DNA of 64,000 nt from positions 1,041-65,040 of the forward strand of contig CAIJXU010000089.1 in assembly GCA_903824725.1 (NCBI GenBank). Reading direction: 5' to 3'. Shown in pieces: positions 1 to 64,000 of this stretch (position 1 is the stretch's first letter; the number at the start of each line of letters is the position of its first letter). This stretch comes from an uncultured Bacteroidota bacterium. Its GTDB lineage: Bacteria; Bacteroidota; Bacteroidia; Chitinophagales; Chitinophagaceae. The notes beneath the pieces are model-generated. The model worked only from the letters and a program-made list of their open reading frames with translations. It searched no databases and was not told the origin of the DNA. The translations under genes and the position numbers were made by a program.

Positions 1-2403
1 GGTCAAGATGCAGCAGGTTTCATTTACTATACTGTAAATGGACAAAGAATGAGAGCACTTCCTGGATATTCTATTAACTATGGTGCTAAGTTTGATGGTC
101 AACCTATTATGACTTGGGACGGAAAAGTAAGACCATATACTGCTCAAACCAATAACTATGCAGGTTTGTTCCAAGATGCACAAAATTCAAATACAACGAT
201 TGCTTTATCAAATGGTAACGAAAATGCAAATTTCCGTTTCTCATTAACACACTCTGAAAATCAAGGGGTGAGCGTTGGAGCAAAAAACACAAAAAATATA
301 GCCAACTTAAATACAAGTTTTAAAATTGGTAAGAATTTTTCTACGGATATCATGGTGAACTTAATTAATCAACAAACCCATAATCGTCCTTATTCAGTAG
401 ATCGTTTATTGAATAACTTTACAGGGATGATTGGTATTTTTGATAATGGCCAATGGTATAAAGATAAAGTGATCACTAGTTTAGGATATCGTTACCGCAA
501 TGGTTCTGATCAAAGTTTAACACCAAACGAAAATATCATTTACTCTAACTTCAGAGGAGATATTGCTGATTACATGTATCGTGTAATAGCAAACACTTCA
601 GATGAAAACAGTAATCGTTTAATTTCAAGTGTGACCAACAACTGGCAGATTACTAAAAATTTGAGATTTAGATCAAGAATTTCTACCGACTTCACTAACC
701 AATCAACTGAAGATAAAAACAGAAGTGAGGTTCCTTTGATTTTCGGTAATTCTGGTTATTATGGAATGAGTAGCTACCAAAGCACCATTAATTACACAGA
801 CGCCTTGTTGACTTATAATAATAAACTTGGGAAAGATTTAGAGTACAATGTAACTGGAGGTTATACTGCATCTAAAGAAACTTCATCTTCATTAAGTAGA
901 GGAACTGATGGTGGTTTGAGTACTGAAAATATGTATGATCTTGCTGCCTCAGTAAATACTCCTTGGAGTGGATCAAACAGATTCTCATTAGTTAAAGATG
1001 CCCTTATCGGAACGTTAAATGCAAACTATAAAAACTATTTATTTACTGAAGCTACTGTTCGTCGTGATAGAACATCAACAATGAACCCTAATAACAATTC
1101 ATTTGTTTATCCTTCAGTTAACGCAAGTTTCATCTTCTCTGAAGCAATGGATAACATTCCTTCATGGTTAAGTTATGGTAAATTAAGAGCTTCTTGGGGT
1201 ATGGTGGGTAACTATCCTTCTCCATACATGGCAAACGTTGCTTATAATCAAAGTACATTAGGTAATATATATGGTGGTCAACCAGTATTATATACTCAAG
1301 TTCCAACAGGTACTTTTGGTAACGACGGTATTCGTCCAGAGCAAAAAAATGAAATTGAATTAGGTTTAGAAGCAAGATTTTTCAATAACCGTTTTGGTTT
1401 AGAATTCTCTTATTATAATGCACAAGTAAAAGACCAAATTTTACCTTTAACCTTGCCTAGTGCATCAGGTGCGGGTTCTATTTTAACTAATATTGGTACA
1501 TTAAGAAATCAAGGTTTAGAGTTAGCTTTAAACGGAACTATTATTCAACAAAATGGTTTCAAATGGGAAGCGACTTTGAACTTAGCTAAAAACATCAACA
1601 AAGTGGAGGCTTTAGCTCCAGGTTTAACAAGATTATTACATGCTGATTATGATGGTAATGCTGCTCAATTAGTTTCTGAAGTTGGACAACCAATGGGAGA
1701 CATCTTAGCACATCCAGTATTAACTGATGCTAATGGAAATATGAAAGTAGGATCAGATGGTCTTTATTTACTTGATGCCAACAAAATGGAAAAATATGGT
1801 AATGCAATGCCAAAATTAACTGGAGGTTTAATTAACGGCTTTACTTATAAGAATTTCACTTTAGACGCCTTGATTGATTTCCGTTATGGTGGTTCAGTGA
1901 TGCCAACAGGTATTAACTGGATGACAAGTAGAGGTTTGACTAAGGAAAGTTTAAATTATATGGATAAAGAACATGGTGGTTTAACTTATACATCAGGTGG
2001 GGTTACTTACAATGATGGTATGTTATTGCCAGGGGTTAAAGCTGATGGTACAAAAAATGACATCATTGTTTCTCAAGCTTATTACTATTGGAATACTTAC
2101 AACTGGGGAGGACCTCAGTATAGTAGTTCTCGTTACTCTTTGTATATCCAAGAAAATACTTACATAAAAATGAGAGAAATTGCAATTGGTTATAATTTTG
2201 GAGCTAAGATTGCAAGTAAGATTGGAGCAAACAAATTGAGATTGTCTGTATTTGGAAGAAACTTATTCTATTTATATAGAACTATCAAAGACATAGATTC
2301 TGAACAAACAACAGCAGGTTCAAGATGGTACCAAAACGTAAGCAATGTAGGTACGAATCCTTCAAGCAGAACCTTTGGTGTAATGTTAAGGGCTTCTTTT
2401 TAA
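1..2403 (+). CDS. susC: SusC/RagA-family TonB-dependent outer membrane transporter (5'-truncated by window edge)
   Basis: Frame is open from base 1. SusC-like motifs (YPSVNASFIFS, SYGKLRASWG, IRPEQKNEIELG, NIGTLRNQGLE), C-terminal Phe, followed by a SusD gene. Confidence 0.93.
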   Translation, partial: GQDAAGFIYYTVNGQRMRALPGYSINYGAKFDGQPIMTWDGKVRPYTAQTNNYAGLFQDAQNSNTTIALSNGNENANFRFSLTHSENQGVSVGAKNTKNIANLNTSFKIGKNFSTDIMVNLINQQTHNRPYSVDRLLNNFTGMIGIFDNGQWYKDKVITSLGYRYRNGSDQSLTPNENIIYSNFRGDIADYMYRVIANTSDENSNRLISSVTNNWQITKNLRFRSRISTDFTNQSTEDKNRSEVPLIFGNSGYYGMSSYQSTINYTDALLTYNNKLGKDLEYNVTGGYTASKETSSSLSRGTDGGLSTENMYDLAASVNTPWSGSNRFSLVKDALIGTLNANYKNYLFTEATVRRDRTSTMNPNNNSFVYPSVNASFIFSEAMDNIPSWLSYGKLRASWGMVGNYPSPYMANVAYNQSTLGNIYGGQPVLYTQVPTGTFGNDGIRPEQKNEIELGLEARFFNNRFGLEFSYYNAQVKDQILPLTLPSASGAGSILTNIGTLRNQGLELALNGTIIQQNGFKWEATLNLAKNINKVEALAPGLTRLLHADYDGNAAQLVSEVGQPMGDILAHPVLTDANGNMKVGSDGLYLLDANKMEKYGNAMPKLTGGLINGFTYKNFTLDALIDFRYGGSVMPTGINWMTSRGLTKESLNYMDKEHGGLTYTSGGVTYNDGMLLPGVKADGTKNDIIVSQAYYYWNTYNWGGPQYSSSRYSLYIQENTYIKMREIAIGYNFGAKIASKIGANKLRLSVFGRNLFYLYRTIKDIDSEQTTAGSRWYQNVSNVGTNPSSRTFGVMLRASF

Positions 2404-2470
2404 TTAATAAAAAGCAACTTAAAACAATACAAAAATGAAACATCAAAATATAATTTATAAAATTAATTAC

Positions 2471-4054
2471 ATGAAAAACTTTCTAATAATGATGACATTA
2501 TCACTTATGGTGGTAGTGACATCTTGCAAAAAGACTGATTTTGCTGATAGCTATGCTGATCCTTCCAAAATATCAGTAACTAATATAGAAAAGCAATATG
2601 CTGGATTTTTGAAATCTAATTCTTCGTATGTTATTCCTGATTATTGGAATTACTTCGTAGTATTAAGAACAACAACCGACCGTTATACACAAGCAACAGG
2701 TTATACCAATGTTGATAAGATGTATGTTCCAGGTGATGCTGGTATTGGCGGAAACTGGGATACTTATTATAATTTATTAGCTCAGTATAGAGAATTGCAA
2801 AAAATATATGCTGCATCATCTGCTACTGATCAAGCTGCTAAAAAAATATTCATCACTTCTGCTACAATTTACTTGTATGATTTTACACAAAAATTAGTGG
2901 ATTTGCATGGTAGTATTCCTTTTTCAGCTGCAGGAAATTTAAGTACGAATGGAGGAGATTATATTAAATCTTTGCCAAAGTATGATGACGCTGCTTCTGT
3001 ATATACAAAAATGTTAGATGATTTAAAAAGTATCGCAGATGAATTATCATCTACTACTTTAACTGCTGCTACACAAACTGCATTTACAAACCAAGATTTT
3101 GTAAATGCGGGTAGCATTTCTAAATGGAAAATTTATTGTAATTCATTAAGATTAAGAATGTTAACAAGAGTTTCTGGTGCAAGTGCGTTTACTGGAAGAT
3201 ACACTAGTGAAACTGCTGCTATTTTAGCTAACCCTACTGCTTATCCAGTAGTTAGTTCAAATACAGATAATATTCAAATTACTGTAAAAGGGGTAACTTC
3301 TAATGGCTTAAATGCAAGTGGTTTTCAGTCAGGTTTAGAAGATTGGAATCACAATATTGCTAGCAAGACAATGATTGATTATATGAAAACCAACACTGAT
3401 CCAAGATTAAGAATCTTGTTTGAGCCAGGAACTGCAGCTGCTGGTGCTTATACTGGTCTTGATCAATTGGCGGCTAATTCAGTACAAGATGCATTAATCG
3501 CAGGTGGTACCATTTCTATCTATAATCGTTCTACATTAAGTCGTAATAAATTTTTCCCTGGAGTATTAATCAATGCTGCTGAAGTAAGCTTCTTGAAAGC
3601 GGAGTCTTACTTAAAAGCAGGAAATGCTTCTGCTGCAAAAACTGCTTATGAAGCAGGTGTTAGACAATCTGCTGAATTCTATTTCAATGTAAGAACATTA
3701 AGTGGTGATAACACTGCAGGTACTGCTACCGCTTTAACTACATCTGAATTGGATACTTACTTAGCAAAACCAGACATTAGCTGGGATGCTGCAAGCACAA
3801 CTGCTGCAAAATGGACTTTGATTGCATATCAAAAATGGGTTCATTTTAATGTAGTACAATCTTTAGAAAACTGGGCTGAAACAAGAAGGTTGAAATTGGT
3901 AACTTTGAGCTTTAAATCAGATCCTACAGCTCAAGCATTGCCACCAACAAGATGGTTTTACCCAAGTGGTGAATCTGTATACAATACAGCTAACTACGCT
4001 ACTGTAAAAGCAACTGATAATTTAACAACTAAGTTGTTTTGGGATACTAAATAA
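2471..4054 (+). CDS. susD: SusD/RagB-family surface glycan-binding lipoprotein
   Basis: Lipobox VVTSC after the likely start at 2471 (ORF track starts at 2435). Motifs LVDLHGSIPFS, DPRL, IAYQKW, ENWAETRR, C-terminal KLFWD. Lies directly after susC. Confidence 0.9.
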   Translation: MKNFLIMMTLSLMVVVTSCKKTDFADSYADPSKISVTNIEKQYAGFLKSNSSYVIPDYWNYFVVLRTTTDRYTQATGYTNVDKMYVPGDAGIGGNWDTYYNLLAQYRELQKIYAASSATDQAAKKIFITSATIYLYDFTQKLVDLHGSIPFSAAGNLSTNGGDYIKSLPKYDDAASVYTKMLDDLKSIADELSSTTLTAATQTAFTNQDFVNAGSISKWKIYCNSLRLRMLTRVSGASAFTGRYTSETAAILANPTAYPVVSSNTDNIQITVKGVTSNGLNASGFQSGLEDWNHNIASKTMIDYMKTNTDPRLRILFEPGTAAAGAYTGLDQLAANSVQDALIAGGTISIYNRSTLSRNKFFPGVLINAAEVSFLKAESYLKAGNASAAKTAYEAGVRQSAEFYFNVRTLSGDNTAGTATALTTSELDTYLAKPDISWDAASTTAAKWTLIAYQKWVHFNVVQSLENWAETRRLKLVTLSFKSDPTAQALPPTRWFYPSGESVYNTANYATVKATDNLTTKLFWDTK

Positions 4055-4078
4055 TTGACTCAATTTTTTATCTTTTTT

Positions 4079-4118
4079 AGAACGACTTTTATACTTGTAT
4101 AAAAGTCGTTCTTGTTTT
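4079..4118 (+). terminator. Stem-loop/intrinsic terminator after susD
   Basis: AGAACGACTTTTATAC-TT-GTATAAAAGTCGTTCT inverted repeat followed by TGTTTT. Confidence 0.7.
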
Positions 4119-4128
4119 AAATTTTTAT

Positions 4129-5469
4129 ATGAGACCTTTCTATATTTTGTTTTTTATTTTATTGCAATATTGCCCTTTTATTCAAGAGAAGGCTGTGGCG
4201 CAAGTTGCAAAAATGGGCAACGACGATAGTTTAAAAATGAGTTGGTTTGCCGATGCAAAGCTTGGTATTTTTATCCATGCTGGTATCTATTCAGTGAATG
4301 GAGTGTCGGAATCTTGGAGTTTTCATAATAAGGAGGTTCCTTATACTGATTATATGAATCAGTTAAAAGGCTTCACTTTAAAAAATTATGATCCTAATCA
4401 ATGGGCTAATTTAATTGCACAAACAGGTGCGAAATACGCAGTGGTGACTACAAAACACCATGATGGAGTAGCCACTTATGATACTAAATTAAATGATTTA
4501 AGTATTGTAAAAGCAACACCTGCCAAAAAGGATTTAATTGCACCTTTGTTCTCGGAACTTAGAAAAAGAAATATAAAATGCGGTGCCTATTTTTCATTAA
4601 TTGATTGGTCTCATCCTGACTATCCAGGATTTTTAAAAGATAGTAGTAGGTATATTGTTGCAAAGGATACTTCTAAATGGGAGAAATTTCAACATTTCTT
4701 CCAAGGGCAAATCAATGAATTAAGCACAAAATTTAATCCAGATTTATTTTGGTTTGATGGTGATTGGGAACATTCTGCCTCTGAATGGCAATCAAAGAAA
4801 GTAAGACAAGGTATTTTATCTACTAATAAAAATGCCATTATCAATGGAAGGCTACAAGGGTTTGGTGACTATGAAACTCCTGAGCAAAATTTTCCAGTGA
4901 CGCGTCCTAAGGAAAAATATTGGGAATTATGTATGACCTTAAATAATAATTGGGGTTATCGTGCTACTGATACCCAATGGAAAACACCCTATGAAGTCAT
5001 TACTATTTTTACCGATATTGTTTCAAATGGAGGTAATTTATTATTAGACATTGGTCCTAAAGAAGATGGTACTTTCCCTAAGGAAGTTCATCAAACTTTA
5101 AAAGAATTGGGAGATTGGAATAAGCGAAACGGCGAAGCTATTTTTAATACGCTAGGAGGCATTGGCCAAGGGCACTTTTATGGGCCAACTACCTTATCCA
5201 AGGATTCAACCATATTGTATTTGTTTTTACAAGGACAAATATATGGTAGTATTTCATTAAAGGGTTTACAAAACAAGATAAAAAGTATCAGTGTGGTGCA
5301 TAATAATATGCCACTGAAATATAAAGTGGTTGGTAAAATTTCATGGAGTTCCATTCCTGGAATTGTTTATATTCAAGTGCCTCCCACAGTGAATGATAAA
5401 TATGTAACTGTATTACGCATCAAATTAGATGGCCCTGCTCGAATGTATCGAGGTACGGGGGGATTATAA
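4129..5469 (+). CDS. GH29 alpha-L-fucosidase, secreted
   Basis: WFADAKLGIFIH, TTKHHDG, YFSLIDW, nucleophile motif WFDG, WELCMT, GNLLLDIGP. N-terminal signal peptide. Confidence 0.93.
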   Translation: MRPFYILFFILLQYCPFIQEKAVAQVAKMGNDDSLKMSWFADAKLGIFIHAGIYSVNGVSESWSFHNKEVPYTDYMNQLKGFTLKNYDPNQWANLIAQTGAKYAVVTTKHHDGVATYDTKLNDLSIVKATPAKKDLIAPLFSELRKRNIKCGAYFSLIDWSHPDYPGFLKDSSRYIVAKDTSKWEKFQHFFQGQINELSTKFNPDLFWFDGDWEHSASEWQSKKVRQGILSTNKNAIINGRLQGFGDYETPEQNFPVTRPKEKYWELCMTLNNNWGYRATDTQWKTPYEVITIFTDIVSNGGNLLLDIGPKEDGTFPKEVHQTLKELGDWNKRNGEAIFNTLGGIGQGHFYGPTTLSKDSTILYLFLQGQIYGSISLKGLQNKIKSISVVHNNMPLKYKVVGKISWSSIPGIVYIQVPPTVNDKYVTVLRIKLDGPARMYRGTGGL

Positions 5470-5593
5470 TGTTTTAATAGTGAAATTTATTGTTATATTT
5501 GGTTTGGAGTGAATTTCAATCATAGTAGGTCCTCCTGCGCTTGATTTAGAGATGATCACTATTAATTGAGTTTAATAATTTAAAAATTTTCAA

Positions 5594-7093
5594 TTGAAAA
5601 AACATTTTTTTTATTTTCTCTTTACTTCTTTTAGTGGGCTTACATTTATAAATGTACAAGCGCAACATAATCAAGCAAAGCCTAATATCATATATATTTA
5701 TGCAGATGATTTGGGTTATGGTGAATTAGGTTCCTATGGTCAAACTAAAATTAGAACGCCTCGTTTAGATCAAATGGCTAAGGAGGGTATGCGTTTCACA
5801 CAGCATTATAGTAGCGCCCCTGTATGCGCCCCATCTCGTTGTATGTTGATGACTGGAAAAAATCCGGGGCATTCTTATATAAGAGGTAATTATGAATTAG
5901 GTGGATTTGCTGATAACGAGGAAGGTGGACAAATGCCATTACATGAAGGCGCCTATACGATAGCAAAAATGCTTAAAGAACGTGGATATACTACCGCATT
6001 GATTGGAAAGTGGGGTATGGGTGTCACCGGCACCACAGGAAGTCCATTAAAGCAAGGCTTTGATTATTATTATGGCTATTTAGATCAAAAACAAGCACAT
6101 AATTATTACCCCACGCATTTATGGGAAAATGATCAATGGGATAGCTTACAAAATCCTTTCATCAATGTACATAGTTCCATTAATCCAATCACAGCAACGG
6201 ATGCTGATTTTGAAAAGTATCGTGGTAAGGATTATGCACCTGCGAAAATGACTCAAAAAGCATTAGGCTTTATTGAAAAAAACGGAAGTCATCCTTTTTT
6301 TCTATACCTCCCTTATACTATTCCGCATTTATCCCTACAAGCACCAGTTGAGTATGTAAAAAAATATATTGGAGAATTTGAAGAGCAGCCTTACTATGGT
6401 GAAAAAGGCTATGCGCCCAATAAATATCCAAGGTCTACTTATGCTGCTATGATTACATTTTTAGATGACCAAGTGGGAATCATCATAGATAAAATAAAAA
6501 AAATGGGGTTGGATAATAATACCCTTATTATGTTTTCAAGTGATAATGGTGCTACATTTTCGGCCGGGGTTGATGTTAATTTTTTTAATAGTGTAAGCGG
6601 ACTTAGGGGATTAAAAATGGATTTATATGAAGGCGGAATCAAAGTACCCTTCATTGCAAGATGGCCTGGGAAAATAAAAGCAAATGCGGTTTCAGATATC
6701 TTATCTGTTCAATATGACATCATGCCTACCTTGGCCGAATTAACGGGGAAGCCATTACAGTTGGATGGGGTTTCATTACTTCCTACTTTATTAAGTAAAA
6801 AAAGTATTCAATCCAAACGACCATTTATGTATTTCGAGTATCCCGAAAATGGAGGTCAAATGGCCGTTCGAATAGGGAAGTGGAAGGGTGTAAAAATGAA
6901 TGTGCGTAAAAATCCATTAGGGGATTGGGAATTATTTGACATTGAAATAGATCCCAATGAAAAAAACAATGTAGCGAGCAGCAATATAAAAATCATTGAA
7001 CAAATGAAACAAATTGCAAAGCAACAACATTTACATCCACAAGTAATCGATTGGGAATTCATTGATCCTAAGATTCCAAAAGCAAATAAATAA
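5594..7093 (+). CDS. Cys-type (formylglycine) sulfatase, family S1, secreted
   Basis: KPNIIYIYADDLGYG, CAPSR (CxPxR), GKWG, SSDNG, YEGGIKVP. TTG start and signal peptide. Confidence 0.93.
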   Translation: MKKHFFYFLFTSFSGLTFINVQAQHNQAKPNIIYIYADDLGYGELGSYGQTKIRTPRLDQMAKEGMRFTQHYSSAPVCAPSRCMLMTGKNPGHSYIRGNYELGGFADNEEGGQMPLHEGAYTIAKMLKERGYTTALIGKWGMGVTGTTGSPLKQGFDYYYGYLDQKQAHNYYPTHLWENDQWDSLQNPFINVHSSINPITATDADFEKYRGKDYAPAKMTQKALGFIEKNGSHPFFLYLPYTIPHLSLQAPVEYVKKYIGEFEEQPYYGEKGYAPNKYPRSTYAAMITFLDDQVGIIIDKIKKMGLDNNTLIMFSSDNGATFSAGVDVNFFNSVSGLRGLKMDLYEGGIKVPFIARWPGKIKANAVSDILSVQYDIMPTLAELTGKPLQLDGVSLLPTLLSKKSIQSKRPFMYFEYPENGGQMAVRIGKWKGVKMNVRKNPLGDWELFDIEIDPNEKNNVASSNIKIIEQMKQIAKQQHLHPQVIDWEFIDPKIPKANK

Positions 7094-7110
7094 TTAAAAA
7101 AGAAGCCTAA

Positions 7111-8301
7111 TTAGTCAATAATTTGCTCGGAAATTTTCCCCGTCGCTTTATTTTTTAAGATTAATTTTTTAACTCCATAGTGGGTCATTTCCTCCTTCAC
7201 TAAATAATGGTCTGCATCATATTCTACCAAGTGACTTTCCTTAGATAATCCTGTTTGACCTCTCCAAATATCTAGTTGAACAGGTTCCCATAATTTTGTT
7301 TTCGCCGATTTGTATGCTGCGTCTAATATAGCATTCACTACATAGCCATCGTAGAATGTTTCCTTAGGAGCAACGCCTTTTTCCATCGAATTAAACATGT
7401 CCATGAACATATGATTGTAACCAAGTTCATTTAACTCATCTCCCACAGGGAATAACCAACCACTATTGCTTTCTGATTTTTCAGAAATATAATCACCTCC
7501 TTTCCCAGTGGTAAACATTTCGAAACCTGTTCTTAAAAAACTATTAATCCATATGGTTCCTTCGGTACCCATGACCTCATCTCTTAAATCCAATCCGCCT
7601 CTAAATGTCCAGCTCACTTCAAATTGGCCAATAGCGCCATTCTCATATTTAACCAAACCAATAGCATGGTCTTCGGCATCGATTGGTTTCACTTGTGTGT
7701 CGGCCCAGCACATCACTTCAATAGGTTTGATATCCTTTCCAATATAACTGCGCGAAATTTCAACACAATGACATCCTAAATCTAAGATACAACCACCTCC
7801 TGCTTGTTCTATATCCCAAAACCAATCACTATGGGGGCCAGGATGTGTTTCGCGCGATTTAGCCCATAAAATGCGACCCACAGCGCCTTCTTTTACGCTT
7901 TGTTGGGCTTTAATAAATTTAGGAGTATATACCAAGTCTTCTAAATAGCCGTTAAAAATGCCAGCTGCTTCCACAGCCAATAGCATGCGTTTGGCTTCTT
8001 CACTATTACGACCTAGTGGCTTTGTGGTCATCACTGCTTTTTTGTGTTTACAACATAACATGACCGCTATCTCGTGAATATTATTGGGTAGCGCAATACA
8101 AACCACATCCACATCGGGATTTGAAATAGCTGCTTCCATATCGGTTGTCCAATGTGCACAATTATAATCGGCAGCAAATTTGGTAGCCGATTCTTCGCGG
8201 CGTGCATAAATACTTACTACTTTATCTTTACTTCGGTATCCTTGTAAAGCATCGGCATAAAACCTGCCAATAAAACCTGCCCCTAACATCGCAATTCGCA
8301 T
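7111..8301 (-). CDS. Gfo/Idh/MocA-family NAD(P)-dependent oxidoreductase
   Basis: LGAGFIG Rossmann motif, TKPL (EKP-like), GGGCILDLGCH. Confidence 0.88.
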   Translation of the reverse strand: MRIAMLGAGFIGRFYADALQGYRSKDKVVSIYARREESATKFAADYNCAHWTTDMEAAISNPDVDVVCIALPNNIHEIAVMLCCKHKKAVMTTKPLGRNSEEAKRMLLAVEAAGIFNGYLEDLVYTPKFIKAQQSVKEGAVGRILWAKSRETHPGPHSDWFWDIEQAGGGCILDLGCHCVEISRSYIGKDIKPIEVMCWADTQVKPIDAEDHAIGLVKYENGAIGQFEVSWTFRGGLDLRDEVMGTEGTIWINSFLRTGFEMFTTGKGGDYISEKSESNSGWLFPVGDELNELGYNHMFMDMFNSMEKGVAPKETFYDGYVVNAILDAAYKSAKTKLWEPVQLDIWRGQTGLSKESHLVEYDADHYLVKEEMTHYGVKKLILKNKATGKISEQIID

Positions 8302-8336
8302 TGTAAATAGTTTTTAAATTTATAATTATTGTTTTT

Positions 8337-9545
8337 TTAAATAGTGGCTACTTCCTTTTTTTCTTTGAAAAATAAAATAAATGCAATTAACACAGCGCCA
8401 GCAATGGCCGCTGGAATAAGCCATATTGCTTGCCAATCATGTTGAACAGCGCCAGAAACCGCATCTGTTATCTTATGTTGATCCACGACACAACCACTGT
8501 ATTTGGTTCCGATAAACATACCTACGCCATAAGTGGCAAAGGTAAATAAACCTTGCGCTGCATTTTTTATTTTTTCACCCGCTTTTTTCTCGGTATACAT
8601 GTAACCTGTTACAAAAAAGAAATCATAACAGATACCATGTAAAATAATGCCTGCATATAACATCCAGCTTGCATTGGTATTTCCGTATGCAAAAAACACA
8701 TATCGCAATAACCATGCGCTAATTCCTAATATCAACATATTTTTCACACCTACGCGATTAAACATGAAGGGGATGGCTAAAATAAATAAGGCTTCAGATA
8801 CTTGACCTAGCGTCATTTTTCCTGCAGCATTTTTCAGTCCAATTTCATTTAAAAAAGGATTCGCAAAGCCATAATAAAACGACAATGGAATACAAATTAA
8901 AATGGCTGAGATAAAAAATATAAAAAAGGACCTGGTTTTAAATAAAACGAATGCGTCGGTTCCTAGAATGGACAATGCATTTACTTTTTCTCCTTTTGCT
9001 TTGGGTGGGGTATTAGGTAATGCAAAACTTAATAGTCCTAATAAAATGGAAACGCATGCAGCAACTTGAAATGTACCTGCTGTTTTTTCGATACCCAATT
9101 GGCTAATGATTAATCCAGCCGCAATCCATCCTAAAGTACCAAAAACGCGAATCAAAGGAAATTGTTTTCCGGAGTCGGTCATTTGTGCAAAGGCAACACT
9201 ATTGCTTAAAGCAATCGTTGGCATGTATAATAAAGAGTATACTAAAATCACCCAATAAAAACTTTCATTATTGACTTGTGTTGCATAATAAAGTAAACCA
9301 GCGCCTAATAAATGCAAAACGCCCATTATTTTTTGCGCAGCAAAAAAACGATCTGCAATCATGCCCACGAAAAATGGACTGATAATGGTAGCAATGGCGC
9401 CTGCGCTATAAGCTGCGCCAATATTCATTCCAGAGGACTTAAGTACTTCTCCCATATAGGTTCCCATGGTCACATACCAAGCGCCCCAAATGTAATATTG
9501 TAAAAACATCATGGAAGATAATAATACCGTAATTTTTGGCTTCAT
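8337..9545 (-). CDS. MFS nucleoside:H+ symporter family permease (NupG/XapB-like)
   Basis: MMFLQYYIWGAW, GMIADRFF, FPLIRVFGTLGWI, ILHGICYDFFF. About 12 TM segments. Confidence 0.88.
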   Translation of the reverse strand: MKPKITVLLSSMMFLQYYIWGAWYVTMGTYMGEVLKSSGMNIGAAYSAGAIATIISPFFVGMIADRFFAAQKIMGVLHLLGAGLLYYATQVNNESFYWVILVYSLLYMPTIALSNSVAFAQMTDSGKQFPLIRVFGTLGWIAAGLIISQLGIEKTAGTFQVAACVSILLGLLSFALPNTPPKAKGEKVNALSILGTDAFVLFKTRSFFIFFISAILICIPLSFYYGFANPFLNEIGLKNAAGKMTLGQVSEALFILAIPFMFNRVGVKNMLILGISAWLLRYVFFAYGNTNASWMLYAGIILHGICYDFFFVTGYMYTEKKAGEKIKNAAQGLFTFATYGVGMFIGTKYSGCVVDQHKITDAVSGAVQHDWQAIWLIPAAIAGAVLIAFILFFKEKKEVATI

Positions 9546-9632
9546 ATTTATACTTTTTAAGCGAATTCAATATACAAATAATTAGCAAAAAAGCCCATCG
9601 AATTCACTTAAAATTAAGGGGATGTGCTAAAA

Positions 9633-9670
9633 TAAATAAGCCCACTATTTTTGCATAGTAGGCTTATTTA
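9633..9670 (-). terminator. Intrinsic terminator after metZ
   Basis: Minus strand TAAATAAGCCTACTAT-GCAAAA-ATAGTGGGCTTATTTA followed by TTTT. Confidence 0.65.
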
Positions 9671-9687
9671 TCAATATATTAAAATGG

Positions 9688-10854
9688 TTAGGCTTCTAGT
9701 GCTTGTAAAATATCCGCTAAGATATCTTCATGGTGTTCTAGTCCAACTGATATCCTTATTAACCCTGGGTTAATGCCCACTGCTTGACGCTCCGCTTCGG
9801 ATAATTTAGCATGTGTGGTACTTGCAGGGTGAGAAGCAATACTTCTGGTATCGCCTAAATTAGCAGTAAGCGAAAGCATTTTTAAACTGTTTAAAAATTG
9901 TTTTCCTGCTTCAAGTCCACCTTTTAATTCAAAACAAACAATACCACCTCCATTTTTCATTTGTTTTTTTGCAATGGCGACCTGTGGATGACTATTTAAA
10001 AAAGGATATTTAACAAAATTAATTTTAGCGTGCCCTTGTAATTTTTCTGCAATCACTAAAGCGTTACTACAATGTCGTTCCATGCGCACTTCAAGTGTCT
10101 CCAAACTTTTACTTAATAACCATGCATTAAAAGGAGACAGGGAAGGCCCTGTTGCTCTACAAAACAAATAAATTTCATGTATTAAATCTTTTCTTCCTAC
10201 TACAGCGCCTCCTAAAACGCGCCCTTGCCCATCTATCCATTTTGTAGCAGAATGCACTACGATGTCGGCACCTAAATCTATAGGCGTTTGACCAATAGGG
10301 GTAGCAAAGCAGTTGTCTACATTTAAAATAATACCATGTTTTTTTGCAATCGCACTGATCATTGCAATGTCTAACACTTCTAATCCAGGATTAGTAGGTG
10401 TTTCAATGTAAATCATTTTTGTGGTTGGTAGTATGGCGGCTTCCCATTCAGCAGCAGTAGCGGTAGCACTTACATAAGAATATTCAATACCATATTTGGG
10501 TAAGTATTTTGAAATCACGGTATGGGTACTTCCAAAAATTGAATTACAAGACAAAAGATGGTCTCCTTTTTTTAATAATGCCATAAAGGATCCAAACACG
10601 GCACTCATGCCAGAAGCTGTGGCAAAACCTGCTTCTGCATTTTCTAAAACGCATAAGCGATCTACAAATTCTTTCACATTAGGATTGGAAAAACGACTAT
10701 ATATATTATCAGCTGTCTCATCTGCAAATGCAGCGCGCATATCTTCGGCATTATCAAAGCAAAAACTACTTGTTAAATAAAGAGGACTTGAATGTTCTCC
10801 TTCATTTGTTTGTTCAATTTGTGTTCTAATTAATTTTGATTGATTGTGCTTCAT
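9688..10854 (-). CDS. metZ: O-succinyl/O-acetylhomoserine sulfhydrylase (Cys/Met metabolism PLP enzyme)
   Basis: YSRFSNP, ASGMSAV, ETPTNP, VDNCFATP, PLP motif HSATKWIDGQGR. Likely start at 10854. Near metX. Confidence 0.88.
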   Translation of the reverse strand: MKHNQSKLIRTQIEQTNEGEHSSPLYLTSSFCFDNAEDMRAAFADETADNIYSRFSNPNVKEFVDRLCVLENAEAGFATASGMSAVFGSFMALLKKGDHLLSCNSIFGSTHTVISKYLPKYGIEYSYVSATATAAEWEAAILPTTKMIYIETPTNPGLEVLDIAMISAIAKKHGIILNVDNCFATPIGQTPIDLGADIVVHSATKWIDGQGRVLGGAVVGRKDLIHEIYLFCRATGPSLSPFNAWLLSKSLETLEVRMERHCSNALVIAEKLQGHAKINFVKYPFLNSHPQVAIAKKQMKNGGGIVCFELKGGLEAGKQFLNSLKMLSLTANLGDTRSIASHPASTTHAKLSEAERQAVGINPGLIRISVGLEHHEDILADILQALEA

Positions 10855-10878
10855 GACGCTATATTTTAAATCCAATAA

Positions 10879-11298
10879 TTATAAAATGTCTACACTCCAT
10901 GTAATTGCTGCTCCTGCTGCTCTTAAGGTGGCAGCCACTGAACAATATTTATCTATAGACAAAGCACATGCTTTTTCAGCTTTCTCCTTTGTCATAGAAC
11001 CTTTAAATTTAAAAACAATATGAATGGTTTTCCATAAGGCAGGTTCTTTTCCATCTTCGCGTTCCCCATCTATCACCATTTCAAATAAATCAATATACTC
11101 TTTTTGCTTATTGAATATCATTACAATATCTACACCACTGCAAGCACCTAATGCACTTAATAAAGTTTGCATTGGCCTAAGTCCAGTGCCATGGCCTCCT
11201 TGGTCAACAGGAATGTCCAACCTCATCGTATTATGGGCTTCATCCACAGCATTAAAAGCAAAGCCTTCATTTATTCTAGTCACTACCATTCTTGCCAT
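10879..11298 (-). CDS. OsmC/YhfA-family protein
   Basis: GLRPMQTLLSALGAC...KYCSV two-Cys motif. Likely start MARM at 11298. Confidence 0.85.
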   Translation of the reverse strand: MARMVVTRINEGFAFNAVDEAHNTMRLDIPVDQGGHGTGLRPMQTLLSALGACSGVDIVMIFNKQKEYIDLFEMVIDGEREDGKEPALWKTIHIVFKFKGSMTKEKAEKACALSIDKYCSVAATLRAAGAAITWSVDIL

Positions 11299-11394
11299 AA
11301 AATAATCATTGTTAGTTTTAAACGAAATATAAATTCTTAACTTTATGCAAATGTAATTCAAATAGGTAGTTACTTTGCAATAGAATCATAAAAA

Positions 11395-12417
11395 ATGGGT
11401 CCACAAGTATATCAATATAATCAGGCTTTTACATTAGAATGTGGGGTGAGCCTGCCTAAGCTAACCATTGCCTATCATACCTATGGTACTTATAGCCCAG
11501 GTAAGAAAGTGGCCTGGGTATGTCATGCACTTACCGCTAATTCAGATGCTGCCGATTGGTGGAAGGGGCTAGTAGGTGAGGGGGCCATGATTAATCCAAC
11601 AGAATATTATATTGTTTGTGCAAATATCATTGGTTCTTGTTACGGTTCTACTGGGCCATTAAGTGCTGAGACGATTGGGACCGATATCAGTTTTGATAAT
11701 TTCCCAACCTTGACTATTCGCGATATGGTGAAGGCGCATTTTTTATTAAGACAACATTTAGGTATTGATTTTATAGACCTTGTTTTAGGGGGAAGTATGG
11801 GTGGCTATCAAGCATTAGAATGGGCCATCATGGAACCCGATGTGATAAAAAAAATGTTTTTAATTGCTACATCACCTTCTGAAAGTGCTTGGGGTGTTGC
11901 AGTGCATACGGCACAACGATTAGCTATTGAGGCAGATTGTACTTGGAAAGAACCTACTCCCAATGCTGGAGCAAAAGGTTTAAAAGCGGCGCGTGCCATT
12001 GGTATGTTAACTTATCGCAATTATGGAATATATCAAGAAAAACAAACCGACGAGGATCCTGAGAAAATAGATAATTTTAAAGCGTCTTCTTATATAAATT
12101 ACCAAGGCGATAAATTAGTAAGCAGGTTTAATGCTTATAGTTATTGGTTATTGACAAAGTCAATGGATAGCCATCATTTAGCGCGTAAAAGAGGGGGCGA
12201 TTTAATTAAAACTTTAGGCACAATAAAAATACCCACTTTTATAATGGGGATTAAAAGCGATATTTTATGTCCATTGGATGAGCAAAGATTTATGGAACAA
12301 CATATGTCCAATGCTACTTTAGTCGCTATCGATTCTTTATATGGTCATGATGGGTTTATTATTGAAACCGTTCAAATTACAAAGTATTTAGGTGATTGGT
12401 TGAACAATCAATTATAA
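11395..12417 (+). CDS. metX: Homoserine O-acetyl/succinyltransferase
   Basis: CHALT, GSCYGSTGP, nucleophile GGSMGG, catalytic His in GHDGF. Confidence 0.92.
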   Translation: MGPQVYQYNQAFTLECGVSLPKLTIAYHTYGTYSPGKKVAWVCHALTANSDAADWWKGLVGEGAMINPTEYYIVCANIIGSCYGSTGPLSAETIGTDISFDNFPTLTIRDMVKAHFLLRQHLGIDFIDLVLGGSMGGYQALEWAIMEPDVIKKMFLIATSPSESAWGVAVHTAQRLAIEADCTWKEPTPNAGAKGLKAARAIGMLTYRNYGIYQEKQTDEDPEKIDNFKASSYINYQGDKLVSRFNAYSYWLLTKSMDSHHLARKRGGDLIKTLGTIKIPTFIMGIKSDILCPLDEQRFMEQHMSNATLVAIDSLYGHDGFIIETVQITKYLGDWLNNQL

Positions 12418-12432
12418 TTTAAAAACAATGAT

Positions 12433-12609
12433 ATGGGAATTTGGAATCAAATGGGGGAATATCTTTTTATAAAAAAAAGAGACCCCAATCAAGAAAGAAC
12501 CAAGTGGATGAAATACATGCATGGCATGAATCGTCTTTCCTTACTTATTTTTATTATTGGGTTATTGGTGATGCTTTTTAAGCTGCTGATTTTGCCTATG
12601 CTTAAATAA
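12433..12609 (+). CDS. Small single-TM protein (58 aa), DUF6728-like; absent from ORF track
   Basis: Translated by hand: MGIWNQMGEYLFIKKRDPNQERTKWMKYMHGMNRLSLLIFIIGLLVMLFKLLILPMLK*. The MHGxNRxS-plus-TM pattern resembles a conserved Bacteroidota small protein. Confidence 0.75.
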   Translation: MGIWNQMGEYLFIKKRDPNQERTKWMKYMHGMNRLSLLIFIIGLLVMLFKLLILPMLK

Positions 12610-12616
12610 AGAGGTA

Positions 12617-13729
12617 TTATTTTTTAAGTTCCTCCATAATAATATCAGCTGCTACTTCACTCGCGTTATTACCTGTTGTTAAAATATCTTTTAAGGTAGC
12701 ATAGTCGATTTTGATTTGTAATTGTTTGCTTTGATTGGATAACAAATCTTGTAATGCAGTCACTAAATTCTTTGGTGTTAAATTTTCTTGAATTAATTCC
12801 TTCACTACTTCCTTGTCCATGATCAAATTCACTAAAGCAATGAATTTTATTTTTATAAACCATTTGGCTAGGAAAAGTGTGACGGGGTTGCCTTTATAAC
12901 AAACTACTTCTGGCACATTTAATAGGGCTGTTTCAAGTGTAGCCGTTCCACTTGTGACCATTGCTGCCTTGCTATGATTTAATAAAGCGTAGGTATTGTT
13001 TTTTACTATATGCACATTGGGTGCATTACTAATTTGTGAAGCAAACCAATCGTCCGCTAAACCTGGAGCTTGCGCTACTGCAAATTGTTCATTCGGGAAA
13101 TCTTGCACCACAGATAACATCAAGGGAAGCATCTTTTCAATTTCTTGTTTTCTACTTCCTGGCAGTAATGCAATCATCTTTTGTTGTTGCAAAGCAGGTA
13201 GCGGATGGGGTAGAGATTGTTGGGTTGCTAATACTTGCATTAAAGGATGTCCAATATAATCGACGTCCCAATTCCAACGCTCTTTGAAATACTTTTTTTC
13301 AAAAGGTAGTATGCATAATAATCGGTCTATACTAGTGCGCATCTTGGGCACTCTATTTTCTTTCCAAGCCCAAACCTGAGGAGCTATAAAATAAATCACT
13401 TTATATTTTTGTTCTTTTGCCCAAGAAGCGATGCGTAAATTAAAACCAGGATAATCGATGCCTATAAATACATCAGGATTAAATTGCTCAATATCTTTTT
13501 TGCAAAATTGAATATTTTTTAAAATGGTTGGTAAATTTAAAACCACTTCGACCAATCCCATAAATGCCAATGAACGGTAATGCTTTACTAGATGGCCTCC
13601 TGCGGCTTGCATTAAGTCGCCACCCCAGCATTGAATAACAGCGTCTTTATCCTTTGCTTTAATTGCTTTGATCAAATTTGATCCATGTAAATCACCGCTG
13701 GCTTCTCCAGCTATAATATAATATCGCAT
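12617..13729 (-). CDS. lpxB: Lipid-A-disaccharide synthase
   Basis: IAGEASGDLHG, IDYPGFN, PQVWAW, LLPGSR, SGTATLE. Confidence 0.96.
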   Translation of the reverse strand: MRYYIIAGEASGDLHGSNLIKAIKAKDKDAVIQCWGGDLMQAAGGHLVKHYRSLAFMGLVEVVLNLPTILKNIQFCKKDIEQFNPDVFIGIDYPGFNLRIASWAKEQKYKVIYFIAPQVWAWKENRVPKMRTSIDRLLCILPFEKKYFKERWNWDVDYIGHPLMQVLATQQSLPHPLPALQQQKMIALLPGSRKQEIEKMLPLMLSVVQDFPNEQFAVAQAPGLADDWFASQISNAPNVHIVKNNTYALLNHSKAAMVTSGTATLETALLNVPEVVCYKGNPVTLFLAKWFIKIKFIALVNLIMDKEVVKELIQENLTPKNLVTALQDLLSNQSKQLQIKIDYATLKDILTTGNNASEVAADIIMEELKK

Positions 13730-14026
13730 TTATAAAAACCATTTACACGCAATGGCAACCAATGCGTAAATACAGGTGGTAAAAAAGATGCCTTTTGCAG
13801 TTCTATCTAATCGTTTTTGAAAAAATAAAGTTAATGCACCCCCATTTAATAACAAGGAAACACTAATCATGGCCGATAAAACTGATTTTTGTTGTATTAA
13901 TAAATCACCAAATTCAGTAAATGAAAAAACACTGAACTTCCATTCATAAAAAAAGAAAAATCCTAAAAAGGGTAGGGCTAATCCAAGCACCACACCTAAA
14001 ACATAATTGTCTTTTACCATTTCCAC
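13730..14026 (-). CDS. Hypothetical membrane protein (3 TM)
   Basis: Hydrophobic ORF overlapping the end of surE and abutting lpxB. Confidence 0.7.
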   Translation of the reverse strand: MEMVKDNYVLGVVLGLALPFLGFFFFYEWKFSVFSFTEFGDLLIQQKSVLSAMISVSLLLNGGALTLFFQKRLDRTAKGIFFTTCIYALVAIACKWFL

Positions 14027-14799
14027 TTTTTACTTAGTTTCTCTCTTAATACATGATTCGTTAAATCAAATTGAACAGGCACCACACTGACATAATTGTT
14101 TTTCAATGCCCACACATCGGTATCCTTGGATTTATCAAAGTTCACAAATTCGCCAGTGAGCCAATAATATTTTTTGCCATGTGGGTCGGTTCTTTCAATA
14201 AATTTTTCATCATACTTAGCATAGGACTGTTTGCAAATTTTAATTCCTTTAATAAGGGGGATGGCCACTTTTGGAATATTTACATTCAAGCAAAGATGTT
14301 TATCTAAATTTTTATCTGCAAGTAATTGCTTCACTATAATACGAGCATAATGTTGTGCCGCAGTGAAATCGGCTTCATTGCTTAAATCCAACAAACTAAA
14401 ACCAATACTAGGAATGCTTTCAATAGAAGCTTCTAAGGCAGCTGACATGGTGCCTGAGTATATCACATTAATAGAATGATTGGCGCCATGATTGATGCCA
14501 CTTAGGCAAATAGAAGGTTTGCGATGAAGTACTTTATCAACGGCTAACTTAACACAGTCAACAGGAGTGCCACTACAAGTGTAGGCTTCAACGCCATCCA
14601 CAATATGTGCTTTTTGTAATCTTAAATGATGTCCAAGTGTGATAGCGTGCCCCATACCACTTTGTGGTTTATCTGGTGCCACCACAATTACTTTTCCAAG
14701 GTCCTTCACTGCTTCCACCAATGCTTTAATGCCAGGAGCTAAAATACTATCGTCATTGGTAATTAAAATAACAGGTTTTTCTGCTTTGCTCTTTGCCAT
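14014..14799 (-). CDS. surE: 5'/3'-nucleotidase SurE
   Basis: ILITNDD, GTPVDCV, SGINHGAN, YSGTMSAA. Start reassigned to MAKSK at 14799. Confidence 0.95.
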   Translation of the reverse strand: MAKSKAEKPVILITNDDSILAPGIKALVEAVKDLGKVIVVAPDKPQSGMGHAITLGHHLRLQKAHIVDGVEAYTCSGTPVDCVKLAVDKVLHRKPSICLSGINHGANHSINVIYSGTMSAALEASIESIPSIGFSLLDLSNEADFTAAQHYARIIVKQLLADKNLDKHLCLNVNIPKVAIPLIKGIKICKQSYAKYDEKFIERTDPHGKKYYWLTGEFVNFDKSKDTDVWALKNNYVSVVPVQFDLTNHVLREKLSKKWKW

Positions 14800-14900
14800 A
14801 ATGCAAGTTACCAAGATAGGGGGTTGAAACAAAATAAAGAAAAGGGGGTCATACAATGTTAAAATAGAAGATGCGCAATTTTGAGATTGTTTAAAAAAAA

Positions 14901-14957
14901 TACTAAAATAATTTGGAAATACTAAATATATTAGTAAATTGCACTAAAATCATTAGT
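14901..14957 (+). promoter_or_regulatory. Three CTAA-N5-TTAG operator boxes overlapping the promoter of the LexA-like gene
   Basis: CTAA-aataa-TTTG (14903-14915, degenerate), CTAA-atata-TTAG (14922-14934), CTAA-aatca-TTAG (14944-14956). Promoter-like TTTG-N19-TAAATTGC at 14912-14942. Confidence 0.75.
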
Positions 14958-14958
14958 T

Positions 14959-15747
14959 ATGTCATACGCAGGAAAAAATTTAAAATACATCAGAAAGCAG
15001 CGCGAATGGACTCAAGAAGAAATGGCAAATCAACTTCAAATTAAGCGATCCTTGGTAGGGGCTTATGAGGAGGAGCGCGCCGAACCAAGGTTGGAAGTAC
15101 AAGAGGTCATCTGCGCTCTATTTAATATAAGTTTAGAGGAATTTTTATTTCAGGATCTATCCGAAACGGGGGGCTTGGCTTCTTCCAATAAGGGGGCTAA
15201 TCATTCTTATTTAGAGCGTCGTAGATCAATGAAATCAGATAAGTCGATCAGTCTTGCTTCTATCGTGACATTTGTGCCTGTAAAGGCCGCTGCAGGGTAT
15301 TTAGCTGGTTATGCGGATCCTGAATTCATTGACGAGTTAAACACCTTCACATTGCCTATGTTAGCGCCTGGGGATTATCGTGCTTTTGAGATTATTGGAG
15401 ATAGTATGCTACCTACCCCAAGTGGTAGTGTTATTGTGGGTGAAAAAGTGGATAATATGAAGGAAGTAAAAAATAGTAATACCTATATTGTCGTGTCAAA
15501 TTCAGACGGGGTTGTTTACAAGCGTGTCATCACCAATGATGAAGCAACGGAACGACTTACATTGCTGAGTGACAACCCGTTATACGAGCCATATCAAGTA
15601 AATACACAAGATATAGTAGAGATATGGAAGGCGGTATATATTATACAAAAAGCGGGAACCCAACCCATGTGGAATGTAGATCAATTGGCAGGAGTTGTCA
15701 ATAATTTACAAGACCAAATCACTCATATGAAGCGTAAGTTGAACTAG
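14959..15747 (+). CDS. XRE-HTH + S24 peptidase repressor (non-canonical Bacteroidota LexA-like)
   Basis: N-terminal HTH_3 (TQEEMANQLQIKRSLVGAYEE), Ala-Gly cleavage site AAGY, catalytic Ser in GDSM and Lys in VYKR, LLSDNP. Confidence 0.88.
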   Translation: MSYAGKNLKYIRKQREWTQEEMANQLQIKRSLVGAYEEERAEPRLEVQEVICALFNISLEEFLFQDLSETGGLASSNKGANHSYLERRRSMKSDKSISLASIVTFVPVKAAAGYLAGYADPEFIDELNTFTLPMLAPGDYRAFEIIGDSMLPTPSGSVIVGEKVDNMKEVKNSNTYIVVSNSDGVVYKRVITNDEATERLTLLSDNPLYEPYQVNTQDIVEIWKAVYIIQKAGTQPMWNVDQLAGVVNNLQDQITHMKRKLN

Positions 15748-15752
15748 GGGGT

Positions 15753-17288
15753 TTATTCCCACTCAATGGTTGCTGGAGGCTTACTGCTGATGTCATAAAC
15801 AACACGATTAATTCCCCTTACTTCATTGATGATGGAATTGCTCATATGTGCAAGGAACTCATAAGGCAAATGTGCCCAATCTGCGGTCATACCATCAACT
15901 GAGGTAACAGCTCTTAAGGCAACGGTGAATTCATAAGTCCTTTCATCACCCATCACACCAACACTTTTTACAGGCAAAAGAATGGTGCCTGCTTGCCATA
16001 CCTTATCGTACAATCCAAATTCTTTTAATCCATTCATATAGATAGCGTCTGCTCTCTGAAGAAGGTCAACTTTTTCAGCAGTGACTTCGCCTAATATACG
16101 AATAGCCAAACCAGGTCCTGGGAAAGGATGCCTCGCGATCATTGGAGCAGGTATTCCTAATTCAAGACCCACTTTTCTAACCTCATCTTTAAACAAACTC
16201 CTTAATGGTTCAACCAAACTAAGGTGTAAAGAGGCTGGTAAACCACCCACATTATGGTGAGATTTGATGGTTTGAGAAGGGCCATGTACACTTACGCTTT
16301 CAATTACGTCAGGATAAATTGTTCCTTGACCTAAAAACTTGGCTTCCAACATTTTAGAAGCCTCTATTTGAAATATATCTATAAATAGTTTTCCGATCAC
16401 TTTTCTCTTTTCTTCGGGCTCTGACTTGCCTGCTAAGCCATCATAAAAGAGTTGCTTGGCATCAATGCCTTTTACATTTAATCCAATGGCATTATAAGTG
16501 TCTAGCACTTGTTGAAACTCGTCCTTACGCAGTACGCCATTATCCACGAATATGCCATGTAGGCGATTCCCAATGGCCTTGTGAATTAGGGTCGCCGCAA
16601 CCGTACTATCTACCCCTCCACTTAGAGCCATGATCACATGTCCATCTCCAATTTGATTCTTTAGCTTTTGCACCGTTTCAGTAACAAAGGAAGCCGGTGT
16701 CCAATTTTGATGGCAACCACATATTTCAACTAAAAAGTTCTTGATCATTTTTTTACCCTCGGTCGAATGGTATACTTCAGGGTGAAATTGTAAGCCATGT
16801 AAACTATGTCCATTGTCCTCTTTTTTACGGAAGGCGGCTACCGGAATGCTGTCTGTGTCGGCTAAAAGCTCGAAGCTTTCAGGTAGTTGTGTAATAGAGT
16901 CGCTGTGGCTCATCCAAACCTGGCTAAGATCAGCAATATCCTTAAATAATATGTCCTGTTTTGCGATTCTTAGTTGTGCTCTTCCGTATTCGCGTTTATT
17001 TGATTTCTCCACCTTGCCTCCATAATTTTTAGCACTTAATTGGGCTCCATAACAAACGGTTAATAATGGGACTTTTTCTAATATGGCTTTGATATCAACA
17101 TTAGGGGCTTCCTCCTCATTCACACTGGCTGGGGAGCCGCTTAATATAACACCCTTTAAACTAGGGTCAAATTGAATGGCATGATGGAAGGGGGTGATTT
17201 CACAATATACATTGGCTTCTCGCACTGCTCTAGCAATAAGCTGTGTGTATTGGCTTCCAAAGTCGAGGATCAGGATTTTTTCAATCAT
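15753..17288 (-). CDS. guaA: GMP synthase (glutamine-hydrolysing)
   Basis: [42 protein letters not shown]. Confidence 0.98.
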
Positions 17289-17303
17289 GCGACGAAGTTA
17301 AGT

Positions 17304-17336
17304 AAAAAAAATCCCCCCGAAAACTCGAGAGGATTT
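17304..17336 (-). terminator. Intrinsic terminator after rpsT
   Basis: Minus strand AAATCCTCTCGA-GTTT-TCGGGGGGATTT followed by a T run. Confidence 0.7.
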
Positions 17337-17371
17337 GAAGTGTATAAGTTTGTCCCGCTGAGCGGAGATAA

Positions 17372-17644
17372 TTACTTTTTCTTAACAGCTACAGCCTTCA
17401 CTGCAGTGTGTCTTGCTAACTTGCTCTTTAAATTAGCCGCTTTATTTTTGTGGATAATTCCACGCTTTGCTAATTTGTCAATTTGAGAGATGATATTAGG
17501 AAGCTGCTCATCGTAAGTTTTTTGCTCTTCAACTGTTTTTAACTCACGAATAGCGTTACGAGTTGTTTTACCGTAATAACGGTTTCTATCGCGACGTTTT
17601 GTTGCTTGTCTTACATCTTTTTTGGTAGCCGAATGATTTGCCAT
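17372..17644 (-). CDS. rpsT: 30S ribosomal protein S20
   Basis: MANHSATKKDVRQ, IDKLAKRGIIHKNKAANLKSKL. Promoter -7 element TACCTTTG upstream. Confidence 0.97.
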   Translation of the reverse strand: MANHSATKKDVRQATKRRDRNRYYGKTTRNAIRELKTVEEQKTYDEQLPNIISQIDKLAKRGIIHKNKAANLKSKLARHTAVKAVAVKKK

Positions 17645-17924
17645 GTACTATATTAATTTTCAGGAGGGCAAAGGTAAGGTACTTAAACAAATAATTAAAA
17701 TTAAAATAGAAAAAAAATAAAAATGAATATAATTCAATGGTAATCAATATGTTATATATGTGTCAACTGCGGCATCTTTTCCTTTTTTAAGGAGGATATT
17801 TTCCTATCGTAAAGGAGTGTAAAAAATCAGGTAAAACAAGGTAAAAATACCTCCCTTAAATACATGTGGAGGAGGTATTCATTTATCCTCTACTTTTGGG
17901 GTCCTGCATTAGCATGGCTTATTT

Positions 17925-18926
17925 ATGCACCAACAGATTCACCAACAAATAGCGGATACATTATTGGACAATTACCAAGGCCAGGAGCCGTTGGCCAATT
18001 ATTTAAAAAAGTATTTTTCAGCCAATAAAAAACATGGAAGTAGAGATCGAAAAAGTATCTCTGCTTTTTGTTACGCGCATTTTAGACAAGCAGCTATTGA
18101 ATTTCCATTGGTACAATATATTTCCAAGGAACTTAATCTAGCTTTGTTTTTGGCATCTCACACGGAGCAACCTTTATTATTTATTCGGATACGTCCTTGG
18201 CAAAGAGATAAAGTAATTCAAAAATTACAAACGGCACAAATTTCATTTCAAGAAATAGGACCCACCACTTTGGCTTTTGCTAATACCACTTCATTGCAAA
18301 ATATTTTAGAATTAAATAAAGAAGCCGTCATTCAGGATCTTAATTCACAAGCATTGTCTTCCTTATTGGCACTTGTGCCCACAAGTATAGATCATGTTTT
18401 AAATGTTTGGGATGCCTGTGCGGCAAGTGGAGGCAAATCCATTTTAATGTTTGATTACTTAGATAATATTAAAATTCATGTTTCAGATATCAGAGAATCC
18501 ATTTTACATAATTGTGAAAAACGATTAGCCGAAGCAGGTATCAGGCCCGCCTCAGTTCAATTGGTAGATTTGATTTATCCATTTGAAATAAAAAAACAAT
18601 TTGATTTTATATTCGCGGATGTGCCTTGTTCAGGCAGTGGTACCTGGGGTAGAACACCCGAACAATTAAGGTATTTTAAGCCCGAACAACTTGAAACGTA
18701 TACGCAACTACAAGAAAAAATTATTGAAAATTTAATTCCAGCAGTAAAATTACAAGGCTATTTATTGTTTGCTACTTGCTCGGTGTATGAAAATGAAAAT
18801 GAAAAAAATATAGCTTACTTATTAGCGACAGGAAAATTTAAATTAATACAGCAGCAATATTTTATAGGATATGATAAGCATGCCGACACTTTATTTGGCG
18901 CATTGCTTCAAAAAATTGCTGACTAA
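17925..18926 (+). CDS. RsmB/NOP2 (Fmu/Sun) RNA m5C methyltransferase
   Basis: KKHGSRDRK, WDACAASGGKS, DVPCSGSGTW, ATCSV. Confidence 0.88.
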   Translation: MHQQIHQQIADTLLDNYQGQEPLANYLKKYFSANKKHGSRDRKSISAFCYAHFRQAAIEFPLVQYISKELNLALFLASHTEQPLLFIRIRPWQRDKVIQKLQTAQISFQEIGPTTLAFANTTSLQNILELNKEAVIQDLNSQALSSLLALVPTSIDHVLNVWDACAASGGKSILMFDYLDNIKIHVSDIRESILHNCEKRLAEAGIRPASVQLVDLIYPFEIKKQFDFIFADVPCSGSGTWGRTPEQLRYFKPEQLETYTQLQEKIIENLIPAVKLQGYLLFATCSVYENENEKNIAYLLATGKFKLIQQQYFIGYDKHADTLFGALLQKIAD

Positions 18927-18934
18927 CCTTTCGA

Positions 18935-20059
18935 TTATGCTTGCATTGAAAAAGGAGTATTCAATTGTCCGCTTTGAATAATACCGCCCGCAACCACATC
19001 ATCCCCTTCATAAAATACAGCACTTTGCCCAGGGGCGATACTCTTTACATTTTCATAAAATTTGGCTTGCACTCCCATATCTGTATTGGATAAAGTACAT
19101 AATGCACCAGCATCGTGGTATCTTATTTTAGCCATCAAGTCCATTGATGTTTCTAGATGGTCGTATTTTATCCAATTGAGTTTAGAAACCAACATGTCGT
19201 TTTGATCTAATTCAGATTCGTCACCGAGTACGACAATATTTTTTGCAGGATCAATGGAGATAACATAAGTGGGTTTACCTAAAGCAATTTCTAATCCCTT
19301 TCTTTGTCCTATTGTATAAAAGGGGTAGCCCTTATGCTTTCCTAATTTTTTTCCTTTGGAGTCCATAAACCATCCACCATTCACTCTTTCTTCTAAACCA
19401 TCTACGCGTCTTTTTAAAAATCCTCGGTAGTCATTATCTGGAACAAAGCAAATTTCGTAACTCTCACTTTTTTTAGCCAATTCAGGATAACCCATGTCAA
19501 TGGCCATTTGTTTGATGTCTTTTTTGTGCATACCACCTAATGGCAAAATGGTTCGTTTTAATAAGTCTTGATCCACGCCCCATAAAACATAACTCTGGTC
19601 CTTGGTTTCATCTAAACCTTTAGAAATCACATACCTGCCATTGGTGTGTTGCCTCACTTTGGCGTAATGACCTGTTGCTATAAATTCACAATCCAATGCG
19701 TCAGCGCGTTTTAATAATGCCCTCCATTTGATATGCGTGTTGCACATGACACAAGGATTGGGAGTACGCCCTGCTAAATATTCTGAAACAAAATCTTCAA
19801 TTACAAAATCGCCAAATTCATCTCTAATATCTAAAATATAATGGGGAAAGCCATTGTTCACAGCGGCCATGCGCGCATCGTTAAAGGAGTCAATATTACA
19901 ACATCCTGTTTCCTTCCCATTGGTGTTACTTGTTGAATAATCCCAGGTTTTCATCGTAATGCCGATGACTTCATAACCCTCGTTGTGTAGTAAAAGTGCT
20001 GCAACGGTGCTGTCTATGCCGCCACTCATGGCGACTAATACTTTTCCTTTTTTACTCAT
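18935..20059 (-). CDS. mnmA: tRNA 2-thiouridylase
   Basis: AMSGGIDS, GRTPNPCVMCN, ATGHYA, KDQSY, YTIGQRKG, APGQSAVFY. Confidence 0.97.
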   Translation of the reverse strand: MSKKGKVLVAMSGGIDSTVAALLLHNEGYEVIGITMKTWDYSTSNTNGKETGCCNIDSFNDARMAAVNNGFPHYILDIRDEFGDFVIEDFVSEYLAGRTPNPCVMCNTHIKWRALLKRADALDCEFIATGHYAKVRQHTNGRYVISKGLDETKDQSYVLWGVDQDLLKRTILPLGGMHKKDIKQMAIDMGYPELAKKSESYEICFVPDNDYRGFLKRRVDGLEERVNGGWFMDSKGKKLGKHKGYPFYTIGQRKGLEIALGKPTYVISIDPAKNIVVLGDESELDQNDMLVSKLNWIKYDHLETSMDLMAKIRYHDAGALCTLSNTDMGVQAKFYENVKSIAPGQSAVFYEGDDVVAGGIIQSGQLNTPFSMQA

Positions 20060-20208
20060 ATTGATTGGCCAGTTAAATGTTGGCTTAGCACAAAAGTAAC
20101 TTTTCCTACGATACTTTAACTTTTTGATATAAAAGCGGGTGCTAATTTTAATGTCGAAAAACGAAAAATTGCTATCTTCACCTCCTACAACGATAAAATA
20201 ATAATAAT

Positions 20209-20637
20209 ATGATAAAACTACAAGTCATCGGAAATTTAGGCAAGGACGCCTTAGTCAACAATGTAAATGGCAAAACGGTCATCAATTTTAATGTAGCACA
20301 TACTGAGCGTTATAAAGATGCGCAAGGAAATCAAAAAGATCGTACTACATGGGTAGATTGTTCTTATTGGACAGATCGAACTGCTGTAGCCCCTTATTTG
20401 AAAAAGGGAACACAAGTATATGTTGAAGGAACTCCAGATGTAAGATCTTACACGACCACAGATGGACGTAATGGTGCTTCATTAACACTTCGTATTGCAT
20501 CAGTTCAATTATTGGGAGCTAAACCTTCTGGATCTAATCAAGGTGGAGGCTCAGAACAATCAGGTGAATCGCAGTCTACAGGTGATCAAAATACGACTAG
20601 TTCTGATGCTACTTCAATGGACGATTTGCCATTCTAA
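20209..20637 (+). CDS. ssb: Single-stranded DNA-binding protein
   Basis: IGNLGKD OB fold, YLKKGTQVYVEG, acidic tail DDLPF. Confidence 0.96.
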   Translation: MIKLQVIGNLGKDALVNNVNGKTVINFNVAHTERYKDAQGNQKDRTTWVDCSYWTDRTAVAPYLKKGTQVYVEGTPDVRSYTTTDGRNGASLTLRIASVQLLGAKPSGSNQGGGSEQSGESQSTGDQNTTSSDATSMDDLPF

Positions 20638-20665
20638 TGTAATAAATTCAATGGCCATAGATATC

Positions 20666-20698
20666 AAAAAAGGTATACAGATTGTATACCTTTTTTTT
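20666..20698 (+). terminator. Intrinsic terminator after ssb
   Basis: AAAAAAGGTATACA-GAT-TGTATACCTTTTTTTT. Confidence 0.8.
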
Positions 20699-20841
20699 GT
20701 TGTAGTAAGGCTAACATATGTTTGGTAACAATAGATGATTATTTTGACTTTCATTAAATAATTTCCATTAATTCAATTGAAATTCAATTCACCTATTTAC
20801 CTTTGCCGATACTAAAATGTTTTAACTAAAACTATTGAGTC

Positions 20842-22161
20842 ATGAGGGTAATGAAATTTGGAGGAACAAGCGTGGGTAAGCCTGATCGAATGCATCAGGT
20901 ATCGCAATTAATTACAAGTAATGCCGAGCCTACGATCGTAGTATTAAGTGCGTTAAGTGGAACTACAAATGCATTGGTTGAAATTAGTCAAAGTTTGGCG
21001 GTACAAAATAAGAAAGCAGCAGGTGAAAAAATTGAAACACTCGAAAAATATTACGCACAATTTATTGCTGATTTGTATCAGGATGAAACACTTAAAAACA
21101 AAGCTGCTGATATCATAAAGGAACATTTTGAATTTTTGAAAATCACGCAACGCATTTCATTAAGCGATGCATTGAATAAGGATATCTTAGCGCAAGGTGA
21201 ATTAATGAGCACCAAACTTTTTTCAATTTACCTAGAACAAGAAAAAATAGAACATGCTTTATTGCCTGCATTGGATTTCATGTGCTTAGACAGCAACGAT
21301 GAACCTGATTTAATTAATATACAAGCAAAAATAAAAGGGGTATTAGCACAACACGCTTCCAAAACATTATTTATTACACAAGGTTATATTTGTCGCAACG
21401 CAAAAGGAGAAGTAGATAATTTAAAAAGAGGGGGTAGTGATTATACAGCATCTTTAATAGCAGCTGCTGTAAAAGCAAGTGTTTGTGAAATTTGGACTGA
21501 CATTGATGGCATGCATAATAATGATCCAAGGGTGGTTGATAAAACAGTTGCCATTGAGCAATTAAGTTTTGATGAAGCGGCTGAGTTAGCCTATTTCGGT
21601 GCAAAAATTTTACATCCTACTTGTATTTGGCCAGCACAACAGGAAAATATTCCTGTGAAATTATTAAACACTATGCAGCCAAGTGCACCGGGCACTGTGA
21701 TTAAAAAAGAGGCAGGAAGTGTGGGCGTAAAAGCAGTTGCTGCCAAAGATGGTATCATTGCAATCAAGATTAAGAGTAGCCGTATGTTATTGGCGTATGG
21801 ATTTTTAAGAAAAATATTTGAAGTTTTTGAAAAATATAAAACTCCTATCGATATGGTCACTACTTCAGAAGTAGCTGTATCTGTATCCATTGATAGTGAT
21901 TTGCATTTAGATGAGATCATTTCCGAATTAAATAATATTGCATCTATTGAATTGCAAAAAAATCAAACCATCGTTTCCATCGTTGGTAATGAAATTGCAC
22001 AAACAGATGCGGTATTGCAAAAGCTATTTGCTTGTATCAATGAAATACCTGTTACCATGGTGAGCTACGGAGGAAGTCATCATAATATTTCATTGCTAAT
22101 ACCAAGTGAATACAAAACTAAAACTTTACAACTAGTAAATAAGGGGTTGTTTAATTTGTAA
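20842..22161 (+). CDS. lysC: Aspartate kinase
   Basis: KFGGTSV, RGGSDYTA, WTDIDG, FGAKILHP, ACT domains. Promoter TACCTTTG at 20798-20805. Confidence 0.95.
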   Translation: MRVMKFGGTSVGKPDRMHQVSQLITSNAEPTIVVLSALSGTTNALVEISQSLAVQNKKAAGEKIETLEKYYAQFIADLYQDETLKNKAADIIKEHFEFLKITQRISLSDALNKDILAQGELMSTKLFSIYLEQEKIEHALLPALDFMCLDSNDEPDLINIQAKIKGVLAQHASKTLFITQGYICRNAKGEVDNLKRGGSDYTASLIAAAVKASVCEIWTDIDGMHNNDPRVVDKTVAIEQLSFDEAAELAYFGAKILHPTCIWPAQQENIPVKLLNTMQPSAPGTVIKKEAGSVGVKAVAAKDGIIAIKIKSSRMLLAYGFLRKIFEVFEKYKTPIDMVTTSEVAVSVSIDSDLHLDEIISELNNIASIELQKNQTIVSIVGNEIAQTDAVLQKLFACINEIPVTMVSYGGSHHNISLLIPSEYKTKTLQLVNKGLFNL

Positions 22162-22173
22162 TGAATTTTTGAT

Positions 22174-24369
22174 TTAAAATTTTGCTCCAATTGAAATAAA
22201 TAAATTGCGTCCATCTGCAGGAAGTGCACCTGGTCCTGGATAGCCCCCAGCGCGTCTTGTAAAATATCTTTCATCCAATAAGTTATTGATTCCCGCTTTT
22301 AGTTGCACTATTTTAGAAAACTTATAACTACCTGTTAAGTCTGTAATTGAATAGGAGGGGATGCGTCCAGTATTGCCATTTGCACTTGCAACATAAGTAT
22401 TATTTGCATCACTAAAGGAGGCGCCAACAAAACTTAATTGTGCGGTTAGTAGAAATTTTTTATATCCATAGCTGATACCTCCTCTGAAAATATCAGTAGG
22501 GGCATTTTCAACTTTTTTGCCCCTGGTATTAGCGTCTTTATGATCACTGCTATAGGTTGCATTCGTATATGCGTAGGAGCTAAATAAAATTAAATCAGTG
22601 GTTTGACTATTTGAAAATGCCCTTACAGGATTAAATTCAATATAAGATTCTATACCCTGACTAATACTTGAACCTATATTGGTGATGAGCCTGTAGCTGC
22701 CATTTGAGGACGTAATGGTACCGACACGGTTGTTGTACTTCAAATAAAATCCACTAATATCAAATTGAATATAATTTTTCACTTTACCTCTATAGCCAAT
22801 ATCTAAATTATACCCTTTGGCATCTTTTAATTCAGGGTCAACCAAATCTGTAGTGGGAGGTGCTTGTAAATTTGCAAATTGAATTGGCCTGTATGCTTGT
22901 GATACATTTGCATAAAATTCTGTGCTTCTAGTTATGTGGTATTCTGATCCAATGCCTGCAATTATGAAATTTCTACTTCTAGTGATATTTTGTAAATTAA
23001 TTTCTATTCCATTAGTGGTTATGCCATTTCTTCCAGCTGCTGAACCTTCAAGCCATTCATATCTTATACCTGGAATTATATATAACTTTTCTGAAAATTT
23101 AAAAATATTTTCAATAAAACCAGCGGCATTAGATGAGGCAAAACTTATATCTTTAGGATAAGTACCAGAAATGGTAATATCATAATTTGTTCCTGTGCTA
23201 CCTATGCCATCTGCTAATCTATGGGTAGTTCCTTTGTACAATCTTATACCTGCTGCAATTGTGTTTTTATATTTTCCAATTGCATATTCACTTATGATCC
23301 TACTTTCAATACCGTAGTTTCTGTATTTATCTAAATTAACTATCCTATTATTAAATTGGTTTGCAACAGCATTGATGCTGTCTTTTATAGTGATCGATTG
23401 TAAAAACCCCACACTATTTCGATCGCCAATGGTTCCAAAAATTTTTGTATTCCAACGGCTATGTTCATTTATTTCGTATTTTAGTATTATTGCGGGGGTC
23501 ATCCATTTAATATCAAACCAGTTTCTGTTTCTGAAGCTTTGTTTTGAATCTTGTTTTATTTGTACATCTGTTAAACCACCAGCTTGTTGACTTCTAGTAT
23601 GAGAATACATTATTTCAAATCTAAGTAAAAATTTATTTGTAAAATTATACGTAATAGATCCGAATCCGGATTTTGTATAAAATTGACTATTGTTTCGCCA
23701 TCCTTCCCCATTTCGTTGATCAAAAAATGAATAATAATGTATTTTTCCACGCTTACCACCTAGTGCATTATAGCTGTTGAATAAACCATTGCTTCCAATG
23801 GTTTGTTGCGTTTCAAATTCGATTGGCTTATTTATTTCATTTCCATCCTTTAAAATATAGTTTACCATTCCCCCGAATTGTGGTCCATATTGTAGTGCAC
23901 CCTGACCTCTTACTATTTCAATTCTTTGTATAGCTTGTAGTTGTGGATTATAATAAGCTTCAGGATAACCAAATGGATCTGCAGCTATATCATATCCATT
24001 TTGTCTAACATTAAATTCCCAGCTTCTATTTGGACTTAAACCTCTTGCTGCTATACCAATTTGAATTCCGCTTGGGTCACTCTCCCAAATATGTATTCCT
24101 GGTACTTTTGCTAATACTTGACGCATGATATTATTAGAAATATTCCCTTGAACATTTTCAACAACAATTAAAGCATTCTTTTTCCCAGCATAAATAGTTG
24201 TACCAACAATTTCTGGTAGTTGTTGGTAATCACTTTTGCTATTCCTGCCAACAACAGTGATGTCGGGCAATTTTTTCCATTGTAAACTGTCCTTAATTTT
24301 ATCTTGAGCATTAATTTTTTGCACTAGAATACTAATTAAGAACATTGAAATGCTTATTTTTCTTATCAT
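22174..24369 (-). CDS. TonB-dependent receptor, FecA-like
   Basis: Plug motifs (KVPGI, RGLSPNRS, IEIVRGQGALQYGPQFGGMVN), C-terminal GINNLLDERYFTRR...GAKF. The start is uncertain (24405, 24369 or slightly later); a -7 promoter at 24377-24384 argues against 24405. Confidence 0.85.
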   Translation of the reverse strand: MIRKISISMFLISILVQKINAQDKIKDSLQWKKLPDITVVGRNSKSDYQQLPEIVGTTIYAGKKNALIVVENVQGNISNNIMRQVLAKVPGIHIWESDPSGIQIGIAARGLSPNRSWEFNVRQNGYDIAADPFGYPEAYYNPQLQAIQRIEIVRGQGALQYGPQFGGMVNYILKDGNEINKPIEFETQQTIGSNGLFNSYNALGGKRGKIHYYSFFDQRNGEGWRNNSQFYTKSGFGSITYNFTNKFLLRFEIMYSHTRSQQAGGLTDVQIKQDSKQSFRNRNWFDIKWMTPAIILKYEINEHSRWNTKIFGTIGDRNSVGFLQSITIKDSINAVANQFNNRIVNLDKYRNYGIESRIISEYAIGKYKNTIAAGIRLYKGTTHRLADGIGSTGTNYDITISGTYPKDISFASSNAAGFIENIFKFSEKLYIIPGIRYEWLEGSAAGRNGITTNGIEINLQNITRSRNFIIAGIGSEYHITRSTEFYANVSQAYRPIQFANLQAPPTTDLVDPELKDAKGYNLDIGYRGKVKNYIQFDISGFYLKYNNRVGTITSSNGSYRLITNIGSSISQGIESYIEFNPVRAFSNSQTTDLILFSSYAYTNATYSSDHKDANTRGKKVENAPTDIFRGGISYGYKKFLLTAQLSFVGASFSDANNTYVASANGNTGRIPSYSITDLTGSYKFSKIVQLKAGINNLLDERYFTRRAGGYPGPGALPADGRNLFISIGAKF

Positions 24370-24440
24370 TCTAGGGCAAAAATAGAATCTATTAAATTTT
24401 CTCATTTTTGAAATAAGGAAAACTGATTTATGTTATACGG

Positions 24441-24474
24441 AAAAATAAAAAAGGCCCCGATAAATCGAGGCCTT
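24441..24474 (-). terminator. Intrinsic terminator after queA (CCCGA-N4-TCGGG family)
   Basis: Minus strand AAGGCCTCGA-TTTA-TCGGGGCCTT followed by TTTTATTTTT. Confidence 0.8.
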
Positions 24475-24494
24475 AATAAATGGGTACTTAAAAA

Positions 24495-25544
24495 TTATAT
24501 GAATAATAAAGCATCTCCGTAACTAAAGAAACGGTATTTATCTTTTATTGCTTTTTTATAAGCTTCCATTGCTAATTCATATCCGGCAAAAGCACATGAC
24601 ATAATTAACAAACTTGTTTTAGGTAAATGGAAATTGGTCACTAAGCTGTCTGCAATATTAAAATTGTAAGGAGGATGAATGAAATGATTCGTCCAACCTT
24701 CTGCAGGCTTTAATAACCTTTGTGCAGTTACACTGCTTTCCATGGCGCGCATAGCCGTTGTTCCAATAGAGCAAACACGACGACCATTTTGCTTCGCTGT
24801 ATTAATAATTTTACAAGCTTCTTCATCGATACGGAAATATTCAGCATCCATTTTATGTTTGCTTAAATCTTCTACTTCAATGGGTCTGAATGTACTTAAT
24901 CCTGTGTGTAAGGTTACTTCAGCAAAACGAATTCCTAAAATTTCAGAACGCTTAATTAATTCTTTACTAAAGTGTAATCCAGCAGTAGGAGCAGCAACAG
25001 CACCTTCGTATTTTGCATAAACGGTTTGATATCTTTCTTTATCTTCTTCGTCTGGCTTGCGTTTAATATATTTAGGCAAAGGAGTCTCTCCTAAAAATTC
25101 TAACATTTTTCTAAAACCTTCGTCGTCTCCTTCCCATAAAAATCGAATGGTACGGCCACGGCTTGTGGTGTTGTCAATGACTTCGGCTACTAATTCTTCG
25201 TTTTCGCCAAAATACAATTTGTTTCCTACACGAATTTTTCTTGCGGGATCAACTATGACATCCCATAAACGATTGGGCTTATTTAATTCTCTTAATAAGA
25301 AAACTTCAATCTTAGCGCCAGTTTTTTCCTTACGCCCATACATACGAGCTGGAAATACTTTTGTGTTGTTTACTACAAAAACATCTTTGTCATCATAGTA
25401 CTCTAATAAATCAGAAAAATTTCGGTTTTCCATGTGGCCGTTTTGACGGTTAACCACTAGGAGTCTGCTGTCTTCTCTACGCTTGGTAGGATATTGAGCA
25501 ATGAGATTTAAAGGTAGGTCGTACCTAAATTGAGAAAGTTTCAT
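24495..25544 (-). CDS. queA: S-adenosylmethionine:tRNA ribosyltransferase-isomerase
   Basis: [53 protein letters not shown]. Confidence 0.97.
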
Positions 25545-25565
25545 TTGTGTCTATTTTTGGTGATA

Positions 25566-25617
25566 GCCACATTAAGTTTACTACAGCCTTACGGGGCAGT
25601 TCGCTTCATGTTACGGC
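25566..25617 (-). promoter_or_regulatory. Structured 5' leader hairpin upstream of queA
   Basis: Minus strand GCC..ACAU.AAG..ACUGC.CC-GUAA-GG..GUAGU..CUU.AUGU-GGC, with a G-U pair and a GNRA loop on the sense strand. -7 promoter TACATTTG at 25634-25641. Confidence 0.45.
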
Positions 25618-25765
25618 ATGAAAATTATGGACGCAAATGTACAACTTTAGCAGTAATTTTGCCCCAACAACATTTGTATCTAAAATTGGGCAATTTGATT
25701 GAAAGTGCTAGCTTTGCAAACAATTGTTAGTTTTTGGATGATGTTGGGTAAAAACAAATTAATCT

Positions 25766-26446
25766 ATGTTGAAAGCTAAATGGTGGAAAGTATTATCCTT
25801 TGTTCTTTTGTTGTACACCTGTACCTATGGTTTTATTGTGAAAGTACCTAAGTTAGATGATCGTATGCGTGAATCTATCCGCAATATGTTTTTTCATGTA
25901 CCCATGTGGTTTGGCATGATGATCTTATTTTTTGTTTCATTAGTATATGCCATTAAATATTTAAGAACTGCAAATCCAGTTCATGATGTGTATTCCTCAA
26001 GTTATGCTTCAATAGGATTATTGTTTGGCACTTTGGGAATTATAACGGGTGCATTTTGGGCAAACTATCAATGGGGGAGTCCATGGGTAGGTGATCCTAA
26101 GCAAAATGGAGCAGCCATCGCATTGTTAATTTACTTTGCTTATTTTGTTTTAAGAGGAAGTTTATTGGATATGGAAAAACGCGCTAGATTATCTGCTGTG
26201 TATAATATTTTCTCCTTTTTTATGTTATTCCCTACTTTATGGATTTTACCAAGGTTGACAGAATCTTTACACCCTGGTGGACAAGGTAGTGAAGGGAATC
26301 CTGGGATTAATGGAAAGGATATGTCAACGGAAATGCGTACTGTTTTTTATCCAGCAGTCATTGGATGGACTTTACTTGGCGTTTGGATCAGCACGATACA
26401 TATTCGTGTGCAACTATTAAAATTAAAAAAAGAAGAACTTTTATAA
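25766..26446 (+). CDS. ccmC: Cytochrome c biogenesis heme exporter CcmC (CcsA family)
   Basis: FFHVPMW, Trp-rich motif GAFWANYQWGSPWVGDPK, SLHP. 6 TM segments. Confidence 0.88.
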   Translation: MLKAKWWKVLSFVLLLYTCTYGFIVKVPKLDDRMRESIRNMFFHVPMWFGMMILFFVSLVYAIKYLRTANPVHDVYSSSYASIGLLFGTLGIITGAFWANYQWGSPWVGDPKQNGAAIALLIYFAYFVLRGSLLDMEKRARLSAVYNIFSFFMLFPTLWILPRLTESLHPGGQGSEGNPGINGKDMSTEMRTVFYPAVIGWTLLGVWISTIHIRVQLLKLKKEELL

Positions 26447-26470
26447 ATTATAAAAAATAAATTTTAAGAT

Positions 26471-26644
26471 ATGATATCTATTTTACAAGCTATGACAGCA
26501 AACAATACCGACAACTTAATGATAAGAGATGGTAAGATTTATTTAGTAATGACTATCGTGAGTATTATTCTTGTTGGCTTATTTATTTATGTTGCATCTA
26601 TTGACAAAAAGATAAGTCAACTTGAAAGCAGCTCAAAAGATTAG
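26471..26644 (+). CDS. ccmD: CcmD-family small membrane protein (57 aa); absent from ORF track
   Basis: Translated by hand: MISILQAMTANNTDNLMIRDGKIYLVMTIVSIILVGLFIYVASIDKKISQLESSSKD*. GKIY + TM + DKKISxLE pattern directly after ccmC. Confidence 0.75.
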   Translation: MISILQAMTANNTDNLMIRDGKIYLVMTIVSIILVGLFIYVASIDKKISQLESSSKD

Positions 26645-26693
26645 TTTTTTATTTCTTGCTAAAAAATGAATGTACCATTAAAACTTCAAAAAT

Positions 26694-28115
26694 ATGAGTA
26701 ACCATCAGGAATATAGTTTCTTTGAAAGTGTAGAAAAAAGTTTTGATAAAGCATCTAAATTTACTTCATGGGAGCAAGGAATATTAGATCAAATAAAAGC
26801 ATGTAATAGTATTTATAGTATGCGTTTTCCTGTTAAAATGGACGACGGACATATTGAAGTAATTGAAGCGTATCGTGTTCAACATTCACAACATAAATCA
26901 CCATGTAAAGGAGGTATTCGTTTTAGCATGGCGGTGAATCAAGATGAAGTGATGGCATTGGCCGCACTAATGACTTATAAATGTGCCATTGTGAATGTGC
27001 CCTTTGGCGGAGCTAAAGGCGGAATTAAAATTAGCCCTCGTAATTTAAGTGCGTATGAATTAGAAAAAATAACCAGAAGATATACTTCTGAATTAGTAAA
27101 GAAAAATTTTATTGGTCCTGGTATTGATGTTCCCGCGCCCGATTACGGAACAGGTGAAAGAGAAATGGCATGGATTGTTGATACATATCAATCATTAAAA
27201 CCAGGAGAGATAGATGCAGCAGGTTGTGTGACCGGTAAGCCAATATCTTTAGGGGGTGTGAGAGGTCGTAAAGAAGCCACTGGATTAGGCGTATTTTTTG
27301 GTGTAAGAGAGGTTTGTTTAATGGAGGATCAGATGACAAAATTGGGATTACCAGTTGGTATAGAAGATAAAAATGTGATTGTACAAGGCCTTGGTAATGT
27401 GGGTTATTTTTCTGCTAAGTTTTTCAGAGAACATGGTGCTAAAGTTATTGCCATTGCTGAATTTGAAGGAGCTATTCATAACGCAGCAGGCTTGAATGAA
27501 GAAGAAGTTTTTCAACATCGTAAAAAAACGGGAAGTATTTTAAATTTTCCTGGTGCTACTAATATAGAAAATAGCGCATCTGCTCTCGAAATGGAATGTG
27601 ATATTTTAATTCCAGCAGCATTAGAAAATGTGATTGATAAAAACAACGCACCAAAAATTAAGGCAAAAATTATTGGAGAAGCTGCCAATGGGCCTTTAAC
27701 ACCTGAGGCTGATGAGATATTATCTAAGAAAGGCATTTTAGTTATTCCTGATATGTATTTAAATGCAGGTGGTGTAACTGTATCTTATTTTGAGTGGTTG
27801 AAAAACTTAAGCCATGTAAGGTATGGTCGATTAGAAAAAAGATTTACCGAAAATGCAAATATTAATATCCTAAATCAAATCGAAGAATTAACAGGTAAAA
27901 AAGTTACTGAATCTGAAAAGGAAATTATTGCACATGGACCGGATGAAATTGATTTAGTGCATAGTGGCTTAGAAGAAACTATGATTAATGCCACAAGAGA
28001 AATCATGGATATTTGGAAAGCGAATCCTTCCATCCCAGATATGAGAACGGCTGCTTATGTTTGTGCTATCAATAAAGTAGGTACTTCCTATGCTGAATTA
28101 GGAATTTTCCCATAG
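26694..28115 (+). CDS. gdhA: Glu/Leu/Phe/Val dehydrogenase (glutamate dehydrogenase)
   Basis: [50 protein letters not shown]. Confidence 0.93.
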
Positions 28116-28133
28116 TATTTGCAAAAAAACAAT

Positions 28134-28568
28134 TTAGAGATAGCTTGGGAAATCTTGTAATGGATGCAATTGTCCTGAAATAATTTCAGCACCATGGGTT
28201 TGATGTCCATTGGTAATAATTAAATAGGAAGCCTCGAGTACTTGTTGGTATTGCAATATTTGTAGTAGTGTTTTTTCGCCAATTTCAACTTTGGCTTCTT
28301 TACATTCAATAATCATCCAAGGCTTTTCATTTTTATATACCACCACATCAAATCGTTTTTTTAATTCTCCTAATTGTATTGTTTTTTCAACTGCAATTAA
28401 TGCGTTAGGATAATGACAAATCTGCACTAAATATTGAAGTATATTTTGCCTTACCCATTCCTCAGGAGTCAAGAATACCCATATCTTACGAAAGGGATCA
28501 AATATGTGGTCCTTGCCTGATTGCTGTTGAATTTTAAAAGGATAGGAGGGGTAAATCAAAGCTTGCAT
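28134..28568 (-). CDS. Stand-alone HsdR N-terminal (HSDR_N_2)-domain protein
   Basis: IFDPFRK..LTPEEWVRQ, RFDVV, IECK, QILQY, ITNG (PD-(D/E)xK fold). Start reassigned to 28568. Confidence 0.82.
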   Translation of the reverse strand: MQALIYPSYPFKIQQQSGKDHIFDPFRKIWVFLTPEEWVRQNILQYLVQICHYPNALIAVEKTIQLGELKKRFDVVVYKNEKPWMIIECKEAKVEIGEKTLLQILQYQQVLEASYLIITNGHQTHGAEIISGQLHPLQDFPSYL

Positions 28569-28665
28569 GAAGATGTGCGATAAAATTTGTAATTTTAAAT
28601 AGTAGTACTTCAAAGATAAGGACAGAAACCTAGGGAAGTATTGAACATCGATAAAAATATTTAAT

Positions 28666-29436
28666 ATGAAATCGAAACAAGAAATAGTAGACAATTGGTT
28701 GCCAAGGTACACCGGTGCTGGCTTAGAACAATTTGGCAAGTACATCTTATTAACCAATTTTAGTCATTATGTAAATATGTTTGCCCAAAAGCATAAGGTG
28801 GAAGTCATTGGTAAAGATCGACCTATGCAATGTGCAACTGCCGAAGGAATAACTATTATTAATTTTGGAATGGGAAGTCCTGGCGCTGCGACCATCATGG
28901 ATTTATTAACGGCTATACAACCCGAAGCTGTTTTATTTTTAGGGAAATGCGGCGGCTTAAAAAAGAGAAATAAAATAGGGGATTTAATTTTACCTATTGC
29001 AGCCATAAGAGGAGAGGGAACTTCTAATGATTATTTCCCACCCGAAGTGCCAGCGATGCCTGCCTTCGCATTACAAAAAGCCATTTCAACTACAATACGT
29101 GATAGCGGTGTAGATTATTGGACGGGGACTGTATATACCACGAATCGTCGTGTATGGGAACATGATGACATTTTTAAACAATACCTCACTGATATTCGTG
29201 CATACGCCATTGATATGGAAACCGCTACTATCTTCACTGTTGGTTTTTATAATAAAATTCCAACTGGAGCCTTATTATTAGTAAGTGATTCTCCTATGAT
29301 TCCTGAAGGTGTTAAAACCGAAGCCAGCGATACAATGGTAACTGCCGAGTTTGTCGAAAGACATTTGAATATTGGTATTGATTCATTGAAGCAGCTCATC
29401 AATAATGGTCAAACAGTCAGACATTTGCAGTTTTAA
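28666..29436 (+). CDS. amn: AMP nucleosidase (Bacteroidota type)
   Basis: NWLPRYTG, ILLTNF, FGMGSP, FLGKCGGL, AIRGEGTS, TTNRRVWE, DMETAT. Confidence 0.92.
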   Translation: MKSKQEIVDNWLPRYTGAGLEQFGKYILLTNFSHYVNMFAQKHKVEVIGKDRPMQCATAEGITIINFGMGSPGAATIMDLLTAIQPEAVLFLGKCGGLKKRNKIGDLILPIAAIRGEGTSNDYFPPEVPAMPAFALQKAISTTIRDSGVDYWTGTVYTTNRRVWEHDDIFKQYLTDIRAYAIDMETATIFTVGFYNKIPTGALLLVSDSPMIPEGVKTEASDTMVTAEFVERHLNIGIDSLKQLINNGQTVRHLQF

Positions 29437-29566
29437 AAAGCTTTAATAAATTAAGTTTTTTAAAACTTTCTCTTTTCGATTTTTTTTACTTTCACCATCC
29501 TATTAAAATTTAGGAATTTTAATAGGTCAGCACCTAAAAGCTTTAATAAATTAAGCTTTTTAAACT
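29436..29566. repeat. Direct repeat pair (100-bp period) flanking a perfect inverted repeat between convergent amn and ccmB
   Basis: AAAAGCTTTAATAAATTAAG at 29436-29455 and 29536-29555, with similarity extending about 12 nt further. CCTATTAAAATT-TAGG-AATTTTAATAGG at 29499-29526. Confidence 0.8.
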
Positions 29567-30222
29567 TATTCCTTCCAAAGGAATGGGAAAAGAATATAGG
29601 ACAATGCAATAATCATTGCATCAAATCCAATTAATATCAATACTAATTCTGGCAAACTATTTTGAACCACATCTGAAAATGCAATGTTTGCTATTTTCAT
29701 CAAAATCATTAATTGAGGTATAATTAATGGGAAGCCAAGTATCGCCATAATAGCGGATGGCTGTTGCGCCTTAGAAGCAATGGCTGCTAAAAAACTAAAC
29801 ACCAAACTTAAGCTAATCCCGCCCAAGCAGCTGATACCAAAAAACAACAAACCATGTTGTAATGGGTTGCCTAATAGTAAAGTAAATAAAAGCAAGCTAA
29901 GCCCACTCATGATGATCATGAGTAAACTATTATAAATTAATTTTGAAAAAATAAAATGAACAGGGCTTGCAATCGTATAAAAATAAAGCATTCTGCCCCT
30001 CCCTTCTTGTAAAAAACTTCGAGCAACGGTGTTGATGCAAATAAATAAAAGAGTCACCCAAAATAAACCATTCCATACATGGTCATCGGGCTGGCCCATG
30101 GTTAAATAAATAACAAAAGTGGTAGAAGCGATGTATAATAGAATGCCAAAAAAAGTATGCTGCTGCCTAAACTCGAGCAAAGCATCTTTTTTTAATAAGG
30201 TATATACTATTTCGAGGCGCAT
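29566..30222 (-). CDS. ccmB: Heme exporter protein CcmB
   Basis: [34 protein letters not shown]. 6 TM segments. Confidence 0.88.
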
Positions 30223-30776
30223 ACTCTACATCTTGGTTCGTAATTATTTTTCTCACCTAACACCACAGTACCTTCTTCATCACTCGTTCGATAGGAGATA
30301 TTGGCTAAGTGACCACATTGAACACAAATAGCATGTAGCTTAGTAATAAAGTCACCTACTGATAAAAGATGTGGCATGGGCCCAAAAGGTTTGCCTAAAT
30401 AGTCCATATCTAATCCTGCAACAATGACTCTTTTACCTTGCATTACTAAAGTTTCACAAACATCAACTATACCTTCGTCAAAAAATTGTGCTTCATCGAT
30501 ACCAATGACATCTGCATCCTTAGCCAATGCAATAATAGCCGATGAGTGGTCTACTTGGGTAGAAGCAATTGAATTGGTATCATGACTTACAATTTTAGTT
30601 ACATCATAACGGGTATCAGTCGCTGGCTTGTATATTTCAATTTTTAAATTGGCAATTTTAGCTCTTTTGAGACGACGAATGAGTTCTTCGGTTTTGCCAC
30701 TAAACATGCTACCGCAAATCACTTCAATCCAACCTCTGCGTTCGCCTGTTAAATTCTGTTCAATAAACATAGACAA
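30207..30776 (-). CDS. tdk: Thymidine kinase
   Basis: [31 protein letters not shown]-terminal Zn site with YEPRCRVC. Confidence 0.96.
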
Positions 30777-30842
30777 TATTTAAATTGGTTTCTTCGTTTT
30801 AATAACAAGGGTAAAGTTATTGCCTCAAAAGTAAACATTCCT

Positions 30843-31340
30843 ATGGATAGAGTAAGGTCTTTGGTGGATAAATTAAGGGAAGATTTGCACCAAAATGCAG
30901 ATATCTCAGCATTAAAATTAACGGCTCAGCAGTTATTAGCTGCGCTAGAGGAAAGAGCCATTATAAAACCCTTGCCAGAACAAATCTATATGGAAGCCCC
31001 AGCGGAGCCGGCTAGTTCACCCGAAGTCATACCCGCTCCCTTGGAAGTTGCAGTCGCTTTATCTGCCCCTGTTAAGGAAGTGATTGATCATATCTTCTTA
31101 GAACCCATCAAGGATTTAAGATCGGCCATTGGTATTAATGACAAGTTTCAATTTATTCAAGCATTATTTGGGGGAGATGAAAAATCTTTTGAAGCAGGTA
31201 TTAAAACTATAAATTCATTTAAGATATTTCCAGAGGCCCAGTTTTATATAAAAAGAGAATTAAGAGAAAAAAATAATTGGGATGAAGAGTCGCCCGTTGT
31301 AAAAAGTTTTGATCAATTGGTTAAAAGACGTTTTTCCTGA
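30843..31340 (+). CDS. Conserved hypothetical protein
   Basis: Helical N-terminus, Pro/Ala-rich linker, C-terminal DLRSAIGINDKFQFIQALFGGD...NW...VKRRF domain typical of Bacteroidota. Confidence 0.7.
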   Translation: MDRVRSLVDKLREDLHQNADISALKLTAQQLLAALEERAIIKPLPEQIYMEAPAEPASSPEVIPAPLEVAVALSAPVKEVIDHIFLEPIKDLRSAIGINDKFQFIQALFGGDEKSFEAGIKTINSFKIFPEAQFYIKRELREKNNWDEESPVVKSFDQLVKRRFS

Positions 31341-32563
31341 ATAAACTGCATTGTCTTTTGAGTAGCTCCCGAATTTTGTTGAATAAAGTTTGCCGATGCG
31401 GCACTAGCCTTATTATATTTGTCTTCTTGTTCAATTAATATATTTAAAATTCGTGTGAATGAATTTTCATCATGAATTTTAAATCCACCACCAAAGTCAA
31501 TAAGTCCAATAGCTTCTCTATATTTTTCATCATTGGGCCCCCAAAGCACAGGCTTTCCAAATGCGGCTGGTTCTAACACATTATGTATTCCTTCGGTATC
31601 AAATCCGCCACCAATATAGCTTACATAAGCATATTGATAAAGACTACGCAACAAACCTATTTGATCTACAATGATCACTTTTGAGTTATTAAATTTTTGA
31701 TTGGATTGAATAAAGGAAGTTAAGGTAGTTGCATTGTTGAAATGATTCAAACATTTTTGAATGGAAGGTACGTCCACATGATGCGGCACAATGATCCAAT
31801 TAAATTGCGAAAATTTTTCGGTTAATTTAGCCAATAAGATATGATCCTTTTCCCAAGTACTACCTGCAATGATTATTTTATCTTGATTCAATTTGTGTAA
31901 CCAATCAAATGGTTTTACTATTTGTGCTGTACTCCAAACACGATCAAAACGCGTATCGCCAGTAATTATTATTTTATTTTCAGCAATAATGGGTGCGATG
32001 AGTTTTATTGAATTTTCATCTTGTACCAAAATAGCATGAAATAAGTCAATCATCTTTTTGTAAAATCCGCCATACCATTTAAAAAATAATTGATTAGGTC
32101 TAAATAAAGCGGCCACTAAAATGGTAGGAATATTTCTGCGCTTGGCTTCCGATAAATAATAATACCAAAATTCATATTTGACAAAAATCACTAACTCGGG
32201 TTGGAGTAAATCAAAAAACCGTGTGGCGTGTTGAGCACCATCGAAAGGTAGGTAGGTTACAAAATCAACGCTCGGATCATTTTTACGATGCAAATATCCG
32301 GAAGGTGAAAAAAAAGTAAGCCAAATTTGATAGTTAGGATATTGCTTCTTGATGTTTTCAATAATGGGTAAGCCTTGTTCAAATTCACCATAAGAGGCAC
32401 AATGCACCCAAATAATTGGTTTATGCTTTTTTTGTGCGCATAAGGCAATCTCTTGCCATACCTTATCCTGCCCTAAAGTCCATTGTTTCGCTTTGGCATT
32501 AAAAGGGGCCATGCATTTGGCAAGGAAAGGGTAGCAGAGTAAAAATAGATTGTATAATCCCAT
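31313..32563 (-). CDS. waaA: 3-deoxy-D-manno-octulosonic acid transferase
   Basis: IWVHCASYGEFEQ, TFFSPSG, YLPFD, GDTRFD, AGSTW, HNVLEPA. Confidence 0.95.
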   Translation of the reverse strand: MGLYNLFLLCYPFLAKCMAPFNAKAKQWTLGQDKVWQEIALCAQKKHKPIIWVHCASYGEFEQGLPIIENIKKQYPNYQIWLTFFSPSGYLHRKNDPSVDFVTYLPFDGAQHATRFFDLLQPELVIFVKYEFWYYYLSEAKRRNIPTILVAALFRPNQLFFKWYGGFYKKMIDLFHAILVQDENSIKLIAPIIAENKIIITGDTRFDRVWSTAQIVKPFDWLHKLNQDKIIIAGSTWEKDHILLAKLTEKFSQFNWIIVPHHVDVPSIQKCLNHFNNATTLTSFIQSNQKFNNSKVIIVDQIGLLRSLYQYAYVSYIGGGFDTEGIHNVLEPAAFGKPVLWGPNDEKYREAIGLIDFGGGFKIHDENSFTRILNILIEQEDKYNKASAASANFIQQNSGATQKTMQFIQEKRLLTN

Positions 32564-32695
32564 AATTGACTTCTATCAAGCAAAAATCAATAAAATTTAC
32601 CATATAAAAGGACATTTATTTTGGATTAGTGCCTATGGGATTTACTTATTGGTCTAGATAGGCCTTTTTACCCTTTTTATAGTATTTTTGCAAAA

Positions 32696-33841
32696 ATGGA
32701 ATTGATGCGAAAAATTCAAATGGTAGATACAAAAAATCAGTATCTGGCGATAAAAAAAGAGGTAGATGAAGCCATTCAGTCTGTATTAGACTCCGCCTCC
32801 TATATTAACGGAAAAGCGGTACAAGAATTTAGCCAACATTTAGCCACTTATTTAAATGTGGCACATGTGGTGCCTTGTGCAAATGGAACAGATGCTTTGC
32901 AAATTGCCATGATGGCTTTGGATTTAAAACCAGGTGATGAAGTCATCACTCCTTCCTTTACTTATATTGCGACTACCGAAGTGGTTGCTTTATTAGGATT
33001 AACTCCTGTTTTTGTGGACGTGGATCCAATTACATATTGTATGGATATTGCTTCACTTAAAAAAGCCATTACCCCAAAAACCAAAGTGATCGTGCCTGTA
33101 CATTTATATGGACAAGCAGCACCGATGGAAGAAATTTTAGAAATTGCAGCGCTTCACCATATTTATGTCATCGAAGACAATGCACAAGCCATTGGATGTG
33201 ATTATACTTTTTCAAATGGAGTAACAAAAAAAACGGGTACCATGGGTCATATTGGAGCCACTTCGTTTTATCCTAGTAAAAACCTTGGTGCATTTGGAGA
33301 TGGCGGTGCTTTATGTACCAATGATAAAGCATTGGCTGATAAAATGTCCATGATAGCCAATCACGGACAATCTGCACGTTATTATCATGATGTGGTGGGA
33401 TGTAATTCAAGATTGGATTCCATACAAGCTGCTATTTTAAATATTAAATTGCAAAAATTAGATGCTTATAATGCAGCGCGTCAAAAAGTTGCACAATATT
33501 ATAATCAAGCTTTTTCAGATTTGAAACAAATCGTTACTCCGGGTGTAAAAAAATACAGCACACATGTATACCATCAATATACGATGCAACTCATTGGGGT
33601 TGATCGTGAAAAATTGATCAAACATTTAGCAGATATGGAAATTCCTTGCATGATTTATTATCCAGTGCCGGGTCATTTACAAAAGATGTTCGGAGCGCAT
33701 AAAAATGAATTGTTGGATTTGCCCGTTACAAATGCATTAACACCCGTGGTATGTTCCCTCCCTGTGCATACCGAAATGGATGAAACGCAATTAGCGTATA
33801 TTGTAGCAGGTATTAAATCGTTTTTTAATTCAAAAAATTAA
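32696..33841 (+). CDS. DegT/DnrJ/EryC1/StrS-family aminotransferase
   Basis: ANGTDAL, PVHLYGQ, EDNAQA, SFYPSKNLG, NSRLD. Confidence 0.93.
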   Translation: MELMRKIQMVDTKNQYLAIKKEVDEAIQSVLDSASYINGKAVQEFSQHLATYLNVAHVVPCANGTDALQIAMMALDLKPGDEVITPSFTYIATTEVVALLGLTPVFVDVDPITYCMDIASLKKAITPKTKVIVPVHLYGQAAPMEEILEIAALHHIYVIEDNAQAIGCDYTFSNGVTKKTGTMGHIGATSFYPSKNLGAFGDGGALCTNDKALADKMSMIANHGQSARYYHDVVGCNSRLDSIQAAILNIKLQKLDAYNAARQKVAQYYNQAFSDLKQIVTPGVKKYSTHVYHQYTMQLIGVDREKLIKHLADMEIPCMIYYPVPGHLQKMFGAHKNELLDLPVTNALTPVVCSLPVHTEMDETQLAYIVAGIKSFFNSKN

Positions 33842-33845
33842 TTAG

Positions 33846-35147
33846 ATGAAAATTACAGTCATTGGAACAGGGTATGTAGGATTGGTGACAGGAACTTGCT
33901 TCGCGGAAACGGGTAATAAAGTGACTTGTGTAGATATAGACAAAAATAAAGTAAACAAATTATCATCAGGGCAAATAACTATTTATGAACCTGGGTTAGA
34001 AAAAATATTTTTAAGAAATACAAAGGAAGGGCGGTTGGTGTTTACAACACAATTGGAAGAGGTGATAGATCAATCTGAAATAATTTTTCTTGCTTTGCCT
34101 ACGCCACCGGGCGCAGATGGTTCTGCAGATTTAAAATATGTATTAGAAGTAGCGGATCAGATTGGTAAGTTGATGAAGGAATATAAAGTCATTGTGAATA
34201 AGAGTACGGTTCCTGTGGGAACGGCTGATAAAGTAAGAGCAGCCATTGAAAATAATTATAAAGGTGAATTTGATGTGGTGAGCAATCCTGAATTTTTAAG
34301 AGAAGGAGTGGCTGTAGATGATTTTATGAAACCAGACAGGGTAGTAGTAGGTACTACATCGGAGCGTGCAAAAAAATTAATGAGCGAATTGTATTCGCCA
34401 TATGTGAGACAAGGGAATCCAGTTATTTACATGGATGAACGAAGCGCTGAATTAACAAAATATGCAGCCAATAGTTTTTTGGCCACCAAAATATCTTTCA
34501 TGAATGAGATTGCTCAATTATGTGAACGTATGGGCGCAGATGTGGATATGGTGCGCAAAGGAATAGGAAGTGATGATCGTATAGGAAAACGCTTTTTATT
34601 TCCTGGCATTGGATATGGTGGTAGTTGCTTCCCTAAAGATGTCCAAGCATTGGTCAAATCGGCAACCGATGTGGAATACAGCTTTGAGATATTAAAAGCT
34701 GTTGAAAAGGTGAATGCTTTACAAAAATTACATTTAGTAAAAAAAATAAGTGCCTATTTTAATCATCAGTTGCAAGGGAAAAAAATTGCTTTGTGGGGAT
34801 TGGCTTTTAAACCCAATACCGATGATATTAGAGATGCGCCTGCACTAGATATGATTGATGCTTTATTAACAGCAGGTGCTACAATTACAGCATATGATCC
34901 TGAAGCCATGACTAATGCAAAAAATATGATTGGAGATAAAATCGATTATGCTACCAATCAATATGTGGCATTGAAGGGCGCTGATGCCTTAGTAATTGCA
35001 ACAGAGTGGAGTGAATTTAGAACACCCGATTTTGATATGATTGAAATGAATTTAACCAGCAAAGTTATTTTCGATGGTCGAAATTTATTTGAAGTAGCCA
35101 AAATGAAAGAGTTAGGCTATCATTATGAGAGCATTGGTCGTTTTTAA
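33846..35147 (+). CDS. ugd: UDP-glucose 6-dehydrogenase
   Basis: IGTGYVGL, KSTVPVG, SNPEFLREG, GYGGSCFPKD, AFKPNTDD. Confidence 0.95.
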   Translation: MKITVIGTGYVGLVTGTCFAETGNKVTCVDIDKNKVNKLSSGQITIYEPGLEKIFLRNTKEGRLVFTTQLEEVIDQSEIIFLALPTPPGADGSADLKYVLEVADQIGKLMKEYKVIVNKSTVPVGTADKVRAAIENNYKGEFDVVSNPEFLREGVAVDDFMKPDRVVVGTTSERAKKLMSELYSPYVRQGNPVIYMDERSAELTKYAANSFLATKISFMNEIAQLCERMGADVDMVRKGIGSDDRIGKRFLFPGIGYGGSCFPKDVQALVKSATDVEYSFEILKAVEKVNALQKLHLVKKISAYFNHQLQGKKIALWGLAFKPNTDDIRDAPALDMIDALLTAGATITAYDPEAMTNAKNMIGDKIDYATNQYVALKGADALVIATEWSEFRTPDFDMIEMNLTSKVIFDGRNLFEVAKMKELGYHYESIGRF

Positions 35148-35198
35148 ATTAAGTCAGTTTACAACTGAAAATTATAACAGAGGTATAAACAAAAAATA

Positions 35199-36179
35199 AT
35201 GAGTCAAAAAAGAATATTAATAACGGGTGCTGCTGGATTCTTAGGGTCTCATTTATGTGATCGATTTATTCGTGAAGGCTTTAAAGTCATTGCAATGGAT
35301 AATTTGATTACAGGCGACATGAAAAATATCGAACATTTAATATCCAATGAAAATTTTGAGTTTATACTTCATGATGTTACTAAATTTATTGAAATAAAAG
35401 GCGAGTTAGATTATATTTTACATTTTGCATCTCCAGCAAGCCCCATCGATTATTTAAAAATTCCAATACAAACATTAAAAGTGGGTGCATTGGGTACGCA
35501 TAATTGTTTGGGCTTAGCGAAAGATAAAAAAGCACGCATCTTGGTGGCAAGTACCAGCGAAGTATACGGCGATCCTTTAGTACATCCGCAAACCGAAGAA
35601 TATTGGGGTAATGTAAATCCAGTAGGACCAAGGGGCGTGTACGATGAAGCTAAGCGTTATATGGAAAGCATTACAACGGCTTATCATACTTTTCATCATG
35701 TCGAAACTAGGATCATTCGCATCTTCAATACCTATGGTCCAAGAATGCGACTTAATGATGGACGAGCGCTACCTGCTTTTATTGGTCAAGCATTAAGAGG
35801 GGAGGATATGACGGTATTTGGGGACGGATCACAAACACGAAGTTTTTGTTATGTAGATGATTTAGTAGAAGGCATTTATAGATTATTGTTAAGTGACTAT
35901 TCGAGTCCTGTTAATATTGGTAATCCAAACGAAATAAGTTTAAAGGATTTTGCTGAAGAAGTTTTAAAATTAACAGGGTCCAAGGTTAAAATTATTTACA
36001 AACCACTTCCGGTGGACGACCCTAAGCAACGCCAACCAGATATTTCTAAAGCTAAATCCTTATTGGGATGGGAGCCAAAAGTAGAACGTGCAGAAGGTTT
36101 AAAAAAGACATACGATTATTTTAAAGCTTTGCCTTCGAGTGAGTGGACCAAATTGCCAAAGGAATTTATTTCAAAATAA
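35199..36179 (+). CDS. UDP-glucuronate decarboxylase (UDP-xylose synthase) family SDR
   Basis: [52 protein letters not shown]. Confidence 0.92.
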
Positions 36180-36210
36180 AAAATCCACTCGCTGACTTAA
36201 ATTTTATGCC

Positions 36211-37095
36211 ATGCCTATCAAAAAAATTTTAGTAACAGGAGCGAATGGGCAATTGGGCTGGTCCTTGTCACAATTGACTACACAATATCCTTCTTTTGAA
36301 TTTATTTTTGCTGATAAATCGATGTTTGATTTATCAAAGCCTGCCTTATTTGAATCCTTGATTCAGAAAATAGCACCCCAAATTATTATAAATACAGCAG
36401 CCTATACTGCAGTAGATAAAGCAGAAACTGAAAAAGATTTATCGGTATTGGTGAATACCTCAGCAGTGGTTGAATTGGCTAGAGTGGCTAAACTACATGA
36501 TATAGTATTGATTACTTTTTCTACCGATTATGTATTTAATGGCTTGGCTAAAACACCTTATTTAACCGAAACTAAAAGAGAGCCAGTTAATTTTTATGGT
36601 GAAACAAAAGCCAATGGAGAAGCTTTGGCATTAGAGGTAAATCCCCATATCATTATCATTCGAACTTCATGGGTATTTAGTAGTCATGGGAATAATTTTT
36701 TCAAAACCATGTGTCGTTTGATGAAGGAAAGAGCAAGTTTAAATATTGTATCAGATCAAATAGGTCGACCTACTTATGCGCATGATTTAGCCAAGGCTAC
36801 AATGCAAATGATTGTTGCGATTCAGCAAGGAAAACCATTAAAAGGTATTTATCATTATGCGAATCAAGGGGTCACTAGTTGGTTTGAATTTGCGCAAAAA
36901 ATAAAACAAAATGCAGGCTTAAGCTGCGATATATTTCCCATAGTTACTAGTCAGTTTCCAACACCAGCAAAGCGTCCAGCTTATTCGGTATTAGATACAC
37001 AAAAAATAGAACAGGAGTTAGGTTTGGAGATTCCTCATTGGGAGGCATCCTTATTAGATTGTCAAAAAAAATTAGCTGAACAAAATATAATATGA
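36211..37095 (+). CDS. rfbD: dTDP-4-dehydrorhamnose reductase
   Basis: TGANGQLG, AAYTAVDKAE, STDYVF, YGETK, RTSWV, DQIGRPT, AKRPAYS. Confidence 0.95.
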   Translation: MPIKKILVTGANGQLGWSLSQLTTQYPSFEFIFADKSMFDLSKPALFESLIQKIAPQIIINTAAYTAVDKAETEKDLSVLVNTSAVVELARVAKLHDIVLITFSTDYVFNGLAKTPYLTETKREPVNFYGETKANGEALALEVNPHIIIIRTSWVFSSHGNNFFKTMCRLMKERASLNIVSDQIGRPTYAHDLAKATMQMIVAIQQGKPLKGIYHYANQGVTSWFEFAQKIKQNAGLSCDIFPIVTSQFPTPAKRPAYSVLDTQKIEQELGLEIPHWEASLLDCQKKLAEQNII

Positions 37096-37502
37096 AAAAA
37101 GAAGCCCTTTTAAAACAACTACAATCACAAACTTATGTGATGATAAAACCATCTCCTTTGCATGGTATTGGTGTATTTGCGATTAGGGACATTCCAAAAG
37201 GAACAAAAAATATTTTTTCAGAAGGGTTTGGCGATTGGATACAAGTAAGCAAGCAGGAAGTTGATGCTTTACCTAAACATTCAAGGGATTTGATCGAAAA
37301 TCATTGTTTGTTTGATGACAATAATTATTTTATTCCAGAATATGGATTTAAATTAGTGGACTTGGTTATTTATTTGAATCATTCAGATACCCCCAATGTT
37401 GTATCATTAAATGAAGGAGAGCAATTTGAGGCATTAATAGATATCAAGGAAGGCCAAGAGTTGTTAGTAGATTATGGAACGATAGTAGAAAGTACTGAGT
37501 AG
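37092..37502 (+). CDS. SET-domain protein (putative lysine methyltransferase)
   Basis: SPLHGIGVFAIRDIPKG, YLNHSDTPN, DIKEGQELLVDYG. Overlaps the rfbD stop by 4 nt. Confidence 0.85.
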   Translation: MKKEALLKQLQSQTYVMIKPSPLHGIGVFAIRDIPKGTKNIFSEGFGDWIQVSKQEVDALPKHSRDLIENHCLFDDNNYFIPEYGFKLVDLVIYLNHSDTPNVVSLNEGEQFEALIDIKEGQELLVDYGTIVESTE

Positions 37503-37533
37503 GATTTAATTTATAAATTCAAATCGACACAAA

Positions 37534-38235
37534 ATGAAAAAATTACTTTTTTTGATGTTCGGCTTTATGATTTTTCAAAATGCTAATGCCTTTTTTTTAA
37601 AAGATACCATTAAGATAAATAAAACAATTGATTTTGAATTGGACGGGGCAGGGACCAATAAACAATGGGATGCTGCTCAATGGTTTTCATTAACACAACT
37701 GGATTCAGGCATCCGTAATTATGATACCAAATTTAAAATATTGTATTCTAGTGCTGGCATCTATGTTTTTTTTACTGGCAATGATAAAAAAGTGACTTCT
37801 ACTTTTACCAAAGATTTTGATAACTTGTATAACGCCGATGTTTTTGAAGTCTTTTTTCATCCAGAGCCTAAGACGCCTATTTACTTAGAGTATGAAGTAA
37901 ATGCATTGAATGCGGAATTGGTGCTTTTAGTACCACATTTAGATACAAAAGCATTAGGCTGGGCACCTTGGCATTATGATGGCAAACGAAAAGTGACTAA
38001 AAAGGTAATGGTACATCAGGTCAATAATGAAATGTATAAATGGTCTGCTGAATTATTTTTTCCTATCTCCTTATTTGGGCCACTACAAAATACCAAACTC
38101 GATAAAGGAGTATGTTGGAATGCTAATTTTTATAGATTAGATTATGATGCGGGTAAAATGATAAAGTGGGCCTGGTCTCCTGTAATAGCTAGTTTCCATG
38201 AGTTTGATAAATATGGCGTGATTCAATTTAACTAA
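37534..38235 (+). CDS. Secreted CBM9-like/DOMON-like carbohydrate-binding protein
   Basis: Signal peptide, LDG...W, DVFEVF, YLEYEVN, WSAELFFP, WNANFYRLD, WSP..FH. Confidence 0.8.
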   Translation: MKKLLFLMFGFMIFQNANAFFLKDTIKINKTIDFELDGAGTNKQWDAAQWFSLTQLDSGIRNYDTKFKILYSSAGIYVFFTGNDKKVTSTFTKDFDNLYNADVFEVFFHPEPKTPIYLEYEVNALNAELVLLVPHLDTKALGWAPWHYDGKRKVTKKVMVHQVNNEMYKWSAELFFPISLFGPLQNTKLDKGVCWNANFYRLDYDAGKMIKWAWSPVIASFHEFDKYGVIQFN

Positions 38236-38250
38236 ACAATAAGCACCATT

Positions 38251-38290
38251 ATAAAAAAAGCGTCCCGATCTATTGGGACGCTTTTTTTAT
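38251..38290. terminator. Bidirectional intrinsic terminator (CCCGA-N4-TYGGG family)
   Basis: ATAAAAAAAGCGTCCCGA-TCTA-TTGGGACGCTTTTTTTAT between convergent genes. Confidence 0.85.
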
Positions 38291-38313
38291 ATCAGCTAGT
38301 TCAAATAATTATT

Positions 38314-39387
38314 TTAATCCTTAGGCGTTTTTTTATGCCAATAAGAAGCAAGGATGGAACCTGTGATATTCATAAAAGGTCCAAAAACAGCAGGGGCCAA
38401 TCCCATTGTGGCTGCTTTGCCAAGCTTTTCAGCAAGTCCCGATGCTAAGCCTCCATTTTGCATACCTACTTCAATAGCAATTGTACGACTATCTCTTTCG
38501 CCCAATCTAAATAAGCGTCCAATCCAATAGCCAAATAAATAGCCAGATGTATTATGAATAAAAGAGACTAAAATCAATAAGGGTCCAATAGTTAATAAAC
38601 TTTTACTACCAGCGGCAGTAATAACAATGATGATGGTGGCAATTCCAAACATGGATACCGATGGCATTAATTTATCAAGCCAAGTGGTTTTACCTTTGAT
38701 ATATCTATTGAATAATAATCCTAAAGTAATGGGGACAATCACTATTTGTAAGATATGAATAAACATATCCGTTGCCTTGATTTCAATAAACTGTCCTCCT
38801 AATACTTTCATTAAAAAAGGTGTTAAAAAAGTAGCAAGGATGGTGCTGACACTCGTAAGGGTAACCGATAATGCTAAATTGGCTTTAGCTAAATAGGACA
38901 TCACATTGGAGGCAAGCCCACATGGCATGGAACCAATTAATACAATTCCTGCTGCAATTTCAGGTTCAAAATGAAACAGCTTAGCCAAAGCGAAACCCAT
39001 TAAAGGCATAAATGTAAAGTGACCTGCGAGTCCAATAATGACTGCCTTTGGTTGTTCGGCCACTCTCTTGAAATCCTTTAATCCAATTTCGGTTCCCATT
39101 CCAAACATAATAATTTGGATCAATGGCGTAATTAAGCCCTTTAATTTAAAATCGCCTACTTTTAAAAAATACTGAGGATAATTCAAAGTGATACATACAC
39201 ATGCAAGTATCACCATGGTGAAACTTAGTCCTTGGAGCGTTTCGGTTCCTTTAACTCCTAAGCTTAAGGATAAAAATCCTAATGATACAATCAATCCTAA
39301 ATAATCAGTGATGTGTAAAAGGTATAAAATACCTGATAACGCAAATAATATTAAGGAAATAACTAAAAATGGTTTGTAATTTTTCAT
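38314..39387 (-). CDS. Bile acid:sodium symporter (BASS) family transporter
   Basis: IMFGMG, PCGLASNVMSYLAKANLALSV, TIAIEVGMQNGGLA. Confidence 0.92.
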   Translation of the reverse strand: MKNYKPFLVISLILFALSGILYLLHITDYLGLIVSLGFLSLSLGVKGTETLQGLSFTMVILACVCITLNYPQYFLKVGDFKLKGLITPLIQIIMFGMGTEIGLKDFKRVAEQPKAVIIGLAGHFTFMPLMGFALAKLFHFEPEIAAGIVLIGSMPCGLASNVMSYLAKANLALSVTLTSVSTILATFLTPFLMKVLGGQFIEIKATDMFIHILQIVIVPITLGLLFNRYIKGKTTWLDKLMPSVSMFGIATIIIVITAAGSKSLLTIGPLLILVSFIHNTSGYLFGYWIGRLFRLGERDSRTIAIEVGMQNGGLASGLAEKLGKAATMGLAPAVFGPFMNITGSILASYWHKKTPKD

Positions 39388-39410
39388 TTGATATTTTAAT
39401 TAAGGGATGC

Positions 39411-40328
39411 TTACCAAGTTCTTTTTTCTAAAAACTTTTCGAGCGCTTCTTTTGTAATAACGGGTTCATTGGGGTGTGCACTAATCCAATTTAAAAAGGA
39501 AGTTTTTATTTCTTCTGTCCATTGGTTGTCAATTTGACCCGCATTGTATTTGCCAGATTTTAAAACATCTTTTGAAAAGCGATCTCTAACAGAAATAAAC
39601 TCCGAAGTAGCGACTACTTTTTCAGCCATATGTGCTGGGATAAATAAGACGCCTTCTCTTTCAGATAATACTAAATCACCTGGCATAACTATAGCAGCAC
39701 CAATGCGAATGGGGCCATTTAATCCAATGAGTACTACTTCCTCTAAAAAGGAGGGATGAAAATCCCTTACATAGGCATTGAAACCTTTTATTTGTTCTAG
39801 TCCTGATAAGTCCCTAGCAGAACCATCAAAGATGACACCATTTCCTGTTTTATTAAAAATAGATGTACTTAAGTTATCGCCTACTAAAGTGCCTTGTGCA
39901 ATTTTTCCAAATGATTCGGCAACATACACATCTCCTTTTTGAAGAATTTCAATTGGCCAAGCATTCGTATTCCCTTTTCGTCCTTCTTTTTTACCACGAT
40001 CTTTAATAAGCGCTTCAATGTCAGGTCGAGTAGGGCTGTACTTAGCTGTGACAGCTCTTCCTACTATAGGAACATTGTCATGAACCATTTTCCAATTTCC
40101 TTCAAATTGATTGTTGTATCCTTCATTATGTAAAACCTGCCAAGCTTCCTCAATACCTATTTTTTTTGCACGAGCAATTAAGTCATCGCTAATTTTAGGG
40201 CGACCATCCTCAAATCTTTCGCCTTTCCATTGTGATGTTAAATATTCTAATTCCGATTTAGGGAATAATTGAGCTTGGGCAAAATAAAAACAACTTGACA
40301 ACAATAAAAGCAATCCTATTTTTTTCAT
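39411..40328 (-). CDS. RraA/HMG-aldolase-like protein with Sec signal peptide
   Basis: Likely start MKKIGLLLLLSSCFYFAQAQ at 40328. VGRAVT, LVGDNL, DGSARD, VMPGDLVLSEREGVLFIP. Confidence 0.82.
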   Translation of the reverse strand: MKKIGLLLLLSSCFYFAQAQLFPKSELEYLTSQWKGERFEDGRPKISDDLIARAKKIGIEEAWQVLHNEGYNNQFEGNWKMVHDNVPIVGRAVTAKYSPTRPDIEALIKDRGKKEGRKGNTNAWPIEILQKGDVYVAESFGKIAQGTLVGDNLSTSIFNKTGNGVIFDGSARDLSGLEQIKGFNAYVRDFHPSFLEEVVLIGLNGPIRIGAAIVMPGDLVLSEREGVLFIPAHMAEKVVATSEFISVRDRFSKDVLKSGKYNAGQIDNQWTEEIKTSFLNWISAHPNEPVITKEALEKFLEKRTW

Positions 40329-40341
40329 ATTTATTTTTAAT

Positions 40342-41559
40342 TTAAACCTTAGCACCTTCTAATATTTCTTTTAATCTTTTAGCAACAATTTTATCTTCCC
40401 CTTCTTGTAAAGACCATGCAGTAATACCAATATTATCTTTGCCACCAACTACTTCAATAGAAGGGTTACCATTGCGTAACTCAAGTTTCAGGGCTTCACC
40501 AGTTTTGCTAATTTTACTGTAATCAAAAGTAATATTTAATGTAGGAGTCACATTACCTAACACTGGTGTTGTTATAGTAGTGCTTACGCCAGGAACAGAC
40601 ATCGCTGCTGCTTGTATTTTTTTGATTCTTTCTAAAAATACAAGTGCTTCAGCATCATGATCAATTTTTACAAATTCCTCAACTGCAACCAGCATTCCTA
40701 AAATTTCTTCTTTGTTTACTTTCATTCCACGACCAATTGTTTCCCCGCGAGGAGGCATGGATAGTCGAGCTGCTTTAATTAAATCTTTTTTGCCCATTAA
40801 CAAGCCCGCACTTTGTGGTCCTCTTAATGCTTTACCGCCCGAAATGGCAACAAAATCAAAACCCATTTCATTAAAGCGCCATAAGTTACTTACGGGTGGC
40901 ACATCCGCTGCAATATCAATAGTGGTGGGAATGCCATATTGCTTTCCAATAGCGACCCACTCTTCATGTTGAATTTTACCTTTGTCAGATTGTACATGAA
41001 GAAAATGCATAGCTGCTGTATTTTTATTGATTGCATTTTTTAATTCTTCAACAGTTTCAATCATAATCACTTTTACACCTGTATTGGTTAATGCTTGATT
41101 ATATCCAATGGCATGTGCTTTTTGACAGATCACTTCTGTTTTCATTCCAGTGCCTTCTAATTTAGGAAGTTGCTTTACTTTAACAGGATCTAATCCAGTT
41201 AAAATTCCTGCCATTCCTAAAGTTAATGCTGCAAATGCGCCGCTTGTTACCACCACTGATTCTGCTTTGGTAATCTCAGCCAATCTTTCGCCCACTTTAT
41301 CTTGTATTTCATCTAGCATACAAAATTTATGGGAGGCTTGTCTGATTGCTTCTACTGTGGCTGGACGCATCAATGTTGCAGTCATTGCAGTATAGGTTCC
41401 AGCTGCATTAATAAAAGTGCGTACACCCAATTCAGCAAACAAATCACGACCTGCAGCTACAGCTAAAGGAGTAGCATTCGCACTTGTGATTCCACCAACA
41501 ATGGAGGCACCTGCAAGTGGGGTGATTGAAATATATTTTAAGAGGTCTCTGCGTTTCAT
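40342..41559 (-). CDS. SelA/DgaE-like PLP-dependent enzyme #1 with Tat signal
   Basis: Start MKRRDLLK at 41559. LGVRTFINAAGTYT, DIAAD, PLP-Lys motif SGGKALRGPQSAG, GRGMKVNKEE. Confidence 0.88.
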   Translation of the reverse strand: MKRRDLLKYISITPLAGASIVGGITSANATPLAVAAGRDLFAELGVRTFINAAGTYTAMTATLMRPATVEAIRQASHKFCMLDEIQDKVGERLAEITKAESVVVTSGAFAALTLGMAGILTGLDPVKVKQLPKLEGTGMKTEVICQKAHAIGYNQALTNTGVKVIMIETVEELKNAINKNTAAMHFLHVQSDKGKIQHEEWVAIGKQYGIPTTIDIAADVPPVSNLWRFNEMGFDFVAISGGKALRGPQSAGLLMGKKDLIKAARLSMPPRGETIGRGMKVNKEEILGMLVAVEEFVKIDHDAEALVFLERIKKIQAAAMSVPGVSTTITTPVLGNVTPTLNITFDYSKISKTGEALKLELRNGNPSIEVVGGKDNIGITAWSLQEGEDKIVAKRLKEILEGAKV

Positions 41560-41588
41560 GTTATTTATTTTAATTATAAAACCAAAAT

Positions 41589-42065
41589 TTAGTTTGCAAT
41601 AGCAATACAATCCATCTCAACCAATGAATTACCAGGTACACCACCATAAGTAGCTACTGTTGTTCTAACTGGAGGATTTGGGCCAAAACGACCTTTAAAT
41701 ACTTCGTTCATTTGTTTATAGTCGCCTAAGTCTGCTAAGTATACATTTACTTTCAACACTTTTTCCATAGAAGATCCAGCTTTAATTAATTCCTTTTCTA
41801 ATTCTTTTAAAACATGATCTGTATGCGCTTTAATATCTCCTTCAAAGTGAGCACCTTTTCCTGCTACAAAAACCATTCCTGCAAATTTGGTAGCGCCTGA
41901 AAAAAGCGGAATGTCTTGTTCAGTAGTTACGTTAAATACTTCTTTTCCTGATGCGTCAACTGAGGATTGAGTAGTGGATGCATTGGCGGCAATACTAGCA
42001 GTGGAAAGGCCAAGGAAGCCGGCAAACATTTTTTTAAAGATGGAGCGACGATTTTGAGTTTTCAT
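41589..42065 (-). CDS. RidA-family enamine/imine deaminase with Tat signal
   Basis: NRRSIFK...ANA signal, VLKVNVYL, MNEVF, PPVRTTV (catalytic Arg), VEMDCIA. Confidence 0.87.
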   Translation of the reverse strand: MKTQNRRSIFKKMFAGFLGLSTASIAANASTTQSSVDASGKEVFNVTTEQDIPLFSGATKFAGMVFVAGKGAHFEGDIKAHTDHVLKELEKELIKAGSSMEKVLKVNVYLADLGDYKQMNEVFKGRFGPNPPVRTTVATYGGVPGNSLVEMDCIAIAN

Positions 42066-42078
42066 TTTTTTATTTTTT

Positions 42079-43641
42079 TTATTTAAGTTCTACAATCATT
42101 TCAATTTCTACTGAGATATTATTAGGTAAAGCAGCTACGCCTACGGCCGATCTTGCATGCTTTCCTCTTTCTCCAAAAACTTCTACCATTAAATTTGAAA
42201 ATCCATTAATCACTTGTGGCTGTTGTACAAATGTAGGTTCCGAGTTCACTAAGCCCAATACTTTTACAATTCGTTTTACTTTATTTAAATCACCTAAATA
42301 GGCTTTCATTGTTGAAATCATAGAAATTCCAGTCAGTCTTGCTGCTGCCTGACCTTCCTCAATGGTCACATCCTTTCCTAAATGGCCATACATTTGTCCA
42401 CCTCCTGGTTTATCTGGACCATGACCTGATAAGTAAAGTAGTTTTCCTACTTGTACTTGCTTTACGTAGTTGGCGATAGGAGGGACCACTGGAATTAAAG
42501 TAATATTTGATTTTTTTAATCTTTCTTCAGGATTCACTTCCATGGGCTCATTAGAGAATACCAAACAAACCGGTGTTTTGATATTCATGTTTTGATAAGT
42601 CTCTGTTAATTTTCCTGTCGCATCATCAAAGGAAAAAATTTGTACTTTATCATCAGTTTGGCTTGCTACAAAAACAAAATTTCCTAAAGGGGTAAAACTA
42701 AAGTTGCGAGGTTTTTTTGCTACAGGTTGGTGATACGATTTAGTAAGTAAACCATCGGCGCCAATTTTAAAAATGGTTAATTCGTCGCTAGTCACCCTGT
42801 TGGTGGAAATAAGCCATTTGCCACTTGGAGAAATATGAATATCGCCACTTCCTTTGGGATCTTTAGTGCTGCTGGTGTCGGCAATAATGGTTTGAACTTT
42901 ATTGAATTTATTATCCTCAATTGAAAAAACATCTACAGTGCCCGACATTTCGCTAATTAAATAACCATGTTTCCCTGTGGCATCAAATACGAAATGTCTT
43001 GGTCCATTACCTGCAGTGATGGAAATGGCAGTATATTTTTCATCCACTAAGCCATCTGCATAAATTTTGTGTTGGTAAATTTTATCGCTGCCTAAATCAG
43101 TCACTAACAAATAAGAATGATCGTTACTTAGTACCACATTATGCGCATGTGAAGCTTCTTGCCTCGATTTAAGAATACTTGACCCATTGTATTTAATTTC
43201 CTGAGCAATAGGAAGCAAGGCGCCATCCATTGTTTTAAAAACACTTAAACTGCCTGAGTTATAATTAGCCGTATAAACAGTCTTACTTTCGGGACGATAA
43301 GTAATAAAGCAAGGGCCTGATCCTTTTATAAATGAGTTATTAATTTTTTCAAATTCATTATTGCTGTTTAATTGATAAGAAGTGACAGAAGAAGGTTCTT
43401 TGGAAGCTTCTGTTACGGCATACATTAATTTGCCTTCGTTGGCTAAAGTTAAGTAGGAGGCATTTTGATTTTCCTTTGTATATAACAATGTTGGTTTACC
43501 AGTAACTGCATTTACTGAGTAAACTTCAATTCCTGGATTTCCTTTTTGCGTATAAGAGCCTACAATCAATTGATATTGATTGGTGTCGGCAGGAAAAAAG
43601 GAAGCCAAATGGCTAAACAATAAGGTGGCAATAAAATTCAT
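42079..43641 (-). CDS. 6-phosphogluconolactonase-like beta-propeller fused to a C-terminal Rid (YjgF/UK114) domain
   Basis: VGSYT, ANYNSGS, SHAH, DLGSD, GPRH, PRNF lactonase motifs, then PIANYV, LSGHGP, HARSAVG, VEIEMI in the same frame. Confidence 0.87.
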   Translation of the reverse strand: MNFIATLLFSHLASFFPADTNQYQLIVGSYTQKGNPGIEVYSVNAVTGKPTLLYTKENQNASYLTLANEGKLMYAVTEASKEPSSVTSYQLNSNNEFEKINNSFIKGSGPCFITYRPESKTVYTANYNSGSLSVFKTMDGALLPIAQEIKYNGSSILKSRQEASHAHNVVLSNDHSYLLVTDLGSDKIYQHKIYADGLVDEKYTAISITAGNGPRHFVFDATGKHGYLISEMSGTVDVFSIEDNKFNKVQTIIADTSSTKDPKGSGDIHISPSGKWLISTNRVTSDELTIFKIGADGLLTKSYHQPVAKKPRNFSFTPLGNFVFVASQTDDKVQIFSFDDATGKLTETYQNMNIKTPVCLVFSNEPMEVNPEERLKKSNITLIPVVPPIANYVKQVQVGKLLYLSGHGPDKPGGGQMYGHLGKDVTIEEGQAAARLTGISMISTMKAYLGDLNKVKRIVKVLGLVNSEPTFVQQPQVINGFSNLMVEVFGERGKHARSAVGVAALPNNISVEIEMIVELK

Positions 43642-43854
43642 GATAGTGCGATTATATTTGAAACAAAAATTAATGAATAAAACGCATATTTTGTAATTGC
43701 TTAGCTATATTTTATGCACTTTTTTTAAATAATTTAAAATGGAATGCCCTAAAGTTTCACTATTTTAGTGTAATAGGGTAAAAGACATGTAAAATTGTTT
43801 GCTAAACTGAATTTACAAATAAGGTTTGTTTATCATTTTTAAAAAAATAATTAT

Positions 43855-45111
43855 ATGAAAAAACTGTATTATTTATTACTTGTTTCATTGGTAAGCTGCT
43901 TGCAACTACAAGCACAAAATCCTGTATTTATTTACGATATACTCGTTAAAGGCGGCCGTGTCATTGATGCTAAAAACGGCATTGATGGCGTTATCGATAT
44001 CGCTATTAAGGAAGGTAAAATTTTTAAAGTAGATAAAAATTTAAATGCCAAAGATGCAAAACAACTGGTGGATGCAACTGGCCTTATCGTGACGCCAGGC
44101 TTGATAGATTTACATGCACATGTGTTTGCGGGTACGCAAGGGGATCATTATTTAAGTGATGGATTAAGTGCTTTAATGCCGGATGGTTATACATTCAGAG
44201 TTGGATTAACCACTGTTGTGGATTGTGGAGGTGCAGGTTGGAAAAGTTTTGCTACTTTCAAAAAAAATGTCATTGACGTTTCTCAAACAAGGGTACTTTC
44301 TTTTTTAAATATTGTGGGTGAAGGAATGCGCGGAGGAAACTATGAACAAGATTTAGCAGAGATGAATCCTAAGTTTGCTGCTAGTGCTGCAAAGCAATAT
44401 AAGGATTACATTGTTGGATTTAAATTAGCGCATTTTAATGGTGAAGATTGGACGCCCACAGATAGAGTAGTAGAAGCTGGAAATTTAGCAGGGCTGCCTG
44501 TGATTATTGATTTTGGTGGATCTAAGCCCAATTTGCCTATACAAGATTTATTTTTCAAGCATCTAAGACCAGGTGATATTTACACGCATGCTTATGCAGC
44601 ATTGGGGGGCGCTAGAGAGGAAATTGTAGATGCACAAACAAATACTTTAAAGCCTTTTGTTTTAGAAGCACAAAAAAGAGGAATTATTTTTGATGTTGGT
44701 TATGGAGGAGCAAGTTTTAATTATTCTCAAGCGATCCCTGCATTAAAAGCGGGTCTATATCCTAATACCATTAGTACCGATTTGCATACGGGAAGTATGA
44801 ATACTTCAATGAAAGATGAATTAAGTGTCATGTCTAAATTTGTGAATATGGGCATGTCATTAGCCGAAGTAATTAAAGCAAGCACATGGACGCCAGCACA
44901 AGTAATTAATAGACCACTTCTTGGTAATTTATCGGTTGGATCTGAAGCTGATATTGCAGTACTCAATATCAGGAAAGGAAATTTTGGTTTTTATGATAAA
45001 ACCGGATTCAAATTAAAAGGCACTGAAAAATTTGAATGTGAAGTAACCATCAAGGGCGGCAAAATCGTTTATGATTTAAACGGACTTGCCAACCCCATCT
45101 ATGTAAAATAA
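43855..45111 (+). CDS. Secreted amidohydrolase/deacetylase #1 (COG3964, dihydroorotase-like)
   Basis: Signal peptide (..LQAQ), PGLIDLHAH, VDCGGAG, GFKLAH, PGDIYTH, ISTDLH. Confidence 0.88.
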   Translation: MKKLYYLLLVSLVSCLQLQAQNPVFIYDILVKGGRVIDAKNGIDGVIDIAIKEGKIFKVDKNLNAKDAKQLVDATGLIVTPGLIDLHAHVFAGTQGDHYLSDGLSALMPDGYTFRVGLTTVVDCGGAGWKSFATFKKNVIDVSQTRVLSFLNIVGEGMRGGNYEQDLAEMNPKFAASAAKQYKDYIVGFKLAHFNGEDWTPTDRVVEAGNLAGLPVIIDFGGSKPNLPIQDLFFKHLRPGDIYTHAYAALGGAREEIVDAQTNTLKPFVLEAQKRGIIFDVGYGGASFNYSQAIPALKAGLYPNTISTDLHTGSMNTSMKDELSVMSKFVNMGMSLAEVIKASTWTPAQVINRPLLGNLSVGSEADIAVLNIRKGNFGFYDKTGFKLKGTEKFECEVTIKGGKIVYDLNGLANPIYVK

Positions 45112-45113
45112 AT

Positions 45114-46871
45114 TTATTCTTTTCTCAATCCCAGAAGTTGCATTTGTTTCATCTTGATTAATCTTAGTCTTTGACGAACAATTGTAACTTCTGTTTTACT
45201 TACAGAATCTGCCTTGTTTCCAAAATTGTGTCTTATATAACTTAGAATATTAGCAATTTCTATATCTGGTAATTGTGAAAATTTTGGCATCATGCCGGCA
45301 AAAGGTTGACCGTTAATTTTAATAGGACCTTCTAAGCCTCTAAGTAATACAGAAATCAATGTATCCTTGTTGCCGTTCACCCAATCTGATCCTGCAATAG
45401 AAGGGAATCTTGTTCCATCTCCCTGTCCGTCTTTTTGGTGACAGGCACGACAGTTGGTTTGATATAGTTTTTCACCACCAATGCTTACTTTACCTCTTTC
45501 TAAATTATCTAAAATGGGATCTGGATTTTTAACATACGTTCTGTTTTCTCTTTCTACCATCTTTGCTAAATTCTTTTGGGTAAATTCTTCTTTTTTACCA
45601 GTGAATTTTACGCGCCATATTTTTCCTTTTTCTGATTCTGAAATGTATAAGGATCCATCAGGGCCCTGAGCCAATCCCATAGGGCGGTATTTAGAATCTT
45701 TTGTATTTACTAAAGTGTCTCTTCCTGTAAATCCATCAGCGAATACTTCCCATTTTTGTGGTTTACCATTTACAAATGGAACAAAGGCTACAATATATCC
45801 AGCTTGCGGATAAGGGGCACGAATAGTAGATCCATGAAATGCAATAAATGCTCCATTTTTATAACGCGCTGGGAATTGATCTCCTGTATAAAATAATAAA
45901 TCATTAGGTGCGAAATGGCCAGGGAATCCTACAATGGGTGTTTCGATGGCAGTATCTGTATTTTCAATGATTCCATTTCCACCATATTCAGCATTGCGCA
46001 TTACTTTTCCTTTTAGTTGGTCAAAGTAATAATAAGGCCAACCTGCATTTGCGCCTGGTTTTAATTTGTAAAATGCTTCAGAAGGTAATAAAGCACTTTG
46101 CCATTCATTATAAAATTGAGGCCAAGTATTGACTAATCCATCTCTGCCATGTCCTACGCAATACAATGAATTATCCTGTGTGTTCCAAGTCATTGCTACC
46201 AAACTTCTTAAACCAGTAGCCACTTTTATACCATCTGTTGTTCTAAATTGATTTAATTTATTTTCATCAAACATCCATACGCCACCATTGGAATCCAAGA
46301 TTGGACAAGGGTTCATACCAGGAGAGCCTGGTAATCTATTTTCAACTTGACATGCATCAGATGGAGCGCCAAAGGGGACAAATATATGTCCCTTACCATC
46401 AAATGCTAAAGGCTTTCCATCATGTTCTCTTCGTTGACCACTATCTATAACAATAAATTCTGGGGGTCCTTGTGGTACCATAAATTTGCTGTCAAGTTTA
46501 TAGCGATATACTAACATTTCGGAACTAGTATATAAATACCCATTATGTATACGCATACTAGTAGCATAGGATCCTTCTCTTTTTATTGGGCCAAAATTTT
46601 TAATAATATCTGCACGGCCATCTTTATTTTCATCTCTTAAAACATAATTCATTCCGTCCTCTATAAATCGATTTGCCTTTACATATATATCACCATTATC
46701 ATTCACTGCTAAATGTCTTGCCTTGCCTGGAAGACTATCAACCACGACCACTGCTTCAAAACCATCAGGCATAATCAAGCCTCCGTTTTTTTCACTCATA
46801 AAGTTCACACAACTCGTTAAAAATAAACTCATTGTGGCAATCAATACAAGGGGAGATTTTTTTATTCGCAT
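45114..46871 (-). CDS. PQQ-type glucose/sorbosone dehydrogenase beta-propeller fused to cytochrome c; lipoprotein
   Basis: Lipobox LTSC, ATGLRS, GWPYYY, GHFAP, AFHGS, RPMGLAQGPDGSLYIS. C-terminal CRACH heme motif and MPKF axial Met. Confidence 0.87.
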   Translation of the reverse strand: MRIKKSPLVLIATMSLFLTSCVNFMSEKNGGLIMPDGFEAVVVVDSLPGKARHLAVNDNGDIYVKANRFIEDGMNYVLRDENKDGRADIIKNFGPIKREGSYATSMRIHNGYLYTSSEMLVYRYKLDSKFMVPQGPPEFIVIDSGQRREHDGKPLAFDGKGHIFVPFGAPSDACQVENRLPGSPGMNPCPILDSNGGVWMFDENKLNQFRTTDGIKVATGLRSLVAMTWNTQDNSLYCVGHGRDGLVNTWPQFYNEWQSALLPSEAFYKLKPGANAGWPYYYFDQLKGKVMRNAEYGGNGIIENTDTAIETPIVGFPGHFAPNDLLFYTGDQFPARYKNGAFIAFHGSTIRAPYPQAGYIVAFVPFVNGKPQKWEVFADGFTGRDTLVNTKDSKYRPMGLAQGPDGSLYISESEKGKIWRVKFTGKKEEFTQKNLAKMVERENRTYVKNPDPILDNLERGKVSIGGEKLYQTNCRACHQKDGQGDGTRFPSIAGSDWVNGNKDTLISVLLRGLEGPIKINGQPFAGMMPKFSQLPDIEIANILSYIRHNFGNKADSVSKTEVTIVRQRLRLIKMKQMQLLGLRKE

Positions 46872-47041
46872 AAATATTTTTTATTATTCTCTTTTATAAC
46901 ATAGTAAATCTAAGAAATTATTTTCATTCAAATCTTGTATATTTTATACATTTTGGATGAATTTAGGTGCATAATTTTTAGATCATGGTGTTCTAAATTT
47001 GACGTATATTCATATAAGGAATAAAACAATATTTGTTGGTG

Positions 47042-47076
47042 AAAAAAGGGTTTAGTATTCACTAAATCCTTTTTTG
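47042..47076 (+). promoter_or_regulatory. Terminator-like hairpin inside the 5' leader of the SelA-like #2 operon
   Basis: AAAAAAGGGTTTAGT-ATTC-ACTAAATCCTTTTTT, located between the -7 promoter TAAATTTG (46994-47001) and the ATG at 47108. Confidence 0.55.
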
Positions 47077-47107
47077 CATTTTATTAAAAATATAAAATTT
47101 AAAAAAT

Positions 47108-48316
47108 ATGAAAAGAAGAGACTTACTAAAATTAGCAACGGTACTTCCTATTGGAACTGGCGTTGTATCGGGACTCATTCCTGTTTCTGCTTTTGCAAAA
47201 GCAACTGTAGCAAAACGAGATATCTTAAAAGAATTAGGCATTCGCACTTTCGTGAATGCAGCTGGAACTTATACAGCCATGACGGCATCCTTAATGCATG
47301 ATGAAGTAATTGAAACAATTAAGGAGGGTGCTAAGCAATTTGCAATGTTAGATGAAGTGCAAGATAGGGTGGGTGAAAAAATTGCTGAATTATGTCATGC
47401 CGAAGCAGCCACTGTAACTGCAGGATGTTGGAGCGCTTTAGTTTTAGGAATGGCGGGTGTACTAACAGGCATGGATATGAAAAAAGTGGCACAGTTACCC
47501 GATGTAACTGGAATGAAAGCAGAAGTGATTGTACAAAAAGGACATAATATTGGATATGTACATGCTTTAACGAATACGGGTGCAACCATAGTTGAAATTG
47601 AAACAGTGCAAGAGTTGGAAAAAGCCATTAGTGAAAAAACGGCGATGATGTGGTTTTTAAATTCGTATGCGCCTTCTGGAAAAATTCAACATGAAGAATG
47701 GGTAGCGATTGCTAAAAAACATAAAATACCTACCATGATTGATATGGCTGCAGATGTACCACCGGTTTCTAATTTATGGAAATACAATGATCTTGGTTTT
47801 GATTTAGTATGTGTATCTGGAGGTAAGGCCATCAGAGGTCCACAAAGTGCTGGTATATTAATGGGTCGCAAGGATTTAATAGCAGCTGCGCGATTAAGTG
47901 CACCTCCTCGTGGTGGAAATATTGGACGAGGCATGAAAGTAAATAAAGAAGAGGTATTGGGTATGTATGTGGCGCTCGAAAAATATATTAATCAAGACCA
48001 TGACGCAGAATGGAAAATGTGGGAAGGTAAAATTGATTCTATTGCAAAGTCGGCATCTTCAATAACCGGCGTTACTACCGAAGTATCGGTTCCTCCAGTT
48101 GCCAATCATACCCCTTTACTTTTTATTAAGTGGGATGAAACTAAAATTAAAACCACTAATAAAGATTTGATGTTAAAATTACGAAATGGCAGTCCTTCCA
48201 TCGAAGTGATGGCCAATGGAACAGGCATCAATATCACCGTCTTTATGTTAAAGGAGGGCGAGGAAAAAATAGTAGCAAAAAGAGTAAGAGAAGAATTATT
48301 ATCAGCAATGTCTTAA
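47108..48316 (+). CDS. SelA/DgaE-like PLP-dependent enzyme #2 with Tat signal
   Basis: MKRRDLLK signal, LGIRTFVNAAGTYT, DMAAD, SGGKAIRGPQSAG, GRGMKVNKEE. Close paralogue of 40342-41559. Confidence 0.9.
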   Translation: MKRRDLLKLATVLPIGTGVVSGLIPVSAFAKATVAKRDILKELGIRTFVNAAGTYTAMTASLMHDEVIETIKEGAKQFAMLDEVQDRVGEKIAELCHAEAATVTAGCWSALVLGMAGVLTGMDMKKVAQLPDVTGMKAEVIVQKGHNIGYVHALTNTGATIVEIETVQELEKAISEKTAMMWFLNSYAPSGKIQHEEWVAIAKKHKIPTMIDMAADVPPVSNLWKYNDLGFDLVCVSGGKAIRGPQSAGILMGRKDLIAAARLSAPPRGGNIGRGMKVNKEEVLGMYVALEKYINQDHDAEWKMWEGKIDSIAKSASSITGVTTEVSVPPVANHTPLLFIKWDETKIKTTNKDLMLKLRNGSPSIEVMANGTGINITVFMLKEGEEKIVAKRVREELLSAMS

Positions 48317-48336
48317 TTTATTAAAAAATAATACAG

Positions 48337-49590
48337 ATGAAAAAAATTATTATCGCGCTGGCTTGTTTAGTCATGATTGTGTTAAATACAAATGCACAAG
48401 CTTATCAAATTGTGATCAAAGGTGGTTTAGTGATTGATCCAAAAAACGGAATCAATGAAGTAATGGATATTGCTATTCAAGATGGTAAAATTGCAAGTGT
48501 TGCAAAAAATATTGATGCAGCGAATGCAAGACAAGTCATTAATGCAAAAGGATTAATAGTTGCGCCAGGATTGATAGACATACATGGTCATGTATTTGCT
48601 GGAACGCAACTTGATCGAGGGTTAAGTGATGGCAATAGTGCATTAATGCCAGATGGTTATACTTTTAGAGTAGGGGTGACTACCATTGTAGATTGTGGAG
48701 GAGCAGGTTGGAAGAACTTTGCTGTGTTCAAAAAAAATGTAATTGATGTTTCTCAAACAAGGGTATTGTCTTTTTTGAATATTGTAGGAGAGGGAATGCG
48801 CGGCGGTCCTTATGAGCAAGATTCAAGAGATATGGATCCTAAAATGGCTGCCTTAGTTGCAAAACAAAATAAAAAAGATATTGTTGGATTTAAGGTAGCA
48901 CATTATGAAAATGCAGAGTGGGTTCCAGTAGATAATGCAGTGACTGCTGGCAAATTAGCAGACATTCCTGTGATCGTTGATTTTGGCGGCGACGATACGC
49001 ATGCGCCATTGTCAATTCAAGATTTATTTTTTAAACATTTAAGACCCGGCGATATTTACACGCATACTTTTACTGAATTACAAAGAAGGGATCCCATAGT
49101 CGATTTTAGTTCTCGACAATTAAAACCTTTTATCAAGGACGCGCAAGCAAGAGGCATTGTTTTTGATGTTGGATTTGGTGGTGCAAGTTTTGCATTTGAT
49201 CAAGCCTTACCAGCTATTAAAGCAGGTTTTTATCCTAATACAATTAGTACGGACTTACATACAGGCAGCATGAATAATGCAATGAAGGATATGTTAAATG
49301 TGATGTCAATATTTATGACAATGGGAATGGATGTTCCTTCTATCATTAAAGCAAGTACTTGGTCACCTGCTAAAGCGATTAAGCATGAGGAGTTGGGTAG
49401 TTTGTCGGTAGGATCTGCAGCGGATGTAGCGATACTAGGCATCAGAGAAGGTAATTTTGGGTTCTTTGATCGTATCGGATATAAAGTAACTGGCAAGAAA
49501 AAATTTGAATGCGAAGCCACCATCAGAAATGGTAAAATGGTATACGATTTAAATGGTATCACGACTCCAATTTTATTGCTTTCTAAATAA
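48337..49590 (+). CDS. Secreted amidohydrolase/deacetylase #2 (COG3964)
   Basis: Signal peptide (..TNAQ), PGLIDIHGH, GFKVAH, PGDIYTH, ISTDLH. Paralogue of 43855-45111. Confidence 0.88.
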   Translation: MKKIIIALACLVMIVLNTNAQAYQIVIKGGLVIDPKNGINEVMDIAIQDGKIASVAKNIDAANARQVINAKGLIVAPGLIDIHGHVFAGTQLDRGLSDGNSALMPDGYTFRVGVTTIVDCGGAGWKNFAVFKKNVIDVSQTRVLSFLNIVGEGMRGGPYEQDSRDMDPKMAALVAKQNKKDIVGFKVAHYENAEWVPVDNAVTAGKLADIPVIVDFGGDDTHAPLSIQDLFFKHLRPGDIYTHTFTELQRRDPIVDFSSRQLKPFIKDAQARGIVFDVGFGGASFAFDQALPAIKAGFYPNTISTDLHTGSMNNAMKDMLNVMSIFMTMGMDVPSIIKASTWSPAKAIKHEELGSLSVGSAADVAILGIREGNFGFFDRIGYKVTGKKKFECEATIRNGKMVYDLNGITTPILLLSK

Positions 49591-49643
49591 AATGGGTGAG
49601 GGGGCGTGAAAATGTGTAAAATTAAAAGTAGATTGCTATTGAT

Positions 49644-50657
49644 ATGCAAGCAGAATATATTTTATGTTGTGACTGGGGAACAACCAGCTTTCGATTAAGA
49701 TTAGCTACTATAAATGGGGAAGTACTTTCTGAAATAAATTCTGAAAAGGGCATCTTGTTTTTTTATAACGAATGGCTAACAAAAAAGGACAAGGATACGG
49801 AACATCGTTTTCGTTTTTTCTTACAGTATATTCAATCGCAGACAGGATTATTACAGCCCCCCTTAAAATTGGAGCTTACTACTTTGCCGATTGTCATTTC
49901 GGGAATGGCTATTTCATCTATTGGAATGATGAATATGCCTTATGAATATTTGCCTTTTTCTGTTAATGGCACTTCAGGCTTTGCATGTCAATTTCAAGAA
50001 AATGGAGCGCCCATTATATTAATTACAGGAGTGAGTGGAGAAAATGATTTAATGCGTGGAGAGGAAACGCAAATGGTTGGATTGTTTCATACACCTGAAT
50101 TAAAAAGTAGTTTACCCCAAAATGGTATTTTTGTTTTACCTGGCACCCATTCAAAACATGTAACGATTGCAGATGCTAATATAATATCCATTAAAACTTT
50201 TATGACAGGTGAATTATTTAGCCTATTAATGGAAAATGGAACTTTATCAAAATCGATACAATTTATTCATTCCGATAAAAATGCAGACCCTGTAAATACA
50301 GCGGCATTTAAAAAAGGGATCCATGCGTCAAAAACGGATTCCTTATTACATTCCTTATTTCAAATAAGAGTTAATGATATACTTGCTAAATCAAGTAAAG
50401 AAGAAAATTTTTATTATTTAAGTGGTTTATTAATTGGCAGCGAGTTTAATTATTTAATAGACAATCCGGAATTGTCCAAGCTTAATAAATTAGTCATTTG
50501 TTGTACTCCTTATTTTATACCTTATTATAAAACGGTACTACAGGAATTGGGATTATACGAGGGGGCTATTTTTATAGATCCTTCTTTATTTGATAAAGCG
50601 ACCGTAGTAGGACAATTAACAGTTTATAAAAAATATATTCAATCCAAACATTCATGA
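49644..50657 (+). CDS. dgoK: 2-dehydro-3-deoxygalactonokinase
   Basis: DWGTTSFR, DLMRGEETQ, LPGTHSKH, TFMTGELF, YLSGLLIGSE. No signal peptide. Confidence 0.88.
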   Translation: MQAEYILCCDWGTTSFRLRLATINGEVLSEINSEKGILFFYNEWLTKKDKDTEHRFRFFLQYIQSQTGLLQPPLKLELTTLPIVISGMAISSIGMMNMPYEYLPFSVNGTSGFACQFQENGAPIILITGVSGENDLMRGEETQMVGLFHTPELKSSLPQNGIFVLPGTHSKHVTIADANIISIKTFMTGELFSLLMENGTLSKSIQFIHSDKNADPVNTAAFKKGIHASKTDSLLHSLFQIRVNDILAKSSKEENFYYLSGLLIGSEFNYLIDNPELSKLNKLVICCTPYFIPYYKTVLQELGLYEGAIFIDPSLFDKATVVGQLTVYKKYIQSKHS

Positions 50658-51298
50658 GTCAATCCGCTTTTTCATGGGACTTATTTAATGCAATGCCTTT
50701 AGTAGGCATATTGCGAAATGTAACTGAAGATGATGTTCATTTTATCCTGCCAATATTTAAAGAAGCTGGATTTACAACACTCGAAGTCACACTTAATACA
50801 CCGGGTGCTTTAAGTATGATAAGTGCATTAGCGTCACAAAATAATGGGACATTAAATATTGGGGCGGGCACTGTTTGCAGTATGAGTGATGTTGATGAAG
50901 CTTTGGCAGCCGGCGCCTCTTTCATCGTAACGCCCATCGTTAAAAAAGAAGTCATAAAAAAATGTGTCGATAAAGGAATACCTATTTTCCCTGGTGCATT
51001 GAGTCCTACCGAAATTTTTGAAGCTTGGGAATTAGGGGCTTCCATGGTTAAATTATATCCAGCATCGGCAGTTGGGGCTGCTTATGTTTCTGCTATTTTA
51101 GCACCCATGCCTGCCATTAAAATAATGCCAACCGGGGGGATACATATAAGTAATATGCTCTCCTTTATGAAATCGGGTTCGGCAGCACTTGGTATCGGAT
51201 CAGAGTTGTTTGATAAAAAAATAATTCAAAATAGAGATAAGGAAGCTTTATTGAATCATTTTAAATTATTCACGCAACAAATGCAATTATCCAAATAG
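50654..51298 (+). CDS. KDPG/KDPGal aldolase (Eda/DgoA family)
   Basis: GILR, LEVT, IGAGTV, FIVTP, PGALSPTE, VKLYPA, MPTGG. Overlaps the dgoK stop. Confidence 0.9.
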   Translation: MSQSAFSWDLFNAMPLVGILRNVTEDDVHFILPIFKEAGFTTLEVTLNTPGALSMISALASQNNGTLNIGAGTVCSMSDVDEALAAGASFIVTPIVKKEVIKKCVDKGIPIFPGALSPTEIFEAWELGASMVKLYPASAVGAAYVSAILAPMPAIKIMPTGGIHISNMLSFMKSGSAALGIGSELFDKKIIQNRDKEALLNHFKLFTQQMQLSK

Positions 51299-51309
51299 CC
51301 ATTTATTAA

Positions 51310-52575
51310 ATGAAAAAAATAAAAAACTATAGGTGGATTATTATAGCTCTATTATTTATTGCAACTTGTATTAATTATTTAGATCGACAAATCATTGGAT
51401 TATTAAAACCAATTTTAGAAAAAGAGTTTAGTTGGACGGAAACCAATTTTTCACATATTGTCATGGCCTTTACAGCCGCATATGCAGTGGGCTTATTAAT
51501 TTCGGGAGGATTAATTGATAAAGTAGGTACTAAAATAGGCTATACAGTGACTGTTATTATTTGGAGTACAGCGGCCATGTTTCATGCCCTTGCAAAATCA
51601 GTTTTTGGTTTTAGTGTTGCTCGAATATTTTTAGGGATTGGGGAGGCTGGTCATTTTCCTGCAGCAGTGAAAACAGTCGCAGAGTGGTTTCCTAAAAAAG
51701 AACGTGCCTTGGCTACTGGCATTTTTAATGCAGGTACAAGTGTGGGGGTGGTTATTGCATTATTCATTACTCCTTATATATATGTTCAATTTGGGTGGCA
51801 GGCGGTATTCTGGATTACGGGGGCGTTGGGATTTTTGTGGTTAATCGCCTGGTTGTATTTTTATGAAATTCCTGCAAAGCAAAAACGGATCACCGAGGCG
51901 GAGTTGGCTTTTATCGAATCCGATCAACAAAGTGAAACCATTACCCAAAAGAATATTCCATGGCGTCAGTTGTTTACTTATAAACAAACATGGGCTTATG
52001 TGGCGGGTAAGTTTTTAATTGATCCCATTTATTGGTTTTTCTTATTTTGGTTGCCTTCTTATTTTGCAACTACTTTTCATATTGATTTAAAAAAACCAAG
52101 TGTTGAATTAATGATCATTTATGCTTCTACTACAATAGGAAGTGTTTTAGGAGGTTATTTGTCATCCCATTTAATAAAAAAAGGTTGGCGCATTTTAAAT
52201 GCAAGACAAACTGCTTTATTTATTTTTGCAATCATTGAGTTATCTGTAATTCTCGCTCAGTTTGTTACCAATGTATGGGTGGCAGTTGCTTTAATTAGTT
52301 TAGTGATTGCAGTACATCAAGCCTGGGCCACTAATATATTTACAATGGCTTCGGATATGTTTCCAAAGGAATCGGTAAGCTCTGTGGTGGGCATCGGTGG
52401 TATGGCAGGTGCCATTGGTGGTATTCTATTTCCAATGTTAGTGGGCTATTTATTAGATACTTATAAAGCCCTTGGTCATATTGAATTTGGATATAATATC
52501 TTATTTACTATTTGTGGTTGTATGTACTTGTGTGCATTCACTATTATTCACTTACTAATTCGAAAAATACCCTAA
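51310..52575 (+). CDS. MFS sugar-acid transporter (ExuT/ACS-like)
   Basis: INYLDRQ, GEAGHFP, EWFPKKERALATGIFNAG, DPIYWFFLFWLP. Confidence 0.9.
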   Translation: MKKIKNYRWIIIALLFIATCINYLDRQIIGLLKPILEKEFSWTETNFSHIVMAFTAAYAVGLLISGGLIDKVGTKIGYTVTVIIWSTAAMFHALAKSVFGFSVARIFLGIGEAGHFPAAVKTVAEWFPKKERALATGIFNAGTSVGVVIALFITPYIYVQFGWQAVFWITGALGFLWLIAWLYFYEIPAKQKRITEAELAFIESDQQSETITQKNIPWRQLFTYKQTWAYVAGKFLIDPIYWFFLFWLPSYFATTFHIDLKKPSVELMIIYASTTIGSVLGGYLSSHLIKKGWRILNARQTALFIFAIIELSVILAQFVTNVWVAVALISLVIAVHQAWATNIFTMASDMFPKESVSSVVGIGGMAGAIGGILFPMLVGYLLDTYKALGHIEFGYNILFTICGCMYLCAFTIIHLLIRKIP

Positions 52576-52627
52576 ATAATTAAAAATATTTCTTACCTTA
52601 TATTCTTATCATTCTAAATCATAACCT

Positions 52628-54235
52628 ATGAAAAGACGACACCTTCTTAAAAGTTTATCCATCCTGCCTTTTTCAGCCGTCTTGCCTACAAAACTTTTTA
52701 GTAAACCCGATGCAACTGCATCTATTGTAGAAGAAGGCGATAATATTTTTAGATCCATAGGAGTGGAGCCCTTAATTAATTGTAGAGGAACTTTTACAAT
52801 CATTGGGGGTTCTATTGAGCGCCCTGAGGTGCGCGCAGCAATGGAAGCGGCCGCTCATAATTTTGTGCAATATGATGAATTAGCTGATGCAGTACATCAA
52901 AAAATTGCCGAAGTGACACAAGCGCCTTGGGCATTAGTGTCTGCAGGTTGTGCAGCAGGCATGAAGCATGTGACAGCTGCATGTGTAACTGGAGGCAATC
53001 CTGAAAAATTGATCGCTATTCCTAATTTAACAGGTTTTGAAAAAACAGAAGTGATTATTCCTGCAGGATCAAGAAATGTGTATGATCATTCTATCCGAAA
53101 TATAGGTGTTACTATTATAGAAGTAGCTACGCCTGAAGAATTAGTGAAAGCAGTAAATAAAAAAACAGCTATGATTTATATGATGGCCGATCATCCTGAT
53201 AAAAATGATGCGCCATTATCATTAGTAAATATTGTTCGACTTACTAAATTACAAAACATTCCCATCTTAGTAGATGCAGCAGCCGAAGTATTGACCATTC
53301 CTAATATACATTTGGAAAGAGGGGCGCATATGGTCGCATATAGTGGTGGTAAAGCAATTTGCGGACCTCAATGTGCTGGCTTTGTAATTGGTCAAAAAGA
53401 TATTTTAATGTCTGCATGGCAATCAAGTGCACCGCATCATGGTCCATGTCGCGATAATAAAGTAGGTCGTGAAGAAATGTTAGGTATGCTCGCTGCTATC
53501 AAAGCATGGACAACAAGGGATCACAAACAAGAATGGCAAACTTGGCTATCTTGGTTGGATTTAATTTCTAAAAAAGTAACTAAAATTCCAGGCATCAGTA
53601 CCAATGTTTTTGAAACAACGGATTATTCAAATCGTTCACCAGTTTTAAGAATTATATGGGATCCAGCGCAATTTAATATAACAGGAGAGGAAGTCGCAGA
53701 GGAATTTGGGCGTAAAAAGCCGCGCATAGCTATTGGTAGTATGAATAAGGATAAGATGACGGGTTTGACGGTGACCACAGGGCAAATGCAACCAGGAGAA
53801 GCCGCATTAGTAGCAGATCGTATTTTTAATTTCATGTCTCAGACAAGGACTGCAAAAAATAATGATTTAAAAGCACCATCGGTTACTGTCAATGGTACTT
53901 GGAATTTTGACATTCAATTTTTTAGCAGTAAATCCGTGCATCAAATTACACTTAGTCAGGATGGCAATTGGTTGCAAGGAAATCACAAAGGTGAGTTTTC
54001 GACAAGAGAGTGTACGGGAACCATCGAAGGCAATGAAATTAAATTAAGAAGTCAAGAACGTCAGGCAGCTGATAATATTACATTCATTTTTTCTGGAACA
54101 GTAGTGGGGGATAAGATGTCAGGGAATATTCATATGGGCGAATACAGAACAGCTACTTTTACCGCAGTTAAAACTGAAAGTAAAAGGCCGAAACAAAAAA
54201 TATTTGTTCCACAAGGACCACCATTGGCTACCTAA
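52628..54235 (+). CDS. SelA/DgaE-like PLP-dependent enzyme #3 with Tat signal and extra C-terminal beta domain
   Basis: MKRRHLLK signal, IGVEPLINCRGTFT, VDAAAE, YSGGKAICGPQCAG, RDNKVGREE. About 120-aa extension starting near VNGTWNF. Confidence 0.87.
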   Translation: MKRRHLLKSLSILPFSAVLPTKLFSKPDATASIVEEGDNIFRSIGVEPLINCRGTFTIIGGSIERPEVRAAMEAAAHNFVQYDELADAVHQKIAEVTQAPWALVSAGCAAGMKHVTAACVTGGNPEKLIAIPNLTGFEKTEVIIPAGSRNVYDHSIRNIGVTIIEVATPEELVKAVNKKTAMIYMMADHPDKNDAPLSLVNIVRLTKLQNIPILVDAAAEVLTIPNIHLERGAHMVAYSGGKAICGPQCAGFVIGQKDILMSAWQSSAPHHGPCRDNKVGREEMLGMLAAIKAWTTRDHKQEWQTWLSWLDLISKKVTKIPGISTNVFETTDYSNRSPVLRIIWDPAQFNITGEEVAEEFGRKKPRIAIGSMNKDKMTGLTVTTGQMQPGEAALVADRIFNFMSQTRTAKNNDLKAPSVTVNGTWNFDIQFFSSKSVHQITLSQDGNWLQGNHKGEFSTRECTGTIEGNEIKLRSQERQAADNITFIFSGTVVGDKMSGNIHMGEYRTATFTAVKTESKRPKQKIFVPQGPPLAT

Positions 54236-54275
54236 TTAATTAATTTTCAATATTGGTTCAATAAAATTTTATAAA

Positions 54276-54713
54276 ATGAAGTTTATCAAATTAACATTAA
54301 GCATTCTTTTAACTGTATTGTGTTTAAGTACACAAGCGCAATCTAAAAAAGAACAACAATTAACAGCTACGATTGAGCAATTGAGACTTGCTTTAATAGA
54401 TCCTATTGAAGCTACATTAACCCAACTTACTTCCCCTAAATTATCTTATGGTCATTCTGCTGGCGTGGTTGAAGATCAAAAAACTTTTATTGCCAATTTA
54501 GTCAATGGTAAAAATGATTTTGTTTCTATAGACCTTGCCGATCAAACCATGGACCTTGATAATAATATTGCCTATGTTAGGCATACATTTAATGCGGTTA
54601 CTTCTACCGATCCTAAAGTAGCACCTATTAAATTAAAGATATTATATGTATGGATTTATGAAGGGGGCGCTTGGAAGCTAAGGGCTAGGCAAGCGGTTAA
54701 GATATTAATATAG
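54276..54713 (+). CDS. Secreted NTF2-like / DUF4440 protein
   Basis: Signal peptide (..TQAQ), LSYGHSAG, VW..GGAWKLRARQA. Confidence 0.82.
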   Translation: MKFIKLTLSILLTVLCLSTQAQSKKEQQLTATIEQLRLALIDPIEATLTQLTSPKLSYGHSAGVVEDQKTFIANLVNGKNDFVSIDLADQTMDLDNNIAYVRHTFNAVTSTDPKVAPIKLKILYVWIYEGGAWKLRARQAVKILI

Positions 54714-54726
54714 AGTAGCAAGCTGA

Positions 54727-54930
54727 TTAAGCGCGCTTTAAGCTTCTTTTATATTTAAGGTAGGTTGTAATATAACCGTATATCGGTATCACTATAGAGA
54801 GTAGGGTATAGCTTCTTTTTGTAGGGAGGTCAATAATTGCATTCTCATATAGCCATCTATTAAGTTTTAATGAATTGAACATCAAGTATATATTAATGAC
54901 TAATGATATGATTAAAAATGATTCTCTCAT
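54727..54930 (-). CDS. Hypothetical small membrane protein
   Basis: Likely start MRESF at 54930, two hydrophobic segments, no recognised motif. Confidence 0.4.
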   Translation of the reverse strand: MRESFLIISLVINIYLMFNSLKLNRWLYENAIIDLPTKRSYTLLSIVIPIYGYITTYLKYKRSLKRA

Positions 54931-54935
54931 TTGAA

Positions 54936-55157
54936 TTATTTTTTTGATTTTATGAATACTCTTTTTACTAGTATGCTTAATTGATGAATAGTTGCATATG
55001 CTATTATAATTAAAGTCCAAATTATCCAGGACATTATTAAAATATCTATTAAAAAACTTATATGGCTAGTTATCGGGTCGGAATCAATGATGCCTAGGAA
55101 AATGGTTATTGATAAGGCGATCAAATAGCTAATTCCTAGTTTTTGTTGAATGATCAT
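54936..55157 (-). CDS. Hypothetical small membrane protein
   Basis: Likely start MIIQQ at 55157, two TM segments and a basic tail. In tandem with the previous ORF. Confidence 0.45.
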   Translation of the reverse strand: MIIQQKLGISYLIALSITIFLGIIDSDPITSHISFLIDILIMSWIIWTLIIIAYATIHQLSILVKRVFIKSKK

Positions 55158-55215
55158 TGCTATTACTTGTTGTTGCAATTTAGGTAATAAAAGTTATTTG
55201 TATTAATTTTAATTC

Positions 55216-55782
55216 ATGGAAATATTTGAAAACTTAAACTTGCAAAATATAGATTACACAATTGAGAATTTAGCTAAAGGCGAATACGAGGCCTGTACTT
55301 TTATTAATTGTAATTTTGCTAATGTTGATTTGTCTTATTTTGTATTTATAGATTGCATATTTGATGGGTGTAATATGAGTTTGACAAAAGTACATCAAGT
55401 GCTATTCAGAGAGGTAAGGTTTATTAGTTCAAAAATGATTGGCTTGCAATTTGGAACTGCTAACGAATTTGGGTTGTCAATATCAATAGATACTTGCACG
55501 CTTTCTAATGCTTCCTTTTATAAGACAAAATTAAAAGAGACTATTTTCAAAAATTCTAAAATGAACGATGTTGATTTCTCTGATGCTGACTTATCTGGAG
55601 CAGTTTTTGAAAATTGTGATTTATTTAATGCGATTTTTGATAATACAAATTTGGTAAAAGCTGATTTTAGGACATCTGTCAATTATTCTATAGATGCAGA
55701 TCGCAATAAGATTAATAAATCTAAACATGCCACCGCGCAGCTAGGTGGATTATTGGAAAAGTATAAATTAGAGATTGAATAA
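55216..55782 (+). CDS. Pentapeptide-repeat protein
   Basis: Tandem (A/C)-(D/N/x)-(F/L)-x-x repeats throughout, e.g. VDFSD ADLSG AVFEN CDLFN AIFDN TNLVK ADFRT. Confidence 0.9.
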   Translation: MEIFENLNLQNIDYTIENLAKGEYEACTFINCNFANVDLSYFVFIDCIFDGCNMSLTKVHQVLFREVRFISSKMIGLQFGTANEFGLSISIDTCTLSNASFYKTKLKETIFKNSKMNDVDFSDADLSGAVFENCDLFNAIFDNTNLVKADFRTSVNYSIDADRNKINKSKHATAQLGGLLEKYKLEIE

Positions 55783-55816
55783 AGGATCACCGAGCGAGGC
55801 TCGGTGATCCTTTATT
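55778..55816. terminator. Perfect 18-bp inverted repeat at the pentapeptide gene stop (terminator/REP-like)
   Basis: AATAAAGGATCACCGAGC-GAG-GCTCGGTGATCCTTTATT. Confidence 0.75.
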
Positions 55817-55928
55817 TTAGGGAAATCCCAGCATAAAATGAAGAAGCTAAAAAGCAGTTCGTTGAACTGCTTTTTTTATTGTACTCATTCGTGGCTCCAA
55901 GCAAGCTTGACCCACTCCTTCGCACAAT

Positions 55929-55960
55929 AAAAAAACCGCCCCGAATAATCGGGACGGCTT
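55929..55960 (-). terminator. Terminator of tRNA-Gln (CCCGA-N4-TCGGG family)
   Basis: Minus strand AAGCCGTCCCGA-TTAT-TCGGGGCGGTT followed by a T run. Confidence 0.8.
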
Positions 55961-55970
55961 CTTCTTTCTT

Positions 55971-56044
55971 TGGTTGCCTGACCTGGATTCGAACCAAGAC
56001 AAACTGCACCAAAAACAGTTGTGCTACCGTTACACCATCAGGCA
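55971..56044 (-). tRNA. tRNA-Gln(TTG)
   Basis: Reverse complement TGCCTGA..TGGTGTAACGGTAGCAC..ACTGT-TTTTGGT-GCAGT..GGTTCGAATCC..TCAGGCA-A-CCA. Confidence 0.95.
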
Positions 56045-56186
56045 ATCCTATTCCATTCGATGAATGGAGTGCAAAAATAGGGGTCAGCGTAAAATTTTCC
56101 AAATATTTATGTGTTTTAGAGGCTTTATTATCAATTTGGCATAACTTAACTAGCTAAATTCATTTTCAACCTAAATATTTAATGTT

Positions 56187-56858
56187 ATGGGATACAAATT
56201 ACTATTATTGACCACTTTTATTGCTTGTTTGTTTTTGCTTTCCTTTAAGCCTGATAAAAAGAAAAAAATTGTATTTTTTGGGGATTCCATCACGCAAGCC
56301 GCAGTTGAAAAGGGAGGATTTATTGATTTAATGCAAACAATGATTCAACAAAAGGGCATTGATCAAAATTATGAATTGAATGGAGCAGGAATTGGTGGTA
56401 ATAAAATTTATGATCTGTATTTGAGGATTGAAAACGATGTATTAGATAAAAAGCCAGATGTGGTTGTGATTTATGTAGGCGTGAATGATGTTTGGCATAA
56501 ATCAAGTTCAGGTACCGGTACTGATTTTGATAAGTTTGGTCGTTTTTATGAAGCAGTAGTTAAAAAAATTCAACAACAAGGGGCTAAAGTTATTTTAGTA
56601 ACACCAGCTGCTATTGGCGAAAAAAATGATTTTACCAATTCGCAAGATGGGGATTTGAATTCTTATAGCAATTGGATTCGTCAATATGCCGCAGCCAATA
56701 AATTAGGCCTTGTTGATTTAAGAAAAATATTTCATGATTACAGCCTAGCCAACAATCCAACCAATCTTTCAAGAGGAATATTAACATCTGATGGGGTGCA
56801 TTTAAATCCAAAAGGGAATGCATTAGTAGCAGAAGAATTATGGAAAGTGATCCAATAA
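56187..56858 (+). CDS. SGNH/GDSL hydrolase, secreted
   Basis: FFGDSIT, GIGG, GVND, DGVHLN. Confidence 0.92.
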   Translation: MGYKLLLLTTFIACLFLLSFKPDKKKKIVFFGDSITQAAVEKGGFIDLMQTMIQQKGIDQNYELNGAGIGGNKIYDLYLRIENDVLDKKPDVVVIYVGVNDVWHKSSSGTGTDFDKFGRFYEAVVKKIQQQGAKVILVTPAAIGEKNDFTNSQDGDLNSYSNWIRQYAAANKLGLVDLRKIFHDYSLANNPTNLSRGILTSDGVHLNPKGNALVAEELWKVIQ

Positions 56859-56882
56859 AAATAAACTACACCATAGTATAAA

Positions 56883-56921
56883 TAAAAAAGGAGTCCCGAT
56901 AAATCGGGACTCCTTTTTTAT
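56883..56921. terminator. Bidirectional terminator (CCCGATAAATCGGG core)
   Basis: TAAAAAAGGAGTCCCGAT-AA-ATCGGGACTCCTTTTTTA between convergent genes. Confidence 0.85.
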
Positions 56922-56936
56922 ATTCAAGCATTTTTT

Positions 56937-58220
56937 TTAAGATGCAATAATTAAATAATAGTTTTTCTTTCCTTTTTGTACCAACATATATTTGCCCTGT
57001 AATAAATGGGTAGTATTCACTTGTGTAAATTCGGTATTCACTTTTTCTTTGTTGATACTTAAACCACCTGCCTGCCACATTTTACGGGCTTCTCCTTTGC
57101 TTGGAAATATTTGAGTATCTGCAAGTAAACTAACAAAGTCATATCCCTCCTTCAGTTGTGATAAAGTAACATTAGAAGTAGGCACACCCTCCATCACCTG
57201 AAGTAGTTGCGCTTCATTTAAGGATTGTAATACATCGGTGGTTGCGTTGCCAAATAAAATTTCAGTGGCGCCAATGGCAAAGTTTAAGTCATCTGCACTA
57301 TGTACTAGGGTAGTGAGTTCGGCTGCTAATCTTTTTTGTAAAATTCTTAATTGCGGTGCTTCGTTATGATCGGTTAATAATTTTTCGATGGTATCAATAG
57401 GTAACATAGTGAATATCTTGATCCATTTTTTTGCATCTTCATCACTAGCGTTTAACCAAAATTGATAAAACTGATAAGGAGATGTTTTACTTGCATCCAA
57501 CCATACATTTCCTTTTTCGGTTTTCCCAAATTTGCCACCATCGGTTTTTGTAATTAAAGGGCAAGTGAAGGCAAATGCTTCTCCACCTAATTTGCGACGA
57601 ATGAGTTCAGTACCTGTTGTAATATTTCCCCATTGATCACTGCCTCCCATTTGCACTTTGCAATTTTTATTTTTATACAACCAATAAAAATCATAACCCT
57701 GTACTAATTGATAAGTGAATTCGGTAAAGCTCATTCCAGAATCACCTTCGATTCTCTTTTTTACACTATCCTTCGCCATCATATAGTTCACTGTAATATG
57801 CTTGCCTACTTCTCTTATAAAATCTAAAAAGCTAAAATCTTTAAACCAATCATAGTTATTGACCATTTCGGCAGCATTTGGTAAACTAGGATCAAAGTTT
57901 AAAAAATGAGCCAATTGTTTTTTAACACCGGCTAAATTAAATTGTAAAGTTTCTTCACTTAATAAATTTCGTTCTTCACTTTTGCCACTAGGGTCACCCA
58001 CCATACCCGTTGCGCCGCCCACTAATGCGAAGGGCTTATGTCCGGCTTTTTGTAAATGCATTAATAATAAGATAGGGACTAGGCTACCAATATGCAAACT
58101 GTCTGAAGTAGGGTCAAAGCCGATATAGCCTGAAACGGATTCTTTTTCAAAAAGTTCCTCGGTCCCTGGCATGATATCTTGAATCATTCCTCTCCAACGC
58201 AGTTCTTGTATTAAAGTCAT
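56937..58220 (-). CDS. tyrS: Tyrosine--tRNA ligase
   Basis: [29 protein letters not shown]-terminal S4 domain (KGKKNY). Confidence 0.97.
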
Positions 58221-58270
58221 AGTTTATACTTTAAGCAAAAATAACTACTAAAAAGCAATATTTTTGCATC

Positions 58271-58666
58271 ATGAACCCAACAACACCACCAATTGGCGAA
58301 GGAAGCCGTATTTTACACTTCTTAATCGACACCATATTGATTACCTTTTTAGCCTATTTTTTATACAAATGGTATACTTTTTATGTGTTTTATTGGGATT
58401 TTAAACCCTTTCAATATGGGTATTTCTTTTTTGGGTTTACTTGGGTTTACACCTTTTTATTTGAGTGGATATTTTTACAAACCCCTGCTAAAATGATTAC
58501 TGGAACCAAAGTGATATCCTATGATGGGAAAAGACCCAATATTGGGCAATTTTTCATCAGAGCCACTTTAAGGACCACGATCATTAGCATGTTTGGTTTA
58601 GCATGGAATGATCAGCCCTTTCATGATACTTTCTCTAAAACAAGGTTGATTAAAAAGTCAAACTAA
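58271..58666 (+). CDS. RDD-family membrane protein
   Basis: SRILHFLID, QTPAKMITGTKV, FHDTFSKT. Confidence 0.85.
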   Translation: MNPTTPPIGEGSRILHFLIDTILITFLAYFLYKWYTFYVFYWDFKPFQYGYFFFGFTWVYTFLFEWIFLQTPAKMITGTKVISYDGKRPNIGQFFIRATLRTTIISMFGLAWNDQPFHDTFSKTRLIKKSN

Positions 58667-58728
58667 ATTCATTCCTTAATTCGCAATTTTATGTACATCT
58701 TGAAATGTACATTTGTAAAATTTTTTGA

Positions 58729-60597
58729 ATGGCTAAAATTGGTATTAATATTGCAACAGGTAGTTTACAACAATCCGAAATGATTGTTGGAATTGATTTA
58801 GGGACAACGAATAGTTTAGTAGCCATTATACATCCCGAAACAAAATTGCCAACAGCATTAAAGGAATTTGATGGCAGTAGTATTGTTCCAAGTGTGGTTC
58901 ATTTTGATTCATTTGGAAATGTAGAAGTTGGAGAGCAAGCAAAACCTTTTTTAGAATCAGATCCTCAAAACACCATTTTTAGTGCAAAGCGATTAATGGG
59001 GAAAAGTCATCAAGACATCAGAGCGCATCAAGATTTTTTTGCTTATAAAATTATTGATGACAACAGAGATAGTTTAGTAAAAGTTCAAGTAGGATCTACT
59101 TTTTATTCTCCTATTGATTTATCGTCTTATATATTAGCAGAGCTTAAAAAAAGAGCCGAACATATTTTAAAAACACCTGTCACCAAAGCAGTGATTACTG
59201 TACCTGCTTATTTTAATGATACGCAAAGACAAGCCACGCGCGATGCAGGAAAATTAGCTGGGCTAGATGTTTTACGCATCATCAATGAGCCTACTGCAGC
59301 TAGTTTGGCATATGGATTAGGAATGGATCCTAGCGAAGAAAAAACAATTGCAGTGTATGATTTAGGGGGCGGCACTTTTGATATTTCAATTTTAAAAATT
59401 TCAAATGGTCTGTTTGAAGTTTTAAGTACAAATGGAGACACTTATTTAGGCGGGGACGATTTAGATCGTGCCATTATACAATATTGGATGAAGCAAATGG
59501 GGCTAGATGATTTAGAGGATCATAAATTATTAAAACAACAATTAAGATTAGCTGCTGAAAAAGCTAAAATTGTTTTATCAACTCAAGAATTTTTTGAAAC
59601 AGAATTTGCAGGTGAAAAAATTTCGATTACGCGACAAATCTTTGAAACCTTAATTGAACCCATTGTACAAAATACAATGGATTGCTGTGCTCGAGCGATG
59701 AAGGATGCTGGTTTGCAAATAGCAGATATTAATACAGTGCTCATGGTAGGAGGAAGTACGCGTGTCCCATTAGTTAAAAAAAGTGTTGCTACATTTTTTA
59801 ATCAAGAAGTGAATGATTCGGTGAATCCTGACGAAGTAGTAGCATTAGGTGCGGCTGTTCAAGCAGATATTTTAGCGGGCAATAATCAGTCCATGTTATT
59901 ATTAGATATTACACCATTAAGTTTAGGTATTGAAACCATGGGTGGATTAATGGATGTGTTGCTTCCACGTAATGCAAAAATTCCAACGCAAGCGGCCAGA
60001 CAATACACAACACAAAAAGATGCGCAAACAGGAATTAATATAGCTGTTTATCAAGGTGAGCGTGATTTAGTAAAAGACAATCGACCCTTAGGCGCGTTTA
60101 CATTAAAAGGAATACCCTCCATGCCCGCGGGACTACCCAAAGTAGAAGTCCGTTTTTTAATAAATGCAGATGGCATTTTACAAGTTAGTGCAAAGGAGTT
60201 GCGCAGTGGGGTAAGTCAAACAGTAGACATCAAGCCACAATATGGATTAACTGATGAGGAAGTGGAACAAAGATTATTAGATAGTCTTACCAATGCAAAG
60301 GCGGATATCAGTATGCGTGCCTTAGTAGAAGCTAGGACCGAGGGGGAGCAAATGCTCAGCGTTACAGAGAAGTTCATGATGAAGAATGCGGCCTTGTTAA
60401 CCAAAGATGAAATTTCATTGACAGCTAGCGCTATGCAAGCTTTACAGTTAGCTATAACTATGGAAGACAAGCATTTAATACAGGCCAAAACGGAGGAATT
60501 AAATGATATTTCACGCCCATTTGCCGAAAGGGTAATGGATCAAGCCATTTCTGGGGCTTTGAAAGGAAAGGGAATTGAGGATAAAGATTTACAGTAA
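58729..60597 (+). CDS. hscA: Fe-S assembly Hsp70 chaperone HscA
   Basis: [52 protein letters not shown] (HscA-like rather than DnaK-like C-terminus). Confidence 0.85.
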
Positions 60598-60650
60598 ATT
60601 TGGTATTTTCAAAAGGAATGTTATCTTTGCACTCCTAAATAAAAACGCCT

Positions 60651-60658
60651 GAGGAGGT
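60651..60658 (+). promoter_or_regulatory. Strong Shine-Dalgarno sequence of rpsU
   Basis: GAGGAGGT 7 nt before the ATG at 60666. -7 promoter TATCTTTG at 60622-60629. Confidence 0.8.
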
Positions 60659-60665
60659 ATATATT

Positions 60666-60863
60666 ATGTTAATTATAGATTCAAAAGATTGCGAAAACAT
60701 CGACAAAGCACTTAAAAAGTACAAAAAGAAGTTTGAAAAAAGTAAAACTTTAATAAAGTTACGTGCGCGTCAAGCATTTGTGAAACCATCTGTTAAACGT
60801 CGTTTCGAAGTGTTGAAAGCTGTTTACAAGCAACAAATTTTCAGCGGAAAAATAGAAGGGTAA
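60666..60863 (+). CDS. rpsU: 30S ribosomal protein S21
   Basis: ENIDKALKKYKKK, LRARQAFVKPSVKRR. Confidence 0.95.
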   Translation: MLIIDSKDCENIDKALKKYKKKFEKSKTLIKLRARQAFVKPSVKRRFEVLKAVYKQQIFSGKIEG

Positions 60864-60911
60864 TTCTTATTAATCGTCTTTCTTAAAGACGATTAACCCA
60901 CTAATCATATT

Positions 60912-60950
60912 AAAACCCAACTTAGGTTAAACTAGGTTGGGTTTTTTCTT
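60912..60950 (+). terminator. Intrinsic terminator after rpsU (preceded by a second hairpin at 60870-60896)
   Basis: AAAACCCAACTTAG-GTTAAA-CTAGGTTGGGTTTT followed by TTCTT. Upstream hairpin TTAATCGTCTTT-CTT-AAAGACGATTAA. Confidence 0.75.
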
Positions 60951-60979
60951 TTCATTACATACTGTATCTTTATAAGGCA

Positions 60980-61879
60980 ATGTCATTACAAACGCGCTAT
61001 ACACCTTTAAATGCCTTTTTAACTTATCTCCAATTTGAAAAAAGGTATTCTTCGCATACCATTACAGCGTATTCGAATGACCTTATTCAATTTTTTGATT
61101 TTGTTGAATCGCAATATGATACGATGGTGTTGGAGCAAGTGTCTGGAACCATGGTAAGAACCTGGCTAGCCTCTTTAAAGGAAGCAGCACTTACGGGCAA
61201 GTCGCTCAATCGCAAAATATCTTCGTTAAAATCTTTTTTTAAATTTCAAATACAAAAAGGGGTTTTAACAAAAAGCCCCATGGAGACAGTCACCAGTCCA
61301 AAAATCAGCAAACGATTGCCCGCCTTTGTTGCCGAGAATGACATGGAACAATTATTATTAAATCTTTCATTTGCAGAAGGGTGGAAGGGCTTCACTGAAA
61401 AAATGGTCATACAATTATTTTATGCCACTGGTATGCGATTAAGTGAATTGATTCAATGCAAACAAAATAATGTGGATTTAAATAAAAAGCAAATCAAGGT
61501 ATTAGGAAAAGGGAATAAAGAACGAATACTTCCGATCAGTCCTGAATTAGCATTGGAGTTAAAAAAATATATTAGTCAAAAGCCAGCCGAAGCCGCGGGT
61601 GTTCCTCAATTATTAGTGACTGAAAAAGGGAAAGCATTACAACCAAGAGCAGTCTATACTTTTGTGAAATATTATTTATCACAAGTAACTACATTGCAAA
61701 AGAAAAGTCCACATGTACTTAGGCATAGTTTTGCGACACATTTGATGAACAATGGCGCCGATTTAAATGCAGTAAAGGAATTGCTAGGCCACAGTAGTTT
61801 AGCAGCCACACAAGTATACACACACAATACTATTGAGAAATTAAAAGAAGTATTTGCTAAAGCACATCCCAAAGCCTAA
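60980..61879 (+). CDS. xerC: Tyrosine recombinase XerC
   Basis: TGMRLSEL, GKGNKER, PHVLRHSFATHL, LLGHSSLAATQVYTH. Conserved rpsU-xerC-hpf order. Confidence 0.88.
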   Translation: MSLQTRYTPLNAFLTYLQFEKRYSSHTITAYSNDLIQFFDFVESQYDTMVLEQVSGTMVRTWLASLKEAALTGKSLNRKISSLKSFFKFQIQKGVLTKSPMETVTSPKISKRLPAFVAENDMEQLLLNLSFAEGWKGFTEKMVIQLFYATGMRLSELIQCKQNNVDLNKKQIKVLGKGNKERILPISPELALELKKYISQKPAEAAGVPQLLVTEKGKALQPRAVYTFVKYYLSQVTTLQKKSPHVLRHSFATHLMNNGADLNAVKELLGHSSLAATQVYTHNTIEKLKEVFAKAHPKA

Positions 61880-62058
61880 CTCAAATCAGCAATGCGATAG
61901 GGAATAAATGACCTTCGTCATATTGAAACTTAAAGTTTTCATAAAAGATTTTCTAAATTGAAATTGATTCAAAAAAGTAGTAACTTACTAGTACAGGTGT
62001 AAGTGATGTTACTTCCTGATTAGTTCTTTTCATTTTAATATCAATTAAATTTTATTGT

Positions 62059-62358
62059 ATGAACATCAGTATTCAGACAGTGCATTTTGACGCAGATCAA
62101 AAACTATTAAATTTCGTTCAAAAAAAGTTAGACAAACTCGAAACCTTTCATGATCGAATAACTAAAGTAGAAGTGTATTTAAAATTTGAAAGTTTAGCTC
62201 ATGCGATCAAGGATAAGGTAGTAGAAATTAAAATTCATATTCCCAAACAGGAATGCTTTGTAAAAGCGAGCTCAAAAACTTTTCAAACCTCCTTTGATAA
62301 AGCCTTTGATTCGATCACTAATCAACTAAAAAAGAAAAAAGAACGATTAGCTGCATAA
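62059..62358 (+). CDS. hpf: Ribosome hibernation promoting factor / RaiA
   Basis: IQTVHFDAD, KKLDKL, SFDKAFD..QLKKKK. Confidence 0.88.
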   Translation: MNISIQTVHFDADQKLLNFVQKKLDKLETFHDRITKVEVYLKFESLAHAIKDKVVEIKIHIPKQECFVKASSKTFQTSFDKAFDSITNQLKKKKERLAA

Positions 62359-62523
62359 TTGATCGTATTAAAAATTAAAAAATTCAGCCCATTGTTTCGT
62401 ATTTTTTTACGCGACAGTGGGCTTTTTATTTTCGTATTTACTTAGATTTAACCCACAAGGAGCTTGAATTTGATATTATTTTGGTTTTTACCTTGCTTTT
62501 GGGATAAAATAGTGCCCTAAAAT

Positions 62524-62553
62524 TTTGATAAATAAAGAATTCCATTACCTTTG
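62524..62553 (+). promoter_or_regulatory. Bacteroidota sigma-70 promoter of the tRNA-tuf operon
   Basis: TTTG (62524-62527), N18, TACCTTTG (62546-62553). Confidence 0.7.
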
Positions 62554-62588
62554 CCATCCCAAAATTGGGGATAGTTCTTTTATGTCAT

Positions 62589-62661
62589 GCCGGAATAGCT
62601 CAGTTGGTAGAGCAGCTGATTTGTAATCAGCAGGTCGCGGGTTCGAGTCCCATTTCCGGCT
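62589..62661 (+). tRNA. tRNA-Thr(TGT)
   Basis: GCCGGAA..GCTGA-TTTGTAA-TCAGC..GGTTCGAGTCC..TTCCGGC-T. Confidence 0.95.
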
Positions 62662-62686
62662 CAGAAATGGGTGCGCAATAATTTAG

Positions 62687-62769
<83 letters not shown>

Positions 62770-62842
62770 CAAAAATTGTTGTAACTTGCAGCCTCGTTGG
62801 TGCAGGGGACAATGAGAAGAGTTCTTTATAAATGGAGAAAAT

Positions 62843-62918
62843 GCGGGAGTAGCTCATTTGGTAGAGCGATAGCCTTCCAAGCTATAGGTGGCCAGTTCGA
62901 GCCTGGTCTCCCGCTCCA
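62843..62918 (+). tRNA. tRNA-Gly(TCC)
   Basis: GCGGGAG..TAGC-CTTCCAA-GCTA..AGTTCGAGCCT..CTCCCGC-T-CCA. Confidence 0.95.
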
Positions 62919-62957
62919 ATTGGATTGTTGATGGGAAAGCGCGGTCGGTTACTTAAC

Positions 62958-63029
<72 letters not shown>

Positions 63030-63187
63030 CAAAAAGAAGGTTGGGAAGTGGAAAATGGAAAGTGGAGCAAGAAAAAGTGGGTAGAACTAGGTGGATTGAG
63101 AAGGTTGAATTAATTTTGAAAGCTATGGTTGATGGACTCGGTGGTCTATTGACAGCAATTATAAAAAAAACATAAAAACAAATAAAG

Positions 63188-64000
63188 ATGTCTAAAGAGA
63201 CCTTTAAGAGGGAGAAACCCCACGTAAACGTTGGAACTATTGGCCACGTTGACCATGGTAAAACCACATTAACAGCTGCCATCACAGACGTATTGTCTAA
63301 AAGAGGGTTAGCGACAAAGAAAAACTACGATGAAATTGACGGTGCGCCCGAAGAAAAAGAGCGTGGTATCACTATCAATACAGCACACGTAGAATATCAA
63401 ACTGACTCACGCCACTATGCGCACGTTGACTGTCCAGGTCACGCGGATTATGTTAAAAACATGATCACAGGTGCTGCACAAATGGATGGTGCTATTTTAG
63501 TAGTTGCGGCAACAGATGGTCCTATGCCACAAACTAAAGAGCATATCTTATTGGCTCGTCAGGTAGGTGTTCCTCAAATCGTAGTATTCATGAATAAAGT
63601 TGACTTAGTTGACGATGCTGAATTGTTAGACTTAGTTGAAATGGAAGTTCGTGATTTATTAACTTCTTATGGATTCGATGGTGAAAAAACACCAGTGATC
63701 AGAGGTTCTGCAACAGGTGCATTATCTGGAGATCCAAAATGGACTGCTGCCGTTACAGAGTTAATGGATGCAGTTGATACTTATATTCCTTTGCCTCCTC
63801 GTCCTATTGACCAACCATTCTTGATGTCTGTGGAAGATGTATTCTCTATCACAGGTCGTGGAACAGTTGCTACAGGTCGTATTGAGCGTGGTATTGTGAA
63901 AGTAGGTGAAGCAGTAGAAATCGTAGGTTTGATGGATGCTCCAATGAGCTCAACTGTAACAGGTGTTGAGATGTTTAAAAAATTATTGGATCAAGGTCAA
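63188..64000 (+). CDS. tuf: Elongation factor Tu (3'-truncated by window edge; absent from ORF track)
   Basis: [57 protein letters not shown]. Confidence 0.98.

Follow-up and report, generated by a model that had tools for sequence, protein, structure and literature searches.

A conserved cluster of 15 genes (14 ORFs and a CBM9-like gene; Table 1) lies in the window analysed here, a 64,000-nucleotide stretch from a freshwater bacterium. The COG3964 amidohydrolases, PLP enzymes without phosphate-binding arginines and Rid proteins of the cluster carry export signals and probably (at a probability of roughly 0.58) turn unphosphorylated N-acetylhexosaminic acids into 2-keto-3-deoxyhexonates in the periplasm, releasing acetate and ammonia. 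The enzyme families, the export motifs, the catalytic lysine, the loss of the arginines and of His-163, and the co-occurrence of the genes are read from the sequence, and from these we infer the pathway steps.

Table 1. Features of the cluster, in positions of the window
Feature	Position	Strand	Basis or remark
CBM9-like secreted protein	37534..38235	+	Pfam PF16011/PF06452; outside the originally predicted limits
SBF/BASS sodium symporter	38314..39387	-	PF01758; best NCBIfam match PanS, under cut-off
RraA/HMG-type aldolase-like protein, secreted	39411..40355	-	PF03737; PDB 5X15, 3NOJ
PLP enzyme 1, DgaE/SelA-like, Tat motif	40342..41610	-	TIGR01437 167 bits (cut-off 385)
Rid-family enamine/imine hydrolase, Tat motif	41589..42065	-	PF01042
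Seven-bladed lactonase fused to second Rid domain	42079..43641	-	PF10282 residues 25-362, PF14588 residues 373-511
Amidohydrolase 1, secreted COG3964/PRK09237	43855..45111	+	NF006689 423 bits (cut-off 371)
Propeller dehydrogenase (AA12/Asd-like), lipoprotein-type, fused to cytochrome c	45114..46871	-	PF07995 + PF00034
Junction	47013..47014		ECF sigma, FecR, SusC, SusD inserted here in close relatives
Hairpin, 15 pairs and T-rich tail	47042..47075	+	just behind susD in relatives
PLP enzyme 2, DgaE/SelA-like, Tat motif	47108..48316	+	predicted model pLDDT 90.7
Amidohydrolase 2, secreted COG3964/PRK09237	48337..49590	+	NF006689 422 bits (cut-off 371)
DgoK-family 2-keto-3-deoxyhexonate kinase, cytoplasmic	49644..50657	+	PF05035 173 bits; PDB 3T69, 3R1X
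KDPG/KDPGal-type (Eda-type) aldolase, cytoplasmic	50654..51298	+	TIGR01182 173.5 bits (cut-off 156)
MFS sugar-acid transporter (D-galactonate/hexuronate type)	51310..52575	+	TIGR00893 255 bits (below cut-off 395)
PLP enzyme 3, long, DgaE/SelA-like, Tat motif	52628..54235	+	profile match below DgaE cut-offs
Secreted DUF4440 (NTF2-like) protein	54276..54713	+	PF14534

Fourteen intact ORFs fill positions 38314-54713, and the ORF list and family profile matches bore out all the ORFs and families of the original prediction, as well as its claim that a PTS, DgoD and a kinase for the intact sugar are missing from these 14 genes. The limits it drew were too narrow. The CBM9-like gene occupies the equivalent position in two other genomes (G008 and G015), is matched by homologues in 7/51 distant loci that span at least 12 kb and probably belongs to the cluster, and relatives carry four more genes at the 47013/47014 junction, an ECF-FecR-SusC-SusD block that is absent from the window (placement read from gene maps of L001, L002, L092 and L012; 7077 bp in L001 by blastn breakpoints). 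A single contig bridged the junction in 4/4 runs from four studies. The hairpin beside it is a consensus match only, and such matches number 11 against 12.8 expected in shuffles.

All three PLP proteins score far under the DgaE family cut-offs. In the alignment to DgaE, the PLP lysine is present in 46/46 family sequences (Lys240, invariant, in enzyme 2), an arginine within ±1 of DgaE Arg301, Arg332 and Arg346 occurs in 0/46, 1/46 and 0/46, respectively, and His-163 sits in an insertion that the PLP-family profile lacks. We rejected the identification of these enzymes as DgaE because the three phosphate-binding arginines and His-163 are absent. The model of enzyme 2 has DgaE (7LC0) and Cap15 (8T7J) as its nearest folds, with a TM of 0.81. 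Enzyme 1, with a likely start at 41559, keeps the lysine and lacks the arginines, and enzyme 3, which carries an extra C-terminal domain of 130 residues that matches no named family, forms a clade, in a quick tree, with the long paralogue of Granulicella (support 96). Such losses are consistent with a substrate that carries no phosphate and with a dependence on Rid: the H163A mutant of DgaE releases its enamine into solution (PMC9529869), and we propose that enzymes without His-163 do the same, hence the hydrolysis by Rid. The Rid P-x-R-[TS] motif is kept in 43/43 homologues, and the lactonase-fused Rid domain is ~50% identical to the Rid adjoining rhizobial SelA-like genes. The two amidohydrolases share 63% identity, and amidohydrolase 1, with profile matches to 8JE0, 2OGJ and 2ICS, is a candidate N-deacetylase, although one presumed metal-ligand histidine of 2OGJ and 2ICS is replaced by Asp or Glu in 44/44 homologues, which counts against the proposal.

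In the proposed order, the substrate would enter by SusC/SusD in relatives and by another route in the window's host; the propeller-cytochrome c lipoprotein would form the lactone by oxidizing GlcNAc, GalNAc or both, probably by means of scavenged PQQ; the lactonase would open the lactone; an amidohydrolase would remove acetate; and a PLP enzyme would eliminate the C3 hydroxyl and release a free enamine for Rid to hydrolyze. Judged from the sequences, the deacetylation and the PLP/Rid deamination are likely, while HexNAc as the substrate of the oxidation has slightly less than an even chance. With two or three paralogues for each step, both gluco- and galacto-configured substrates are likely covered.

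Export was scored by simple rules (an RR motif or a hydrophobic N-terminus) and not by SignalP. By these rules, the signals that the original prediction wished to see checked are conserved: the RR (twin-arginine) motif in 123/127 PLP and 41/42 Rid homologues, and a hydrophobic N-terminus in 105/112 amidohydrolases, 8/8 RraA, 20/21 dehydrogenases and 8/8 DUF4440 proteins. The same rules found no export signal in the homologues of DgoK (n = 15) or Eda (n = 16). Across the genome, which encodes TatC, 40 of 1887 ORFs have an RR motif within the first 30 residues, and four of these 40 lie in the cluster. The lactonase has an atypical N-terminus and its export is uncertain. We consider it very likely that the core chemistry is located in the periplasm.

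The core recurs across Bacteroidota, the neighbourhood conservation that the prediction had proposed to look for. Among the 51 distant genome loci, the amidohydrolase is present in 42, Rid in 37, and a lactonase or GSDH-type dehydrogenase in 27, with neither of the latter within 10 kb in the other 24. Evenly sampled Bacteroidota genomes contain the PLP family in 2/250 cases and the amidohydrolase subfamily in 3/250, including both PLP-positive ones, which share identical neighbour types. Unrelated lactonases and oxidoreductases have been recruited repeatedly beside the core. The exits in the distant loci, RraA (8), DgoK (3) and KdgK (2), all act on 2-keto-3-deoxy acids; none of the three is found in 41/51, which, like the 24 loci without a lactonase or dehydrogenase, counts against the proposed route. 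DHDPS-family proteins with a Tat signal near Rid in L163 and L170 provide a further alternative exit. G015 has the left half of the cluster, and DgoK was not found within the 35 kb examined there.

For the oxidation step, the sugar dehydrogenase and cytochrome c families of the original prediction are real. The PQQ label depends on a fold match to 6JT5 (E 6e-14) of a low-confidence model (pLDDT 65), the identity to the fold matches is only 16-17%, and no pqqC or PF03070 protein was found in G000 (87% complete), in a search whose pqqC control also matched nowhere. The dehydrogenase, whose gene is convergent with that of amidohydrolase 1 and whose CxxCH is invariant in 9/9 homologues, is a candidate for aldose C1 oxidation. 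The best clue to the substrate, a single occurrence, comes from the equivalent operon of Granulicella (TonB-type receptor, RraA, short PLP, RidA, long PLP, amidohydrolase, lactonase, BBE oxidase, GH35). Its oxidase, encoded next to the lactonase, matches the N-acetyl-D-hexosamine oxidase 7ZZK, which prefers GlcNAc and GalNAc (PMC9850908), at E 4e-162, and in the alignment keeps both FAD-linking residues and six of the nine N-acetyl-pocket residues listed in that paper, with Leu251 replaced by Met. It has no evident signal peptide. Such a homologue was found in none of 80 genome loci or 79 metagenome loci, and the 50 cluster-bearing Bacteroidota genomes gave one 29% match only.

Downstream, the keto-deoxy acid would be imported by the MFS transporter to DgoK and the aldolase, with KDG also served by a KdgK-Eda operon on another contig (C85); alternatively, the RraA-like protein would cleave it outside and the BASS transporter would import a keto acid. 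The RraA-like protein, with an intact G-D-x20-R-D motif, is a candidate for 2-keto-3-deoxy acid cleavage. The symporter, present in 9/51 distant loci and immediately behind RraA in L014 and L026, is a candidate 2-keto acid importer. The genome encodes NagB, and the route may therefore not be needed for GlcNAc.

The galacto series proposed from DgoK is weakly grounded, since other loci have KdgK, or RraA alone, and the aldolase misses the KDPGal cut-off (NF006600, 159.6 bits against 207), and it is unproven, as DgoK could be fed by an IlvD-type dehydratase encoded elsewhere in the genome; a galacto-only specificity is unlikely. On contig C1, genes for an SDR and an SMP-30-like lactonase come after that of a second IlvD/Edd paralogue, and this set could make KDGal from galactose. 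DgoK, the aldolase and the MFS transporter could then be a galactose (De Ley-Doudoroff) module, uninformative on the PLP substrate. DgoK also occurs in four sampled genomes without the PLP family, and enolase-family acid-sugar dehydratases lie near the core in 7/80 loci. We regard this galactose-module reading as rather unlikely, because DgoK lies inside the PLP and amidohydrolase gene run in Chitinophagaceae and Sphingobacteriaceae loci, and is present in 25/50 cluster-bearing against 5/250 sampled genomes (kin are non-independent and the 50 were picked from the 80 loci). It is compatible with our reading of the core but would remove the galacto argument.

The core might instead act on N- or O-acyl beta-hydroxy amino acids, such as peptide-derived N-acetyl-D-serine or -threonine, to yield pyruvate or 2-ketobutyrate, with the sugar genes as passengers. 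Atu3266 reportedly acts weakly on N-acetyl-D-Ser/Thr and is a better esterase. The neighbours repeatedly include peptidase-like proteins (CocE/NonD hydrolase in 12/80 loci, gamma-glutamyltranspeptidase in 4, M81 in 3), rhizobial cytoplasmic versions adjoin ABC transporters without a sugar-acid kinase, and OngC also deaminates D-Ser and D-Thr (PMC9537276). However, two unrelated lactonase families, sugar dehydrogenases, the hexosamine oxidase homologue and the DgoK, KdgK and aldolases adjoining the core would be left unexplained, making this quite improbable. Decidedly improbable, too, is the same chemistry on a C3-substituted or modified amino-sugar acid (from MurNAc, or sulfated or beta-1,3-linked HexNAc) or on ManNAc from sialic acid. 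SusC/SusD occur in 17/51 distant loci, yet a glycoside hydrolase is missing from the window cluster; sulfatase and BNR-repeat proteins lie between the amidohydrolases and DgoK in L020 and L066; and paralogues reach four PLP and five amidohydrolase genes per locus. However, a GH35 adjoins the oxidase in Granulicella and a NagZ-like GH3 is present in Thalassospira, which suggests that hydrolysis comes first and yields plain HexNAc, and mannosaminate has a C2 configuration opposite to that of the DgaE substrate. Finally, it is highly improbable that the PLP proteins are Cap15-like enzymes turning beta-hydroxy amino acids into amides by oxygen-dependent decarboxylation, presumably the Cap15 chemistry, for the amidohydrolase to hydrolyze: the model matches oxygen- and PLP-dependent Cap15 (8T7J) as well as DgaE and the best amidohydrolase match, 8JE0, is titled amidase, but Rid adjoins the PLP gene in 37/51 loci, which fits elimination, Cap15 retains arginine at the three positions lost in the PLP family, and carriers include Bacteroidales loci adjoining rnf-like genes (labelled by sequence), presumably anaerobes.

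Among known systems, DgaE/DGL (EC 4.3.1.29; 7LC0/7LCE; PMC9529869) of Salmonella DgaABCDEF shares the fold (TM 0.81), the PLP lysine and presumably beta-elimination on a hexosaminate, but takes the 6-phosphate after PTS uptake, has the three arginines and His-163 and lacks a signal peptide; the window enzymes differ in all of these. The window amidohydrolases score above the cut-off of the family (NF006689) that holds Atu3266 (2OGJ) and EF0837-type (2ICS) COG3964 proteins, whose rhizobial members also adjoin RidA and a SelA-like gene, but carry signal peptides and Asp for one His; 2OGJ itself is, according to PMC12524618, not a dihydroorotase. NagOx of Ralstonia solanacearum (7ZZK; PMC9850908) resembles the proposed first step and has the close Granulicella homologue, but it is a flavin oxidase that the window lacks; its place there is taken by the unrelated propeller-cytochrome c protein. 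The GlcNAc route predicted for Natrarchaeobius (PMC12343721) is likewise oxidative, with a DgaE homologue in chitinase clusters, but is hypothetical, cytoplasmic, places deacetylation first and assumes a phosphorylated intermediate. A further parallel, from Pseudoalteromonas prydzensis, is the Ong pathway (OngB, OngC, OngD and KdgK; PMC9537276, PMC12017989), in which, after TonB-dependent uptake, unphosphorylated GlcNAc1A is deacetylated and PLP-deaminated to KDG and ammonia and then phosphorylated, and OngD, a RidA, is essential (PMC9537276). It is cytoplasmic, with a D-aminoacylase-like OngB and a fold type III OngC, a PfkB-type KdgK and an acid derived from LPMO-oxidized chitin, whereas the window has COG3964 and fold type I SelA-like enzymes with export signals, DgoK, and a clustered dehydrogenase and lactonase. 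The ordered, exported, unphosphorylated route of the original prediction is thus favoured by the lost DgaE arginines, the conserved export signals, the recruited lactonases and oxidoreductases and the Granulicella oxidase, but its chemistry from the acid onwards is already characterized. Because the conversion of N-acetylglucosaminate to KDG-6-P, RidA included, is known as the Ong pathway (PMC9537276), the novelty would be confined to the enzyme families and their location; in the literature we found, deacetylation and deamination of the acid are described only for unrelated cytoplasmic enzymes.

The cluster is real, conserved and uncharacterised. The 14 genes of the original prediction were confirmed as 14 intact ORFs within 38314-54713, and profile searches of the window ORFs recovered the families that it had named. 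We put a probability of about 0.58 on the reading that an exported amidohydrolase (COG3964/PRK09237), PLP enzyme and Rid protein, together the core, would act on unphosphorylated N-acetylhexosaminic acids. The genome is 2.2 Mb and 87% complete, with the window on its contig C89, and the closest named loci are from freshwater Bacteroidota/Chitinophagaceae MAGs. The locus is patchy, because PLP enzyme 1 has a genuine homologue in just 2 of 18 other genomes of a genus sample and the PLP family in 2 of 250 Bacteroidota genomes of an even phylum sample; there is no sign of recent transfer, as the GC content of the cluster matches that of the window. A protein search matched close relatives only, a promoter scan gave fewer sites than shuffled sequence, and the contigs of two RNA runs cover 29/30 and 14/30 bins, although contig cover cannot show transcription.

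Features of the window, of its genome (G000) and of related loci (L numbers; L092 belongs to genome G008)
Feature	Position	Strand	Remarks
Small SET-domain protein	window 37092-37502		between rmlD-like gene and cluster; also in G008
CBM9-like gene	window 37534-38235		same position in genomes G008 and G015; in 7/51 distant loci
PLP enzyme 1	window 40342-41610	-
PLP enzyme 2	window 47108-48316	+
PLP enzyme 3	window 52628-54235	+	long form
Missing ECF-FecR-SusC-SusD block	window 47013/47014; L001:2831-9907		7077 bp in L001
Pentapeptide-repeat protein	window 55216-55782		weak Qnr-family scores, far under cut-off; in 0/80 related loci
Broken amidohydrolase 2	L092:9393-10537		two ORFs (frameshift or assembly error)
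NagOx homologue	L101:18011-19971		no evident signal peptide; followed by 150-residue Tat-motif protein, possibly an export partner
Second GSDH-type propeller	G000:C70:46014-47706		46% identical; cytochrome c is a separate overlapping ORF; inside histidine/tryptophan gene run
Second IlvD/Edd dehydratase, SDR, SMP-30 lactonase	G000:C1:17030-20504
Tat-motif DHDPS-family proteins	L163:8193-9197; L170:7901-8986		near Rid and PLP gene; possible second exported aldolase family
Tat-motif enolase-superfamily acid-sugar dehydratases	L020:17142-18383; L066:17101-18342; L034:1224-2708; L073:17947-19188		near core; L073 protein scores over galactonate dehydratase cut-off
Tat-motif DUF362 proteins	L015, L022, L024-L031, L033, L035, L038-L041, L047, L051, L052, L062, L077		one scanned protein has an Ig-like tail; rnf-like genes adjoin several of these loci

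Conservation of the neighbourhood across Bacteroidota, raised in the original prediction, is borne out: the core recurs in distant loci, and both carriers in the phylum sample repeat the pattern. One of these (G144) carries SBF, RraA, Rid, PLP, amidohydrolase, Tat lactonase, SusCD, dehydrogenase, long PLP and two further amidohydrolase genes. From 80 genome loci in all, we took the 51 distant ones of 12 kb or more, in which we counted an amidohydrolase in 42, Rid in 37, DUF362 in 19, SusC/D in 17, an SMP-30 lactonase in 16, a GSDH-type dehydrogenase in 14, RraA in 8, DgoK in 3 and KdgK in 2, all of them lower bounds because 10 kb per side was covered; lactonases were recounted, the 'Lac_Rid' matches being mostly stand-alone Rid domains. 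Chondrinema has a minimal run of ECF-FecR-SusCD-RidA-PLP-amidohydrolase-RraA, rhizobial plasmids have the core trio without signal peptides adjoining ABC transporters, and in Thalassospira RidA and the PLP gene occur with a NagZ-like GH3. In high-GC metagenome loci 84 neighbours were scanned; the majority were unrelated or without assignment, and the others include Tat-bearing DHDPS-family proteins, a PIG-L deacetylase and a quinoprotein dehydrogenase-cytochrome c. The Tat-motif DUF362 proteins accompany the core in 20 of the 80 loci, mostly loci where the GSDH-cytochrome c gene was not seen. The family patterns are matched by an estimated ~13000 stretches of stored metagenome sequence, and the carriers in culture (Granulicella tundricola, Cyclobacterium, Larkinella, Dyadobacter, Daejeonella and Chondrinema) make the route directly testable.

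Export was scored by simple motif rules, as a twin-arginine motif or a hydrophobic N-terminus. By these rules, 123/127 PLP homologues and 41/42 Rid homologues have a twin-arginine motif, against a background of 40/1887 ORFs in the window's genome, which encodes TatC; in the metagenome loci, 78/83 PLP proteins retain the motif. The hydrophobic N-terminus was found in 105/112 amidohydrolases, 8/8 RraA proteins and 20/21 dehydrogenases, the signal of the lactonase-Rid fusion is doubtful, and the same rules gave no export signal in 15 DgoK proteins or 16 aldolases. The alignment of DgaE to a window PLP enzyme begins only at query residue 38. The PLP enzymes, Rid, amidohydrolases, RraA and dehydrogenase are thus predicted to be exported to the periplasm.

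The PLP enzymes had been called SelA/DgaE-like, which holds for the fold and the PLP lysine shared with DgaE and fails at the level of family scores. They reach 131-155 bits with the DgaE model NF047797 (cut-off 600) and 140-187 bits with TIGR01437 (cut-off 385), and with the SelA model TIGR00474 (cut-off 268) two of them reach 25 and 39 bits while enzyme 3 has no match. The predicted structure of PLP enzyme 2 (pLDDT 90.7) has DgaE (7LC0) and Cap15 (8T7J) as its nearest folds, with a TM score of 0.81 each. Cap15 catalyses an oxygen-dependent, PLP-dependent decarboxylation; it is as near in fold as DgaE, but its arginine pattern differs from that of the window family. The PLP lysine is kept in 46/46 family sequences in the profile alignment, whereas an arginine within one position of DgaE Arg301, Arg332 and Arg346, at which docking placed the substrate phosphate according to the available text of PMC9529869, is present in 0, 1 and 0 of the 46. 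The same text describes a DgaE H163A mutant that sets the free enamine loose; His-163 sits in an insertion missing from the family profile, and 7/46 sequences, PLP enzymes 1 and 3 of the window among them, carry a histidine somewhere in that loop. Because the phosphate arginines and His-163 are missing, we infer that the substrate would be unphosphorylated and that the co-exported Rid could be accounted for. In agreement with the earlier statement that the cluster lacks a PTS, none was found among the window genes or in a scan of recurrent neighbour families. The window and Granulicella each combine a short with a long PLP paralogue, 33-34% identical, and the long forms make one group in a quick tree, so that the pair is old and probably differs in specificity; an atlas search with the tail of the long paralogue gave scores < 0.9 and no family.

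Amidohydrolases 1 and 2 score 423 and 422 bits with NF006689 (cut-off 371), and the structural matches are 8JE0, 2OGJ and 2ICS. The binuclear metal site of COG3964/PRK09237 amidohydrolases we take to be HxH, Lys, His, His and Asp. The presumed ligands H83, H85, K186, H243 and D306 are invariant in 44/44 sequences, and at the fourth presumed ligand, His in the reference, 39 of the 44 have Asp and the other 5 Glu; the change is common to the Granulicella amidohydrolase, and Aminobacter is without it. In the available text of PMC12524618, 2OGJ is described as not a true dihydroorotase.

For the first oxidation, a plasmid of Granulicella tundricola has the order receptor, RraA, PLP, RidA, long PLP, amidohydrolase, lactonase, BBE oxidase, small Tat protein, GH35. 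The oxidase matches the N-acetyl-D-hexosamine oxidase NagOx (7ZZK) at E 4e-162, with the next match at 1e-72. From the available part of PMC9850908, NagOx has a kcat/KM of ~6-9 x 10^5 for GlcNAc and GalNAc and < 100 for glucose and galactose; of the nine pocket residues given there, six are identical in the Granulicella oxidase, as read from the alignment, and three are changed (Ser122 to Thr, Leu251 to Met, Gln381 to Ala). Among the loci, genomes and plasmids searched, a NagOx homologue stands beside the core in one genome. None was found in the 80 genome and 79 metagenome loci, cluster-bearing Bacteroidota showed no enrichment (one distant match among 50 genomes), and on plasmids Granulicella alone matched, at E 1e-80. 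In the window, the propeller-cytochrome c protein fills the oxidase slot of the Granulicella operon. Its earlier assignment as a PQQ-type dehydrogenase stands for the propeller, as the model (pLDDT 65) has the quinoprotein sugar dehydrogenase propellers 6JT5, 6I1T, 2G8S and 1CQ1 as top folds, but the PQQ synthesis marker TIGR02111 was not found in the genome, in a search whose positive control was silent too. Identity to AA12 and Asd/sGDH quinoproteins is 13-17% on this weak model, and a direct PDB search matched the cytochrome domain and nothing else. PF03070 (PQQ supply) is present in 4/25 carriers, the window's genome not among them.

Relatives have a fuller form of the locus. ECF sigma, FecR, SusC and SusD genes lie upstream of PLP enzyme 2 in L001, L002, L092 and L012, and a tandem susC-susD with regulator is present in these and in L104; because of this added block, the fuller locus is PUL-like by gene content. 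The block is in neither the window nor, by blastn, elsewhere in its genome, and its absence is clean, with junction flanks 89-96% identical to relatives. An assembly artefact was ruled out and the short form is real, because single contigs bridge the junction in 4/4 runs from four studies (lake and river, one possibly the source sample). The window's genes include no glycoside hydrolase; three GH20 and one GH18 lie elsewhere in the genome.

The original prediction that DgoK suggests the galacto series is not borne out for galacto alone. DgoK occurs in 25/50 cluster-bearing genomes vs 5/250 sampled genomes, a contrast confounded by lineage, the 50 having been picked from the 80 loci and including five close kin. 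KdgK lies with Eda on contig C85 and no DgoD over the cut-off was found in the genome (best match 102 bits, cut-off 311), which favours KDGal as the product; the aldolase reaches 159.6 bits with the KDPGal model NF006600 (cut-off 207) and passes the Eda model. On the other side, the dehydratase module on contig C1, likely an oxidative arabinose/galactose module, could make KDGal from galactose, and KdgK is a neighbour of the core in three loci. Substrates from both series are the likeliest. The genome also encodes NagB.

A wider reading, which we consider unlikely, would place all steps between N-acetylhexosamine and pyruvate outside the cytoplasm, as a full non-phosphorylative Entner-Doudoroff-like route whose PLP lyase, RidA and aldolase are exported. 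Under this reading, where a locus has SusCD but no glycoside hydrolase, elimination by some of the PLP paralogues may also remove a sugar, lactyl or sulfate group from C3, which would make them lyases for muramic or oxidised beta-1,3-linked substrates. If the exported core acts on N-acetylhexosaminic acids as we propose, two widespread mis-annotated families, the Tat-bearing 'selenocysteine synthases' and the secreted 'dihydroorotases', would gain a function, PLP elimination and RidA chemistry would be placed in the periplasm, and Bacteroidota and Acidobacteriota of lake, soil and sediment would have an added route of amino-sugar carbon recycling in which ammonia is set free before uptake.

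The original prediction knew of no characterised periplasmic version, and our literature search, with poor coverage of subscription journals, likewise gave no exported SelA-like/COG3964/Rid route. A related cytoplasmic route is predicted in haloarchaea, according to the available text of PMC12343721. The window PLP enzymes differ from DgaE in family-level score, phosphate arginines, His-163 and PTS genes. In the cytoplasmic Ong pathway, as described in the available text of PMC9537276, GlcNAc1A is converted through GlcN1A and KDG to KDG-6-P by OngB, OngC and KdgK, and OngD of the RidA family is essential; the set of deacetylase, PLP deaminase, RidA and keto-deoxy kinase is found in the window too. 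The enzymes themselves differ, as D-aminoacylases, which OngB resembles, align to the window amidohydrolase only over residues 19-85 (E ~6e-6), and PF14031, our fold-type III proxy for OngC, was not found in the 87% complete genome. The cluster likely operates as the Ong pathway does, by means of enzymes that are convergent and exported.
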